Positions 1 through 64,000 are shown, counted from the first letter of the stretch. The stretch is DNA of 64,000 nt from Acidobacteriota bacterium (GCA_963666055.2 CAXWPH010000007.1:160001-224000), one strand, 5' to 3'. The notes: generated from the letters alone by a model not told the origin. Program-made: numbers and translations.

Positions 1-2
1 GG

Positions 3-512
3 CCAGGCGGGGCGCGGCCTGAGCGACCCACCACCTACATCGAGGAGGAGGGCGTTGCCTGGCGCGACAAGGCCGGCGCGATCCACGAGGGCTGGTACTC
101 GCTGCGGCGCCACGTCGCCGTGGAAGAGTTCGGTCACTCGATTCACCGCAGCGGCCTGCCGTTCATCGATCCGCAGCATGATGTCGTTGCAGAGATCAAC
201 GCTGCGTACATCAACGCTCTGCGAGAAGGGCTCTACTCGCCGCCTCAGTATCTCGATGGGCCTGGGCTCACTGACCCGTCGATGGCAGATCAGCTGGAGA
301 GCGAGATCGAGGCGCTGCGCGACGGGGAGTACTTCGCCGTCGGACTCGACTGCTTCTACGGCGTCGTGCACGAAAATGAGGAGTACACGCTCAAGACGCG
401 CGATGAGATGCGGCTACGCGACCCGATGCTCTACGAGATCATCAGCCGTTACTTCCCGACCGAAGAATGGTCGCCGATGGATTATGCGCCCGAGATCTAC
501 GAGGAGCGCTGA
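3..512 (+). CDS. Zincin-like (anthrax LF/PPEP-type) domain protein with EExxH motif; 5'-partial
   Basis: Frame is open from base 3: PTTYIEEE...AVEEFGHSIH...GEYFAVG...RDPMLYEII. Confidence 0.7.
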   Translation, partial: PGGARPERPTTYIEEEGVAWRDKAGAIHEGWYSLRRHVAVEEFGHSIHRSGLPFIDPQHDVVAEINAAYINALREGLYSPPQYLDGPGLTDPSMADQLESEIEALRDGEYFAVGLDCFYGVVHENEEYTLKTRDEMRLRDPMLYEIISRYFPTEEWSPMDYAPEIYEER

Positions 513-527
513 ATCGTGACGGGGTGG

Positions 528-1547
528 TCAGGGAGTCGCCTCGGACCCGTCACCTTCGAACGCCGCCATGTCGATCTCCGACCAGGGCGGCAGCGACTCG
601 AGGTCGACGTTGCCGCCGCTCAGGATCAATCCAACTCGACGTCCCCCGGGCTCGATACGGCGCTCCAGGAGTGCCGCGACCGGTACCGCGGCGCTCGGCT
701 CGATGACGATCTTCATGGTCTCCCACACCAGGCGCATGGCGGCGAGAATGCCAGCCTCCGAGACCGTGACGATGTCTGTAACGTGCTCAGCGATGATCGC
801 GAAGTTGCGCTCACCGAGGGAGGTACGCAGCCCGTCGGCACGAGTGCGCGGATCGGTCTGCGGCACGATCGCCCCCAGGCGCAACGACTGCAGGGCATCG
901 TCGGCGCACTCCGGCTCGCAGCCGATGACCGCGACGGACGGATGGCGCGTCGCCGCCGCGATACACGTGCCGCCGAGCAGCCCCCCGCCCCCGACGGGGG
1001 CGAGTGCGAGGTCGAGATCAGGTACGTCCGCGAGCAGCTCGACCGCACAGGTGCCCTGCCCGGCGATGGTCCGCGGGTCGTCGTACGGGCGCACGGAGCT
1101 GGCCCCGAGACGCTCCTGGATTTGGGCAGCGGCAGCGTCGAACTCCTCGGCGGTGGGAATGTCGCCCTTACCTTCCACCCAGACGATGTTGCCGCCGTAG
1201 CGCTGCACGGCGGCCACCTTGGAGCGCACCGCCACCTTCGGCATGGCGATGTGGGCCTGCATGCCACGCGTTTGCGCCGCCAGCGACACCGCCGCCGCGT
1301 GGTTGCCCGAGGAGCTCGTAACGATGCCGCGCGCCGCCTCCTCGTCAGTCAGGGACATGACGGCGTTGAAGGCGCCGCGAATCTTGAACGCACCGGTCTT
1401 CTGGAAGTTCTCGCATTTGAAGAAGCAGCTGGCGCCGAAACGCCGATCCAGCGTCGAGCTCGTCATCACTGGCGTACGGTGGATGTACGGCGCGATGCGC
1501 GCATGGGCCTCCTCGATCTCCTTTCGACCTACCGATGCTTGGCTCAC
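528..1547 (-). CDS. PLP-dependent serine/threonine dehydratase (serine racemase-like)
   Basis: FKCENFQKTGAFKIRGA, SSGNHA, PVGGGGL, SGGNVD motifs. Confidence 0.92.
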   Translation of the reverse strand: MSQASVGRKEIEEAHARIAPYIHRTPVMTSSTLDRRFGASCFFKCENFQKTGAFKIRGAFNAVMSLTDEEAARGIVTSSSGNHAAAVSLAAQTRGMQAHIAMPKVAVRSKVAAVQRYGGNIVWVEGKGDIPTAEEFDAAAAQIQERLGASSVRPYDDPRTIAGQGTCAVELLADVPDLDLALAPVGGGGLLGGTCIAAATRHPSVAVIGCEPECADDALQSLRLGAIVPQTDPRTRADGLRTSLGERNFAIIAEHVTDIVTVSEAGILAAMRLVWETMKIVIEPSAAVPVAALLERRIEPGGRRVGLILSGGNVDLESLPPWSEIDMAAFEGDGSEATP

Positions 1548-1600
1548 CGACCCCTGCCTTCTGCGACCCTTTGACCGTTCACCGGTCCTGGGAGGATTTG

Positions 1601-2521
1601 ATGCGGACGCTAACCATACCTGTCCTGCTCGCGCTTCTCGCTGCCTGCGGCGGCATGCCGACCGATGATTCGACGCCGGTCGCCGAGGAGGCCCCGGCCG
1701 ACGACACTGTCGGCGGGCTCCTTGGCGGCTGTATCCTCATCGCGCCGCTCGGAGCGGTGCCAGATGATCTGTATACCCGCACCGACATCACCGCCAGCGA
1801 TACCTACCCGCCGTTCACCAAGGAGCTCACCGTCTACGGGCTCACCCTTATCGGCGATGCGAGCGTCTCCGATCCGTTCATGCAGCTGGTCGCGGATGCC
1901 GTCACCGAGAGCTTCCCAGCCGACCAGAGCCTCGATCTGGCGGCCCAGCAGCGTGTGATGCGTAGCATGTACGAGCACAAGGCGCTCATCCCGTTTTTCG
2001 TGGGACAGCCGCAGCGAAACGACGAGTTCGACCGCCACTTCGACGCCGTGCGGAATCAGAACAGCGTTTGCGACATCATCATGCAGGTCGACGACGGACA
2101 GGTCATGGAGGTCGTCGAGCACATCCTCCACTACGTCAGCGATGTCGGGCTGCACTTCGCCTTCCCGGCGGAATGGGGCATCTCCCCTGACTCCGAGTTG
2201 GCTGAGGCGATGGATCGCGCCGTCGAGGCCGGCTACTACGACATTGGCTCGTACGACGACATCGACGAAGACGAGGTGCGGTTCAGGGTCGCCATACAGG
2301 AGTTCGCCTACTGGGTAATCTCGACTGCCTGGAACCTGCAGGCGGACTACGGTCCGCAGGGCGGTGGCGAGTGGACAATCATCGACGCCACCGACCTGCA
2401 GGCCAAGATGCCCGAGCTATACGCCATGGTCGAGCGCACCGTGGGTCGCACCATGGTCGCCCCGAGCCTGGAGACACTGCGAGCCATCGGACCCACCAGA
2501 GCAGAGGAGGCACAAGACTGA
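1601..2521 (+). CDS. Lipoprotein with divergent zincin-like domain (EHxxH)
   Basis: GGAGG RBS before ATG 1601; LLAAC lipobox; VVEHILH...QEFAYW. Confidence 0.7.
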   Translation: MRTLTIPVLLALLAACGGMPTDDSTPVAEEAPADDTVGGLLGGCILIAPLGAVPDDLYTRTDITASDTYPPFTKELTVYGLTLIGDASVSDPFMQLVADAVTESFPADQSLDLAAQQRVMRSMYEHKALIPFFVGQPQRNDEFDRHFDAVRNQNSVCDIIMQVDDGQVMEVVEHILHYVSDVGLHFAFPAEWGISPDSELAEAMDRAVEAGYYDIGSYDDIDEDEVRFRVAIQEFAYWVISTAWNLQADYGPQGGGEWTIIDATDLQAKMPELYAMVERTVGRTMVAPSLETLRAIGPTRAEEAQD

Positions 2522-3330
2522 TGAGTGGTCGAGCCGGCCAGCTCGCGCTCGCCATCGCTGTGATCGCCTGCAGCAGTGCCGTCCAGACCGACGACCCCGA
2601 GGATCGGTCGACGACGGACGCCGCTGGTAGCGACCTCGGCTTGGCGCGCGACTTCCGGATTGTCCTGTCGCAAGACGCCGGCGACGGCAGCGCCCTGTTC
2701 GGGCTCGATCTCGAGAACGGAGCGGCCGAGCAGCTCATCGAGCCGATGGGATACGCTGGCTACGCGGTATGGGCACCGGACGGCGCTCGCGTGGTGTTTC
2801 TGGGCGGGGGAGCCGACGGCGTCGCCCTCAGGGCCCTGGATGCCGAATCGGGGAAGGTCACGGAGCTCATCGCCGGAATTGGCGACCCGGTGGACTTCTC
2901 GCCCGACGGCTCGACCATGCTTCTCACCCTCGATCTGGAAGAGGGCGGCGGCGCAATCACCTTCGAGTCGGGACGCGACGGCAACCCGGAGATCTACCGT
3001 CACGATCTGGAGACCGGCGCCACCGAGCGCCTGACTGACAACTCGGGGCTCGATGAGTGGCCGTCGTTCTCACCCAGCGGCACCCAGATCGCCTGGGCGT
3101 CGGGTGGAGAGGAACGAAAGCACCTCTGGGTCATGCAGGCCGACGGTAGCGACAAGCGACAACTCACCGACAGCCTGATGTTCGGCGACGCGTACCCGGA
3201 GTGGTCTCCCGACGGCCAGCAGATCCTGCTCACGGTGAACACGGACGATGGGCCGGCGCTCTATCTGATCGACCTGGCAACGAGGGCAGCGACCCCGGTC
3301 GGCCCCGGTGCAGCGCCGACGTGGCGATGA
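2521..3330 (+). CDS. TolB-like PD40 beta-propeller lipoprotein
   Basis: TGATG coupling to the upstream gene; AVIAC lipobox; repeated WAPDG/FSPDG/WSPDG. Confidence 0.85.
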   Translation: MSGRAGQLALAIAVIACSSAVQTDDPEDRSTTDAAGSDLGLARDFRIVLSQDAGDGSALFGLDLENGAAEQLIEPMGYAGYAVWAPDGARVVFLGGGADGVALRALDAESGKVTELIAGIGDPVDFSPDGSTMLLTLDLEEGGGAITFESGRDGNPEIYRHDLETGATERLTDNSGLDEWPSFSPSGTQIAWASGGEERKHLWVMQADGSDKRQLTDSLMFGDAYPEWSPDGQQILLTVNTDDGPALYLIDLATRAATPVGPGAAPTWR

Positions 3331-3353
3331 GCCGATCCGGCGCCGGAGGGTCC

Positions 3354-4898
3354 ATGAGCACGGTGGTTCGAGCCAGCCTCGGCGTCGTGCTCCTGGGGGT
3401 CGCCGCACTTCCGGCCATGTCGGCCCAGGAACCCGTCCACTGGGACGTCGTCGACGCGATCATGCAGGAGGCCTTCGAGCACTCCGATCTCATGGAGAAT
3501 GCCAGCTGGCTCACGGATGTGTTCGGGCCACGCAATGCCAAGTCGCCGTCGTACATCTCAGCAGCCGAGTGGGCGCGCGACCGCCTCATCCAGTACGGCC
3601 TGCCGAACGCCGCCTTGGAACCGTACGAGTTCGGTAGCGGCTACGTGAACGAGTACATCTCGGTGCACATGATGACGCCGCAATACATGCCGATCATCGC
3701 CTATCCGGCAACCTGGTCGGCCGGCACCGATGGCCGAGTAGTCGGCACTGCGGTTTACCTGGACTTCGGCTCGATCGAGTCGGAAGCCGACCTAGAGCGC
3801 TACCGTGGAAAGCTGCACGACGCCATCGTGCTTACGCATCCGGCGCAACAGCTCCCGACGCAGTTCACGCCCCGCTCGACCATCTTCACCGACGCGCAGC
3901 TCGACGAGATGGCACGCATCCCGATCGGCCCGACACCCGAGCGGCGCAACCGGAGACGCGATTCAGGCCGGCTCGGCCGGCGGCAGATCATCGACTTCGT
4001 TGTCAGCGAGGGCGCCCTTGCCATCGTCCGTACCGACGGCCGAGGCGATTACGGCACCGTGACCGTCTCCAACACTGGCTACACGCTCGAAACACGGCCA
4101 TGGGAGCCCGATGCGCCGCCCCCGCACACGGAGCTATTCATGGCCGCCGAGCACTACAACCGCATCCTCCGCATCCTCGAAAAAGGCATCGCCGTCGAGG
4201 TCGAGCTGGATCTCCGCGTGCGCTTCACCGACGAGGACACCCTCGACTACAACGTTGTCGCCGAGATTCCAGGCACGGATCTGGCCGACGAGCTTGTGCT
4301 GCTGGGCGGCCACCTGCAAGCGAATCCGGCGGGCACAGGCGCGACCGATGACGCCGCCGGGGTCGTGGTGTCGATGGAGGTCATGCGCATCTTCCAGGAA
4401 CTGGGGATCCAGCCGCGACGCACCGTGCGCGTCGGCCTCTGGGGCGGCCACGAGATGGGTGTCTTCGGAAACCGCGCCCACGTCGCCGCCAACTTCGCCG
4501 ACGTCAAGACACGCCAGTACAAAGCCGACTACGACAATCTCTCGGCCTACTTCAACGTCGATCACGGTAGCGGCAGAATCCGCGGCGTCTCGATCATGGG
4601 CAATGAGGTCATCCGATCGATCTTCAGCCAGTGGATGAAACCACTGGGCGGCCTCGGCATGTCCCACCTGTTCACCACCGGCATGCAGCACGAGGCCTAC
4701 GAAGAGGTCGGCCTGCCGGGCTACTACTTCGTTCAGGACGACCTCGACGGCGATGCCCACACGCACTCCAACATGGACGTCTACGACCGGCTGGTGGAAG
4801 AGCACCTGATGGCCAACACCGTGATCCTGGCTACCTTCGTGTACCACGCCGCCATGCGCGACGAGAAGCTGCCGCGTGTCGCGCCAAGACCCTGGTAA
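3354..4898 (+). CDS. M28-family peptidase homologue (PA domain) with altered metal-site motifs
   Basis: Signal peptide; NVVAEIPG, GGHLQ, GATDDAAG, WGGHEMG, HSNMDVYD. Confidence 0.85.
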   Translation: MSTVVRASLGVVLLGVAALPAMSAQEPVHWDVVDAIMQEAFEHSDLMENASWLTDVFGPRNAKSPSYISAAEWARDRLIQYGLPNAALEPYEFGSGYVNEYISVHMMTPQYMPIIAYPATWSAGTDGRVVGTAVYLDFGSIESEADLERYRGKLHDAIVLTHPAQQLPTQFTPRSTIFTDAQLDEMARIPIGPTPERRNRRRDSGRLGRRQIIDFVVSEGALAIVRTDGRGDYGTVTVSNTGYTLETRPWEPDAPPPHTELFMAAEHYNRILRILEKGIAVEVELDLRVRFTDEDTLDYNVVAEIPGTDLADELVLLGGHLQANPAGTGATDDAAGVVVSMEVMRIFQELGIQPRRTVRVGLWGGHEMGVFGNRAHVAANFADVKTRQYKADYDNLSAYFNVDHGSGRIRGVSIMGNEVIRSIFSQWMKPLGGLGMSHLFTTGMQHEAYEEVGLPGYYFVQDDLDGDAHTHSNMDVYDRLVEEHLMANTVILATFVYHAAMRDEKLPRVAPRPW

Positions 4899-4967
4899 CG
4901 TCGTCGAGTTGCTCAGCCCCCTGGCAATCGTCCCTCCGGCCCACCCTGGAACAAGCGAGCCCACGCC

Positions 4968-6398
4968 ATGAAGCTACGCACAATCCTGGTCCTACTCGCC
5001 ATCTCGCTGCCGACTTTCTCGCAAGCGCAGATCGCCAACCAGACCGCTAAGTCACGGGCGGAGATCCTGCACCTGATCCGGCGCGAGAAGCTCGACCTCA
5101 TCCTCCCCGGAGCGATGCGCGACAACAACGTCGACATGTGGATCCACGTCGTGCGCGCCGGCAACCCCGACCCCATGTCGGTGCACTTCGGATCGGCCAG
5201 CGGCTACCTGATCTTCACCGACCGCGGCGGCAGCCGCATCGAGCGCGCCGTTCTCGGCGGCGGCGGGCACCCGGAGCTGTTCGACATCTTCGGCTCAGAC
5301 GAGCTTGCCCGCGCCGTAGAAGGGTACGACTTCGGCAACCAGGACCCCGCCGTGTACGACGAGCTGCGCGAGTTCGTGGCCGAGCGCGACCCGCAGACGA
5401 TCGCCGTCAACACCTCGGACTGGCTGGCGATCGCCGATGGGATCTCGCACTCCGACTATGTCAAGCTCGAGCGCATTCTCGGCCCGGAGTACTCGTCGCG
5501 AATCGTTTCGGCGGAGAACGTGATCACGGATTTCCGAGCGCGGCGCGTACAGCGTGAACTCGTCGCGTTTGCCAACGCGCTCGAGGCGCATCGAGAGATC
5601 CTCGAGCGGGCGCTCTCACGCGAGGTCATCACGCCGGGACAAACCACCCTGGGAGAGATCGGCTGGTGGGTGCGCGAGGAGATGTTCCGCCGCGGCCTCA
5701 ACCACGGCACCTCAACCGGGGTGAGCATCCCGAGGATCCTCTACTCGGCCAAGTCCGAGCCCATCGACCCGCCGGACGTGCGCTGGTGGATCCACCACAA
5801 CGACTACGTCATCCAGCGCGGCGACTTCCTCACCTACGACATCGGGGTGCGCTATCTCGACTACTTCGTCACCGACTACAAGCGCAACGCCTACGTGCTG
5901 CAGGAGGGCGAGACAGGCGTTCCCGACAGCATCCAGCACGCCTTCGATCAGGCGATCCGCGCTCGCGAGCTCATCCGGGCCAATATCCGCATCGGCAGGA
6001 CGGCGGGTCAGACGCTCGAAGCCATCGTTCAGGCGCTCGAGGAAGTGGGGTACATCTATACCCCCTTCATCGACATCGGCACGGAAGACTACAAGCTGGT
6101 CCAGCGGATGCTGGCAGACACCGACCAGTCGGGCTTCTCCATCGACCTCCACAGCCAGGGCAACAACGGCGGCAGCCTGGTGACCGTCGGCCCCTCGGTA
6201 GCACCGTTCCGCTCGGATCGCGACCACCTGACGATCCAGGAAAACCACATCTTCTCGTTCGAGTACATGGTGCACACCAACCTGCCCGAGCGTCCCGGCT
6301 TCCCGGTGTCGCTCAACATCGAGGGCAATCACGTGGTCACCCACCGCGGCGTCGAGTACCTGTACCCGCCGAACGAGCGCATTCTGCTGATTCACTGA
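4968..6398 (+). CDS. Exported M24-family (Xaa-Pro aminopeptidase-like) metallopeptidase
   Basis: Signal peptide; D-D-H-E-E ligands in TYDIG..TDYKR, LHSQG, SFEY, NIEGN. Confidence 0.85.
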   Translation: MKLRTILVLLAISLPTFSQAQIANQTAKSRAEILHLIRREKLDLILPGAMRDNNVDMWIHVVRAGNPDPMSVHFGSASGYLIFTDRGGSRIERAVLGGGGHPELFDIFGSDELARAVEGYDFGNQDPAVYDELREFVAERDPQTIAVNTSDWLAIADGISHSDYVKLERILGPEYSSRIVSAENVITDFRARRVQRELVAFANALEAHREILERALSREVITPGQTTLGEIGWWVREEMFRRGLNHGTSTGVSIPRILYSAKSEPIDPPDVRWWIHHNDYVIQRGDFLTYDIGVRYLDYFVTDYKRNAYVLQEGETGVPDSIQHAFDQAIRARELIRANIRIGRTAGQTLEAIVQALEEVGYIYTPFIDIGTEDYKLVQRMLADTDQSGFSIDLHSQGNNGGSLVTVGPSVAPFRSDRDHLTIQENHIFSFEYMVHTNLPERPGFPVSLNIEGNHVVTHRGVEYLYPPNERILLIH

Positions 6399-6411
6399 CA
6401 GGAGAGAGGCG

Positions 6412-7665
6412 ATGAGATTCCCGCCGAGGCTGTTGCTGATGGTCGTGGTTCTGGCGTGCGCACCCGCGCCGGTCAGCCCCCAGTCCGCCCTCACGCTTCC
6501 GGACATCGACACTTCGGGCTCGCCGAACGGCATCGTCGAGCTGCCTGCCGATGTCCCGGCTGTCTTCCGTGAGGTCTTCGTCAAATACACCAAGCTCATC
6601 GCGCCCAACGGCAAGCCGATCCACTTCCTGGCGCAGGACGGCTGGAGCGATGACCGCATTCTCAAGGCGCGCAACGTGATGCAGCATGTGCTCACCGACG
6701 TGCCGGGCTCCCGTTACGGCGCCGACAAGAGCGTCGTGGCCAACTCGATGTCGGATCGCAAGGCGACGATGGTGCTGTTCAACACCGAGCCCGAGCTGCG
6801 CACCGCCTTCGCGAACACCGACCTGCGCAGCGCCGACCTCAGCATGCAGGACCTGCGCGCCAACGAGTGCCCGGTCGCGGGCGACGAGGACTACATGGCG
6901 CACCGCACCCGCGACGCCTCGTTCGAGGAGATCATCCACCTGGTACACGACTACGGCATCAAGCCCGCCCTGCCGCAGATGCAGGATGCCCTGCGCGAGA
7001 TCGACGCCGAGGCCACGGCGCGCGGAATCTGGCGCGGCTGGCCCGACGACGAGGTTGAGAACCACCCCAACGAGTACCTCGGCGTGATCAACGACAACTA
7101 CCTCGATCTGTGGACTGTATTGCCAACGGTGTATGAGGGACGGCCGATCGAGGACGACAGCATGCCCGCCGGACACACGCACTTCGGACGCTACGGCGCC
7201 CGCGGCCGCGAGGGGATGCGGGCCACCGATCCGAAGGGCCTGGCCATCGTGCAGGAGTTCTTCCCGCCGTTCCTGACCTACAACCCACACCTGCCGATCG
7301 ACTTCGAGGGCACCTTCTCGCTGACCGTGGACCCAGACCTGCGCTATACCACCAAGTCGCAGCATCTACGAGACGTCACCCTGACCGGCGGCAACGACGC
7401 CAACCTCGTCGGCAACGGCTGGGGTAACGCGCTCACCGGCAACGCCGGCGACAACTCCCTGCGCGGCAACGGCGGCGACGACCTGATCGACGGTGGCGAT
7501 GGCACCGACACGGCAACCTTCGTCGGCAACGCCGCCGACTACGAGATCGTCCACGATAGCGGCGTCACACGGGTGATCGATACACGCATCGGCCGCGACG
7601 GCACCGACGTCTTGCTCGGTATCGAGCGCCTGGAGTTCGCCGACCAGGCCATCGAGCTCAATTGA
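6412..7665 (+). CDS. EExxH zincin-like protein with C-terminal RTX/serralysin-type Ca-binding repeats
   Basis: RDASFEEIIHLVH...NEYLG; GNAGDNSLRGNGGDDLIDGGDGTD. Confidence 0.75.
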   Translation: MRFPPRLLLMVVVLACAPAPVSPQSALTLPDIDTSGSPNGIVELPADVPAVFREVFVKYTKLIAPNGKPIHFLAQDGWSDDRILKARNVMQHVLTDVPGSRYGADKSVVANSMSDRKATMVLFNTEPELRTAFANTDLRSADLSMQDLRANECPVAGDEDYMAHRTRDASFEEIIHLVHDYGIKPALPQMQDALREIDAEATARGIWRGWPDDEVENHPNEYLGVINDNYLDLWTVLPTVYEGRPIEDDSMPAGHTHFGRYGARGREGMRATDPKGLAIVQEFFPPFLTYNPHLPIDFEGTFSLTVDPDLRYTTKSQHLRDVTLTGGNDANLVGNGWGNALTGNAGDNSLRGNGGDDLIDGGDGTDTATFVGNAADYEIVHDSGVTRVIDTRIGRDGTDVLLGIERLEFADQAIELN

Positions 7666-10600
7666 CCGTGACCCGAAAACAGACCGTAAGGCTTCAACGT
7701 TGGGCCGCCGCGATCGGCATGCTGGTGTTGCTGTCGCCCGCCGTTGGGTTCCTGGAGAGTGCTGCCTCGCCGCCCGCACCGTATGCGCGGGGGCGCTCGC
7801 AACATGGCGTCGGTGCCCGGTTGCCTCTGCAACCTACCCGCACCGTCGAGCTGACCACGGACGCCGTCACCTGGATGTCGCTCGACGTCTCCCCCGACGG
7901 TCGGACGATTGCCTTCGCGACCCTCGGCGATCTGTACCTGATGCCGATCTCGGGCGGCCATGCGCAACGCATCAGCTCCGGCATGGCGCTCGACGCACAG
8001 CCACGCTTCTCGCCCGACGGCGGCCGCATCGTGTTCACCAGCGACCGCAGTGGCTCCGAGAACCTGTGGACGCTGGAGGTCGGCAAGACGATCGACGACA
8101 GCACGCTGGAATCGACAGCCTCTGGCCTACGAGCCCTGACCGCCGGCCGCGATGCCTCCTACGCCTCGCCCGAGTGGAGCCCAGATGGCTCCACGGTCGT
8201 CGCCTCGCGCACCGATCGCTTCACCTGGATCGACGTGATGCACACCGTCTGGAGCTATCCGTCAACGGAAGGTCCGGGAACGCAGCTGCTTGTTAACGAC
8301 CAGCCGGTCTACGGCATGGGCGCGGTGTTTGGTCCGGACGGAGCGCTGTACCTGTCGCACCGGACAGAACGCGGCAACCCCTACGGCCACCGGATCGACC
8401 GCTTTGACCTGGCCACCGGCAAGGTCACCCCGATCACCGCCCCCGCCGGCGGAGCGGTGCGTCCGGCGATCTCGCCCGACGGCCGCTGGATGGTCTACGC
8501 CTCCCGCCACGACGGCCAGACGGGCTATCGGCTGCGCGACCTGAACGCGGACACCGAGCGCTGGCTGACCTTTCCGGTGCAACACGACCTACAGGAAAAC
8601 GATTGGATGGGCACGTCATCGGATCACATGCCTGGCTATGCGTTCGTCCCGGACAGCTCAGCCATCATCGCCGCCATCAACGGCAAGCCGCAACGTATCG
8701 ACCTGGCAACCGGCACGCGCTCAGCGATCGAGTTCACCGCCAACATCTCGCTGCCGATCGGACCGCTCATCCACTTCGAGACACCGGTTGCACGTGGACC
8801 GGTCGTGGTGCGCTCTATTCGCTGGCCGGCCCAATCACCCGACGGCTCGAAGCTGGCGTTCACGGCGGTACACAAGCTATGGGTGCAAGATACCGGCAGC
8901 GGCGCGGTGTCGGCCATAGCGTCGATGGACGAGCTGCAGGCGATGCCGGCCTGGAGCCACGATGGCTCGACGCTTGCATTCGTAACCTGGTCGGACTTCG
9001 AGGGCGGCCAGGTGTATCGCGTCGCTGCCGACGGCAGCGATCTGCGGCGCGTCAGCCAGCAAGCCGGCTTCTATACCGACCCCGTGTGGGTGCCCGGAGA
9101 CCAGGAGATCCTCATAACACGCGGATCCTGGCAACAGCGCGGCGCCAACCTCGTATGGGAACGGATACCCGCAGATGGGGGGCCACATACGCTGGTGGGG
9201 CCAGCCAATGGCGACCGCCCACACTTCGCCGATCGCGACGACCGCTTCTACGCGTACGATCCCGACGAGGGGTTGTTCTCGCAGGCACTCGACGGATCCG
9301 GCCGGCAAACGCACCTTACAGTGACCGGATGGCGCGAGCCCCTTGGTCCAGGCGGACCGCGGCCGGCCGACGCGGTTGTCATGGGACCCGACGGTGATGC
9401 AGCGTTGGTATTGGCGGACATGCGACTGTTCCATGTGCCGATTCCGGCGGCCGAGACGCCCGTAACGTTATCCCTTGCCGAGCTACCGGCGAGGTCGAGG
9501 TTGACACACCTCGATGTGCTCGGCGTCGACTTCTTCGAGTGGGGCCCGCGAGGCAACACCGCTATGTGGTCGCTTGGCAACGCCATTTTCGAGCGCACCG
9601 TCGGCACTGCGGACTCGGCACCTGGGGGCTCGGCACCGAGCGAGCGCCGCATCGAGATCGAGCTGCCGCGCGATCGCGTCGAGGGCACACTGGTGCTACG
9701 CGGCGCACGGATCCTGACGATGGATCCGACTGCCGATGAAGATCCGGCGCAGCGGGACGGCATCATCGACGACGGCGCTGTAGTGATCTTCAACGAACGG
9801 ATCGCCCAAGTCGGACGCTCGGTCGACGTGGCGACACCCGATGGTGTCCGCGAGATCGACATCAGCGGGACAACGCTGCTTCCAGGGTTTGTCGATCTGC
9901 ACGCCCACCTGCGCGCCGCTCGCGGCATGCACCGCAATATACGCCGTGCGCCAGGTAGTTTAGGTAGTCCCGTGCGATGGTCGGGCCGCGTACTTTTTCA
10001 ACCGGCCGGGCGATGTACCCCGACGTCCGCATCGGCTCGCTACAGGATGCGCGCAACCTGATGCGACGCTACCGCGACTACTACGGCCACCACACGATCA
10101 AGCAGTATCTGACCGGCGATCGCACGGTGCGTCAGTGGATGGCCATCGCGGCGCGCGAGTTCGGGCTCACGCCGACCACCGAAGGCGTCGACATGAAGAC
10201 AATGATCACCCAGGTCATCGACGGCTATTCACTCGAGCACGTGTTGCCCCATTTCCCGCTGGCACCCGACGTGGTGCAGCTGCTGGCGCAGTCTGGCACC
10301 TACTACGACCCAACGTTAGTGGTCGGCACAGGCCCGCGATCGATCTACTACTGGTGGACACGCACCGACGTGCACGACGACCCCAAAGTACGCCGCTTTA
10401 CTCCGCACGAGGTGATCGACGACCGCACCCGCCGGGTGGAGTGGTTCCACGACAGCGAGTTTTACTGGCCGGAGCATTCCAAGGACGTGGCCGCGGTCGT
10501 CGACGCTGGCGGCAAGGTCACCGCCGGAAGCCACGGGGAGATGCAGGGGATCTCGTTCCACTGGGAGATGTGGAACCTCGGCGCCGGCGGCATGCCACCG

Positions 10601-10867
10601 CTCGAGGTGCTGCGCGCCGCCACGCTGACCGGCGCCGAGGGCATCGGCTTCGGCAACGATCTCGGCTCGATCACCGCCGGCAAGCTCGCCGACATGCTCG
10701 TGCTCGAAGCCGATCCGCTCGACGATCTGCGCAACACCACATCACTGCGCTACGTGATCAAGGGCGGTCGGCTGTACGACGCTGACACACTCGACGAGCA
10801 ATGGCCCAGGGAGCGGCCGCTCGGGCCTCTCTATTGGCACGGTGATCAACCGAGCCGGTCGCAGTAG
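7662..10867 (+). pseudogene. PD40-repeat amidohydrolase, broken near 9940-9975
   Basis: SPDG repeats and PGFVDLHAH in one frame; GPRTFSTG, GSHGEMQG and GKLADM in a second frame. Confidence 0.85.
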
Positions 10868-11054
10868 AGACTGCCGGCGAACGAAACGCTGTGGTCGATG
10901 GGGTCTCCGTCACCGTGGGCCTTGCCGGAGCCTGTCGTGCGGCGTGCCTTTGTTGCTCGGAAGCCGCGACACAACCGCCGCCCAGCGCCAGGAGTACGAC
11001 CGAGATTCGACGCAAACGCCCCCGATCAGTGGCTTGAGAAGTCCGCTTGCTTAC

Positions 11055-11912
11055 CTACCGTTCGAAGGTAAAGGCGATCTCCACCGTTTCGTTCGGCCCC
11101 ACCGTGACCTCCTGCGTCAAGGTGCCGAGGATCTCGTGCCGCGCCGACACCGTGTACTGGCCCGGAGGCAAGGGCCCGAGATCGATCCCGAAGTCCTCGC
11201 CGGTGACCGAGAAGTAGGGGTGGTCGAAGACGTGGATGGTGGCCTCCATCCATGGGTGCACGTCGCAACGAACCGCAATCCCGATCTCGGCGTGGTCGAA
11301 GACGTGCTGATGCTCTAGTCCCGGTATCGGCTGGCTCACGTTCAGGGCCGCACCGCTGGTGGGTCGGGCGCTGACGTTGTGCAGCGTGTCATCGCTGTTG
11401 CGGATGGTCAGCGGCTGCCCGGCCCGCAAGGCGACGATCGGCGGTCGGAAGGTGCAGTCGGCCTGGTGGAGCACTCCGCCAATGTCGAAGCCGAAGAGGG
11501 CCTCCTCGGGCGACGGATCGGGGAACGCCAGACCGTCGAGACCTGCGCTCACGTACACGAGCACGCCCCGCAAGCCACCGTCACGGTTTACTCGGATTGA
11601 TCTCGCCCGGTGTTGCTCGCTGCGCTGCATCCGCGCGCAGTTCGGATCGGCCGTCATGTCGAGAACGGCCGCCTCGTCGGCCTGACCGTTGAACATCACG
11701 CTGCCAACGATCCTGCCCGCCTGGCTCAGATCCGGCGGGACTCCGATCGGCGCCGCCGACGCCGCCACCTGTGAGTCGTCGACTGCGGCGGGTCCGCACG
11801 CCGCCGCAACGAGCAGCGCCACCGAGACGACGAACAACGGCACCGAGGGCCCGGGCAGGGGCCACCAAACACAGCGAGCCCAACGGTGGCGTATTGGCTG
11901 ATGCTCACTCAC
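11055..11912 (-). CDS. Cupredoxin-like/carboxypeptidase-regulatory-like domain lipoprotein
   Basis: VAAAC lipobox; QADCTFRP, LHNV, CDVHPWM motifs. Confidence 0.75.
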   Translation of the reverse strand: MSEHQPIRHRWARCVWWPLPGPSVPLFVVSVALLVAAACGPAAVDDSQVAASAAPIGVPPDLSQAGRIVGSVMFNGQADEAAVLDMTADPNCARMQRSEQHRARSIRVNRDGGLRGVLVYVSAGLDGLAFPDPSPEEALFGFDIGGVLHQADCTFRPPIVALRAGQPLTIRNSDDTLHNVSARPTSGAALNVSQPIPGLEHQHVFDHAEIGIAVRCDVHPWMEATIHVFDHPYFSVTGEDFGIDLGPLPPGQYTVSARHEILGTLTQEVTVGPNETVEIAFTFER

Positions 11913-13554
11913 CAGACGTCGCCGGGATCTGGTGCAACGTGAACCAGCCCTCGGTAGTCCACATGTGCTCCCCGTGGTCGGAGACCGGATCGGTCATGAC
12001 ATAGACGACGCGCCCGGTCTCGAGCTCCGGCACCGTGAGGCGCACGGACATGCGATCGTCGGAAGGAACTGCCTGCGTCACCGTGAGCAGCGCCTGGCCG
12101 AGCTTGACGCCGCCGTAGGCGGGCGTCGTTCGGTAGGCCCAGTGGCGCAGGTGATAGTTGCCCGGTTGGGCCAAGTAGGCCCACGGCACCGGCTTGGTGA
12201 ACTCGATCTCGACGCCGTCGGACGTGGCACGGATGGTCCGCATCTCGAACGCCGCGACTCCCGTCGGTCGGAGGCGCTGCAAACCTTCGTAGGTGCGCTC
12301 GCCGGCCGGGTTGATCCACGACCAGCTGCCGGCGTGTTGGCCACCGATGCCGCCAGCGTACAGCGAACCGTCGGCGCCCCAGGTGAGCCGGTTGACCCCG
12401 GCCTCGAGACCCATCGTGTAGCGAAACACGACGCCCTGCCACACGCCGTTTACTTTCTCCAACGCAAGCCGCTGGATGCCGCCGTAACGCATGTCGCCCA
12501 TCAGCATCTGCCCGGCGTATGGCTGACCCTCGGGAATCAAGATCGGCTGCGTGGGGGAGTTGGCGACCTCGTCCTGCGGCAGCTGGATGGCGGGGAACGT
12601 CTCACCCCGCCCGGCGCTCAGCCGGTCGGCCGGGTCCTGGTAGGGCGTCGGACAGCTCCCGTGTTCGTCGGTGTCCTGCTCGAATCCGTAGAAGTGGCCC
12701 TTCTGCACGTGGTTGAGCTCGTTCGCCGGCGTCCACTCGCCCTGGTTGTCGCTCACGAAGACCTCGCCCTCGGGCCCGAAGCCGATGCCATTGGGTGTTC
12801 GATGCCCGCCGGTAAGCGCTTCGACGTTGCTGCCGGATGGTTGGCCCAGGTCGATTTTCCAGACCGAGCCATGATCGGGAGGATTGTTGAAGGCGCCGAG
12901 GCCGGTGGAACGCGCCATATACAGGAACCCGGGATGGCCGGATTCGCCCGGCTCGTGGATCAGCCCGAACGAGAACGTGTGGTAGTCGCGAGACTCCCAG
13001 CCACCTGCCACAGTCGTCCGATTCCAGGCTCCGGTGGCTGCATCAAGAGCGAATCGCGTCACCTCGGACCGCTGCGAAACGTAGATGTCCTCACCCACCA
13101 CGGCGACGCCGAGCGGCTCCTCGAGTCCGTCGGCGATCACGGTGGCGGTCACGCCCGATAGGTCGTCATCGGTGACATTGTCGACGAGGAAGAGCTCGCC
13201 GTTGGGCTCTGGCGTGGGGTCCGGTGGCAACACCGTGCCAGCGCGGAAGGTCGCCACCGCCAGGCGTCCGTCGGGCAGCACGCCGAGGCCACCGACCTCG
13301 AGCTTCATACCCGGCGGGTGAATCGAGGCGATCTCCAGTCCCGGATGCGCACCCGACACCTTGCGGCCGTGGCCGGGCCTGGGCGCTCCCGGCTCGATGA
13401 TCGGACCGGCAGCCCTCTCGGAGCTGCAAGCGATGGGCGCCACCCCAAGCAGGAGGGACAGTAACAGCAGGAGCCGCGGCAGAGCGCGCCGGGTCGGGAG
13501 CCTGGACCAACCTGCCGGGCCGCGCAGCTCATGCAGGTCGTCGGTTTCCATCAA
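11905..13554 (-). CDS. Exported glucose/sorbosone dehydrogenase-like beta-propeller protein
   Basis: GHRTPNGIG, SDNQGEWTPANELN, YAGQMLMGD; start codon uncertain. Confidence 0.7.
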   Translation of the reverse strand: MMETDDLHELRGPAGWSRLPTRRALPRLLLLLSLLLGVAPIACSSERAAGPIIEPGAPRPGHGRKVSGAHPGLEIASIHPPGMKLEVGGLGVLPDGRLAVATFRAGTVLPPDPTPEPNGELFLVDNVTDDDLSGVTATVIADGLEEPLGVAVVGEDIYVSQRSEVTRFALDAATGAWNRTTVAGGWESRDYHTFSFGLIHEPGESGHPGFLYMARSTGLGAFNNPPDHGSVWKIDLGQPSGSNVEALTGGHRTPNGIGFGPEGEVFVSDNQGEWTPANELNHVQKGHFYGFEQDTDEHGSCPTPYQDPADRLSAGRGETFPAIQLPQDEVANSPTQPILIPEGQPYAGQMLMGDMRYGGIQRLALEKVNGVWQGVVFRYTMGLEAGVNRLTWGADGSLYAGGIGGQHAGSWSWINPAGERTYEGLQRLRPTGVAAFEMRTIRATSDGVEIEFTKPVPWAYLAQPGNYHLRHWAYRTTPAYGGVKLGQALLTVTQAVPSDDRMSVRLTVPELETGRVVYVMTDPVSDHGEHMWTTEGWFTLHQIPATSGE

Positions 13555-13679
13555 CCGCCCCCTTAGCTCACTCGCCTGAGTCCGATCGCCGGCTCACCGG
13601 CCTCGTTGCGACGACCGCGGCCGGGTAGCACCGGCCAGCAGTGCGGTGGGAGCGTACACGCGCGCCTATACTGCCGCCA

Positions 13680-15650
13680 ATGAAACGCTGCATGTTAATC
13701 GCAGGATGGCTCGCCTGGCTGCTGGTGCCGGTGGCTTGTGCGCCGCCGCCCTCAGGCAGCCTCGACCCCATCGGGACGCTTGCGTCGGAATCGTGGAGCG
13801 CGTTCGAGGTCTCGGCGGTGCCGGCAGCCACCCCCGACCTGGTTGCCCAGGGCGCTTCCTTGTATGCCCACCACTGCGCTTCCTGTCACGGGTCCGAGGG
13901 GCGCGCCGACGGCCCGTGCGCGTCGTTGCTATCGCCGCCAGCGCGCGACCTAACCTCGGGCATCTTCCGCTTCAAGACCACGCCGGGCGGCGACATGCCA
14001 ACCGACGTGGACCTGTTTCGCACCATCTCGATGGGGCTGCGCGGCACCTCGATGCCGCCATGGCGGCGGGTGCTCTCAGCGTCGGAGCGCTGGGCGACCA
14101 CCCATTTCATCAAGACGCTGGCCCCGGCGTTCGAGCAGTGGGGACCCGGCAAACCGATCGACCTCGGCGCCGAGCCGACCGGTGATCTCACCGAAAGCGT
14201 GCGCCGCGGCGAGACGCTCTACGTGGATGCGCAATGTCCGCTGTGCCACGGTGCCACCGGAGCCGGAGACGGTGCCAACGCGGCCAGCCTGATGGACGCT
14301 TTCGGCAACCCCATACTGCCGCGCGACTTCCGTGACCGGCAACAATTCAAACGCAGCGTCACTCGGCGCGACAATGCCTTGATGATCGCCATCGGCAACA
14401 ACGGCAACTCGATGCCGGGGTTCGCCGAGGCGTTCTCGCCCGAGCAGATCTGGGATCTGGCGGCCTACGTGCAGAGCCTGGCGCTGGCTGAATCCGGCCA
14501 TAGGCCTGACTCCGCGCCCGCTGCCGACACAGACGACGGGCTCGTGCGGCTCAGCATGACCGCGAGCCACGACGCGCTCGCTCCCGAGGTGATTCACGTG
14601 CGGCAAGGCGACCGCGTGCTGATCGATCTCGAGGCCGCCGACAACGGCCGCGGGATGGGGCACGCGCTCGAGATAGGGGGCTACGGGGTCACAATCGACG
14701 CTGCCATGGTGGAGCGGCCGCAGTCGGCCACGTTCACCGCCGACGAGGCCGGGACCTTCGAGCTTCGCAGCCCCGTTCTATGCGGCTCCGGAACGCCCGA
14801 GATCCGCGGACGGATGATCGTCGAGCCCGTTGTCGAGCCTGGGGTCGCTGGACGGTCCGGCAATCAGTCCGATCAGCCAGACCAGCCCCACGTGGTCTTC
14901 GTAACCGGCGACGACGAGTACAGCTCCGAGCTCACCATGCCGATCTTCGCCGCCGCGCTCGAAGCGAGCTACGGCATGCGCACCACCGTCCTAAGCGCTT
15001 TTCCCGATGAGCACGCCGACGACATTCCCGGCCTCGAGCTCCTCGAGCAAGCCGACCTGATGGTGTTGTTCCTGCGCAATCGCATCTTGCCGCGCCAGCA
15101 GGTCGAGCGCATCGTCGGCTATCTCGACAACGGCAACCCGTTGGTCAGCCTGCGCACCTCGACGCACGCCTTCCTCTACCCGCAGGGCCACGAGCTCGAG
15201 TCGTTCAACGACTTCGGGCCGCGCTACGTCGGCGCCCCCTACGTGTGGGATTACGGCCACGACAACGGCACCGACGTGAGTCCCGTGGCCGCGGCGGCGG
15301 ATCATCCTGCCCTGACCGGGGTGCCCGAATTCCACGTGCCCTCGTGGCTGTACACGCTGCTGCCCAACTACCCGGTTGCCGGCTCGCAGATTCTCATGAC
15401 GGGCTTCCCGCTGGGCGACACCTTCGACCCCGAGGCCGGCGACCCGGTGGATACTCCGGTCGCATGGACCCGCCACACCGACGCCGGCGGCCGCGTGTTC
15501 ACCACCACGCTGGGGCATCCGGTCGGCCTCCAGCAGGAAGGCCTCCAGCGCCTGATCATCAACGCCATCCACTGGGCGCTGGGCCTCGATGCCCCCGGCG
15601 AGTGGGCCGGGCCGCTGCCGATGAACGTGCCCTACAAGGAAGAGGAATGA
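13680..15650 (+). CDS. Dihaem cytochrome c + degenerate cupredoxin + ThuA-like fusion lipoprotein
   Basis: CASCH and CPLCH; PEVIHVRQGD..GH..LCGSG; VFVTGDDEYSSE..GRVFTTTLGH. Confidence 0.8.
   Translation: MKRCMLIAGWLAWLLVPVACAPPPSGSLDPIGTLASESWSAFEVSAVPAATPDLVAQGASLYAHHCASCHGSEGRADGPCASLLSPPARDLTSGIFRFKTTPGGDMPTDVDLFRTISMGLRGTSMPPWRRVLSASERWATTHFIKTLAPAFEQWGPGKPIDLGAEPTGDLTESVRRGETLYVDAQCPLCHGATGAGDGANAASLMDAFGNPILPRDFRDRQQFKRSVTRRDNALMIAIGNNGNSMPGFAEAFSPEQIWDLAAYVQSLALAESGHRPDSAPAADTDDGLVRLSMTASHDALAPEVIHVRQGDRVLIDLEAADNGRGMGHALEIGGYGVTIDAAMVERPQSATFTADEAGTFELRSPVLCGSGTPEIRGRMIVEPVVEPGVAGRSGNQSDQPDQPHVVFVTGDDEYSSELTMPIFAAALEASYGMRTTVLSAFPDEHADDIPGLELLEQADLMVLFLRNRILPRQQVERIVGYLDNGNPLVSLRTSTHAFLYPQGHELESFNDFGPRYVGAPYVWDYGHDNGTDVSPVAAAADHPALTGVPEFHVPSWLYTLLPNYPVAGSQILMTGFPLGDTFDPEAGDPVDTPVAWTRHTDAGGRVFTTTLGHPVGLQQEGLQRLIINAIHWALGLDAPGEWAGPLPMNVPYKEEE
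15619..15650 (+). repeat. 32-bp direct repeat, copy 1 (gene 3' end, MNVPYKEEE*)
   Basis: cgatgaacgtgccctacaaggaagaggaatga; one mismatch to 16317-16348. Confidence 0.95.
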
Positions 15651-15710
15651 CCCTCACCCGCGCTGCGTAGGACTGTGCCGCGTTCCGCAGACTCCAATTC
15701 TTGACACGTC

Positions 15711-16019
15711 CTAAACGACGCTCTGTCGGTGCGCCCAGTAGCCCGGCCGACGCTTGCCGTGGGCGACCGCGATAACCTCGACATCGCCTTTCCGATCAAG
15801 TCTGTAGATCAACAGGAACGGGAATCGTGGCAGAAGGTATCGACGCGCCTCGTCCTTGATCGGAGGCCAGCGTAGCGGCGATTCGAGCACTCGCCGTATG
15901 GCCAAGTCGACTTCTGAAAGGAATGCGTGCGCGGCTTCCGTGCTTCTCTCCGCATACCAATCACGGGCAGTCTCGACTTCCGCGGCGGCATCCGGATGGA
16001 GCCTAGCGCGACGCGCCAT
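15711..16019 (-). CDS. RelE/ParE-family toxin
   Basis: HPDAAAE..DWY..RRYLLPRFPFLLIY..VIAVAHGKRRPGYW. Confidence 0.9.
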   Translation of the reverse strand: MARRARLHPDAAAEVETARDWYAERSTEAAHAFLSEVDLAIRRVLESPLRWPPIKDEARRYLLPRFPFLLIYRLDRKGDVEVIAVAHGKRRPGYWAHRQSVV

Positions 16020-16242
16020 CTCGGCCGAGAAGGCGTGCTCTCACTTCCTCCCATGGGACCAGCGTGACCGCGCCGGAGTCCAACTCAGCGGAACGGCGTT
16101 CGATCTCGGCCAGCCACGCCGCTTCAACGTCCTTGTCCGGCGGTCCCTCGAGACTCTCGATTAACTCGCCGGCAAGGGTAGCCCGTTCGCTCGGATCAAG
16201 GTCAAGGGCCTGTTCCAGTAGATTTTTTGCGCCCGAACTCAT
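16003..16242 (-). CDS. Addiction-module antitoxin
   Basis: ALDLDPSERATLA..AWLAEIERR..VPWEEV; overlaps the toxin start; TATCAT -10 box just upstream. Confidence 0.9.
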   Translation of the reverse strand: MSSGAKNLLEQALDLDPSERATLAGELIESLEGPPDKDVEAAWLAEIERRSAELDSGAVTLVPWEEVRARLLGRDGASR

Positions 16243-16316
16243 GGGTTCGATGATACCAGCACCCATCGGCGCGAGGGTGATCCGTCCGGGCCCGGCACGC
16301 GAGCCTACGCATCTGG

Positions 16317-16348
16317 CGATGAACGTGCCCTACAAGGAGGAGGAATGA
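16317..16348 (+). repeat. 32-bp direct repeat, copy 2
   Basis: cgatgaacgtgccctacaaggaggaggaatga. Confidence 0.95.
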
Positions 16349-16391
16349 GGTGGCCGGGTCGCGCTACCCGGCGCGGTGCGGACCTCTCGGT

Positions 16392-16669
16392 CGAGGCCCT
16401 GCTTCGTCGGCTGGATGAGCACGCCGGCCGGGATGCGCAACGAAACAACCAGCTTCCAAATCATGGCTACCGACAAACCTCTCTTTCGGTTGAGGATCTC
16501 AGAGATCCTGCCTCGGCCATCTTGATCGGTCGGATTTCCATCCTCACACCTTGGTCACGTCCACTCGATTGTACTCAGCGTGGGTCCCGACGAACCGGAT
16601 GAGCGGCTGCTCAGCGCCCCGGTGCCGGGTCCAGAACTCGCGAAGCATCCGACGAGAGATGATCCGCAT
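16392..16669 (-). pseudogene. Internally deleted higB-higA copy
   Basis: [17 protein letters not shown]|[10 protein letters not shown] and MEIRPIK|GRGRISEILNRKR match the ends of the intact genes at 18034-18702. Confidence 0.9.
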
Positions 16670-16681
16670 CAGGGCCAATCC

Positions 16682-17871
16682 CTGCTCGGGCAGCGCGATC
16701 AGCGCCTCGAGCAGGTCGTGCTCGAGGATCCAGCGTCGGATCTCGCTCTCGCCGCTGCCGGCATCGCCTGTGAACAACGGCGAGCCGTTCATGATGATGG
16801 CTACGCGCGAGCCGCCCTTCTGGGGTTGGCGCCTATGCGCCAGCATGTGGAGCAGGGAACAGCAGCTGGCCGTCGCTGATGCGCGGCAGGCCCGGCGCGA
16901 AGCGGCCGTCGGCGCCGCGATCATTCTCGGCGGGCACGGTGTCCTGGTCTCGCTTCCAGTCCTTTCCGTAGGGAGGATTGGTGATCAGGTAGTCGAAGGG
17001 CGTCACGGCATGGCGATCGTCGACAGGGTGCTGCCGAAGGCGATCCTATCCGCGTCCCGCCCACTCGGGTCCTTCATGAACAGGTCAGACTTGCTCACCG
17101 CCCAGGTCTCCGGGTTCACCTCCTGGCCGAACAGGTGGACGTCGGCATCAGCGTTGATTGGCGGCTTCACCGAGTCGCCCTCGCGCTGCTCTCCTTCGAT
17201 GATGTGTTCCTTGGCGATCGTGAGCATCCCGCCGGAGCCGCAGCATGGGTCGTAGACCGTCAGCACGATGCCGTCTCTGTTCAACGACTCCTCGTCGCCT
17301 GCCAGCATGAGATCGACCATCAGGTGAATCACGTCGCGCGGGGTGAAATGCTCGCCCGGATTCTCGTTCAGCACCTCGTTGAACTTGCGCAGGAGTCCTC
17401 GAAGATCGTTCCCATCGTGAAGTTGTCCACGACGTCCGGGTGCAGGTTCACCTCACCAAACCGCTGCATCGCCAGGAACAGCAGGCCCGACTCGTCGAGC
17501 TTGCTGATGGTGTTGTCGAAGTCGAACTTCTCGAGCACCTCGCGCATGTTGGGGCTGAACCCCGCAATGTACTTGCGAAGATTCTGGGCGATGTCGGGCG
17601 CGTCGCCGAGCAGCTTCTCGAAGTCGTAGCGTGAAGTGTTGTAGAAGGCGAAGCCAGAGGCGCGACGGAGGAGATTCTCAGGCCGCGCGAGCTTTCCCTT
17701 GTACCGCGCCTGGACCTCGAGAACCTTGGGCTTCGTGGGCGCCAGCACGCAATCGAGCCGTCGCAGCACGGTCAGCGGCAGGATCACATCCTGATACTTG
17801 CCGCGCTTGAAAGTATCGCGAATCAGGTCAGCGACGCCCCAGATGAAGCTGACGATCTGGCTGTGGTTCAT
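16682..17871 (-). pseudogene. hsdM: Type I restriction-modification methyltransferase M subunit, frameshifted and 3'-truncated
   Basis: FIWGVADL, GEHFTPR, DPCCGSGG, NPPY and [14 protein letters not shown] are spread across three frameshifts; homology ends at ALPEQ. Confidence 0.92.
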
Positions 17872-18033
17872 GATCCCTCGTGTGCTCTTGCGAGCCGAGC
17901 TGATCGAACCACGAGGATGACTCTCCCGTTTCTGTTACGTCGCCGGATAGGTCGGGCCGCTCTCACGTTGAGGCGGCCTTCGGCCGTAGGCATTCGATCC
18001 TGCACGAGCGGCATCCTCTGGCGGGTCTACGCG

Positions 18034-18405
18034 TCAAGCTCCCTGCTTCGTCGACTGGATCAGCACCTCGGCCGGAATACGGAGAGAGTCGACGAGCTTC
18101 CGGATCATCGCTAGAGACAAGCTCCGCTTGCGGTTGAGAATCTCGGAGACTCTGCCGCGGCCGACCCCGAGCAAGCGCTGCAAGTCAGCCCGATCCTGCC
18201 CGGTCTGCTCAAGCCGAAACAAGATCGCGTCGATTGGATCCGGTGCGGGGATCGGGCTGTTCTTTTCCTCGTACACCTCGACCAACGTGCTGAGGACCTC
18301 CAGCATCTCCGCCTCTTCAGAATTGGCAGGCGAATCCCAAAGCGCCTCGACGCGCTCCAAAGCAGCACCGTGGTCCCGTTCCGTCTTGATCGGTCGGATT
18401 CGCAT
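18034..18405 (-). CDS. higA: HigA-family HTH antitoxin
   Basis: PDPIDAILFRLEQ..RVSEILNRKRSLSLAMIRKL. Confidence 0.9.
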   Translation of the reverse strand: MRIRPIKTERDHGAALERVEALWDSPANSEEAEMLEVLSTLVEVYEEKNSPIPAPDPIDAILFRLEQTGQDRADLQRLLGVGRGRVSEILNRKRSLSLAMIRKLVDSLRIPAEVLIQSTKQGA

Positions 18406-18408
18406 CCC

Positions 18409-18702
18409 TTATACCTCGGTCACCTCTCCACGGTCGTATTCGGCATGCGTCCCTATGAACCGGATGAACACTATGCCGATGTCGTATCGGACAGCGACGA
18501 CGAGTCGATACTTGTTGCCCCCGATGCTGAATACGATGCGATCACGGCCAATGAAACTCGCCGACGCATAGCGCTTCTTGATGTCTGCGGGCCTTTCCCA
18601 GGTCGCATTCTTTGCCTCCGAGAACCATGCCCTGAGCGGCTGCTCAGCGTCCCGGTGCCGGGTCCAGAACTCGCGAAGCGTCCGACGGGAAATGATCCTC
18701 AT
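18409..18702 (-). CDS. higB: HigB-family toxin
   Basis: VFSIGGNKYRLV..IRFIGTHAEYD. Confidence 0.92.
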   Translation of the reverse strand: MRIISRRTLREFWTRHRDAEQPLRAWFSEAKNATWERPADIKKRYASASFIGRDRIVFSIGGNKYRLVVAVRYDIGIVFIRFIGTHAEYDRGEVTEV

Positions 18703-18720
18703 CAGGGGCCAATCATAGCG

Positions 18721-18739
18721 TGATCCCGAATTGGGATCA
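18721..18739. promoter_or_regulatory. Probable higBA operator palindrome
   Basis: TGATCCC-gaatt-GGGATCA next to a minus-strand TATGAT -10 box. Confidence 0.7.
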
Positions 18740-18754
18740 ACATCTACATCCGAT

Positions 18755-20197
18755 CTACCGTCCGCTCACGAGCTCTTCCTCCGTCGGTACGTAGGTCAGC
18801 GCATCGTGCTTCGGCGGTGAAGAGCCCTGCGTCGCCTGGGCGACGACAACGAACAGCGCCAGGCTGATGAGCGGCGCGATGAGCGTCTCCATGCCAGCCC
18901 ATGCTTCGGGCACCGCGAAATGCAAGGTCAGCCGCGCCGCGGCTCCGCCGACGATCGCGGCCAGCGCCGCCGGGGTATTCGACTTGTGCCAGAAGAGACC
19001 GAGCACCAGCGGCACGAAACAGCTGGCGAGCACGATGTCGAATGCCAGGATCAGCAGCACCCCGGGATCCGGGCGGAAGTAGGCAAACACCACCGAGGCC
19101 GCCATCGTCGGCAAGGCTATCCATCGGGAGACGCGCAACAACTCCGAGTCATCCCAGGTGTGTGAGGAGCGCCCCTGGATCAGGTTTCTGGTAAGCACGT
19201 TGGCGAGATCGAGCACTACCCCCGCTGCAGTCGACATGCTGGCAGCGATGACCCCAAGCAAGATCAGGCCGCCGATGATCATCGGCATCTCGTTGAGTGC
19301 CACTTCCACCAGCAGGAAACGGCTCTCCGGGGTGCCGAAGTGGAACGCCGCGAGGCCGATGAAGGTGACCATGAGGCCGATGGTGAGGGTGATGACCCCG
19401 GCTATGTAACAGCCGCGTTTGGCGGTGCGTGCGGAGTCGGCGGCGATCACGCGCTGGATGAAGTCGATCGCCACGACGTCGCCGAGGGCCAGCGACACCA
19501 GAGACGCCCAGTTGACCAGCGATCCCTGCTCGCGGCTCATCAGCCCGGACATGTCGGTGAAGCTGGCGGGAACACTCGCCATCAGCGTGCTCCAGCCGAA
19601 GGTGCCGGTCAGCCAGGCGAAGCCGATGACGGTGCTGAGGATGAACATCCCCACCTGCAGCACGCTGGTGGTGATGGTGGCGTAGAGACCGCCGGTGACC
19701 GCGTAGGTGAGGATGCAGAGGCCGATCACCACGAGCATCGGCAGGTAGCCGACGCCAAATACCAAATCCAGCAGCAGGCCGAGCCCGGCGAGGTTGCCGG
19801 CGACTAGCACGATGTTGCCGACCAGCATGTTGAGCGCCGCCAGCGTCTCGGTATTCTGGTTGTATCGACGGCGGTAGAAATCGGCCAGCGTCAACAGGCG
19901 CATGCGGTGGATGGGCTCGGCGAATACCGCACCGGTGAGGAACAGGCACAGGGCGAGCCCGATGGGGATCGCCGCCCCGGCCCAGAAGCCGCCGCCGTGG
20001 GCCAATGACGCGTTGCCCATGGAGCCGTTGGCGTCGAACGCCTGGGCGCAGAGGGTGATGCCGATCACCGACACGCCCATGGCATTGCCGGCGACGTAGT
20101 AATTCGTCGCCTGGCCCTTGATCTTCGCCCAGGTGCGAACGCCGACCCACATGGTGGCGCCGACGAACAGGATGATGGCGACGCCGATGGGGCTCAT
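18755..20197 (-). CDS. Sodium:solute symporter (SSS) family
   Basis: Multi-TM; TLADFYRRRY, GGLYA, AASMSTA. True start MSPIG overlaps the MFS stop (ATGA). Confidence 0.9.
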   Translation of the reverse strand: MSPIGVAIILFVGATMWVGVRTWAKIKGQATNYYVAGNAMGVSVIGITLCAQAFDANGSMGNASLAHGGGFWAGAAIPIGLALCLFLTGAVFAEPIHRMRLLTLADFYRRRYNQNTETLAALNMLVGNIVLVAGNLAGLGLLLDLVFGVGYLPMLVVIGLCILTYAVTGGLYATITTSVLQVGMFILSTVIGFAWLTGTFGWSTLMASVPASFTDMSGLMSREQGSLVNWASLVSLALGDVVAIDFIQRVIAADSARTAKRGCYIAGVITLTIGLMVTFIGLAAFHFGTPESRFLLVEVALNEMPMIIGGLILLGVIAASMSTAAGVVLDLANVLTRNLIQGRSSHTWDDSELLRVSRWIALPTMAASVVFAYFRPDPGVLLILAFDIVLASCFVPLVLGLFWHKSNTPAALAAIVGGAAARLTLHFAVPEAWAGMETLIAPLISLALFVVVAQATQGSSPPKHDALTYVPTEEELVSGR

Positions 20198-21462
20198 GAG
20201 GTCGTCGTGTCCGCCCCAGGTGCCGAGCCGGATTGGCGCCGCCGAAAGTACACCGTGACGAGGATCACGATGATGGCGAACAACGCCCCGTTCACCGCCT
20301 GCGTCGCGGCCACGCCGATGGTGGTGACCAGGGCGCCGATCTCGAGCTGAGCGAGAGGCCCGACGCCGCGGCTCAGGTTCCAGACTCCGATCACCGCGCC
20401 ACGATCGCGGTCGTCGACGTTCTGCTGCAGGGCGGTAGGCAGCAGCGCGTCGAGGCTCGCCCAGGCGACGCCGACCAAGCCCATCAGCACCAACGACAGC
20501 GGGTACGACGTCGACACGGAGAAGACCAGCAGCGCGATGCCGAAGAATACGCATACGATCGGCAGCAGTCGGTCGGCCCGCACCCGGCGCGCCACCGATC
20601 CGAGCAACAGCAGCCCGATCACGCCACCGCCGTTGCGCACCGCCACGAGGTTGCCGAGGCCCTGCTCGCCGGCCATCAGGATGTCGCGAGCGAAGGACGG
20701 CGCCAGCGCCTCGTGTGAGTAGGCGAAGATCTCGGCGGCCATGGCGATCACCGCGAATACGAGCACCGCCGGGTTGCGCATGATCTCGAACATCGAGGCC
20801 CACACGCCCAGGGACTCGCCTGCTTCCTCGTCGGTCGCGGCGCTGGGGTACTTGCGATTCGCCGCAGTACCCGGGGCCACCAGCGGGATGATGGTGAGCA
20901 GGATGGCGCTACCGAGGTACGCCACCGCCATCATCAAGAACGCCCCGACGCCACCCCACAACGACAAGGCGAAGCCGGTGGAGATGCCGCCGACCACGCC
21001 GAAGAGCTTGTTTGCCAGCTGCTCCAGCGCCAGCCCATTGACGGCGTCCTCGGGGCCAACGACGTCGTAGACATACGACTTGGAGAGCGTGGTCTCGGCG
21101 ACGTCGAATACCCCGACCAGTGTGGCCACCAGCATCACGCCACCGAATCCGAACCACCCCTGCGTACTGGCGAGCGCGGCGAGAAACGCCATGCCCGCCC
21201 CGCTCCAGTTGGTGACCTGCAGCATGACGCGCCGGTCCATGCGGTCCGACAGGCTGCCGAACGGCACCGACAGAAACAACCGCGGCAGGATTCGCGTCGC
21301 CAGCGCCGCGCCCACCCCCACCGCCGACCCAGTGAACTCCAGCGCCAGCCAGCCGAGCGCCACGGTGCTGATGTGGGCCGAATAGCCGTTCAGGCAGATC
21401 GACGACCACACCAGGCCGAAGCCCGGATGCCGGAAGGAACGGAGCAGCTCGGCGCGCCGCAT
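20194..21462 (-). CDS. MFS transporter
   Basis: About 12 TM segments; GSLSDRMDRR motif A. Confidence 0.9.
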   Translation of the reverse strand: MRRAELLRSFRHPGFGLVWSSICLNGYSAHISTVALGWLALEFTGSAVGVGAALATRILPRLFLSVPFGSLSDRMDRRVMLQVTNWSGAGMAFLAALASTQGWFGFGGVMLVATLVGVFDVAETTLSKSYVYDVVGPEDAVNGLALEQLANKLFGVVGGISTGFALSLWGGVGAFLMMAVAYLGSAILLTIIPLVAPGTAANRKYPSAATDEEAGESLGVWASMFEIMRNPAVLVFAVIAMAAEIFAYSHEALAPSFARDILMAGEQGLGNLVAVRNGGGVIGLLLLGSVARRVRADRLLPIVCVFFGIALLVFSVSTSYPLSLVLMGLVGVAWASLDALLPTALQQNVDDRDRGAVIGVWNLSRGVGPLAQLEIGALVTTIGVAATQAVNGALFAIIVILVTVYFRRRQSGSAPGADTTTS

Positions 21463-21500
21463 CCCCTAGCAGGCCGTGGCGGATGTGCGGCGGGCCACGC

Positions 21501-22502
21501 TCAGGAAAGTCCGCCGAGGCCGAGGTCGGCGTTGAGCTCATTGGCGTCGAGCATCACTACCCCGTCGCACTCGATCTTGCCGGTGGTGAGCACTACGTCG
21601 CAGTGCACATTGCAGGGCGGCACACAGCCGGCGAAAATGCCCGACTGCGAGCCGAAGCCGTAGGTAATGGCGCCGAGCACGTGCTCGTCCTGGTGAACGC
21701 TACCGGACGTACGTGCGCGAGGGTTGAGACCCAACGTGAAGTGACACAGGTGGGTGGCGATGGGATCGCCGCTGGCGGCGAAGTAGGCGCGCAACGCCGC
21801 GGCGTCGCCACCGCCCTCGATCGCCGCGATGACGCCGTCCTCGATACGGAGCGTCACCGGCTCCTTCACGAGGCGCCCCGGCGGGATGTTGCCGTCGACC
21901 ACGATGGTGCCCTGAATCGTCTTCTCGATCGGCGCGTTGGCCACCGACACACCCGGGAAGAAGTCCGACGCCCCCGGCTCCAGGGCCATGCCGTGTCCCA
22001 CGTCGATGGGACGATCGCGCATGTCATAGGTGATATCGGTGCCGTACTGCGAGGTTACCCGGCACAGCTCGGTCTTCTGCCAGAGGTCGCCGATCTTGTT
22101 GGCGATCTCGATCATCAAGTCGTAGTCAACGTCGAGGAGGCCCTCGATGACGAAGTCTTCCATGCCGTTGACGTTGGTCGAGGACATGCGTGTACCGCCG
22201 GCGAGCGCTCGCTCGGTGGATTCCTTGTTGGCGACCATCGTCTCGCACACACCCAGCACGACATCCGCGGCGGCAATGGCAGCGATGGTCACGTCATCGA
22301 GTTCGCTGGCGTCGGTCGGCGCCATGCGCGGGATCACCAGCAGCGTCGCCTGTGCGCCGGCATTGATGGCAGCGTTGAAGAAGGCGTTGGCAACATCCTG
22401 ATCGGTCCAGGTGTCCGATAACACGAGCACCTTCTCGCCCGGCTTGACCTGCCCCATCTTGCGTACGGCAACGTCGCCCAACTGTGCCCAACGAAAGCTC
22501 AT
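21501..22502 (-). CDS. M29/aminopeptidase T-fold protein, NicX dioxygenase-like metal motifs
   Basis: VKPGEKVLV, GTIVVDG, CHFTLGLNP, VHCD. Confidence 0.7.
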   Translation of the reverse strand: MSFRWAQLGDVAVRKMGQVKPGEKVLVLSDTWTDQDVANAFFNAAINAGAQATLLVIPRMAPTDASELDDVTIAAIAAADVVLGVCETMVANKESTERALAGGTRMSSTNVNGMEDFVIEGLLDVDYDLMIEIANKIGDLWQKTELCRVTSQYGTDITYDMRDRPIDVGHGMALEPGASDFFPGVSVANAPIEKTIQGTIVVDGNIPPGRLVKEPVTLRIEDGVIAAIEGGGDAAALRAYFAASGDPIATHLCHFTLGLNPRARTSGSVHQDEHVLGAITYGFGSQSGIFAGCVPPCNVHCDVVLTTGKIECDGVVMLDANELNADLGLGGLS

Positions 22503-22535
22503 CGCAATCTCATTCCTGGTTAGCGATCCGGCCAC

Positions 22536-23582
22536 TCAAACGGTGTCGGGTATCGTCGTTTTCATCCAGTAGGCGGTGTTGTGAAAGTTAGCCACAACCG
22601 AGCCCGGCGGCACCAGCGCATCGCAGGCGGCGCGGGTGTCGTTGTCAAGCTCCATCTCGAGCACCGGCAGCAGGTGCTCGAGGTGCTCGAGCGTGCGGGC
22701 GCCGATCATCGGCGCGGTGATTCCGGGCTGGTCCTTGCACCACAGCATGGCCAACTGTGCGCCCGAGATGCCCGCCTCGGCGGCAATCTTGGCGAACTCG
22801 CGCGCCACCTGGATGCCGCGCGTTGTGACCCGATCGGCATAGAAGCCGCCGCGCCTGGCGGCACGCGAGTCGTCCGGAAACTCGCTGGCGCTGTCGTAGC
22901 GACCGGCGAGGACGCCCATGCCCATCGCACCCCAGCAGATGATGCCGAGCCCGTGGCGCCGGGCCATCGGAATGAGCTCGTTCTCGATGCGGCGGTCGAG
23001 CAGATTGTAGGGGGGCTGCTCGGAGACGTAGCCGACGAAGCCCTCGAGCGCCGACACCATCAGCCCCTCCATGACCAGCCAGGCCGGCTGCGTGGAGCAA
23101 CCGATGTAGCGCACCTTCCCCTGGGTCACCAGGTCATCCATGGCGCGCAGCGTCTCATCGAGCGGGATGTCGAAGGTGGGCCGGTGCAGCTGGTACAGGT
23201 CGATGCGGTCGGTCTGCAGGCGCCGTAGCGAGGTCTCGCAGGCGCGAATGATATTGAGCCGCGAGTGCCCCGATTCGTTCGGACCCACGCCGGGCACGAA
23301 TTCGTTGAGCGAAACGCCGACCCGACGCCGGCCGTGGTCAACCTTGGTGCCGAGCACCACCTGGTCGCGAATGCCGCGCTCTTTGAGGGTCTTGCCGATG
23401 ATCGTCTCGCTCATGCCCTCGGCGTAGACGTCGCCGGTGTCGATCATGTTGATGCCGGCATCGAGCGCCCGGTTGATGATCCGGGTTGCCTCCTCGGCGG
23501 GGGTGGCATCGCCGAAGTTGTCGGACCCCATGATGAGCGGCGAGATCTTCACGCCGGAGCGGCCCAATACCCGGTATTCCAC
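22536..23582 (-). CDS. Aldo/keto reductase
   Basis: [32 protein letters not shown]. Confidence 0.93.
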
Positions 23583-23629
23583 TCATTCCTCCGCCGAAAA
23601 ACACCCGCCATTGAAGCGTTTTTCCAGAC

Positions 23630-23644
23630 TGCATACAGTATACG
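23630..23644. promoter_or_regulatory. Putative operator TGCATAC-A-GTATACG in a divergent promoter
   Basis: Two mismatches to the perfect palindrome at 41655-41669, ignoring the central base. Confidence 0.55.
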
Positions 23645-23713
23645 AAATAGGCTTAGAGGCTCCCGGAAGCCGATCCCTCCGTCCGCTCACCTCGCCCGGT
23701 AGTATCCACCACC

Positions 23714-25466
23714 ATGTTGGTCGATTGGCTCGTCATCGCCGCCTACCTGATCGCCATTACCGTGCTGGGCGCGTCGGCGGCCAAGAAGGTCAACACCGCG
23801 TCCGATTTCTTCATCAGCGACCGCAAGTTCGGCAAGCTGATGATGACGCTGTTCACCTTCGGCACGGGAACGAACACCGATCAGGCGGTGAGCGTGGCGT
23901 CGAAGACCTATACCTCTGGCGCCTCGGGTATCTGGTACCAGTGGCTGTGGCTGTTCTCGACGCCCTTCTACTGGTTGCTGGCACCGCTGTTTCGGCGCAT
24001 GCGGGCGGTGACCATCGCCGACTACCTGCACGTGCGCTACGACCAGAGCGTGGCGATTCTCTTCGCAGTGCTCGGCATCGCGCAGCTGTCCGTCAACATC
24101 GGGGTGACGCTCAAGGCGGCCGGCGCCATGGTCACGGCAGTCTCGGGAGGCACGATCAGCGCCGAGCTGGCGATCATCGGCATGACGGTGCTGTTCATGG
24201 TCTACGGAATCGTAGGTGGCCTGAACGCAGCCATCATGACGGACGCACTCCAGGGTGTTCTCACGGTTGTCCTGTCGTTCTTGCTGCTGCCATTCGCCCT
24301 GCAGGCGGTCGGCGGTCTGGATGGGCTACGCGCGACCGTCACCGATCCGACCGTGTTCCAGGTAGTCGCCCCCGGCGAGATCACCACGCTCTACGTCATC
24401 GTCATATCGCTCAACGCGCTTATCGGCTGGGTCGCGACGCCTTACTCGATGGCGCTCTGTGGTGCCGGTACCACCGACGAGGAGGCGCGGGTCGGCCTGA
24501 TAAGCGGCATGTTCCTGAAGCGTTTCTGCACCATCGCCTGGGTGCTGACGGCCATGTGCGGCATCGGCATCTACGCCGGCACCGCCGTCGACCCCGACCA
24601 GCTGTACGGGCTGCTTGCCCGCGACCTCCTGCCGACCATCGCGCCGGGGCTGGTGGGGCTGTTCATCGCCTCGATGCTGGCGGCGGTGATGAGCTCGTGC
24701 GACGCGCTCATGGTCTCGGCCGCGGCGTTGTTCACCGAGAACATCTATCGACCGTTCTTTCGTCCGGACCGTGATCAAGGCCATTACATCCTCGTCGGCC
24801 GCATCAGCTCGGGTGTGGTCGTGCTGGCCGGAATCACCATCGCCTTCGAGCTGGAGAGCGTGGTCGAGGGACTGGAGATGTTCTGGAAGGTTGGGGCGAT
24901 GATGGGAATCTCCATCTGGGTCAGCTTCGTTTGGCGGCGGGCAACGGTGGCGGCCACCTGGGCCTCGACGCTAGGCGGGTTTCTCGCTTGGGCCATCACC
25001 GCCCGCATCGACATCATCGGCTGGGACTTCAACGCGCACTACGCCGCGTCGCTACCCGACTTCATGTTGTGGCAGGGGGAGCTCTCGTTACCTTGGCAGA
25101 TGATCATCTACCTCACCGTCAGCCTCTCGCTCATGGTAGGGGTGAGCTTGACCACGAAGGCGCCCGACAAGCAAAGGCTCGACCGCGTGTACGGTACGCT
25201 TCGCACCCCGGTGCGCGTCGGCGAGCCGGAAGTCGAGCCGCTGTGCCTCCCGGAGGGCACTGCGGAGGCGCTGTCGACCGAACACGACTGGCAGTCGATG
25301 GAGCTCGCGTTGGGGCTGCCAGCCTCCGAGCCCACCACGCCAGGTGCTGATCGATCATCCGGACTTCGAGATCCCGACCCCCGATCGCTCCACGGTGGTC
25401 GGCTTCCTGCTGAGCTGGGTGGGGGTCGCCGCCATGATCGCCCTGTTCTTCTGGATCCTGAGCTGA
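23714..25466 (+). CDS. Sodium:solute symporter whose C-terminus is frameshifted by a 61-nt foreign insert
   Basis: SSS motifs. Removing 25271-25331 restores the hydrophobic tail PPRQVLIDHPDFEIP..VVGFLLSW..FFWILS*. Confidence 0.85.
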
Positions 25467-25470
25467 CGGA

Positions 25471-27097
25471 ATGAGCGGACACGAGCACCGGGATCTCGTA
25501 GCGCTGTTCGACGACTTCCGCGCCTCGCTCGCGCCAGACGTGGTCGAAGGCGTACCCGACTACACACACGCCGCCATGGGGCGCAAACACGCCGAGCTGT
25601 TGCGGCTTCAGGAGCGGCTCACGACGCTGGATATCAGCGCTTGGAGCCTCTCGGAGCAGGTCGACTACCACGTCGTCCGCGCCGAGATGAACGGGGTGGA
25701 TTTCGACCATCGGGTGCTGCGCCCGTGGGCCCGCGATGCGGGATTCTACAACATTATCGACGGCATCTATCCGCGGCTGCTGGTGCACCACTCGCGCATG
25801 CTGTCGGACTGGCCGCTCGACGCGCCGCAGTTGCCGCTATCGGACGGTCAGCTGGCGACGCTTCCGGACCAAGCTCCGGGCAATCCCGGCGATCTTCGAC
25901 CAGGCGCGAGGCAACCTCACCGAAGCGTCGGCCGACCTGGCCCGCGTGGCGATCCGCTTGAAGGAAAAGGAAACGAGCTTCATCGAGGGAATCGCCGAGC
26001 AGCTGGCCCCAGACCATCCGGAGGCTCTCGCCGACACCGAGCAGGCGCTGGTCGCCATCGAGGAGTTTGGCGACTGGCTGACCGAGCGGCTCCCGTCGAT
26101 GACCGCGCCCGCAGGAGTCGGCAAGGACAACTACAACTGGTGGCTGAAGAACGTGTTGTTGATCCCCTACAGCTGGGACGAGCTGCGCACTGTGATCCAG
26201 AGCGAATACCACCGCGCCATCTCCTTCCTGCGGCTCGAGGAGCATCGCAACCGCGACCTGCCGCCGTTCGAGATCACCTCGAGCGAAGCGCAGAATCTCG
26301 AGCGCCAGGGCACCGCGGCGCGAGAGCTACTCGAGTTTCTCCGCGATCGGAAGATCATCACCGTGCCCGAGCATCTCGAGCCCCTACCGGAGCACCACTT
26401 CCCTCGCACCTGGGGGAAGAGCGCCTACCTACGCCCGGGCTATCGCGGCTTCTTCGAGCAGTGCTGCGATCGCGAGCCGATGACCCAGATCACCCACACT
26501 TTCTTCGGTCATTACTACGTTCGCGACCGCACCATCTGGTACCAGGACGGCGACACCCGACCGATCCGCGGCACCATCCGCCTGTTCGACATGCACGAGG
26601 CGCGCTCCGAGGCGCTGGCGTTCGGCAGCGAGGAGATCATGCTGCAGCTCGGATCGCTCGACTCGCGGCCGCGCGCCAAGCAGATCGCCTACATCTGGAT
26701 GGCCTTCCGCACCGCTCGGGCACTGTCGGACCTGATGATGCACGCCAACGAATACACCATGGACGAGGGCATCCAGGCGTTCGTCGACAAGCTCCCCTAC
26801 CCCTGGGCGGCGCCCGACAGCGACGCCGTCTGGTGGGATATCGAAGAGGCCCTGCGCGCGCCGGCGCACTCCACCAGCTACGTGGTCGGCAAGCAAATGC
26901 TGCTGCAGCTGATCGCCGACCGCTCGCAACAGCTCGGCGAGGCGTTCGACCTGCGCGAGCTGCTCGACGAGTTCATGAGCGGCGGTATCATCCCCATCGC
27001 GTTGACTCGCTGGGAGCTCACCGGCAACGACGACGAGATCCGACGACTCACGGATCGCGATTCATCACGCAGCGAACGCTCAGGCCGTACGGTTTGA
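25471..27097 (+). pseudogene. DUF885-like protein with one frameshift near 25860
   Basis: ORFs 25471 and 25736 join; paralogous to the C-terminal half of 43979-46774 (GVPDY, RAEMNG, GVGKDNYNW). Confidence 0.75.
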
Positions 27098-27624
27098 TGA
27101 CGGGGCTTCGCCAGATCTGGTCGTCACCGGTATCGACGTCCCTATGCCAAGCTCGACCGGGGCCGGACTCCGTGGCGGTCCAGTAAGCTGCCGCCCTGCC
27201 GATCGCCTCGTACACGCCATCCTCGGAGCGGCGCCAGCCGCCAAGCTGTACATCGAAACCGGTATCGCCACCTGGTTTGAGCCGGGCTCCCTCGGACAAT
27301 CCACGGTTACCCTCGCCCTCGCGACCCGGGCGGACACGCGGACAGCGCTGCCTCCCATCTGTACAGACGCCCGTGGCGGTCGCAGTTGGCCGGCTGATCA
27401 CCGTAACAGTAGGATTCCGGCGTTTCGTAGTTCAGGTTGCCGGCGAGCCAGGTCGCGTCGCCGATCTCGACCATCCGATATCGCTGTCCATCGCGTTGAT
27501 CAACGAACTGTTCTCGCTGCCCCGGAGCAATCGCCCCGCTGACCGCACCCGCATCGTGTGCTGCAAATTGCACGATTTCAAGACCCGCCAGAGCCACGAC
27601 CATGGCCCAGTTCGGTGGTTTCAT
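27048..27624 (-). pseudogene. FISUMP (Fibrobacter succinogenes major paralogous) domain protein lacking an internal segment
   Basis: DQRDGQRY..WLAGNLNY..GRLYRW..ACPPG | LK..GF..YWTAT..GLSVRCV. Confidence 0.85.
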
Positions 27625-27777
27625 GGGGTTTTCCTGGGCAACTCGCCTGGATCAGATATCTTCGATTCGCTGCATTGGAGTGCTGCCAGCACCAGTGATA
27701 CGCGCACCGTTTCCACGGTACCTTTGAAGCTAGGCTCGCAAATCTCGTCCCCGAAGGTCAACTGGACTGACCACCCT

Positions 27778-29265
27778 ATGGTGAAGAAAAGCCGGATGGC
27801 GTCGACGCGACCCTTCCCGTTGGAGCAAGCCCGGAAATGGGCGCCCTACGCCGACCCCACGGATCTTTCCACCGTCTTTCCGATTCTCCCCGGCGTGAAG
27901 CCGCGGGAGACGCTGCTAGCCCTGGCCGAAGAGCAGATGTCGGAGTGGATGAGCCGGACCCCGAAGTCGAAGGAGATGCAAGACGAGGGCAGGAAGTCGA
28001 TGCCCTGGGGTGTCTTCGCCACCTGCCAAAAAGACTGGGAAACGCCGCATCTTCTCTACGCCGAGCGCTCGTACGGCAACAAGCTCTGGGACGTCGACGG
28101 CAACGAATACCTGGACGTCAACTTCGGCGACTCACCGGACATGTTCGGCCGCGTCCCCGACAACCCGGTCTACGCTGCGGTGGCCGAACGCCTCACCAGG
28201 GACGGTCTGTCGACGATGATGTGCAACGAAGACGCCATCGTGGCGACCCAGCTACTCGCGAACCGCTTCGGCCTCAGCCACTGGATGCACGCTCTTTCGG
28301 CATCCGACGCCAACCGCTTCGTGCTCGCCATTGCTCGCCACCACACCGGCAGACCGAACATCGCCATCCCCAACTTCACCTACCACGGCACCATCGACGA
28401 GACTCAGAAGTTCATGCCGGCGCCGGGCAAGATCTCGCGCTTCCACGACCTCGGCATCTACCACGGTGAAGTCGATCAGGGGACGAAGGTCTTCAACTGG
28501 AACGACCTGGAAAGCGTCGACGAGATCCTGCAAGACCGCACCGTCGCCTGCGTGATGATGGAGCCGGTGATGTCCAACTTCGGTTGGGCCTGGCCGAGGC
28601 CCGGCTGGCACGAAGGGGTGAAGAGGCTGTGCGAGAAGTACGGAACGCTGCTCTGCTACGACGAGACCCACACCATCAGTCAGGGCCCGAGCGGAATGGT
28701 CGGGCACATGGAGATCTCAGGCGACTTTTGGACCTGCGGCAAGTCGATCTCGAGCGGCATCCCGGGTGCGGTCTTCGGCATGACCGAGGAGATCGCCAAG
28801 AAAGTAGAGCGCGACCACACGGAGGTCGGTTTTTTCGCCGGCGCCGGCTTCGGCTTCCTGGGCACGGCACTGTGCGGCAACGCCATGTCCACCCTGGCGC
28901 TGCGGGTAACGCTGGAGGAGATACTCACCGACGAGACCTTCGCCAGGATCGACGCGGCGGCGGGCGCCATCAAGACCGGCATGGACGAGAGCATCGAGCA
29001 GCACGAGGCGCCGTTCAGGATCGAGACGATGGGCAACCGGATCTGCTACCACTTCATCCCCGAACCGGTCAGCGACCCGATCGCCGGGCTGGTTCAGGTT
29101 GGGTTCGGCGGCCTCTTCGAGCTCTCCCACGCCTTCTTCTGGAACCACGGCGTGCTGATCATGCCCTACTTCAACATGTGCCTGATCACGCCAAGTCACG
29201 CCGAGAACGACACCGCCAAGCTGCTGAAGGTCTGGGACGAGTTCGTCGAGCTGGCGATGGAGTAA
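27778..29265 (+). CDS. Class III aminotransferase (GSA-aminomutase-like)
   Basis: WDVDGNEYLD, YHGT, MEPV, YDETHT, CGKSISSG; start codon uncertain. Confidence 0.88.
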   Translation: MVKKSRMASTRPFPLEQARKWAPYADPTDLSTVFPILPGVKPRETLLALAEEQMSEWMSRTPKSKEMQDEGRKSMPWGVFATCQKDWETPHLLYAERSYGNKLWDVDGNEYLDVNFGDSPDMFGRVPDNPVYAAVAERLTRDGLSTMMCNEDAIVATQLLANRFGLSHWMHALSASDANRFVLAIARHHTGRPNIAIPNFTYHGTIDETQKFMPAPGKISRFHDLGIYHGEVDQGTKVFNWNDLESVDEILQDRTVACVMMEPVMSNFGWAWPRPGWHEGVKRLCEKYGTLLCYDETHTISQGPSGMVGHMEISGDFWTCGKSISSGIPGAVFGMTEEIAKKVERDHTEVGFFAGAGFGFLGTALCGNAMSTLALRVTLEEILTDETFARIDAAAGAIKTGMDESIEQHEAPFRIETMGNRICYHFIPEPVSDPIAGLVQVGFGGLFELSHAFFWNHGVLIMPYFNMCLITPSHAENDTAKLLKVWDEFVELAME

Positions 29266-29313
29266 CGCAGCGGCGTCGCGTTCGTGGCCCTGCCCGGCCC
29301 TGCGCGAACCACG

Positions 29314-29850
29314 CTACCCGCCGTCGATGGACCGGTCCGGCGGGTCGTGCTCGCTATGCGGCGGCAGGTTGAGGACCTCGGCGGGGAAGAACGACACCAC
29401 GTATCGCACGACATCGCGCATGACCAGGATTCCCACCGGCTCGTGTTCAGCGTTCACCAGCGGGACGTGCCGGTAGCCGCCCTCGACCATGCGATTCAAG
29501 GCGACCGCTATTCCGTCGTAGATCGTCAGGCAATCCGGGTCGGCGGTCATGTAGTCGCGCACGGGCCGATCAAGCCCCTTGGTATCGTAGAGCCGCTTCA
29601 TGAGCGCATCACGCTCGGCGAAGATGCCGACGACCTTGCCGTCGTCCACCACCAACAGGCCGCCGATCTTCTTGGCGACCATCACGTCCAGAGCCTCCTC
29701 GACCGTCGTGTCGGGGGCTACGGCGGCGGGATTCTTCGGGTAGTTGAGATCGCTTATCGGGCGCAGCAGAACCCGGTTGTCGAGCTGTCGTTTTCGCGGC
29801 CCTCTGGCCTCCTCGTACATGTCCAGGTCTTCGTCGTAGCCAGTGCTCAT
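29314..29850 (-). CDS. CBS-domain pair protein
   Basis: VGIFAERD, YMTADP, GGYRHVPLV. Confidence 0.9.
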   Translation of the reverse strand: MSTGYDEDLDMYEEARGPRKRQLDNRVLLRPISDLNYPKNPAAVAPDTTVEEALDVMVAKKIGGLLVVDDGKVVGIFAERDALMKRLYDTKGLDRPVRDYMTADPDCLTIYDGIAVALNRMVEGGYRHVPLVNAEHEPVGILVMRDVVRYVVSFFPAEVLNLPPHSEHDPPDRSIDGG

Positions 29851-29870
29851 GGCCTCTGCTCCTTGGCGCG

Positions 29871-30932
29871 TCAGACTGTCTCGTCTGCGGTCTCCGTGTC
29901 GATTCGCCAGGTATCCCCCTCCTGGAGCAAGGCGTCGAGATCGCTCTCGGGCCCCGCTCCGCGGGCATCACGGATCTGGCGGTGGATGGCATCGTCGTAG
30001 GTCTCTTCCTGCAGCGCTCGGAAGACACCCATCGGCATCGGGAAGTCAGGTGGCTCGAGTTGGCTGAGGAGGTAGGCGAGGGTGGGATCCGCCGCCGCCT
30101 CGTCGTGGTGCAGGAGCTCCTCCTCCGGCACCCCGCCGTTGCCAACCTGCACGACCTCGGGCGTCAGCCCTTGCAACCGAACGCCCCGATCTCGGTTCTT
30201 GCCGAACACCATCGGCTCTCCGTGCACCAGGTCCACCTTCTGGTCCTCGCGCGTCTGCCGGTCCGTCACACCCTCGAAGGCTCCGTCGTTAAAGATATTG
30301 CAGTTCTGCAAGATCTCCACGAAAGCGGATCCCCGGTGCGCGGCGGTTCGCTGCAGCACTGTCGCCAGATGCTGGCTGTAAACATCGGCGGTCCTGGCAA
30401 CGAAGGTCGCCTCCGCCGCCAGGGCGATGGAAAGAGGTTGAAGCGGCCGGTCGATAGACCCGTAGGGCGACGTCTTGGTCTTCTTCCCCACCTCCGATGT
30501 GGGGGAGTATTGGCCCTTGGTGAGCCCATAGATTCTGTTGTTGAAGAGCAGCACCTTGATGTCGACGTTGCGACGCATCGAATGCAGGATGTGGTTGCCG
30601 CCGATGGAGAGCGCGTCGCCGTCGCCGGTCACCACCCAGACCGAGAGATCGGGGCGCGCCACCTTCAGTCCCGTGGCAAGCGCCGGGGCGCGTCCATGGA
30701 TGGTGTGGAACCCGTAGGTGTTCATGTAATAGGGGAAGCGACTGGAGCAGCCGATTCCGGAAATGATGACGAACTTCTCGCGGGGGATCCCCAGGGTCGC
30801 GAAGACCTTCTGCACCGTGCTCAGGATGGCGTAGTCGCCGCAACCCGGGCACCAGCGGACGGTCTGGTCGGAGGCGAAGTCCTTTTTCGAGTACGTGGGG
30901 GGTGCGGTCGCTGCAGTCGATGCCAGGCTCAT
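29871..30932 (-). CDS. korB: 2-oxoacid:ferredoxin oxidoreductase beta subunit
   Basis: WCPGCGD, SGIGCSS, GDGD..IGGNH, YGLTKGQYSPT. Confidence 0.95.
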   Translation of the reverse strand: MSLASTAATAPPTYSKKDFASDQTVRWCPGCGDYAILSTVQKVFATLGIPREKFVIISGIGCSSRFPYYMNTYGFHTIHGRAPALATGLKVARPDLSVWVVTGDGDALSIGGNHILHSMRRNVDIKVLLFNNRIYGLTKGQYSPTSEVGKKTKTSPYGSIDRPLQPLSIALAAEATFVARTADVYSQHLATVLQRTAAHRGSAFVEILQNCNIFNDGAFEGVTDRQTREDQKVDLVHGEPMVFGKNRDRGVRLQGLTPEVVQVGNGGVPEEELLHHDEAAADPTLAYLLSQLEPPDFPMPMGVFRALQEETYDDAIHRQIRDARGAGPESDLDALLQEGDTWRIDTETADETV

Positions 30933-32782
30933 CGTTTCTCGCCTTCGAGGGCCGTCTCCACGGCGGCGACGATCTCCGCCACCGAGAAGGGCTGTCCCCG
31001 GACTTTGTTGAGCTTCAGGGTGTCTAACAGGTAGCGAGCGCGCAACAGGGTGTCGAGCTGGCCCCGGTTGAGCTCCGCAACCAGTACCCGATCGAAGGAG
31101 CCCAGCACCTCCGCGAGGTTCGAGGGGAACGGGTTGATGTGGCGAAGATGGACGTGCGAGACGCTGAGCCCCTTCGCCCGCGCCGCCAGCGTGGCCGCAT
31201 GCAGGGAACCGTAGGTGCCTCCCCAGCCGACCAGCAGGAGATCGCCGCTGTCGTCGCCGAAGGGCTTGGCCGGCGGGATGTCCTTGGCTATCCGCGCGAT
31301 CTTCTCCTCGCGGAGAACGGTCATCTGCTCGTGGTTCGCCGGGTCGTAGGAAACGTTGCCGGAGCCTTCCTGGTGCGCGAGGCCGCCGATGCGGTGCTCG
31401 AGTCCCGGAGTGCCGGGCCTCACCCACGGCCGGGCCAGAGTCTCCGGATCCCTGAGAAACGGTTCGAAGCCCTCGGGGTCGGTTCGAAACTGCACGGAGA
31501 TTTCAGGCAGATCGCTGGCGTTGGGCACCAGCCAGGGCTCTGCGCCGTTAGCGATATAGCCGTCTGAGAGCAGCAGCACCGGCGTCATGTATTGGAGCGC
31601 AATACGAACAGCCTCGATGGCAGTAGCGAAGCAATCTCCGGGGGTGGAGGCCGCGATCACAGCCATCGGGGATTCGCCGTTTCTCCCCCACATCGCCTGC
31701 AACAGATCTGACTGCTCGGTCTTGGTGGGAAGGCCGGTGCTCGGTCCGCCACGCTGCACGTTGACGATGACGAGCGGCAGCTCCGTGGTCACCGCCAGAC
31801 CGATGGCCTCGCCCTTCAGGGCCAGACCGGGGCCGCTGGTAGCGGTGACGCCGATGGAGCCGCCGAAGGAGGCGCCGATGGCGGAACACACGGCGGCGAT
31901 CTCGTCCTCAGCCTGAAACGTCACCACTCCCTGCGACTTCAGCCGCGCCAGCTCAGACAGGATGTCCGACGCCGGGGTGATGGGATAGGAACCGAAGAAC
32001 AGCTGCAGACCGGCGCGCGACGCCGCCGAGTAGAGCCCCAGCGCCAGCGCCTTGTTGCCAGAGATGTTGCGGTACAGACCAGGGTCCTGAGGGGTCGGAG
32101 GAACTTCGTAGCGAACCTGAAACAGCTCGCTTGCCTGGGCGTACGCGTAGCCGGCGTGAAGCGCTGTGAGGTTGGCTTCGACGATGTCCGGCTTGTTCTT
32201 GAAGTGCTTCTGGATCCACTCTTCGGTCGTCCCCAACGGGCGCGAGTAGAGCCAGTACATGATTCCGAGGGCGTAGAAGTTCTTGCAGCGTCGCCGTTCA
32301 CGAACCGACAGCGGCGAGCTCTCCAGCACCTTGATGGTGAGCGTGGTGAGCGGCACCGGGATGACCCGGTAGGCGTCGAGCGTGCCGTCCTCCAGTGGGT
32401 CGATCGCGTAGCCCGCCTTCCTCAGGCTGGCGTCACCAAACCCGTCGGTGTTGAGGATGATGGTGCGGCCCGCCGGCAGCATCGGCAGGCTCACTTTCAG
32501 AGCCGCCGCGTTCATTGCCACCAGGACATCGGGAGAATCACCCGCGGTGTAAACGTCCCTCGAGGAGAAGTGCAGCTGGTAGGCGCTGACCCCGGGCATG
32601 GTGTCTGCCGGGGCGCGAATCTCCGCCGGGAAATCCGGGAACGTCGCGAAGTCGTTGCCGAGCAGCGCCGACGTCGTGGTGAACTGCGTGCCGGTGAGCT
32701 GCATGCCATCGCCGGAGTCGCCGGCAAACCGGATGACCACCGAGTCCTCTCGCTTCGTGGCAACGACTCGTGGCTCATTCAT
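30929..32782 (-). CDS. korA: 2-oxoacid:acceptor oxidoreductase alpha subunit
   Basis: AGDSGDGMQ, YPITP, QAEDEIA, TSGPG, QRGGPSTG. Confidence 0.95.
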   Translation of the reverse strand: MNEPRVVATKREDSVVIRFAGDSGDGMQLTGTQFTTTSALLGNDFATFPDFPAEIRAPADTMPGVSAYQLHFSSRDVYTAGDSPDVLVAMNAAALKVSLPMLPAGRTIILNTDGFGDASLRKAGYAIDPLEDGTLDAYRVIPVPLTTLTIKVLESSPLSVRERRRCKNFYALGIMYWLYSRPLGTTEEWIQKHFKNKPDIVEANLTALHAGYAYAQASELFQVRYEVPPTPQDPGLYRNISGNKALALGLYSAASRAGLQLFFGSYPITPASDILSELARLKSQGVVTFQAEDEIAAVCSAIGASFGGSIGVTATSGPGLALKGEAIGLAVTTELPLVIVNVQRGGPSTGLPTKTEQSDLLQAMWGRNGESPMAVIAASTPGDCFATAIEAVRIALQYMTPVLLLSDGYIANGAEPWLVPNASDLPEISVQFRTDPEGFEPFLRDPETLARPWVRPGTPGLEHRIGGLAHQEGSGNVSYDPANHEQMTVLREEKIARIAKDIPPAKPFGDDSGDLLLVGWGGTYGSLHAATLAARAKGLSVSHVHLRHINPFPSNLAEVLGSFDRVLVAELNRGQLDTLLRARYLLDTLKLNKVRGQPFSVAEIVAAVETALEGEKR

Positions 32783-32867
32783 GGCGGACTCCCGGGCCCT
32801 CAGGTGAGGTCTGCTGATCCTGGACAGCTATCTTCTCATCCCGCACTGAGTCAGCGTGCTCCCAGCG

Positions 32868-34265
32868 CTACTGCTGAGCGTACGGGTTACCTTTTCTGTT
32901 GAAGCCGGCGGCACTCTCGGACTTGCCCAGGAACCCCCCCAGAAGACCGGTCGAATCGAAGTAGTCGTAGAAACGCAGAGTGCCCGGAGGAGGCTCCATC
33001 TCGACCGAGATGCCGTCCTTGAACACCATCTGCACGGTGCGAATGTTGGAGATATTCTCGAGGGGGTTGTCGGCCAGGACCACGAGGTCGGCGAGCTTGC
33101 CCTCCTCCACCGTGCCGAGCACGTCGAGGAGACCCATCATGTCGGCGCCGTTGCGCGTCGCCGCGATCAGCGTCTCCATCTCGCTGACGCCCGAGATCAC
33201 GAACTGCTCCATCTCCAGCCAGCCGATCTCGCCGATGGGCATCGAGTCGGAGCCGATGAGCAGCTTGACGCCGGCCTCGGCTGCCTTCACCAGCGCCTGC
33301 CGCTGGTACAGCGCGTGTTCCGGCGAGCGCTCGTCGGCGTAGGCGATCACTGTGCGCAACCGTACTGCCTGCTCGTCGTCGGAGTAGCCCAGCGACGCCA
33401 GCCGCGCTTCGCGCTCCTTGATGTACTGGTCGCTCAGATTGCAGATGATCGTCGGATCGTAGAAGGTGCCGCGGCGAGCCATCAGCTCGATGGTGTGGTC
33501 GGTGAGCCCGTAGCCGTGCTCCAGGCAATCGACCCCCGCCTCGACGGCTGCTTGAGCGGCCGGCTCGCGCGTGTGCGCGGTGACGTGAACGCCGAGGCTG
33601 TGGGCGGTCTCGACCACCGCGGCGAGCTCGTCCGGGAGCATCTCGACGTTGTGGATCTTGATCGTGCTGACGCCGTTCTGGATGCGGCTGCGCACCGCCT
33701 TGCGAATCGCCGCCACGCCGTCGGCACCGTCGACCGTCGAGCCGCGGTGGCCAGCCGTGGGCGACACCGGCTCACCGCTGGCGAAGATACGCGGCCCCAT
33801 CAAGTAGCCCTGATCGAAGGCCCGCTGCCAGGTGACATCGATGTAGTCCTCCTCACCGACGGAGCGCAGCGCCGTGAAACCGTGGCGCAGGCCTTCCATG
33901 GCGTTGACACCGGCTCGAATGACCTTGGAGCCGCTGCTGGCGCCGTCGAGCGCGTGGTTGTGGGGCAACAGCGCGGTCAGGTGCGTATGCATGTTCCAGA
34001 AGCCCGGAACGACATAGGCACCGTCGAGGTCGATGATGCTTTCCTCTTCACCAGTCGGCTGGTAGACCCCACCGCTGATCGAGGTAATCGTGTTGCCGGT
34101 AATCACCACCGTCATGCCCGGCTGCACCGGGCTGCCCGTGGCGTCGATCACGTTGGCATTGGTGAGCACCGTGATCGGTCCATCCGCAGACTGTGGCGCT
34201 GCACGGCCTGGTGAGATCAGCAACGTCGACAGGACGAAGAGCGTTATGACTCTCGATATCTTCAC
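32868..34265 (-). CDS. Exported amidohydrolase (Xaa-Pro dipeptidase-like)
   Basis: GGAGG RBS plus GTG 34265; PGFWNMHTH, LEHG, GSD, GKLADLV. Confidence 0.88.
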   Translation of the reverse strand: MKISRVITLFVLSTLLISPGRAAPQSADGPITVLTNANVIDATGSPVQPGMTVVITGNTITSISGGVYQPTGEEESIIDLDGAYVVPGFWNMHTHLTALLPHNHALDGASSGSKVIRAGVNAMEGLRHGFTALRSVGEEDYIDVTWQRAFDQGYLMGPRIFASGEPVSPTAGHRGSTVDGADGVAAIRKAVRSRIQNGVSTIKIHNVEMLPDELAAVVETAHSLGVHVTAHTREPAAQAAVEAGVDCLEHGYGLTDHTIELMARRGTFYDPTIICNLSDQYIKEREARLASLGYSDDEQAVRLRTVIAYADERSPEHALYQRQALVKAAEAGVKLLIGSDSMPIGEIGWLEMEQFVISGVSEMETLIAATRNGADMMGLLDVLGTVEEGKLADLVVLADNPLENISNIRTVQMVFKDGISVEMEPPPGTLRFYDYFDSTGLLGGFLGKSESAAGFNRKGNPYAQQ

Positions 34266-34298
34266 GGGTCGGCCTCCATGGTGCGGTGCACAATAACC

Positions 34299-34360
34299 GG
34301 GGCGGGCTTCATTGGCTAGATATCGTCTTCCCAGCCCATCTCGCGGAAGAACTCCTCGCG
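34299..34360 (+). repeat. 62-bp exact direct repeat, copy 1
   Basis: Identical to 37005-37066; encodes REEFFREMGWEDDI* on the minus strand. Confidence 0.95.
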
Positions 34361-34367
34361 GCGTAGT

Positions 34368-34440
34368 GAGATGCCCGTCTATCATCCGGTGGTGGAAGAG
34401 GGTGTCCGCACCGCGCTCCGAGATCTTGCACAACGTCTCA
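34368..34440 (+). pseudogene. C-terminal remnant of a dihydrolipoamide dehydrogenase-like gene
   Basis: Translates to EMPVYHPVVEEGVRTALRDL. Confidence 0.65.
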
Positions 34441-34512
34441 GGATAACGGCCTGGCGGCGGCCGGAGAACCGAGCCGTCGCTCCGGGAGAGTGCGGTCGCC
34501 ACATGTCTCGTA

Positions 34513-34905
34513 TCAGTGTGCCGATTCCTGCAGTTCGCTGAGCTCTTTGCTCAAGAAGAAGTCAAGCACCGTTCGGATCAACACGATGATGCCGAGTTGC
34601 ACGAGAGCGTAGAAGGTGGCGCTATGGAAGAAATTCTCGGCTCCCGGCTCGCTTACTGTGACGGCCACGAAGGAATCGATGATGTCGGACACGATCATGA
34701 GCTCAAGCGCGAAGAGGATGTGGATCCCGACCACGCAACGGAGTTTTCGAATAACGGCGGTCCGGATCTCCCAGGGCTCGCGTGCGAACTCTGTTCGCAA
34801 CCAACCGAACGCTCCGCGAATGAAACCTAGGAGCAGGAGAGCGAGACCGAACACGTCGATGACGTGAGCAGCCCACTCGAAGACCCATACGATGTTCTCA
34901 ACCAT
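34513..34905 (-). CDS. DUF1622-like membrane protein
   Basis: ILFALELMIVSDII..LGIIVLIRTVLDFFL. Confidence 0.85.
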   Translation of the reverse strand: MVENIVWVFEWAAHVIDVFGLALLLLGFIRGAFGWLRTEFAREPWEIRTAVIRKLRCVVGIHILFALELMIVSDIIDSFVAVTVSEPGAENFFHSATFYALVQLGIIVLIRTVLDFFLSKELSELQESAH

Positions 34906-34909
34906 GAGC

Positions 34910-35662
34910 CTACGATGGCAGGTTTTCGCGCATGTATTGAATCGCTTGCTTCATCGCGGCCATCTTGACGTCGTTTCGCTCCATCATCGTCTTGTTGTGC
35001 TCCGCGATGATGATCGGATACGGATTGTCGCGAAGCAGCTTAGCCGCGAACAACAAGTTCAGCGCCGTCAGCTCCGCGTTGCGGTGCACGTACGGTGACA
35101 GATCACCGCCCGCTTCGATATAGCTTGCGCCCGGTCCCGCATCACCCACCCAGTAGAGGTCCGTGTTGGGCGGAACGGTCACACCAAAATGCAGCAGGTT
35201 CGCGAACGTATTCGCCACGCAGTTGTGTGATCCGTCCTCATTGCCGGTTACGACGATGCCGCACGCGGTACCGTACAGAGGAAACTGACCCGTTTCCTCG
35301 CACATGACTGTATGGGTCGTGCCATCCAGTCGCTCAATGACACGCTGGGCAACGGACGACCGGACACCCATCCAAATGGGCATCGCAGGGATGATGATGT
35401 TGCATCGCTTGATCTTCTCGAGGATCTGAGGCCACTCATCGCCATCGCCTTCGTCGTTTTCGATCCCCGGCAAGATGTTGAAGTCAGCGACGCGAACGAT
35501 CTCCGTTTCGATATCGGGCTCGTGCGCCCGCAAACGCTCGATCAACAGATTGCAAAGCGCCTCAGTGTTCGACGTCGTCGGGCTCTTCTTGAGCGTGCAA
35601 AGGAGGAAGAGCGCGTAGAGAGGACCCTCACTCTTCGCCTTGTGGAAAATGGACTGGATCAT
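34910..35662 (-). CDS. Flavodoxin-like / NAD(P)H-dependent FMN reductase family
   Basis: CTLKKSPTTSNT, PIWMG, VTGNEDG. Confidence 0.85.
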   Translation of the reverse strand: MIQSIFHKAKSEGPLYALFLLCTLKKSPTTSNTEALCNLLIERLRAHEPDIETEIVRVADFNILPGIENDEGDGDEWPQILEKIKRCNIIIPAMPIWMGVRSSVAQRVIERLDGTTHTVMCEETGQFPLYGTACGIVVTGNEDGSHNCVANTFANLLHFGVTVPPNTDLYWVGDAGPGASYIEAGGDLSPYVHRNAELTALNLLFAAKLLRDNPYPIIIAEHNKTMMERNDVKMAAMKQAIQYMRENLPS

Positions 35663-36152
35663 GGTTCGGTTCTCCTTGCCGTGTGCCCGGCTCCTTGTTT
35701 GGTCTATGTGGCCATTTCCAGATTGGGCGGTGAATTGCGGGAACGGTCGCCGTTGCGGCCGAACGAGACTATTCGAATGCTTCCGCGCACGATCCTAGGA
35801 CGTTCCGGACGATTGCGTCGGCGACATCAGCGACCACGGTAATTGACGGGTCTCGTCAAGTGACGTTGTATCAAGTCTACTTATATCAGGCCTTGACATG
35901 ACTAGTATTGAAGCGTACGCTGTCCTTGAAGCCAATGAGATGACACAGAAAATAGGTTGCTCTATCTCGCTGGAAGAACCCATACGCCTCGAACCCACCG
36001 GTATCGTGCTGCGGCCCGACGGAACGGTCTCGTTCAGTGCATATGCAAGCAGTCCCATCGGGCGACTGACAGGGGACGAGACCGCATCGGTCATCCACTA
36101 CTAGCAGAATTTGTAACGGGCACTACCAAGCCGAATTAACCAAAGAGATCCA

Positions 36153-36890
36153 ATGAACACGTTCGAAAACAAAGTCGTCCTGATTACCGGTGGTGGGACG
36201 GGAATTGGAAAAGCCACCGCAGCGTCCTTCATAGAAGAAGGCGCCAAGGTGGTCATCGTTGGCCGGCGAGCCTCGGTCCTGGAAGAGACGGTCAGTGAGC
36301 TCGGAGATTCCGCGCAGTTTGTCGTGGGAGATGTCAGCAAGAGCGCTGGTCCCAAGGCGATTGTCGACGAGGTCATTGCGAGGCATGATCGTTTGAATGT
36401 CGTCGTGAACAATGCGGGGACGGTAACGATGGGTCCGGTCATGGAGCTCGATGATGAAGAGATCGAAAGGGTCTTTCGAACCAATGTCTTTTCGATACTG
36501 GCGGTATCGCGAGAAGCACTCCCTCACCTCATCAAGACCCAGGGTTCCATCATCAATATTTCAAGTACGGTATCTACATCCGTCATGCCAGGTATCTCTG
36601 TCTATGCGGCTTCCAAGGCGGCTGTCGATCACATAATCAAAACTCTTGCCGTAGAATCCGGACCTAGCGGAGTTCGAATCAACGCGGTGGCCCCGGGATT
36701 GACGGCGACGGATATGGCAGCGGAAGCCTCACCGGATGGGCAGATGCAGGAGATGATGGTGCGTCAGACCCCGATGGGTCGTATTGGAGAACCCGAGGAT
36801 ATTGCCAAGGTCGTGCGCTTGCTTGCCAGTGATGATGCCGGATGGGTGACCGGGCAAATCGTGCAGGTTTCTGGTGGGCTGATGCTGTAA
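36153..36890 (+). CDS. Short-chain dehydrogenase/reductase
   Basis: TGGGTGIG, NNAG, YAASK. Confidence 0.95.
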   Translation: MNTFENKVVLITGGGTGIGKATAASFIEEGAKVVIVGRRASVLEETVSELGDSAQFVVGDVSKSAGPKAIVDEVIARHDRLNVVVNNAGTVTMGPVMELDDEEIERVFRTNVFSILAVSREALPHLIKTQGSIINISSTVSTSVMPGISVYAASKAAVDHIIKTLAVESGPSGVRINAVAPGLTATDMAAEASPDGQMQEMMVRQTPMGRIGEPEDIAKVVRLLASDDAGWVTGQIVQVSGGLML

Positions 36891-36909
36891 GTCGGCACTG
36901 GGATTCGTC

Positions 36910-37002
36910 GCCGGGGATGTGCTTCAGGATGTGGCACACGGTGGCGTGCTCGGTGATAAAGGCGACGATCTTCATTTCGGCGCCACAGAAGGGGCACAGC
37001 AA
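36910..37002 (-). mobile_element. Remnant of an IS91-family transposase C-terminus
   Basis: LCPFCGAEMKIVAFITE..V..ILKH resembles the IS91/ISCR zinc-ribbon tail; it abuts the 62-bp repeat. Confidence 0.6.
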
Positions 37003-37004
37003 GG

Positions 37005-37066
37005 GGGGCGGGCTTCATTGGCTAGATATCGTCTTCCCAGCCCATCTCGCGGAAGAACTCCTCGCG
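37005..37066 (+). repeat. 62-bp exact direct repeat, copy 2
   Basis: Identical to 34299-34360. Confidence 0.95.
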
Positions 37067-38127
37067 CGACGGGAACAGGAACGACAGGATCTCGTACAGC
37101 TCCGGATCAAGGGTGGGCAAGTTCTCGGGTGTCAGCGCCACGCCCTCGAAGCTACGACGGCGGTGGGCGCCGTAGAAGATATCGACGCCGAAGGCCAGAT
37201 ATTCGTCAGCGAAGGAATCGGCCGGCAAACCGGGCTGCGGCCTGTAGAAGCCGCGCTCGATGGCGACGGCGGTAGCGCGCTCGATTCGCTCCTGCACCTC
37301 GGGGTTAGGCCACCATGATGCCGCCGCGGTGGATCAGGTGGGTGATCTCCTCCACCGAGGCATCGCGGCGGAGCCCTTCGGGGCCTCCCAACCGCAGGTA
37401 GTCGGGGATGATCTCCTCGTCTTCCAGGTCCTGGGTGCGTAACCGGAGCGCCCGGCGGTGCATGTAGAAGCCGATCGAGGTATTGCGCTCCTCGAACGTA
37501 TAGAAGAGCGTCATGATCGCCTGCCGCCTGCTTGACCACCTCGGTGATGCGACCGGACCCGTTACGGTCCTTCAAGAGCAGCGTGTTGGCGATCTTGGCG
37601 GCGTAGTCGACCTTCGCCGGGTCGACCCGCGCTGTGGCCCAGAAGGTCACGCCAGGCGTCTCGACGCGCTGCGTGAAGATGTCGAGGGCGTTCTCCTGCT
37701 TGGGCGTCTCCTCGAGGGCGATGATGATGAGCACCGCCTCCATGAATCCGTCTTCGTTGTCGGCTCGCACCTCGGCGTAGTAGTGCGCGTCATAGGCGCC
37801 AGGGTGGGCCTTGAGGCTGATCTCGCCGGTGTCCGAGTCGATGCCCACGATCTCGGTGGCGTCGAGCTGGCCCTCTCGCAGGTAGTTGCGCCGATCGCCT
37901 CCGGGGATCGGGGCCACCAGACTCCAGGTGATCTTCTTGTCGGTCGGAAAGATGAGCTCGGCGCTGCCTAGCATCTCGCCGATCCGTGTGTCCCAGGTCA
38001 CCAGGAAACGCTCGAACTCGTCGGTGAGGACAGGTTCCTGACCAACCGTCGCCGCGCTCGGCAGAACCGTCAGCGCGACAACGGCCGCTGCGAGCATGAC
38101 GAACAGCACGCCTTGTTTTCTTCCCAT
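37022..38127 (-). pseudogene. Exported EExxH zincin-like protein with cadherin-like N-domain; two frameshifts
   Basis: Three ORFs join at about 37520 and 37306; RDASVEEITHLIH...DEYLAFG..LDPELYEIL. Confidence 0.75.
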
Positions 38128-38148
38128 CGTTGTCTCCAACGTCTCCGT

Positions 38149-39564
38149 TCAGCGAATCAGCAGGAGGCGCGAGTTGGGCGGGTAAAGCCACTCGACGCCG
38201 TTATCGGTGACAATCGCGTTGTCCTCGAAGTTGATAGCCAACCTGGTGCCGTCGTCCATCAGCGAGTGGACCACGAACTCCAGCGAGAACAGGTGCGTCG
38301 GCTGGATGACCAGATGCGCTTTGCTCTGTCGGAACGGGGCGATCGCCGGGCCGACGGCGGCTTGGCTGTTGCCGGTGTTGCCGACCATGTGACAGTCGAT
38401 CGAGATGCCGGTGCGCCGATCTTCGCCAAGTGCCGCCACGATGTCACGATCGCGCCCATCGTTGACGAAAGGCGTGTACACGTAGCCCTCCGCCTCCAAG
38501 GCCTGCGCCAGGATCGCCAGCGTGTCGCCGGCCGTGCGACCCACCTTGATGTTGGCACGGATAATCTGGCGCGCCCGATGGCCCTGATCCCAGGCATGTT
38601 GCAGATCGGCCGGCGGTGCCGACTCACCCTCGCGCAACACGTAGGCGTGGCGCTTGAAGTCGGTGCCGAAGTTCAGATACCGGATTCCCATGTCGTAGGT
38701 CAGGAAGTCCCCACGGCCGATTACGTAGTCGGGCCGCCGTGAGGTCTGCGGATCGGCGCTGGCGGAACGCGAGATGCGCGGCATGCTGACTCCGAAGGAG
38801 GAGCCAACCCCCATTTCCAGTAGCCGATCCTGCACCCACCAGGCAGCGTCGGCGCTCGTTGTCAGCCCCGGTGTGATCACTTCGTTGGAGAGCACGCGCT
38901 CCAGCGTTCGCCGAGTCATCTCCCCCGCCGTGGAAAACGCCGCGAGCTCGCGCCGCACGCGGCGCACACGGAAGTCGGTGATCAGCTGCTCGGCCGAAAC
39001 CAACCGGTCGGCGTACACCGGACCGATGGCCTCGACCAGCTCCTGGTAGTCGTTGCGCGACATGCCGTCGGCCACCCCGAGCCAGGCCGAGCTGTTGATG
39101 CCTATGCGCTGCGGGTCGCGCTCGTGCACATGGTCGCGCAGGTCCCCCAGATCGCCGACGATGTCGTAGGCTGTCCGATCCAACAGGTGAAACGGCTGCA
39201 GCACGGCTCGCTCGATGCGCTCGCCGCCGCGGTCGGTGAAGATGAACACCCCGAACTCGGCGCCCAAGTCGCGCTCGAGCGGATCGGGATTGCCCATGCG
39301 GATCCAGTGGATCCACATATCGATACCGTTGTCGCGCATCGCTCCCGGCAAGACGAGATCGAACTTCTCCTGCCGGATGAGGTCGAGGGTCTCCTGGCGC
39401 GCCCGCGCGTCGAGCACGCGCACGTCGAGAGCCTGCTGTGCGTCGGCCGGCCCATCGCCGATGAGAATAGCCAGCAGTGCGAAACAGAGGGCCGCCGGCA
39501 ACGGGGTTCGGCGCACGGTTCCTGCGGCGACCGAACGGCTCACGGCAGACCGAGGGCGACCCAT
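38149..39564 (-). CDS. Exported M24-family metallopeptidase (paralogue of 4968-6398)
   Basis: LPGAMRDN.DMWIH, TYDMG..TDFKR, CHMVG, SLEF, NFEDN. Confidence 0.85.
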   Translation of the reverse strand: MGRPRSAVSRSVAAGTVRRTPLPAALCFALLAILIGDGPADAQQALDVRVLDARARQETLDLIRQEKFDLVLPGAMRDNGIDMWIHWIRMGNPDPLERDLGAEFGVFIFTDRGGERIERAVLQPFHLLDRTAYDIVGDLGDLRDHVHERDPQRIGINSSAWLGVADGMSRNDYQELVEAIGPVYADRLVSAEQLITDFRVRRVRRELAAFSTAGEMTRRTLERVLSNEVITPGLTTSADAAWWVQDRLLEMGVGSSFGVSMPRISRSASADPQTSRRPDYVIGRGDFLTYDMGIRYLNFGTDFKRHAYVLREGESAPPADLQHAWDQGHRARQIIRANIKVGRTAGDTLAILAQALEAEGYVYTPFVNDGRDRDIVAALGEDRRTGISIDCHMVGNTGNSQAAVGPAIAPFRQSKAHLVIQPTHLFSLEFVVHSLMDDGTRLAINFEDNAIVTDNGVEWLYPPNSRLLLIR

Positions 39565-41516
39565 TCGGCCGGGTAGTCGCGGCCGCCGATGGCCACCACG
39601 ACGTACTGTTTGCCGTCGTGCAGGTAGGTCATCGGCGCGCTTGTCGTGCCTGCCGGCAGCTCGATCTCCCAGATCGTCGCGCCGGTGGCCTTGTTCAGCG
39701 CCCGGAACATCGTTCCCCAGGCGCCGCGGGCGACACCTGGCATGGCATCACTCCCCTCGCCGATGAACAGCATCGTCTTGGTGACGAGCGGGGCGGCGCG
39801 ATTGGCGATACCGAGCGGCGGCAGGTCGAGATCTCGCAGCAAGGGGTGATCGCGTGGACCATCGCCGACCGCGACCTGCCACACGTGCTCCCCCTCGTTC
39901 ATGTCGATCGCCGTGAGCCGTCCGTACGGGGGCTTGGTGAGTGGGAGACCGAATGGCGTGGCCAGTTCCTGATGGCTCTGCCGCCAGCCGCGGCCTGCCC
40001 CGGGCGGCGGCGACTTGATCACGTAGTCCATCGTCGCGTCGCCGGTGGCTGCGACCATGTCGTTGATGTACGGGAGCGTGTGCGACGCGGCGTAGAACAC
40101 GCCGGTCTCCGGATCGAACGCCGGAGTGTGCCAGTTCGCCGCACCCCAGGTTCCCGGTACCACGATCGTGCCGTTGGCCGCCTCGTCCGCCAACGACGGC
40201 GGCGTGAAGATCGGACCGGTGACGTACTGATCCATGATCCTGAGCGCCTCGGCCCTGAGCTCGGGCGTGAAGTCGATCAGGTCGTCCTCGGTCAAGCCCT
40301 GGCGGTCGAACGGTGGCGGCTTGGTCGGAAACGGCTGCGTCGGCGAGGTCTGCTCGCCGGGAACCGTCGATTGCGGTACCGGCCGCTCTTCGATGGGCCA
40401 CACCGGCTCGCCCGTCTCCCGATCAAAGACGTAAACAAACCCGGTCTTGTTGGGCTGCATCACCGCCTTGATCCGCTTGCCATCGACCGTGATGTCACCG
40501 AGAACAGGGGCGCCGATGTTGTCGTAGTCCCAGAGATCGTGATGAACCATCTGGAAATGCCACACGCGCTTGCCGGTCTTGGCGTCGATGGCCACAAGGC
40601 TGTCGGCGTACAGGTTGTCCCCGGGCCGGTGGCCTCCGTAGAGGCTGTTGCTGGGAGCGGTCAGCGGCACATACACGTAGCCGAGCTCTTCGTCGGCGCT
40701 GAGCCCGCACCAGGCACCCATGGCGCCCCCGTACCACCACGAGTCACCCCAGGTGTCCTCGCCGAACTCGCCCGGCCGTGGCCTCACGTGGAACGTCCAC
40801 ATGAGCTCGCCGGTACGCACGTCGTAACCCCGTACGTCCTCCGGTGCGGCTTCTTTCTTGTTTCCGAAGTCGCCACCGCCACCACCGTTCCCCGCAACGA
40901 CCACAACATCGCCGACGACGACCGGGGCGGCGATCGACCAGCTGTATTCTGCCCACGGCAAGTCGCGGTCAAGGTCGACGCGCCCGTTTTCGCCGAAGTC
41001 GGGGTAGTACGTGCCGGTCCTGGCATTCAGGGCGTATAGATACTCGCCTCTCGCCACGAACACCCGCCGGTCGGTGCCACTCTCCCAGTAGTCCAGACCC
41101 CGTGAGCTCGAACCGCTCATGCCCTCCGGGGTGCTGTCGAACGGCTCCTGTTCCCAGACCGTCTTGCCGGTTCCGGCGTCGAAGGCCTCCACCAGCCCAA
41201 CGCCGTTGGGGGCGTAGAGCACCCCGCCGACCATGATCGGCGTCGACCGCAGGTTGTCGTTGACGTTGAGATCGGGGAACGCCTGTTTCAGCTGGGCGGT
41301 TACCTTGGGGCGACGCCAGAGGATCTCGAGATCGCCGACGTTGTCGAGATTGATCTGATCAAGAGGCGAGTACCTGGTGAACCCCTTGTCCCCGCCGTAG
41401 TAGTGCCACTCGCCCACCACCGAGGGCCCGGCATCCTGAGCGCCAGCTACGACGCTACCCGCCAGGACAAGGCTCACGCACAGGCTCGTCGGAATCGAGC
41501 TCTGGATACCCAACAT
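39540..41516 (-). CDS. PQQ-binding beta-propeller, quinoprotein glucose dehydrogenase-like
   Basis: RYSPLDQIN, WHFQMVHHDLWDYD, TSPTQPFP, KPPYG, APMTY. Confidence 0.9.
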   Translation of the reverse strand: MLGIQSSIPTSLCVSLVLAGSVVAGAQDAGPSVVGEWHYYGGDKGFTRYSPLDQINLDNVGDLEILWRRPKVTAQLKQAFPDLNVNDNLRSTPIMVGGVLYAPNGVGLVEAFDAGTGKTVWEQEPFDSTPEGMSGSSSRGLDYWESGTDRRVFVARGEYLYALNARTGTYYPDFGENGRVDLDRDLPWAEYSWSIAAPVVVGDVVVVAGNGGGGGDFGNKKEAAPEDVRGYDVRTGELMWTFHVRPRPGEFGEDTWGDSWWYGGAMGAWCGLSADEELGYVYVPLTAPSNSLYGGHRPGDNLYADSLVAIDAKTGKRVWHFQMVHHDLWDYDNIGAPVLGDITVDGKRIKAVMQPNKTGFVYVFDRETGEPVWPIEERPVPQSTVPGEQTSPTQPFPTKPPPFDRQGLTEDDLIDFTPELRAEALRIMDQYVTGPIFTPPSLADEAANGTIVVPGTWGAANWHTPAFDPETGVFYAASHTLPYINDMVAATGDATMDYVIKSPPPGAGRGWRQSHQELATPFGLPLTKPPYGRLTAIDMNEGEHVWQVAVGDGPRDHPLLRDLDLPPLGIANRAAPLVTKTMLFIGEGSDAMPGVARGAWGTMFRALNKATGATIWEIELPAGTTSAPMTYLHDGKQYVVVAIGGRDYPAEWVALGLP

Positions 41517-41654
41517 GCCAAGGCCTCCCATCCACGGACCCCTAGGGTCGTTGAAGTTCATGCCCGTCGTAACCCATTCAACGCATGCTAACAAGAGGCT
41601 GTTTGGAATCGGCGGAGCCCGACCGCGGATGCCGACTCGAGGTTATCTGCGGAT

Positions 41655-41669
41655 TGTATACTGTATACA
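41655..41669. promoter_or_regulatory. Perfect palindrome TGTATAC-T-GTATACA in a divergent promoter
   Basis: AT-rich 15-bp palindrome in a GC-rich context. Confidence 0.65.
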
Positions 41670-41754
41670 CCGATGGTCAGGATCCCGGAAACCGGGACCT
41701 GGAGACCCAATAGCGCGGTGACGCAGCACCGCGGAGCCGGGCAAGCGAGACCGG

Positions 41755-42294
41755 ATGACGCAGCCGCAGCAGGTCGAGATGACACAGGTGAGCGCCGAGC
41801 GGCTGCTCGAGATCGGCCGCCAGCTGCACGCCGACGGCGAGCGCTGGCACAACCACGTGCTATCAGCCGATTGCGAGCTCAACCCGCGCACCCAACCTGC
41901 CCTGCTGGTGGAAGCATCGGATCGCGACGTTGTCTACGTGACCTACTCTGAAGAACCCATGATGGACCTCGGGCGCGCACTGGCGACGATGGTGCACGGC
42001 GCCGATCCGCTCGAATGGAGCGCCGATGGGGCCACCCAGGCCGATCTGCAGCCCGACTCGCCCATGGTGGCGGAGATGATGGAGCGCGCCCGTAGCCTCT
42101 CCGACCGGGGGCAGCACTGGCACCACCATGTTCTGTTCCCCGAGTGTGTCTTCAATCCCCATCCGGGTGCGTGGACGCTCGTATTCGAGGACCCCGAGAC
42201 ACTGGAAGCGCTGGAGAGCGTCACCCCGGAGCGGCCCGACCATGACATCCGGGTCACGGAAACGCTGTTCTTTTCGCAGACCGTCCACGACTGA
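41755..42294 (+). CDS. Hypothetical protein with two WHxHxL-x3-CxxNP repeats
   Basis: RWHNHVLSADCELNP and HWHHHVLFPECVFNP. Confidence 0.75.
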   Translation: MTQPQQVEMTQVSAERLLEIGRQLHADGERWHNHVLSADCELNPRTQPALLVEASDRDVVYVTYSEEPMMDLGRALATMVHGADPLEWSADGATQADLQPDSPMVAEMMERARSLSDRGQHWHHHVLFPECVFNPHPGAWTLVFEDPETLEALESVTPERPDHDIRVTETLFFSQTVHD

Positions 42295-42308
42295 ACCGGG
42301 TGCCCCTC

Positions 42309-43910
42309 ATGAGCTACCGCGCCATCACCTTGCTGGCGTTGCTGTCGTGGCCCGTCGCCGCCAGCGGCGGCATGCTGGCCCAGGAACCGGTGGACTACGA
42401 CGTCATCCAACGGATCAAAGACGAGGCCTTCAACCGCTCGCGAGTCGCGGAGCTCGTCAGCACCATCGCCGACGTCTACGGACCGCGCTTTTCCAACTCC
42501 CCTGCCTACAACGAAGCAACGCACTGGGCGCGCGAGAAGTTCCGGGAGTTCGGCGTCGATGCCGTGGTCGAGCCATTCGGCACCGTCGGGGTGGGCTGGC
42601 AGAACGAGTACACCTCGTTTCACATGATGGAGCCGCAGTACCAGACACTAATCGCCTACCCCGTTCCATGGACCCGCGGCACCGACGGCCAGATTCGGAG
42701 CACCGCGATCCAGGTGAACGCCGAGGAGATTCGCTCGGCGGCCGATCTCGAGCCGTACGGCGCGCTGGTGGACGGCAAGATCGTCTTCATCGCTCCCTCA
42801 CGAGAGCTGCAGCCGAGCTTTACGCCCGACGGGATCCGCTTCACTCGGGAGCAGCTCGACGACTGGGCGAGCTTTCGCATCCTGCCGGAGCCGGAGCTCG
42901 TGCTGCTGGCAGAGGCTGAGTACGACAAGCTGGTCGACGGTGCGCTGGCCGCACCGATGGAGGCGACCGCCATCGCCGAGTTCCTCGATCGTGCCGGCGC
43001 CGTGGCGCTCGTTTCGCCGGGTCTCGGTACCGATCAGGGCGCCTTCGACAAGGGTACGGTCCGCGTCGTGGGCGGTGAGCCCATCATGCCGGGCGACCCG
43101 AAGCCGATGCCACATGTGATCGTCGCCGCGGAGCACTACAACCGGGTAATCCGCGTGCTCGGCATGGGTAGGGATGTCGAGCTCGAGCTGGAGGTCCGCG
43201 TTCGCTACGACGAGCAAGACCTGCAGGACTACAACGTCGTGGCGGAAATTTCCGGCAGCGATCTGGCCCACGAGGTGGTCATTATCGGCGGCCACTTCGA
43301 CGCCGAGTCGGCCGGCACCGGGGCCACCGACAACGGCGCCGGCAGCGCCGTGGTCATGGAGGCGATGCGTATTCTTCGGGCCATCGACGCGCCCCCGCGG
43401 CGCACCATCCGCGGCATCCTCTGGGGATCTGAGGAAGCCGGCCTGCTCGGTTCGCGCGGCTACGTGCGCAACCACTTCGTCGATATCGAGTCCGGCGAGC
43501 GTCTGCCCGATTACGAGAACTTCTCGGTGTACTTCAACACCGACTGGTACGGTCGCTTCCGCGGCCTGTTCATCGAGGGCAACAGCCTGGTGGCGCCTAT
43601 CTTCCGCGCCTGGATGGAGCCATTCCACGACCTCGGATTTACCCACCTGCTGCCCGTGCCGACCGGCGGCACCGACAGCGTCTCGTTCAACGAGGCGGGC
43701 TTGCCAGGGTTCAAGTTCCTGCAGGACGACCTCGAGTACTTCACCAAGACCTGGCACTCCAACATGGACGTCTACGATCGCATCGTCGTCGCCGACCTGA
43801 TGGGCAACGCCGCGATTCTGGCCAGCTTCGCCTATCACGCCGCCACGCGTGACGAGAAGATCCCCAGATCCGACACGCAGGTCATCAGCAAGCGTTCACT
43901 GAATCGCTAG
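42309..43910 (+). CDS. M28-family peptidase (carboxypeptidase Q-like), canonical site
   Basis: GGHFD, GATDNGAG, WGSEEAG, GGTD, WHSNMD. Confidence 0.9.
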   Translation: MSYRAITLLALLSWPVAASGGMLAQEPVDYDVIQRIKDEAFNRSRVAELVSTIADVYGPRFSNSPAYNEATHWAREKFREFGVDAVVEPFGTVGVGWQNEYTSFHMMEPQYQTLIAYPVPWTRGTDGQIRSTAIQVNAEEIRSAADLEPYGALVDGKIVFIAPSRELQPSFTPDGIRFTREQLDDWASFRILPEPELVLLAEAEYDKLVDGALAAPMEATAIAEFLDRAGAVALVSPGLGTDQGAFDKGTVRVVGGEPIMPGDPKPMPHVIVAAEHYNRVIRVLGMGRDVELELEVRVRYDEQDLQDYNVVAEISGSDLAHEVVIIGGHFDAESAGTGATDNGAGSAVVMEAMRILRAIDAPPRRTIRGILWGSEEAGLLGSRGYVRNHFVDIESGERLPDYENFSVYFNTDWYGRFRGLFIEGNSLVAPIFRAWMEPFHDLGFTHLLPVPTGGTDSVSFNEAGLPGFKFLQDDLEYFTKTWHSNMDVYDRIVVADLMGNAAILASFAYHAATRDEKIPRSDTQVISKRSLNR

Positions 43911-43957
43911 CAGGCCGTGGTGGAAGTGTGACGCACCAAACTTCCACCACGGCCTGC
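43910..43957. repeat. 18-bp perfect inverted repeat with 12-nt loop (MITE/REP-like)
   Basis: gcaggccgtggtggaagt..acttccaccacggcctgc; related half copies at 21466 and 46804. Confidence 0.85.
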
Positions 43958-43978
43958 CAACCCCCCGGAGCAATCAGC

Positions 43979-46774
43979 ATGCCCTTGGTCGCCACCGTTC
44001 TCGTCGTCCTCACCATGCTGGCCGGCGCCGTCGCTGTCGGTGCCCCGCAAGCGACCGAGCCGCTGCCGGATATCGACACGTCCACCTCGGCCAACGGCGT
44101 CGTGGCACTGCCGCAAACCGTCTCGCCGGTCATTCGCGAGGTCTTCGCGAAGTACACCAAGGTGGTGGCGCCCAACGGCAAGCCGATCCACATCCTCGCC
44201 CAGGACGGCTGGAGCGACGCCCGCATCGTCAAGGCGCGCAATGTGCTCGAGCACATCCTGCGCGACGTTCCGGGAACCAAGTACGGCGCCGACAAGCGCA
44301 TCGTCGCCAATGCGATGGCCGACAACCGGGCAACGCTGACCCTATTCAGAACCGAGCCGGACATGCGCGCCGCCTTTCGCGGGCCGCTGCGGGATGTCGA
44401 GCTCGGCATGCAGGACCTGCGCGCCAACGAGGCGCCGGTCGAGGGTCACGAGGACTACATGGCGCACCGCACCCGCGACGCCTCCTACGAGGAGGTGCTG
44501 CACATGGTGCACGACTACGGCATCAAGCCGGCGCTGCCCGAGATGCAGGAGGAGCTACGGCGTATCACCCGCGCCGCCATGGACCGAGGCTTGTGGCGCG
44601 GCAACCAGGATGACCTCGAGAACGAGCCCAACGAGTACTTCGCAGCGATCTACGACAACTACTTGGATCTCTGGACGGTGCCTCCGACCGTCTATGAGGG
44701 GCGGCCGATAGACCCGGACAGAATCCCCGCCGGCACCTCCCATTTCGGCGGATACGGCGCCAGAGGCCGCCACGGCCTGCGACTGTCGGATCCCGAGGGG
44801 CTGGCGATCCTGCAGGAGTTCTTCCCGCCGTTCCTCACCTACACACCCGAGCTACCAGCAGAATTCGAGGGCACGTTCTCGATGCAGCGCGACGGCTCGC
44901 TGCGCTACACCGCCAAGTCGCAGCACCTCAAGAACGCCACGTTAACCGGCAACAACGACGCCGGCCTGATCGGCAACGCTTGGGACAACCAACTCACCGG
45001 CAACAGCGGCGACAACACGCTGCGCGGCAACGCCGGCGCCGACTTGCTCGACGGCGGCCACGGCACCGACACCGCCGTCTACGAGGGCAATGCCGACGAA
45101 TATGACGTGGCACGTGACGGCGCCACGATCAGGGTCACAGACCGACGTATCGATCGCGACGGATCCGACCTGCTCCTCAATATCGAGCGCCTCGCCTTCG
45201 CCGACGGCACCGTAAGCTTGCAGGACTTGGCGAGCGCCGCGGGCCCGGCCAGCTACGCGGATCTGCTGGGGTTGTTCGAGGACTTCCGTGCGTTCCTCGC
45301 CGCCCAGAGGGTCGAGGGCGTGCCCGACTACTCGGCGAGCGCCATGGCGGATCAGTTCGAGGAGCTGAAGCAATATCAGCAGCGCCTCGCCGCAATGGAT
45401 CCTGGTGACTGGTCAATCTCCCAGCAGGTCGACTATCAGCTGGTGCGCGCGGAGATGAACGGACTCGAGTTCCGCCACCGCGTGCTGGTGCCGTGGTTGC
45501 TCGATCCAGGCTTCTACAACGACGCGCTGCCACGCACACGTCTGCGGGGCGACGGGGCGCTCACCGAGGAGCAGCGCGCCACCCTGCGAGACCGGCTCCG
45601 ATCTGTCGGCGGCATTCTCGAGCAGGCACGGGTGGACCTCGACGACCTGTCGGCCGTCGCCGGCGACCTGGGCACGCTGGCGGTGCTGTCGCTAGGCGAC
45701 ACCCGGGCCGCCTACGAGTCGCTGCGAGCGCGCCTGGCGGAGCATCACCCGGAGCTCGTAGCCGACCTCGAGGCGGCGCTCGCCGCCATCGATGGCTACA
45801 TCGGGTGGATCGAGGCCAACAAGCACCGCATGACGGCACGCGCCGGGGTAGGCAAGGACAACTACAACTGGTTGCTCAAGAACGTCTACCTCTTCCCCTA
45901 CACCTGGGAAGAGGTGCGCACGATCGTCGAGCTCGAGGACAACCGCGTCATCACCTACCAGCGGCTGGAGGAGAACCGCAACCGCGACGTCCCCGCCATC
46001 GAGCCGGTGCAATCGCAGGCCGAGTACAAGGCCAGCGTCTCCGCGGCGATCGACCACCTGATGGATTTCCTGCGCGACCAGGAGATCTTCACGGTGAACG
46101 ACTACCTGACGCCCGACGAGTACTTCGGCTCCTGGCACGGGTTCGACAACCCCTGGCCCGAGAAGCACGATTACTTCTTCAATTTCTCGCACCGTGAGCC
46201 GTTGATGGAGGAGACGCACGAGATGGTCGGACACCATTTCGACGGACTGCGGTCGAGAAACGACGACCGTCCGATTCGCGGCGGCCGCCGCCCCTTCAAG
46301 ATCGGCACGGCGCGCGGTGAGGGCTTCGCCTTCGCGCTCGAAGAGCTACTGATGCACGCCGGCTACCTCGACGGACGAAACCCGCACGGCCGCGAGATCG
46401 CCTACGAGCAGTCGGCGTTCCGCACCGTGCGGGCACTCTCCGACATCTACATGCACAGCGGCGACTGGACGCTCGCCGATGCGATGGAATTCTGCGTCGC
46501 CAACGCACCCCATGGAGAGCTGCTCGATGGCAGCCACCACCTGTGGTTCGAGCTCGACACCACGCTGCGCGGCGTCGGACACCACATGTTGATGGTGGTC
46601 GGCAAGGTGCAGTTCATAAAGCTGTTCCGCGACCGCGCCAACCAGCTAGGCGACGAGTTCAAGCTCAGCGAGTTCCTCGATGAGGTACTCGACACCGGAT
46701 CGATTCCCTGGTCGCTGATCCGCTGGGAGATGACCGGCCTCGACGACGAGATCCGCCAGCTGACGTCCGGATAG
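43979..46774 (+). CDS. EExxH zincin-like + RTX repeats + DUF885-like fusion
   Basis: The N-half closely parallels 6412-7665 and the C-half parallels 25471-27097. Confidence 0.8.
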   Translation: MPLVATVLVVLTMLAGAVAVGAPQATEPLPDIDTSTSANGVVALPQTVSPVIREVFAKYTKVVAPNGKPIHILAQDGWSDARIVKARNVLEHILRDVPGTKYGADKRIVANAMADNRATLTLFRTEPDMRAAFRGPLRDVELGMQDLRANEAPVEGHEDYMAHRTRDASYEEVLHMVHDYGIKPALPEMQEELRRITRAAMDRGLWRGNQDDLENEPNEYFAAIYDNYLDLWTVPPTVYEGRPIDPDRIPAGTSHFGGYGARGRHGLRLSDPEGLAILQEFFPPFLTYTPELPAEFEGTFSMQRDGSLRYTAKSQHLKNATLTGNNDAGLIGNAWDNQLTGNSGDNTLRGNAGADLLDGGHGTDTAVYEGNADEYDVARDGATIRVTDRRIDRDGSDLLLNIERLAFADGTVSLQDLASAAGPASYADLLGLFEDFRAFLAAQRVEGVPDYSASAMADQFEELKQYQQRLAAMDPGDWSISQQVDYQLVRAEMNGLEFRHRVLVPWLLDPGFYNDALPRTRLRGDGALTEEQRATLRDRLRSVGGILEQARVDLDDLSAVAGDLGTLAVLSLGDTRAAYESLRARLAEHHPELVADLEAALAAIDGYIGWIEANKHRMTARAGVGKDNYNWLLKNVYLFPYTWEEVRTIVELEDNRVITYQRLEENRNRDVPAIEPVQSQAEYKASVSAAIDHLMDFLRDQEIFTVNDYLTPDEYFGSWHGFDNPWPEKHDYFFNFSHREPLMEETHEMVGHHFDGLRSRNDDRPIRGGRRPFKIGTARGEGFAFALEELLMHAGYLDGRNPHGREIAYEQSAFRTVRALSDIYMHSGDWTLADAMEFCVANAPHGELLDGSHHLWFELDTTLRGVGHHMLMVVGKVQFIKLFRDRANQLGDEFKLSEFLDEVLDTGSIPWSLIRWEMTGLDDEIRQLTSG

Positions 46775-46835
46775 GCAACCGAAACCGTCGACGAGCTCGA
46801 GGTCTAGCGGGCCGTGGTGGAAGTGTGGCGGATCG

Positions 46836-47762
46836 CTAACGGAGTACGGCACCTTCGCCGTGCTCGTCGATCATCTTCTGGATGTGCTCGACGAGTATGG
46901 TGCGCCGCTCGAGCAGCGCATTCAGCTGCCGCGGGACCAACAACGTGTCGACCGCAGCGCGAGTCTGGTCATCGGTCACCTGGTGAAGCAGCTGCCACAT
47001 GCGCTCCGTGCACCACACGATCTCATCGCCGTAGCGGAGCTCTGTGCGCACCTGGAAGGCGCGCGAGTGATCGATCATCCAGAGCTCCCAATCTACGTCG
47101 ACCAGGTAGTTGCCGCTGTTGCGGTCGTCGTTGAAGATCAGGCTGTCGAACAGTCGCATGGCCTGGAGCTGGAGTATCCAGTCGTTCGTCACTGGCGGGC
47201 CCGACGCCGTCTCTCGTTGGTCTCGCTCGCTTTGCGTTCCCTCCATCCACAACTGCACGCTTCCATCGATGCCGTTGACCTTGCGGCAGGCCGTAGGCGG
47301 CACGTTGTCGAGCTCCAACAGACGCGCTATCTCGTAGGCGGCGCACTGGCTCTTGTAGCTGTCGTAGTAACGGCGAAACATGCGCCCGTTCACTCGGGAG
47401 TCGTGCGTCACCTTGTCGACATCGTGAAAGGCGCCGCGCACGCGCACGCCGTCGCGCTCGAGCACCAGACGTTTGATCCCCGTAATGCCGATGCCGAAGT
47501 CCTCTGACGACACGACCTCGGCGGTACGGAGGAACTCCGTCGCCTCCTCGTAGGTTCGAAACGGCAACGGCTTGCCATCGGGGCCCGACCACAGGTGAGC
47601 ATCCTCGGCGTCATCCTGGAAGGCGCCCTCGATCTCGCCCGTGGCCACCGCGTCTTGCGCGAACGCCTCCGAGGTGACGAAGGGAGTCATCAACATGAGC
47701 GTCGCCACCATGGTGACGCTCATAGGTCTGGCCGAACGCTGGCACATCATCGTCTTATCCAA
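46836..47762 (-). CDS. Exported atypical kinase-fold protein (PI3/PI4K- or CotH-like catalytic loop)
   Basis: AAYEI..VPPT..GSVQLW..FDSLIFNDDRNSGN..IDHSRAF; start codon uncertain. Confidence 0.6.
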   Translation of the reverse strand: MDKTMMCQRSARPMSVTMVATLMLMTPFVTSEAFAQDAVATGEIEGAFQDDAEDAHLWSGPDGKPLPFRTYEEATEFLRTAEVVSSEDFGIGITGIKRLVLERDGVRVRGAFHDVDKVTHDSRVNGRMFRRYYDSYKSQCAAYEIARLLELDNVPPTACRKVNGIDGSVQLWMEGTQSERDQRETASGPPVTNDWILQLQAMRLFDSLIFNDDRNSGNYLVDVDWELWMIDHSRAFQVRTELRYGDEIVWCTERMWQLLHQVTDDQTRAAVDTLLVPRQLNALLERRTILVEHIQKMIDEHGEGAVLR

Positions 47763-47772
47763 GGCCCCCTTA

Positions 47773-47997
47773 CTAACTCACCGGTCCCAGGTATTCGTCA
47801 AGGAACGGAATCATGGCCTTCATCACGTCGTCGGGCCGAACCACGTGGCCTCCCTCCGGCTGGACGAGCATCTTGTGCTCGCCCGGCGTCCCCAACAGTT
47901 CGAGGTGGAGCTCGGCGCAGGTCTCCTTCGGACAGCCACCGTCGAAGAGACCGTTGATCAGCAGGGTCGGCAGCTTGATGTGGGGCATGTAGTTAAC
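47773..47997 (-). pseudogene. C-terminal alpha/beta-hydrolase fragment
   Basis: PTLLING..D..LGTP..HK..GGH..FLDEYLGPV; no nucleophile region present. Confidence 0.65.
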
Positions 47998-48114
47998 CTG
48001 TCTCGCCTGCGGGGTGGCCTGGCCGACGACGGCTCCGCAGCCGTCGTCACCCGTGATCTCGACCGCGCCAACCTATTCGCGATCGAAGGCTACCGATAAC
48101 GGCGCGCCAGTGGA

Positions 48115-48146
48115 TTGTGGAGTCAACTGTGGACTAGACTCCACAA
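48115..48146. promoter_or_regulatory. TA operator/promoter, 10-bp inverted repeat
   Basis: TTGTGGAGTC..GACTCCACAA overlapping a TAGACT -10 box immediately before ATG 48148. Confidence 0.75.
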
Positions 48147-48147
48147 C

Positions 48148-48381
48148 ATGGCTACGATTCAGGTCGTCTTGGACGAAGGATTGCTGCGAGACGCGGACCA
48201 GGCTGCGGAGCGCCAGGGAGTGAACCGCTCGGCGCTGATACGAAGCGCCTTGAGGGACTTCCTGCGCAGCGATCGGCTCAGCGCCCTGGAGCGTCAAGAT
48301 CGCGACGGCTATGAAAGGGTGCCCGAGCGCGTCGAAGAGCTCGCCGTCTGGGAGGACATTCTCGAGTGGCCCGCAGACTAG
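48148..48381 (+). CDS. CopG/ribbon-helix-helix antitoxin
   Basis: TIQVVLDEGLL..D..GVNRSALIRSAL. Confidence 0.85.
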   Translation: MATIQVVLDEGLLRDADQAAERQGVNRSALIRSALRDFLRSDRLSALERQDRDGYERVPERVEELAVWEDILEWPAD

Positions 48382-48719
48382 GGTCCCGGCTGGAGCGCGG
48401 GGAAGTTCGACTCGTCAGCTTCGCCGCGCCGAACAAGGTCAGGCCGGCGCTGGTCTTGACTCGGGACAGTGCCCTGGACTACCTGAACCGCGTAACGGTG
48501 GCGCCGATCACCTCGTCCATTCGAGGTGTGCCGTCGGAGGTGCGGCTCGGTGTCGAGGACGGCATGAAGCGTGATTGCGTCGTCAACCTGCACCATCTGG
48601 CCACCATCCCCCGCAACCGGCTCGGGCGCCGCGTCGCGCGCCTGAGCGACGAGCGCATGCGCTCGGTGTGCCGGGCGATCGGCTTCGCGCTGGGCTGCGA
48701 GGACAGGTCGCCTCGGTAA
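48366..48719 (+). CDS. PemK/MazF-family toxin
   Basis: RGEV..KVRPALVLT..VAPITS. Confidence 0.9.
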   Translation: MARRLGSRLERGEVRLVSFAAPNKVRPALVLTRDSALDYLNRVTVAPITSSIRGVPSEVRLGVEDGMKRDCVVNLHHLATIPRNRLGRRVARLSDERMRSVCRAIGFALGCEDRSPR

Positions 48720-48828
48720 GCGTTTCGCTCTCCACCAGCTCCATGGCGATGAACCGGACCCCATCGGACTCCTCGAACCCGTAGATGGTGGCGATGATGG
48801 GGTGATTCAGGGAGGCGAGCAGCTTCGC
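48712..48828 (-). pseudogene. Hanks-type Ser/Thr kinase fragment
   Basis: AKLLASLNHPIIATIYGFEESDGVRFIAMELVESETL. Confidence 0.8.
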
Positions 48829-48863
48829 CGGCGCGCCTTGACTCCGATAGTTGGTCGTCCCGG

Positions 48864-50567
48864 CTAGTCGGCGATCGAGTCCCAGTTCTCCACCAGGTGC
48901 TCGGCGGTGCGCCAGGCGAGCGCCTGGGCGGTGAGTGTCGGGTTGCGCGCACCGCTGGTGCCCATCACGGAGGCTCCGAGAACACCGAGATTCGGGGCCT
49001 CGTGTGAGAAGCCCCATCGATCGACGACGTTGGTGTCGGGATTGTCGCCCATGCGTGTGCCCCCGTAGGCGTGATCCGTCGGCCCCATCGTGTCGATCGG
49101 GCGCTTGACGATCTCCACCGCGCCCGCCTCCCTGTACCACTCCGCCATCTTGTCTTGCAGGAAGACGGCGAGCTTTCTTTCGTTGCCCTTGAAATCGGCC
49201 GTGATGCGGCACACCGGATCGCCGAGGGGATCCTTCACGGTCGGATGGAGGTCGAGGTAGTTGCCCTCGTACGGCAGCGTCGTCGTCTGAATGAAGCACC
49301 GGTTCGAGCGATCGGCGTTCTCCATGATGAACGACTTCCAGTCCGAGCCCCACCGTGGGGCGCGCCCGAAGGTGTTCATGTTCGCGGCGCTGATCGGTTT
49401 TCTCTCGGTGTGGACCCAAAGGTTGCCGCCGCCGATGAAATCGAGCCCGTCGTGGTCGAAGTTGTCGTCGGCCCAGTCGTCGATCGCCACGCCCTGCGCC
49501 GGCAGTCCATACCAGGTGTTGAGGTCGCGCGGAAAAAGGGCCACGACGCCGCTGAACATGTTGTGGCTGAGATAGTGCTTGCCGAGCTGACCGTGGTTGT
49601 TCGACAGGCCGTTCGGATAGGTCGTCGAAGTCGACAGCAGCAGAAGCCGGACATTCTCGTAGGTGAAGCTGGCGAGCAGCACGACCGACGCCGGCTGAAA
49701 GTACGTCTCACCGTCTTTGAGGTAGTAGACACCACGCACGCGTCCGTCCTCGGTATCGGCGATTCGCAGGACGTGAGCCCGCGGCACCACCTGCAAGCTC
49801 CCCGTGTCTATTGCCCTGGGGATCGTCGTTACGGCGGTCGAGTTCTTGGCACTGACGTGGCAGCCGCCGCGACTACAGAAGCCGTGGTAAACACAGGCCG
49901 ACCGGCTCTGGTACGGGCGTGAGTTGATCGCTGCCGGGCCCGGGAAAGGGTGCCACCCGAGACCTCGCGCGGCGCCCAACATGAGCTCGGTGAATCCGGT
50001 GCCTCGTAGCGGCGGCATCGGATACTCGCGGCGCCGCGCACCCTCGAAGATGTTGCCACCGGGATCGATCTCGCCGTCGATGTTGCCGGCCTTGCCCGAG
50101 ACCCCGATCTCATACTCCACGCGATCGTAATAGGGCTCGAGCTCCTCCAAGCCGAACGGCCAATCCTCCACCGTTGAGCCCGCCGGGACGCGCGAGGCAC
50201 CGTAGCGTTGGGTGGTCTCGCTCACCACCTTGAAGTCCCACGGGTGGAGACGCCAGCTCTGCGCCCAGTAATGCAGAGACGTGCCGCCGACCGCGTTCAT
50301 CATCGGGTGGATGGAGTGGCGGGGCGAGTCGGGCGCCGAAGCGTTGCGGCGTTGGACCGGAACCTCCCGGTTCGCCTTCTGCACCGAGCGTGGCCAACCG
50401 CGCCGGTGCTGCAGCTCGTCGGGGGCGAAGTCCGAGGGGCCGAGCCAGTCTCCCGCCTCGAGCCCGATCACTTCCAGCCCCGCCTGGGCCAGCGGCAAGG
50501 CCGCCACACCGCCGACCGCTCCGAGGCCGATGACGACCACGTCGGTCTTCTTCAGCTCAACGGCCAC
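48864..50567 (-). CDS. GMC oxidoreductase (gluconate 2-dehydrogenase flavoprotein-like)
   Basis: IGLGAVGG, VGGTSLH, HAYGGTRMG, NPTLTAQALA. Confidence 0.9.
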   Translation of the reverse strand: MAVELKKTDVVVIGLGAVGGVAALPLAQAGLEVIGLEAGDWLGPSDFAPDELQHRRGWPRSVQKANREVPVQRRNASAPDSPRHSIHPMMNAVGGTSLHYWAQSWRLHPWDFKVVSETTQRYGASRVPAGSTVEDWPFGLEELEPYYDRVEYEIGVSGKAGNIDGEIDPGGNIFEGARRREYPMPPLRGTGFTELMLGAARGLGWHPFPGPAAINSRPYQSRSACVYHGFCSRGGCHVSAKNSTAVTTIPRAIDTGSLQVVPRAHVLRIADTEDGRVRGVYYLKDGETYFQPASVVLLASFTYENVRLLLLSTSTTYPNGLSNNHGQLGKHYLSHNMFSGVVALFPRDLNTWYGLPAQGVAIDDWADDNFDHDGLDFIGGGNLWVHTERKPISAANMNTFGRAPRWGSDWKSFIMENADRSNRCFIQTTTLPYEGNYLDLHPTVKDPLGDPVCRITADFKGNERKLAVFLQDKMAEWYREAGAVEIVKRPIDTMGPTDHAYGGTRMGDNPDTNVVDRWGFSHEAPNLGVLGASVMGTSGARNPTLTAQALAWRTAEHLVENWDSIAD

Positions 50568-51240
50568 GGCCTTCACCTGGCTTCGAGAACCCCTGATAGT
50601 CGTACGCCGACCGGCGACTCGGCGTAACGGCGCCGTCCATGCGCTGCTGTGACTCGGTAACCACCACTCGGACGCCGGGATAGCCGAGCAGGTCCCAGCC
50701 GACGAAATCCCGGTTACCGCCGTAGTGCGGGTCGCAGAAAGTGCCTTCGATCGTATGCGCCCGGAGCAGCCCGAAGAACTCGGCCGAGCTCGAGTCGAAG
50801 CCGCTCGCAACGCCCTGCTCCATGTCGCTCAAGACGTCGTCCTGATCCCCTTCCGAGAGCCCGGCGAAAGGCGCGCCCCTGGAGGCTCGTGCGTACCCGT
50901 CCACCGCGGCGAGGCCCGCCGCGTATGCCTCGCGGTGCAACGCAAGAGCGCCGGACAGAGCGCGGTCGATGTAGCGCGCAGCGCCGGCCTCGACGGCGCC
51001 CGGTCCGCTATCGTCGGTCGGAATCAACCGCGCGACGATCGCCTCGAGCACTCCGGATTCCGCCGCGGTGAGCGTCTCGAAGGCGTCCTGGGCGGTTGCG
51101 GCCTCCTGTGCTCGAGCAAGAGTTGGCACCGGCAGGGTCGCCGTCGCGCCAACGATTCCGGCTCGCTTCAGCAGCTCGCGGCGCGACAGACCTCTGCCAG
51201 TCAAGAGCGCCCTGATGAACTCCCCGAGCTTCGTCGACAT
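50557..51240 (-). CDS. Gluconate 2-dehydrogenase subunit 3-like, Tat-exported
   Basis: SRRELLK twin-arginine signal; EGTFCDPHYGGNRDFVGWDLLGYPG. Confidence 0.9.
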   Translation of the reverse strand: MSTKLGEFIRALLTGRGLSRRELLKRAGIVGATATLPVPTLARAQEAATAQDAFETLTAAESGVLEAIVARLIPTDDSGPGAVEAGAARYIDRALSGALALHREAYAAGLAAVDGYARASRGAPFAGLSEGDQDDVLSDMEQGVASGFDSSSAEFFGLLRAHTIEGTFCDPHYGGNRDFVGWDLLGYPGVRVVVTESQQRMDGAVTPSRRSAYDYQGFSKPGEGRGR

Positions 51241-51248
51241 GTCCGGTG

Positions 51249-51941
51249 TCAGTGCTCCCCGTGAGCCGACTCGATGTGCTCGAGACGGAGCTCTTCCCCC
51301 ACCCAGACAGCGGTGATCTCGACCTGCTGGCCAGCATGGGCCCTGAGCTCCTCCTCGAAATCCCCGGCATTGACAAAGCCGATCACGGCCTTGTGATTCC
51401 TCAACGCGACGATCAGCGCCAGGTCCTCGGGAGCCTGCACCCGGCCAAGCACCCACGCCGCCGGATCGGGCTCGTCCTCCGGAGGCACAAGCTCGACCCG
51501 ATGGCCGATCACCCCTTGACGTGAGGTCCGGAACTCTTCCGGGCGGTTGTACATCAGGGTCTCGCCCTGCCGGAAGCCGCTGACCTGCTGGGTGCCGAGT
51601 GGGCTGACGACAGTTCCGCTGACCCGATCGCCGTCGAGCTCGAGGTCGTAGTCGTAGGCGCCGAAGCCGAAGCTGATCGCAGCGCCGTCGACGCGCAGGC
51701 CGTCGATCGGGAGAAATGTGTCGCGAACCGAGGTGAGCTGTCCGTCGATCTCACCGCCAACCTCCTCCAATCGCAGCAGCACGGTGCGAATCCTGCCGGT
51801 CGCACGCTGACTCTGCTCTCCGAATTTCAGGTTCCAGAGCCCGACGGGATCCGGCTCGGCAGCCTGGATACACGCGGCGATTCCGAGGCCGAGCGTAAGG
51901 CCGGTGGCGACGGCGAGCGCGCGAGAGTCTCCGAGCGGCAT
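51249..51941 (-). CDS. Hypothetical lipoprotein (duplicated unit A)
   Basis: GIAAC lipobox; paralogue of 53201-53884. Confidence 0.75.
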   Translation of the reverse strand: MPLGDSRALAVATGLTLGLGIAACIQAAEPDPVGLWNLKFGEQSQRATGRIRTVLLRLEEVGGEIDGQLTSVRDTFLPIDGLRVDGAAISFGFGAYDYDLELDGDRVSGTVVSPLGTQQVSGFRQGETLMYNRPEEFRTSRQGVIGHRVELVPPEDEPDPAAWVLGRVQAPEDLALIVALRNHKAVIGFVNAGDFEEELRAHAGQQVEITAVWVGEELRLEHIESAHGEH

Positions 51942-51953
51942 CGAATACGACCC

Positions 51954-53201
51954 CTACCTGGCGCCACTGCCGCCAGTGATCTCGGCGTCGTAGGAGGGAA
52001 TGACCGGCTCTGCCAGCTTGCGGCGATAGTGGATCCATCCCTCCATCATCTCGTCGCGTGAATCCATGCCCCAGATGACCCTCACGCTGGGGTTCGGGTT
52101 CCAGGGGTTGTTCTCCGAGTTATCGAAGTGCGAGGTAACCCGGAGCTTCGACCCCTTGGCGAGCCGAGTCGGTTTCGCCAGCACGTAGGCGATCTGCCAG
52201 TACATGTTGTATTGCGGCACGAACAGCAGGGTCTCCTCCCGACCGTCGGGATGGATCGCCTGGAACCTCATGTCCTTGCCGCGATAGTGCATGTGCGGGG
52301 TCATGAGCAGCAGCTCGACCTCCTCGTCGAACTCCCTTTCCGCGACGCTCTCGTAGTTCGGCTCGTACGGCGGTATCTCGAAGCTCTGATCGGTGACCAG
52401 ACTGCCGCGGATCTCGTACTCGATTGGTGTTCGGGCCAGCCAGACGCCGACCTTGGTGCGGTCGACCTGTTCCTCGCCGTTCGGGTGGTAGTGCATCTCG
52501 ACGCGGAACTGTGATCCGACCGGCAGCCGATGCGCGCTCCCATCCGGGAACAGATCCGGCTGCCTGCCGGGAACCGCGAGCGCCAGCCCGTCCCAGGTGC
52601 CGTCGGGCCAATAGGCGTCGACGTTGATGTGATGCACCACCCTGGAATTGCCCCGCGCCTCGATTGCTCGGATCCAGATGTCCTCCTTGTGTGTCGTGGA
52701 GGTCATGACGTGGTGGATGATGTCCGGCCCGGCCGCCGGCACCAGAAACTCCTCTTCCAACTCGAAGATGTAGTCGGGCGGCCCGAGCTCGGCGTCGAGG
52801 GCCCAGCCGGTCGGGAACGTCGGTGGGGTGAACGTGCCGCTGCCGCGCGGAGCCCCCGCCGCGACCCAATCGACGAGCGTGCCGATCTCCTTTTCGGTCA
52901 ACCGGCGCTCGTTGGCGAAATCGCCGTAACGCGGATCCGCATGCCACGGAGGCATGATCCGCTCGCTGACCACCATGCGGATCGACCGGGCCCACGGAAC
53001 AACGTCCTCGTAGGTCAACAGCGACATGGGAGAAACCTCTCCCGGCCGGTGGCAGCCCATGCAGTTGACCGCCATCAGCGGCGCGATGTCGTCTGTCCAA
53101 GTGGGCGCTCGTTCTTGCGGTGGCGAGCCCGAAGCTACGAGCGTGCCCCAGCTGCCGATCAGGGCCACGGATGCAACGCCGACGATCAGCGCCTTCCTCA
53201 T
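51954..53201 (-). CDS. Haem c + copper type II ascorbate-dependent monooxygenase (PHM/DBM)-like protein (unit A)
   Basis: CMGCH..MPPW; VHH, MHYH, PHMH, DEM. Confidence 0.8.
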   Translation of the reverse strand: MRKALIVGVASVALIGSWGTLVASGSPPQERAPTWTDDIAPLMAVNCMGCHRPGEVSPMSLLTYEDVVPWARSIRMVVSERIMPPWHADPRYGDFANERRLTEKEIGTLVDWVAAGAPRGSGTFTPPTFPTGWALDAELGPPDYIFELEEEFLVPAAGPDIIHHVMTSTTHKEDIWIRAIEARGNSRVVHHINVDAYWPDGTWDGLALAVPGRQPDLFPDGSAHRLPVGSQFRVEMHYHPNGEEQVDRTKVGVWLARTPIEYEIRGSLVTDQSFEIPPYEPNYESVAEREFDEEVELLLMTPHMHYRGKDMRFQAIHPDGREETLLFVPQYNMYWQIAYVLAKPTRLAKGSKLRVTSHFDNSENNPWNPNPSVRVIWGMDSRDEMMEGWIHYRRKLAEPVIPSYDAEITGGSGAR

Positions 53202-53884
53202 CAGCCTTCAGACTCCGTTTCAGCTGCCTCGATGGTCTCCAGGCGGAGCTCTTCCCCCACCCAGACGGCGGTGATCTCGACCCTTTGGCCGGCGTGAGCT
53301 CTGAGCTCCTCCTCGAAATCCTCGGCGTTGACGAAGGCGACAGCAGTCGTGTGGTTCCTCAGAAAGACAATGAACGCCAGGTCCCTCGGAGCCTGGACCC
53401 GGCTGAGCACCCACGCGGCCGGGTCGGGCTCGTCGTCGGGAGGCGCCAGCTCGACTCGGTGGCCGATGACGCCGCCCCGGGAAGTCCGGAACTCCTCAGG
53501 GCGGTTGTACATCAGGGTCTCGACCTGTCGACGGCCGCTGACCGGCTCGGTGCCGCGCGGGCTGACGACGGTTCCGGTCATGAGATCGCCGTCGATTTCG
53601 AGGTCGTACTCGTAGGCACCATAGGCGAAGCTCATCGTTGCGCCCTCGACGCGGAGGTCGTCGACGGGGAGAAAGCGGTCGCGAATCGAGGTGAGCTGAG
53701 CTTCGAGCTCCCCGTCGACCTCCTCCACCCGGAGCAGCGAGGTGGGAATCCTTCCGGTCGACGCCTGGCTCGCGCCGAATTTCAAGTTCCAGACACCGAC
53801 GGGATCCGGCTCGGCCTCGCGGCTACACCCGGAAACCAAGATCCCGACGCTCAGCCCGAGGGCGAGTGCCCCAGAGATCCTCAT
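53201..53884 (-). CDS. Hypothetical lipoprotein (duplicated unit B)
   Basis: LVSGC lipobox; shares ETLMYNRPEEFRTSR and FEEELRAHAGQ with unit A. Confidence 0.75.
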   Translation of the reverse strand: MRISGALALGLSVGILVSGCSREAEPDPVGVWNLKFGASQASTGRIPTSLLRVEEVDGELEAQLTSIRDRFLPVDDLRVEGATMSFAYGAYEYDLEIDGDLMTGTVVSPRGTEPVSGRRQVETLMYNRPEEFRTSRGGVIGHRVELAPPDDEPDPAAWVLSRVQAPRDLAFIVFLRNHTTAVAFVNAEDFEEELRAHAGQRVEITAVWVGEELRLETIEAAETESEG

Positions 53885-53928
53885 CTTCGAGCATGCACCG
53901 AGCGTCCGGGGACAGAGGCTGCGGGACA

Positions 53929-55173
53929 CTAGCTTGAGCCACCGTCGGTGGTGAGCTCGCCGTAGGAAGGAATAACCGGCTTGTCCAGCTTGCGGCGATA
54001 GTGGAGCCATCCCTCGAACATCTCGTCGCGCGAATCCATGCCGTAGATGACCCTCACGCTGGGGTTCGGGTTCCAGGGGTTGTTCTCGGAGTTGTCGAAG
54101 TGTCCGACCGTCCGGAGCTTCGCTCCCTTGGCCAGGTGAAGCGGCTGCGCCAGCTTGTAGACCATCTGCCAGTAGATGTTGTAGTGCGGCACGTACAGCA
54201 GGGTCTCCTCCCGACCGTCGGGATGGATCGCCTGGAACATGAAGTCCTTGCCCCGATAGTGCATGTGCGGGTTGAGGACCAGCAGATCGACATCCTCGTC
54301 GAACACCTTTTCCGCGACGTGCTCGTAGTTCGGCTCATACGGCGGGATCTCGAAGGTCTGGTCGGTAACGAGGCTGCCGATGACCTGGTACTCGATCGGG
54401 GATCGCGCCAGCCAAACGCCGACGCGGGTGCGGTTCGTCTGCTCCTCGCCGTTGGGGTGGTAGTGCATCGTCAGACGCAGCTGCGCTCCGACCGGGAACA
54501 GCACGGCGCTGCCCTCTGGGAAGAAATCCGGCGGCTTGCCGGGAAGGTTGATCCCCAGTAATGCCCGACTGTCGTCCGGATGCTCGGCCATGATGTCGAT
54601 GTGGTGGACAATCCGTGAGTTGCCCCTGGCCTCCAACCCGCGCAACCAGATGTCCTCGGTGTGCGTGGTGGGGATGTAGACGTGCTGGTAGATGTCCGGC
54701 CCGGCAGCCGGCATTTGCCACTCCTCCTCCATCTCAAAGACAAAGTCGGGCGGCCCCGCCGAGGCGGCGAGGGCCCAGCCCTCCGGGAAGGTCGGTGGGG
54801 CGAACGTGCCGGTCCCACGCGGAGACCCGGCCTCGATCCAGGCCAACATGGTGCCGATCTCGTCATCGGTGAGCCGGCGGTCGTTGGCGAAATGGCCCCA
54901 GCGCGGATCGGCATGCCATGGGGGCATGATGCGCTCGCCGACCACCATGCGGATCGAACGGACCCAGGGGACAACGTCGTCGTAAGACAACAACGACATG
55001 GGGGCCACCTCACCTGGCCGGTGGCAACCCATGCAGTTGGCGGCCATCAGGGGGCCGATGTCGTCGGTCCAGGTGGGCACCTGTTCTTGCGGCAGCGAGC
55101 CCGAAGCTGGGAGCGTGTTCCAGCTACCGATCAAGGCTAGCGATGCAACGCCGACGATCAGCGCTTTCCTCAT
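53929..55173 (-). CDS. Haem c + PHM/DBM-like copper monooxygenase (unit B)
   Basis: CMGCH..MPPW; VHH, MHYH, PHMH, DEM. Confidence 0.8.
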   Translation of the reverse strand: MRKALIVGVASLALIGSWNTLPASGSLPQEQVPTWTDDIGPLMAANCMGCHRPGEVAPMSLLSYDDVVPWVRSIRMVVGERIMPPWHADPRWGHFANDRRLTDDEIGTMLAWIEAGSPRGTGTFAPPTFPEGWALAASAGPPDFVFEMEEEWQMPAAGPDIYQHVYIPTTHTEDIWLRGLEARGNSRIVHHIDIMAEHPDDSRALLGINLPGKPPDFFPEGSAVLFPVGAQLRLTMHYHPNGEEQTNRTRVGVWLARSPIEYQVIGSLVTDQTFEIPPYEPNYEHVAEKVFDEDVDLLVLNPHMHYRGKDFMFQAIHPDGREETLLYVPHYNIYWQMVYKLAQPLHLAKGAKLRTVGHFDNSENNPWNPNPSVRVIYGMDSRDEMFEGWLHYRRKLDKPVIPSYGELTTDGGSS

Positions 55174-55347
55174 CGAGCTTCCTCCCGCGTGCTGCGCTCC
55201 GCAGAGCCAATGCTGACCCGGTTACCCTGAAAGACAAACTAAGCACGCCCCTTGCGCGGATTCCAGCGGATTGGAGATCGACCCTCTTATCAAGCCGGAG
55301 TCATCGGTAGACAATGCGGTGTCACCTGGAACATCTCGGCAGAAAGG

Positions 55348-56160
55348 ATGGGCATGCTTCGCAGGACACACTGCCGCTGGCGCGTGGCGCCAGTCGCTGG
55401 TCTGCTGGTAGTGGGCTGGGCCTCGAACGTCGCGGCCCAGGAGACCATCAATCCGTTCACCGAGTTGGAAGATGTTGCTGCTGGCGAGAACCTGTTCCGT
55501 GTGCATTGCGGCCGTTGCCACGCACGCGACGGCAGCGGCGGTCGGGGGCCCGATCTGACGACCGGACGGATCCTGGCGCGCGGCGACGTGGGGCTGTTCG
55601 AGGTAGTCGCGGAAGGAATCCCCGGCACCGAGATGCCACCGCTTCACCGAACCCGATCGGATAAGGCCGTGTGGCAGCTCGTGGCCTACCTCCGGGCGCT
55701 GAACCAAGCGCCGGAAGACGCGTCGCTGTCGGGTGATCCGTCCGCGGGCGCAGCGCTTTACCGCGGCAAGGGCGCCTGCGACAGCTGCCACATGCTCGAG
55801 GGCACCGGAGGCCGACTGGGGCCCGACCTCACCCGGGTCGGCGAGCGCCGTGCGCCGGGGGCGCTAAGAGCCGACCTGCTTCAGCCGCAGGAGGAGGTGC
55901 AACCCCGCTGGTGGTCGATGCGAGTCGCGCACGAGGACGGTACGCGGGTCGAAGGGCTACGCATGAACGAGGATACGTACTCCGTGCGCATCATGGATAG
56001 AGACGAGAACCTCTGGTCGTTCGCGAAGCGAGACCTGCGCGAGAGCGAGCGCATCGAGGCCTCCACCATGCCGAGCTACGAGGGAGAGCTGACTCCGGGG
56101 GAAGTGGACGATCTCGTGGCCTACCTGTACTCGTTGCGAAGAACGGAGAGACAACCATGA
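55348..56160 (+). CDS. Dihaem c-type cytochrome
   Basis: CGRCH and CDSCH; GIPGTEMP, GPDLT, STMP. Confidence 0.88.
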   Translation: MGMLRRTHCRWRVAPVAGLLVVGWASNVAAQETINPFTELEDVAAGENLFRVHCGRCHARDGSGGRGPDLTTGRILARGDVGLFEVVAEGIPGTEMPPLHRTRSDKAVWQLVAYLRALNQAPEDASLSGDPSAGAALYRGKGACDSCHMLEGTGGRLGPDLTRVGERRAPGALRADLLQPQEEVQPRWWSMRVAHEDGTRVEGLRMNEDTYSVRIMDRDENLWSFAKRDLRESERIEASTMPSYEGELTPGEVDDLVAYLYSLRRTERQP

Positions 56161-57806
56161 GACGGCGCACGCTTCTCGCCGCAGTAGCTATTGCAGTCCT
56201 GCTGCTTGCCGGCCAGGGGCCCGCCCAGGGGCAATCGTCCGCACCCGCCATGTCCGTGCCAGCCTTCAGCCCGGTAGGCTACGACCGACTGGTCAACGCC
56301 GACCAGGAGCCCGGCAACTGGCTCATGTACTCGGGGCAGTACAACGGACAGCGCTACAGCCGGCTGGACCAGATTCAGGCACAGAACGCCGCGCGGCTCC
56401 GCCTGAAATGGGTCCACCAATTGCGGACTCTCGACCGGGCAGAAACGACGCCGCTGGTCGTGGACGGCGTCATGTATGTGACCGAGTCACCGAGCACCGT
56501 AATCGCCCTGGATGCCAAGACGGGACGACAGTTCTGGCGCTACGAGCACGAGGTGCCGAGCGGCGTCCCCTACTGCTGTGGGCGAAACAACCGCGGCGTG
56601 GCGATCCTCGGCGATCGGCTGTTCGTGAGCACCCTCGATGCGCACCTGGTCGCGCTGGATGCCAAGACCGGCAACGTCATCTGGAATATCGAGGTGATCG
56701 ATCACCAGGCCGGCTACAGCAAGACGGCAGCGCCGCTCGTCGTCAAGAACATGGTGGTGACGGGTATCGCCGGCGGCGACTACGGCATCCGTGGCTTCAT
56801 CGACGCCTATGACGCCGAGACCGGGAGCCGAGTCTGGCGCTTCTACACGATTCCCGCACCCGGCGAGCCCGGCAACGAGACCTGGGAGGGCGACTCCTGG
56901 AAAACCGGAGGCTCTGCAACCTGGGTAACCGGCTCATTCGACCCGGAGCTCAATCTGGTCTACTGGGGGACGGGTAATCCAGGCCCCGATTTCAACGGCG
57001 AGGACCGGGAGGGCGACAACCTGTACTCCGACTGCGTCCTGGCGCTCGACGCCGACAGCGGCGAGCTCAGGTGGTACTTCCAGTTCACCCCGCATGATGT
57101 CTGGGACTGGGACGCCGCGCAGATCCCTGTTCTGGTCGACGCCGTCTTCGATGGGCAGCCGCGCAAGCTCATGGTCTGGGCGAACCGCAACGCGTTTTTC
57201 TATGTGCTCGACCGCGAGACCGGCGAGTTCTTGCTGGCGACGCCCTTTGCCAAGCAGACCTGGGCGGAGCGCATCGACGACGACGGTCGACCGATCTTCC
57301 GGCCCGGCATCATGCCCAGTGCGGAGGGCACGCTGGTTGCCCCACCGGTGGAGGACGCCGCCAACTGGTGGTCGACCAGCTACAGCCCCAAGACGGGGCT
57401 TCTATACGTCATGACCCACGACGCCGAGGAGCTGTTCTTCGTTCGTGACGACGAGTACGTGCCCGGCGAGCTCTATGAGGGCGGCAGCTGGCAGAGAACG
57501 ATGCCGATCGACAACTACGTCGCCGCCGTGCGGGCCATCGTGCCGCAGACCGGCGAGCGGAAGTGGGAGCACCGCGTGCAGCCGCGCGGCCGGACGGGGC
57601 TGCTGTCGACGGCCGGCGATCTGGTGTTCGGCGGCACGGTCGACGGCTACTTCTTCGCGCTCGACGCGCGCACCGGTGAAGACCTCTGGCACATGAACAT
57701 CGGTGGAAGGGTGCAGGCCGCGCCGATCACGTATCTTGCCGACGGCGATCAGTACGTCACCATCGCCGCCGGCAACGGCATCTTCACCTTCGGGCTCGAG
57801 CCCTGA
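56157..57806 (+). CDS. PQQ-dependent alcohol dehydrogenase-family quinoprotein
   Basis: Vicinal CCG..NRG, WGTGNP, QFTPHDVWDWD, ANRNAF. Confidence 0.9.
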   Translation: MRRRTLLAAVAIAVLLLAGQGPAQGQSSAPAMSVPAFSPVGYDRLVNADQEPGNWLMYSGQYNGQRYSRLDQIQAQNAARLRLKWVHQLRTLDRAETTPLVVDGVMYVTESPSTVIALDAKTGRQFWRYEHEVPSGVPYCCGRNNRGVAILGDRLFVSTLDAHLVALDAKTGNVIWNIEVIDHQAGYSKTAAPLVVKNMVVTGIAGGDYGIRGFIDAYDAETGSRVWRFYTIPAPGEPGNETWEGDSWKTGGSATWVTGSFDPELNLVYWGTGNPGPDFNGEDREGDNLYSDCVLALDADSGELRWYFQFTPHDVWDWDAAQIPVLVDAVFDGQPRKLMVWANRNAFFYVLDRETGEFLLATPFAKQTWAERIDDDGRPIFRPGIMPSAEGTLVAPPVEDAANWWSTSYSPKTGLLYVMTHDAEELFFVRDDEYVPGELYEGGSWQRTMPIDNYVAAVRAIVPQTGERKWEHRVQPRGRTGLLSTAGDLVFGGTVDGYFFALDARTGEDLWHMNIGGRVQAAPITYLADGDQYVTIAAGNGIFTFGLEP

Positions 57807-57821
57807 GCACGTCGGTGGCTG

Positions 57822-58928
57822 CTACTCGCGGCCGTCGAGCAACTCGTAGACGCGTTCGACCTCGAGCAGCTCGGCACCGATCTCGGCAAGCCGCGGATAG
57901 TCTTCGGCGTGGGCGCGCAGATCGACGCGCTGTGCCGCCTCTTGTACGGGGATGCCTTGCTCGTGCATTGCAGCCGTGATGGTCCAGAAGTCGCGCAGGT
58001 ACGCCTGCCAACGGTCGATTCGCTCGAGGTCGCGAATGGCACGCCCATGTGCCGGCAGCATTACATCGAAGTCCAGCGCCTTGAACCGCTCCAACGTATC
58101 GGCCCACTCCCATGGAAACCCGTCACCCATCCAGGGAAGCCCTGCGGTGAGCAGATCGCCGGTTATGAGAACCCTCTCGGCGGGAAGGTAGACGACCACG
58201 TCGCCCCCGGTGTGGCCGCGCCCGAGGAACAGTAGCTGGATCTCGCGCCCCCCACGATGCAGCGTCATCCGATCCGTCAACGTTAGGTTCGGCGGTGTCG
58301 GAACGACCGAATCCATCGCCAGTCGCATATTGCGCAGGACCTCCAGCTCATGCCGAAGCTCCCCGGTCCGATCGGGCTCCTCTGCGGCTGCGAGCTCGGC
58401 CTCGAGCTCCTCGATGCGTCCCGGCATGAAACCGGCGAAGTAGTCGTAGGTACGTCCCCGATTCGAATCTCCCGCGAGCACCATCTGGCGGGTGAACTCA
58501 TGGCCGATGATCTCTACGTCGTCACCGTAGATCTGGTTGCCATGCAGATGGTCGAAGTGGAAGTGGGTGTTGACGACATAGCGAACCGGTTTGTCGGTGA
58601 TCTCTTTCAGCTCCCGCAGCAGGGCCCAGGCGGCAGCTGGAGAAACATGCGATTCCACCAGCAGAACATCCAGCTCGTTGACGATGACAACGGCATTGCA
58701 CCACGCTCCCAGGTTCCCCGTCTCAACGGCCAGGTAGACATCGTCGAAGATCGGCTGGAACTCGAAAGCGGCACCCTCGTAGTCGGATCCGGGAGGCGAA
58801 GCCGCCGCCGGTAGCGATTGGGAAGTCGGCTGTGAGCAGGCAGCCGACACTACCCCGAGCAAGATCGCCAGCAACACCGACTTGGTCGTGTTCTTGGCTC
58901 CAACGATTGGTATCGTCCCTTCGCCCAT
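57822..58928 (-). CDS. Metallo-beta-lactamase-fold hydrolase, probable lipoprotein
   Basis: NTHFHFDH, GHTGGD, TGDL, PAHG. Confidence 0.9.
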   Translation of the reverse strand: MGEGTIPIVGAKNTTKSVLLAILLGVVSAACSQPTSQSLPAAASPPGSDYEGAAFEFQPIFDDVYLAVETGNLGAWCNAVVIVNELDVLLVESHVSPAAAWALLRELKEITDKPVRYVVNTHFHFDHLHGNQIYGDDVEIIGHEFTRQMVLAGDSNRGRTYDYFAGFMPGRIEELEAELAAAEEPDRTGELRHELEVLRNMRLAMDSVVPTPPNLTLTDRMTLHRGGREIQLLFLGRGHTGGDVVVYLPAERVLITGDLLTAGLPWMGDGFPWEWADTLERFKALDFDVMLPAHGRAIRDLERIDRWQAYLRDFWTITAAMHEQGIPVQEAAQRVDLRAHAEDYPRLAEIGAELLEVERVYELLDGRE

Positions 58929-58939
58929 TTACACCTCCC

Positions 58940-60590
58940 TCAGCGGCGCTCTGTGGCGGCCTTGGTGATCCGCTCGAGCATCGCTCGCACTCCCGCCTGC
59001 GACGCATCGAGCTCGAGTGACCGACGCAGCAGGTCGACTGCCTTATCCAGGTTCTCGCCATCGGGCGCGACACTCGCCAGGTACTCGGTCGCCAGGGCAT
59101 TGAGCACCTCCACGTCGTCGCTGCCTCCAAGCCGGGCGCGCTCGTAGTAACGAATAGCATCGTAATGCTCACCCTGACGCGCGTTCGCCTCGGCCAGCAG
59201 GAGCAGGAGCGCCACATCCTGGGGGTGTTCGATGAGGCGTGGTGTCACGAGCTCCTCGAGGCGCTCGTAGTGCCCCGCGTCGCGCAGCAGCTCGATCTGT
59301 AGATCCAACGCAACTTCGAGCTCCGGGGCCCGCGACAGCACATCATCAAGAAGCGCGATAGCCTCGTCGATCCGGCCAACCGTACGCAACAGTGCGGCGC
59401 GGCGAGTCAACGCACTCGGATCAGTCGACGGCGGCGTCGCCGCGGCGTGAGCGATCGGGCGCTCCGCCGACTGGCTGACGATCACCGGTAAGCTCCGCTC
59501 CCGGCCACCTTCGCTGAGCCGTACCCGCAGTGTGTAGGCGCCAGGATCGACGTCGAGCTGCAAGCTGGTGATCTGGTTCAACACGCCGAACTGGTTGGCC
59601 AGCTCCGGTTCTACGGCCACCTGCCGACCAGCGACGATCGTTCCCGACTCATCGGCGAGCGCATACGACACGCTGAACGGCTCCTCACGGGAGGCGGAAA
59701 TCAGCACCTGCTGAAACACCAGCAACTGCCCGCCGACCGGAAACGGGCCATCAACCGTCGGAGCCAGCGCCACGTCGCCGACCTGAAACGGAAGATGCGT
59801 CCCGAAGCGGTCGTAGCCCTCGCCCAGAGGCGTGGCATCGAAGCAGAGAACCGGTTGGCCGAGTGCAAGCTCCGTCGGGTGCGGCCCGGGCACCTCCACG
59901 GTCGCGCTTGCTTTGCCGAACTTGCGCGTCAGGTTGTTCTCCAGAACCACGTCGAGCTCCAGACGGCCGGGGATGGCCGGCAACCGATCGATGTACAGAA
60001 GCTCCCCCTGGCGCACTCGGCCCTGCTGCTCTGCGTCGAGGCGGCTTTCGATGAGCCGCGACGGCGCGCCCTCCAGCACGGTCCCGGCGCTATCCACCAA
60101 GTACGTCGCCACCGTGAAGGTCAGGTAGCGGCGCCCCTCGTGCTCACCGAGGTTGAACGCCTCCGGCGCGCGCGCCACGAAGCTGACGAACGGCAACCCG
60201 GCGGGGTCGAGCCAGCCGATGGCACGCACCTCCACCTGCAGGGCGTCGAATCTCACCAGCGAGTCAGCCGCGCCGGTGAGGATCGGGTAGGCCCATTCGA
60301 TCGTCGGCACCACACGGTTCGGAATCTCGAAGATCTGCGCCATGAGGGTGTCCGACCGCAGCGGCGAGCCCAGCCGTGCCTCGCCGGGAATCAGGCTGAA
60401 GGCGGCGTCGGCAAGGTCCGGGCTGATCGACTGCAACATGTCGTAGGCCGCCGTCCCACCACCTGGCAGCGCGTCGAAGCCAAACCCTTGGCCGCCTCGC
60501 CGCCCGGCTCGTCTAACGGCCTCCAGCCCCGACGCATTGAGCAGCGCGTTGGGTCCGTCGATGAGCGGGCTGTAGAGCTCGAACTCCCCC
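58940..60590 (-). pseudogene. C-terminal part of a GWxTD-associated/TPR protein, fused in frame to the receptor
   Basis: GEFELYSP..DGP, Ig-like region and terminal TPRs; no start of its own. Confidence 0.55.
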
Positions 60591-63205
60591 ACCCTGATGT
60601 TGCCGAGCGTAAAGGCCTTCTCGGCCCGCAGGTCGACCCGGTTCTGCCAGGGGAGCCTACGTGAGCCATGCGATTCGACCTCTCGATCGATACGGTTGTC
60701 GCTTTCGAAGTCGCCACGGAAGCGTACCGTCTTGGTGTACGCACGTCCGGAGAGGCCGTTGTAAAAAGCGCCAAAGAGGATCTCGTAGGGCAGGACCACC
60801 GAGCCGGATAGCTTGATCTGATGCGGGACATCGTGGGACATGGGGCCGTAGCCGCCGAAGCGCACGTTCGGGTCGCTCCACAGCGAGGAGAACCCCAGCG
60901 ATGAGCCGCGACCCTCGCCCTCCGAAAAATCGGTGTCGTCCGTTCCCCTCGCCTGGCTATACACGTACGAGCCCAACACCTGCCAGCGGTTGGAGAATCT
61001 CTTCTCCATGGCGACCTCGATCGCCCAGTACTTCCGACTCTGCACGAAGGGATCGCCTTCGGTGGGGGGCAGGAGGTCGGGGAGCGCCGTGGGGTTCGCC
61101 TGGATGAATACGCCGTCGTCGGCGTTCAGGATGTCATAGACGGTGAAGGGGTTGCCCGCCGCGTCGAAGACCTCCACCGCCGCCCACTGGCCATTCAGGC
61201 GTATCTGGTCCATGAAGCTGTTGGTCTGTCTGATGATGCCCGTGACCTCGACAGAGAAGTCCCGGGTGAGCTGTCGTTCGATACCCACGCTGAACTCGGT
61301 GAAGTTCGGCATCTTCACATTGGGGTCGATCGGTGTGCCCCCCTCCGAACGTTCCTCGAAATCGACCACCCAGTCGTTTTCGTCCGGGTCCCAGAAGGAG
61401 AAGCGGAACTGAATCCCGGGGAAGGCACTGAAGGCACCGTACATTCCGGCGATGAGCTGCTCGTAGTACTTGCCGTAGTGAGCCTTCAACGCGGTCGTGC
61501 CGTCTCCCAGCAGGTCGTAGACCACCCCGAACCGAGGCGAGATGCCAAACGCCGGAGCGTAGTCGCTTCCGGTGGCAGCGAAACCCGGCTCACCGCAGCA
61601 AGCGCCGACAAACCCCTTGTTCTCGCCGAACCAATGACTGAACCGGATCCCTGGATTGAGCGTTAGCCGACCGTTGCTCAGGGTCCATGAGTCCTGAGCG
61701 AAGAAGGCCACGGTGGTGCCCTTGGGATCGATGGCGGTGCTCTGGAAGTCATACCGGTAGAACGGCTCGCCTTCGTAATCGACGTAGTAAGCCGGCGGGG
61801 AGCCGGTAAGACCTTGGGTTGTGAACGGGTAGGCCACGTCTGCGGAGATTCCAACCTTGAAATCGTGCGAGCCGCCCAGGAAATCATCGGCAAAGTGGGT
61901 CAAAGCAACGTTGCCCTGGTAACGGTTCCTGGTCTTGTCGAAGAACCAACCCGGGCTGCCGGTAAGGCGTTCCGTGGCGATATCGAAGTGGGCAGCGGGG
62001 AGGCTCCCGCTGTTCGGAAAGTCGCCCCCCTGGCTATCCCTCACGCCGAGCTTGGCATCGAGGTAGGTGTTCGGCGAAAAAACGTGCAGATAATCGAGAT
62101 TGAAGGTGAGTCTCTTCTCGAACGGCGCGTAGGTTGCTTCGGGTGCGACGAACCGATCCGAGGGATCCTGGTTGTCGTCTTTCTGCCAGACGAGGCTGCT
62201 CTGGAACTTGTCGCTCGGGCTCAGCTGCCAAGTGAGCTTCCCGAAGGCCTCGTTGTCCTTGGAAAAGCCCGCCAGGTCGCCGGCGAGCTCCGCCTGCTCG
62301 TTGAAGACGCGTCGCCGGAAGGAACCGTAGCCCCATAGCTTGTCGCGGGCGAGCGGTCCGCCGATATCAACGTGCCAGTCGCGGTTGTTGTTGACCTCGC
62401 GTCGGAACTCCGGATTATCGGAGTTCTGCGAATTGAAGCCATCGCCGCGGTAGAAGAAGTTCGCCGCACCGTGAACGTTGTTCGACCCCGACTTGGTAAT
62501 CGCGCTTACCACGATCCCACTGTACCCACCGATCTGTGCCTCACCGCCGACACCGGAAAAGCTCACCTCGGCGATGTTGTCGAAGTCGACGCTGATGTCG
62601 CCCTCTCCTCCTTCAGGATCGTTCTGGTTGGTCCCGTCTACGTTCCACTGCGTGCCGTTTTGGGTGCCTCCCATCACGGCGCGACCGACGGCGCCGGGGA
62701 CGAGGTTGATCAAGTTCTCCAGCCCCCGACCAGGCAACGCCTGGAAGAACTCCGAGTCCAGGTGGGTCTCGGCGGACGCCGAGGATCGGATATCGACCTG
62801 CGGCGCGGCGCCGCGGACCGTGACCGTGTCGGTGACGCCGAGAGTCAGCGAAAAGCCGACGTTCGATGCCAAGCCCGGGCGCACACGAATATCAGTCTGT
62901 TGCTCGGAGCTGAAGCCGTCCATCGAGACGGCGACCGAGTAGAGGCCAGGCGCTAACGCCGGAAACCTGAACTCCCCATTGGCGCCGGATATGACGGTCT
63001 GGTCGCCACCGATCTGGCTCGGGGAGCTGAGCATGACGGTGGCGCCCGGCAGCGCCAGGCCGTCGGGGTCGGTGACCCGGCCGGTAACCAGGCCGGTTCT
63101 GGCGACCTGTGCATGAGCCGTCAGTGGAAGCAGCACTACCAAGCAGACCGCACCGATTACGGCACTGCTGGTGCGAAGCGCAGCCCTACCAGCTCTTGTG
63201 GTCAT
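60591..63205 (-). CDS. TonB-dependent receptor (carboxypeptidase-regulatory-like N-domain), apparently lacking its final strands
   Basis: GRVTDPDG.ALPGATV, TKSGSN..HG, FAQDSW, SPRFG, RVDLRAEK. Confidence 0.85.
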
Positions 63206-63391
63206 CCTCGTGCCGACCGCGTGTCGGGGCTCCGGTGATCGTAACGGTCGTTCCCGACAGCCTCTCTTCGGATCTGGGTGCAGTCTTCTATGTTCGACAC
63301 CGATTCGCAACGGGTGCGGTGGCCGCTCTGACCTTCTCCTGGCGTGCCGGCTGGCGCATGATGATTGCTTGCACTCCACGGAGGAATTGGC

Positions 63392-64000
63392 GTGACGCCC
63401 TGGACACATGCCAGGACCCTGAGAGAAGTGCTCGTTGCGGGGCTGCTGTCGGCGACCACGGCGTTCGCGATGGCGCCGCAGACAGCGCAGCAAGTCGGAC
63501 CCGACCCGCAGCTGCGCGTAGCGCGCAGCGCCGTGCTCTCGGGACGGGTCGAGGAGGCCCTCACCCTGCTTGCGGCGCTGACCGCCGAGCAACCCGAATC
63601 GACCCAGATAGCACTGTGGCACGGCCACGCGTTCCGCCGAGCCGGGGAACTCGGTGCTGCCGCACACGAGTACCTCCGTGCGCTGCGCCTGCAGCCGACC
63701 AACGCCGGCGCGCTCGTCGCACTGGGCGATATGCAATCGGACGCCGGCAACCTGGAGGAGGCGCTGGCTTACTACGAGAGAGCGAGCGCGGCGGCACCCG
63801 CGCTAGCGGCCGGGTACCGCAAGGCGGCGGGAGCCGCAGTGCAACTCGCGTTTCACGGCGATGCGATTCGGCACCTGCGCGGCTACGTCCAGCTGCGGCC
63901 GACCGACGTGGTGGCAATGACCCAGCTCGGCGTCGAGCAATACCTGGACGGCAACATCGACGGGGCGGTGACCACTCTCGAGCGCATCCTCGAGCTCGAT
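63392..64000 (+). CDS. Exported TPR protein, 3'-partial
   Basis: GGAGG RBS and GTG 63392; open to the window end; ALRLQPTNAGALVALG..EALAYYERA. Confidence 0.75.
   Translation, partial: MTPWTHARTLREVLVAGLLSATTAFAMAPQTAQQVGPDPQLRVARSAVLSGRVEEALTLLAALTAEQPESTQIALWHGHAFRRAGELGAAAHEYLRALRLQPTNAGALVALGDMQSDAGNLEEALAYYERASAAAPALAAGYRKAAGAAVQLAFHGDAIRHLRGYVQLRPTDVVAMTQLGVEQYLDGNIDGAVTTLERILELD

Follow-up and report, generated by a model that had tools for sequence, protein, structure and literature searches.

Zinc proteases are conventionally found and named by the textbook signature HExxH, and a change of its first histidine to glutamate (His1-to-Glu) is usually taken to mark a dead enzyme. Such zincins, frequent in family M2, are treated in the available part of PMC3650047 as inactive forms whose role is unknown. 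In the accessible text of PMC10457451, an EEXXH motif confers manganese transport on ZIP8, and the PPEP endopeptidases use an edge strand to fix extended substrate, according to the available portion of PMC12828418. Only HEXXH members are mentioned in the accessible sections of PMC8610288, and our literature search, whose coverage excluded most subscription papers and MEROPS, turned up no account of EExxH zincins as a family.

We analysed a window of 64,000 nucleotides of Acidobacteriota DNA, in which a sequence-only reading had pointed to five paralogous zincin-like domains with glutamate in place of His1, set on different scaffolds beside M24 and M28 peptidase genes. The five copies (W1–W5) and the adjoining peptidase genes are as follows.

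3..512, plus strand: W1, C-terminal portion of a likely exported protein of 383 aa, with EEFGH at 123 and the third-ligand Glu at 327
1601..2521, plus strand: W2, a predicted lipoprotein (LAAC) with one gluzincin-like domain; EHILH at 2117, third Glu at 2300
3354..4898, plus strand: M28 peptidase gene, between W2 and W3
4968..6398, plus strand: M24-like peptidase gene, directly upstream of W3
6412..7665, plus strand: W3, a signal peptide, an EExxH gluzincin-like domain with EEIIH at 6925 and its third Glu at 7072, and a C-terminal RTX-type beta-roll
37022..38127, minus strand: W4, an N-terminal beta domain and an EExxH domain with EEITH at 37352 and its third Glu at 37204; broken
38149..39564, minus strand: M24-like peptidase gene, directly upstream of W4
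42300..43910, plus strand: M28 peptidase gene, directly upstream of W5
43979..46774, plus strand: W5, an EExxH domain with EEVLH at 44489 and its third Glu at 44633, then RTX repeats and a DUF885 domain

All five motifs are present in the sequence, each with glutamate at position 1, a following helix of the pattern A...G[LYFI][YW] and an E[YF] at the third-ligand position; a DP lies close to the domain end in four copies, with MP in its place in W2. The third Glu lies 48–49 residues downstream of the motif in W3 and W5. The general-base Glu of position 2 is present in W1, W3, W4 and W5 and absent from W2, which has His there. Several of the original descriptions required amendment. The W1 motif lies where it was placed, but 3..512 covers only the C-terminal part of a gene that starts 639 nt upstream of the window. 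The scaffolds are indeed varied, including a lipoprotein (W2), RTX proteins (W3 and W5; PF00353 E 2e-4 and 1e-5, with RTX structures leading the structural matches for W3) and a DUF885 fusion (W5), but the cadherin label for the N-terminal domain of W4 could not be confirmed: a homologue gave only a weak RibLong (Ig-like) match, E 2e-4, under the cut-off.

Because the bare EE..H..H pattern occurs in shadow frames too, it is insufficient as proof of relationship. Homology of the five domains was established with an HMM made of database representatives only, source-genome rows and three close kin being left out: searched against the whole six-frame genome, it recovered all five (E 1e-16 to 7e-55), with the three pieces of W4 at E 2e-9 to 2e-5. 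The source genome holds nine family copies, seven of them within 83 kb; one, 9 kb beyond the window, carries a canonical HEFVH, and the genome has all three states, HExxH, EExxH and EHxxH. A profile search (E<=1e-3) gathered 3,119 clusters at 50% identity from many phyla. The window copies fall into four subfamilies at 20–40% identity, except that the copies at 6412 and 43979 share 68%. These subfamilies are old and the copy expansion is no local novelty, in a family that spans many phyla. The proposal of an expanded exported family with His1 replaced by Glu is supported as to the family trait and likely export, and one of its five copies, W4, is a pseudogene in this strain. The W1 subfamily is nearest to the HExxH relatives: in a tree of 67 rows (motif columns dropped, LG+G4, no outgroup, with a long-branch warning) W1 groups with HExxH rows at support 100/98, and two independent origins of the glutamate swap were therefore considered; the AU test did not rule against a single origin (p 0.497).

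The family is unnamed and has no Pfam, NCBIfam or PHROG model. The five window domains matched nothing in Pfam, including PF07737, and the nine paralogue domains matched nothing in NCBIfam or PHROG beyond chance-level rows, so that no already characterised family, an outcome once set against the proposal, emerged from these libraries. A PF07737 search of the source genome was also empty, yet says little because all 14 of its controls went unmatched. Searching the PDB by sequence, with W3 or with the profile of all nine copies, returned nothing relevant; imine-reductase matches were traced to a short chance motif.

Turning to the predicted fold, AlphaFold models of W3 and W2 (pLDDT 96.4 and 94.4) share an architecture of alpha/beta N-domain, active-site helix and helical C-domain, with the EExxH or EHxxH motif and the third Glu in predicted helices. 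PPEP-2 and PPEP-3 were the top domain matches of both models, at Z 7.0–8.0 and rmsd 3.9–4.9, values around the range (Z 7–8, rmsd 4–5) that the tool grades as possibly a common arrangement. The W3 catalytic domain matched PPEP-2 at Z 8.0 (rmsd 4.8, 157 aligned), PPEP-3 at 7.8, 3dl1 at 6.7 and lethal factor at 5.8; W2 matched PPEP-2 at Z 7.2 (rmsd 3.9, 153 aligned), PPEP-3 at 7.0 and lethal factor at 6.1. Foldseek gave no significant match for the W3 domain (PPEP-2 at rank 39, E 0.048) or for W2 (best E 0.079), and against viral structures the RTX part alone matched. Profiles of the EE and HE clades align with a probability of 99.05 (E 2e-18), EE facing HE, and the third Glu is in register both with the HE relatives and with PPEP-3. 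The HE relatives in turn align weakly with the lethal factor-type catalytic centre (E 0.11), and two of the seven HE-type proteins scanned exceed the Pfam ATLF (PF07737) cut-off of 27.4 bits (P0300, 41.1; P0335, 33.8). In the ESM Atlas, the nearest clusters are unnamed (0.95), with ATLF and M90 clusters at 0.80–0.85 as leads only. A W2–W3 heterodimer prediction scored 0.00. Together, the model matches, the EE/HE profile alignment and the ATLF-passing relatives bear out the suggested gluzincin layout, and the window copies are predicted to adopt a gluzincin fold of the PPEP/lethal-factor type. A ferritin-like di-metal carboxylate site was rejected. Ferritin-like proteins carry two ExxH motifs in a four-helix bundle; here there is one conserved ExxH per domain, and the models are alpha/beta with a beta-sheet.

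The reading that we prefer, at about even confidence, is that the copies are active exported metallo-hydrolases with a Glu/His/Glu site, acting outside the cytoplasm on short peptides or related amides. One metal ion would be held by the Glu of motif position 1, the His of position 5 and the Glu of the downstream helix, and water would be activated by the position-2 Glu, as in PPEP and thermolysin-type enzymes. By analogy, two carboxylates and one His would suit Mn, Fe or Co no less than Zn. In the W2 subfamily, where His takes the general-base position, the chemistry is probably different. The paralogues may form a specificity panel in an exported peptide-scavenging kit together with M24, M28 and DUF885 enzymes and transporters.

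Site conservation is consistent with this reading. Among 157 domains of the main EE clades, position 1 is Glu in 156, position 2 is Glu in 155, His is kept in 155 and the third Glu in 154; the four site residues are the highest-ranked columns of the EExxH-clade alignment, and the swapped Glu is the top-conserved one. The proposed HMM survey of the motif supports His1-to-Glu as a trait of the family. The share of EE among the top 150 matches is inflated, since eight of the nine rows in the profile that ranked them have Glu. Across 177 domains, the downstream third-ligand Glu is found in 173 and about four are degenerate copies with a drifting motif. W1 homologues have EE in 45 of 46, the remaining one being gapped there, and all 121 W2 homologues keep their motif, with His at the general-base position.

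These counts bear on an alternative that we consider unlikely, namely that the domains are pseudo-peptidases whose metal or ligand pocket performs no turnover and which serve as exported peptide- or metal-binding modules feeding adjoining or fused enzymes and transporters. His1 and the canonical oxyanion Tyr are lost and the edge hairpin appears shortened; W2 has no general-base Glu; fusions of the domain to complete hydrolases are frequent, and tandem proteins (HE+EE, HE+EH and EH+EE) occur. The W3 structural matches moreover include the N-terminal domains of Certhrax and lethal factor, which are non-catalytic members of the fold. However, 155 of the 157 main-clade domains retain the general-base Glu with both other ligands, degenerate copies are rare, and many family members are stand-alone, single-domain proteins. 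A non-proteolytic binding role, raised in the sequence-only reading, is less likely than was suggested there, because the general-base Glu and the third ligand are nearly invariant.

Two sequence features distinguish the EE clades from their HE relatives and bear on whether the copies are ordinary PPEP/M34-type zinc endopeptidases, with no more than a change of zinc ligand from His to Glu and with function unaltered. The fold and register shared with PPEP speak for this, as does the layout of W3 and W5, which copies the catalytic domain plus RTX roll of the serralysins. Of 11 HE-clade domains, 9 have a Tyr seven residues ahead of the third Glu; this Tyr occurs in only 2 of 42 W3-clade domains, 3 of 110 in the largest clade and none of the five window copies, from which, on alignment, the canonical oxyanion Tyr is absent; a Tyr at −6, present in 105 of 110 domains of the largest subclade and mostly within a CxYxC loop, could stand in for it. 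Against unchanged function, the edge-strand motif GxGG is present in 10 of 12 HE-clade domains versus 6 of 165 others, a 6-residue gap falls at this motif in the EE/HE profile alignment, and the corresponding place in both the W3 and W2 models holds one single bridge only (DSSP). By alignment and model, the edge-strand hairpin appears shortened in the EE clades, whereas PPEP uses its edge strand to fix an extended substrate (available text of PMC12828418). We judge the ordinary-endopeptidase explanation quite unlikely. For the preferred exported metallo-hydrolase, the apparently shortened hairpin and the lost Tyr would fit chain ends or small substrates better than extended polypeptides.

The gene neighbourhood points to nutrition, not toxicity: no toxin-delivery gene was found among the 42 window proteins scanned. 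As had been noticed, M24 or M28 genes accompany the copies, upstream of W3, W4 and W5 and between W2 and W3. In the source genome, four of nine copies directly follow an M24 or M28 gene, and in five relatives 8 of 16 labelled copies adjoin or are fused with M24, M28 or DUF885. The probability of such adjacency, 3e-7 genome-wide and 0.002–0.007 locally, is rough because gene counts were assumed (4,800 and 105) and the copies are non-independent. The peptidase linkage is not universal. At 80 distant loci, of at least 525, no neighbour was conserved across phyla, the recurring ones including M24 in 5, DUF885 in 4 and an AraC-type regulator in 11.

A chemistry other than peptide cleavage on this scaffold, such as that of an Fe(II) oxygenase or of a non-peptide amide or ester hydrolase with a two-carboxylate, one-His site, would fit the carboxylate-rich site, and a dioxygenase-like gene lies near 8 of the 80 distant loci, with aldo-keto reductases, proline racemase and arginase among the neighbours in relatives. 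The structure 8s5f, an HExxH domain annotated as an alpha-ketoglutarate oxygenase, also matches W2 weakly (Z 3.0, rank 50), but at noise level. Export is predicted, the general-base Glu is retained, and the fused catalytic partners belong mostly to peptidase or amidase families: M24-like (in two EE subclades), TAP-like hydrolase, S8, trypsin, beta-lactamase-family and DUF885, with four fusions to non-peptidase domains (endonuclease/phosphatase, BNR, ThuA and YCII). We therefore regard this explanation as improbable.

W4 had been read as a single ORF over 37022..38127, but two frameshifts were missed. Relative to an intact orthologue in a related genome (G002), single-base insertions lie near 37528 and 37306. 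Contigs from three of four sequencing runs matched 37037–38300 with 0 differences and 0 gaps, the fourth covering the region in pieces only; one of the runs may be the source sample, and two others are from different samples. Because these contigs are identical, the breaks are real and assembly error is ruled out: W4 is a pseudogene in this strain. That the paralogues as a whole are decayed and functionless, as this allele might suggest, is scarcely credible, since W4 is intact in seven relatives, the W3 and W2 motifs are invariant in 121 of 121 homologues save one Glu-to-Asp, the position-1 Glu is encoded by either of its codons (57 GAA, 17 GAG) and the family numbers thousands of clusters.

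If the preferred metallo-hydrolase reading is right, many bacterial phyla would harbour a large, so far unannotated class of exported hydrolases. The glutamate elsewhere read as a sign of inactivity is here the top-conserved residue in a large family without a library model. We further advance, as a possible though doubtful extension, that an exported, largely marine branch of the gluzincin fold, thousands strong, has adopted a two-Glu, one-His site for Mn or Fe rather than Zn, has lost the substrate rail and has acquired a new exo- or amide-cleaving chemistry, with a W2 sub-branch using His as general base, and that it contributes to unrecognised peptide recycling in the ocean; such recycling would escape HExxH-based annotation. 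As one genome carries HExxH, EExxH and EHxxH copies, its natural paralogues allow a test of how the ligand set influences metal choice and activity.

Compared with known systems, the window copies most resemble PPEP-1, -2 and -3 (M34; 6FPC, 9G0J, 5A0X), which include the best structural matches of both models and are extracellular, as the copies are predicted to be, with a helix-borne third-ligand Glu. The window copies differ in having Glu at His1, about 10% identity with no sequence-level match, an apparently shortened edge-strand hairpin, no Tyr at position −7 relative to the third Glu, and Gram-negative, largely marine hosts. Lethal factor/ATLF (PF07737) and the MtfA-like M90 protein (3DL1) share the fold at Z 5–7, and PF07737 recognises HExxH relatives belonging to the same HMM family, whereas the window copies do not match it; unlike lethal factor, they have a single catalytic-type domain and no toxin-delivery gene nearby. 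W3 and W5 recall the serralysins (M10B) in combining a zincin-like domain with a C-terminal RTX beta-roll, but lack HExxHxxGxxH, take their third ligand from a distant Glu and carry an N-terminal signal peptide. The EEXXH of ZIP8 and ZIP14 is the same substitution in unrelated membrane transporters. It is also shared with the His1-to-Glu forms of M2 (ACE-like), which are presumed inactive, whereas here the substituted glutamate is the top-conserved residue of whole clades.

The five zincin-like genes of the window (W1–W5) belong to a genuine and large family without a name, a variant branch within the PPEP/ATLF gluzincins. All five motifs described in the sequence-only reading were located, each followed downstream by E[YF] (five of five copies):

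W1, 3..512, plus strand: motif EEFGH at 123
W2, 1601..2521, plus strand: motif EHILH at 2117
W3, 6412..7665, plus strand: motif EEIIH at 6925
W4, 37022..38127, minus strand: motif EEITH at 37352
W5, 43979..46774, plus strand: motif EEVLH at 44489

Of W1, the window takes in the C-terminal half; the full protein has 383 aa and its start precedes the window. Pairwise similarity is weak in several cases, and an EExxH-type motif by itself also turns up by chance in shadow frames; an HMM containing no row from this genome retrieved W1–W5 and four further copies, establishing the five as homologous paralogues. Seven of the genome's nine copies lie inside 83 kb of the contig bearing the window, a clustering seen in 0 of 200,000 random-placement trials. 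One of the four extra copies carries a canonical HEFVH motif and provides a natural control for the family; it lies 9 kb past the window (contig positions 234330–235025; L008:10330–11025).

In this strain W4 is genuinely a pseudogene: its coding sequence is spread across three frames, with two single-base insertions relative to the intact orthologue in a relative (G002), and contigs from three of four sequencing runs match region 37037–38300 without a difference. The orthologue is intact in 7 of 30 relatives. The adjoining DNA (34000–38000) has lower GC (0.575–0.60 versus 0.65) and includes a flavin reductase gene, and a repeated element lies near 36943–37066. The TolB-propeller and amidohydrolase gene at 7662–10867 occupies two frames, split near 9950–10060; its sequence is identical in contigs of runs X1 and X3, whereas 15 bases are inserted at 9606 in run X4, whose contig also breaks near 9940–9970, so the split may be polymorphic. 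Elsewhere, the window holds an N-terminal HsdM fragment (17368–17871) and two paralogues (51954–55173) whose C-terminal domains weakly match copper type II monooxygenases, near cytochrome c and PQQ dehydrogenase genes.

In library searches, no Pfam, NCBIfam or PHROG model covered the domain; the nearest named homologues bear an Acidobacteriota label. Built from the domains of all nine paralogues, with locus L011 substituting for W4, a profile matched 3,119 clusters (50% identity) at E up to 0.001 and 1,508 at 1e-10. When species genomes were scanned for the pattern of the largest subclade, at least 525 stretches were confirmed. Taxa among the 80 matches listed include Bacteroidota, Gammaproteobacteria, Chloroflexota, Aminicenantes, Planctomycetota, Marinimicrobia, Poribacteria and others, the hosts being mostly marine by our reading of their names. 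Within the phylum, 22 of 300 other genomes contain matches, order-mates carrying up to at least nine each. The proposed HMM survey of motif conservation drew on the best 150 of the 3,119 clusters. Each of these 150 proteins contributed to the 168 domains retained (domain E under 1e-8, >120 profile columns), and nine seeds brought the set to 177. Of these, 154 EExxH (EE), 10 HExxH (HE) and 6 EHxxH (EH) domains have the third Glu; ranking by an EE-rich profile inflates the EE share, HE rows nevertheless being present. In the other seven the domain is cut short or changed in some other way. Judged by a rough hydrophobicity measure, 126 of the 150 representatives may carry signal peptides, and 97 of 120 W2 homologues a lipobox-like motif.

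In line with the M24 and M28 genes that the sequence-only reading had seen beside the domains, an M24-like or M28 gene stands immediately upstream of W3, W4 and W5, and also of the HEFVH paralogue, where it is M24-like. The M24-like genes at 4968–6398 and 38149–39564 come from a subfamily that is both expanded, with 24 ORF hits genome-wide, and divergent (Pfam E about 1e-10). Among relatives, 8 of 16 labelled copies (five genomes) adjoin or are fused with M24, M28 or DUF885, a count from hand-chosen regions of kin genomes in which ORF calling missed some copies. No neighbour was universal across 80 distant loci; those found include dioxygenase-like genes (8), M24 (5), DUF885 (4), S41 peptidases (4) and AraC regulators (11), the last often near Bacteroidota copies (L067, L070, L082, L100, L103, L114, L125 and others), with a hydrophobic N-terminus, where the dioxygenase-like and S41 genes also recur. 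At loci L130, L135, L137, L139 and L140 in relatives, family members stand in a shuffled kit that draws on TRAP and sodium-solute transporters, aldo-keto reductase, PLP enzyme, arginase, proline racemase, ornithine cyclodeaminase and a DapA-like gene; such a kit may serve the breakdown of amino acids and hydroxyproline. In 57 mostly longer proteins, the catalytic fusion partners comprised S8 (2), trypsin and a TAP-like hydrolase, along with four domains outside the peptidases; the locus survey added M24-like, beta-lactamase-family, TAP-like and DUF885 fusions. EExxH domains fused to the first three of these (L029–L032, L016, L138, L066/L074/L080/L093/L102) include M24-like fusions in five genomes, four of them from a single genus, and TAP-like fusions in Colwellia, Pseudoalteromonas and kin. 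At L045:730–3747, two EE domains precede DUF885, and tandems of mixed state (P0304, P0403, P0291, P0292, P0294, P0433) combine HE+EE, HE+EH, and EH+EE in both orders.

Excerpts of PMC12828418 describe the PPEP site as HEXXH, a third Glu ligand, an oxyanion Tyr at −7 from it and an antiparallel edge strand. Across the main EE clades, the swapped position-1 Glu is the best conserved column (156 of 157 domains), which makes the supposed His1-to-Glu change a family trait; the position-2 Glu, the His and an Asp four residues upstream each occur in 155, and the third Glu in 154. Two more features alter along with the swap. One is the GxGG edge motif, present in 10 of 12 HE-clade domains versus 6 of 165 others, its site coinciding with a gap of 6 residues where just one bridge is predicted. 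The other is Tyr at −7 (9 of 11 HE-clade domains), which is lost; the largest subclade has Tyr at −6 in 105 of 110 domains. In W2, His takes the place of the general base, and an additional Glu three residues upstream is invariant. A tree of 67 rows, made up of every non-EE row, the seeds, a sample of 35 EE rows and 4 extra ones and built without the motif columns, groups W1 with HE rows at 100/98; the AU test (p 0.497) gives no grounds for rejecting one common origin of the swap.

AlphaFold models of W3 and W2 reached pLDDT 96.4 and 94.4. The suggested Foldseek comparison was uninformative on the zincin-like domain of both; for the catalytic part, a wide structural search placed PPEP-2 and then PPEP-3 first, at moderate Z values (8.0/7.8 for W3, 7.2/7.0 for W2), followed by MtfA-like 3DL1, Certhrax, lethal factor, collagenases and M1 aminopeptidases. 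Aligning the EE profile with the HE profile brings their motifs into register (probability 99.05), the HE profile aligns weakly to PPEP-3 (E 0.33) and the lethal-factor catalytic centre (E 0.11) at motif, Tyr and third Glu, and two of seven HE-type proteins scanned passed Pfam ATLF. Moderate structural scores and sequence comparison agree on a predicted gluzincin fold for W2 and W3, in keeping with the LF/PPEP-type layout originally recognised.

As the most economical reading we propose, at about an even chance, a working mononuclear site in which Glu, His and Glu would hold the metal and the position-2 Glu would be retained as general base; its substrates would be short peptides or amides met beyond the cytoplasm. 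Ligand chemistry makes it plausible that Mn or Fe has taken over from Zn. The ZIP8 EEXXH case (PMC10457451) points the same way, by analogy only. PMC3650047 reports a roughly twofold enrichment of His1-to-Glu changes, chiefly among M2 peptidases, and describes such forms as inactive, with role unknown. Strict conservation of all four site residues speaks against simple inactivation here, and a non-catalytic binder is unlikely. Less probable again is an ordinary Zn endopeptidase; the apparent loss of the edge hairpin and the loss of the canonical Tyr speak against an unchanged one. Chemistry on non-peptide substrates we consider more doubtful still, and decay is scarcely credible.

In full-text searches, whose scope took in few subscription papers, ZIP transporters and protein design were the sole contexts of EEXXH among the entries listed. 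The window copies differ from M34/ATLF in the absence of HExxH and of the oxyanion Tyr and in falling below the Pfam cut-off; judged from sequences and models, they would probably work much as gluzincins do.
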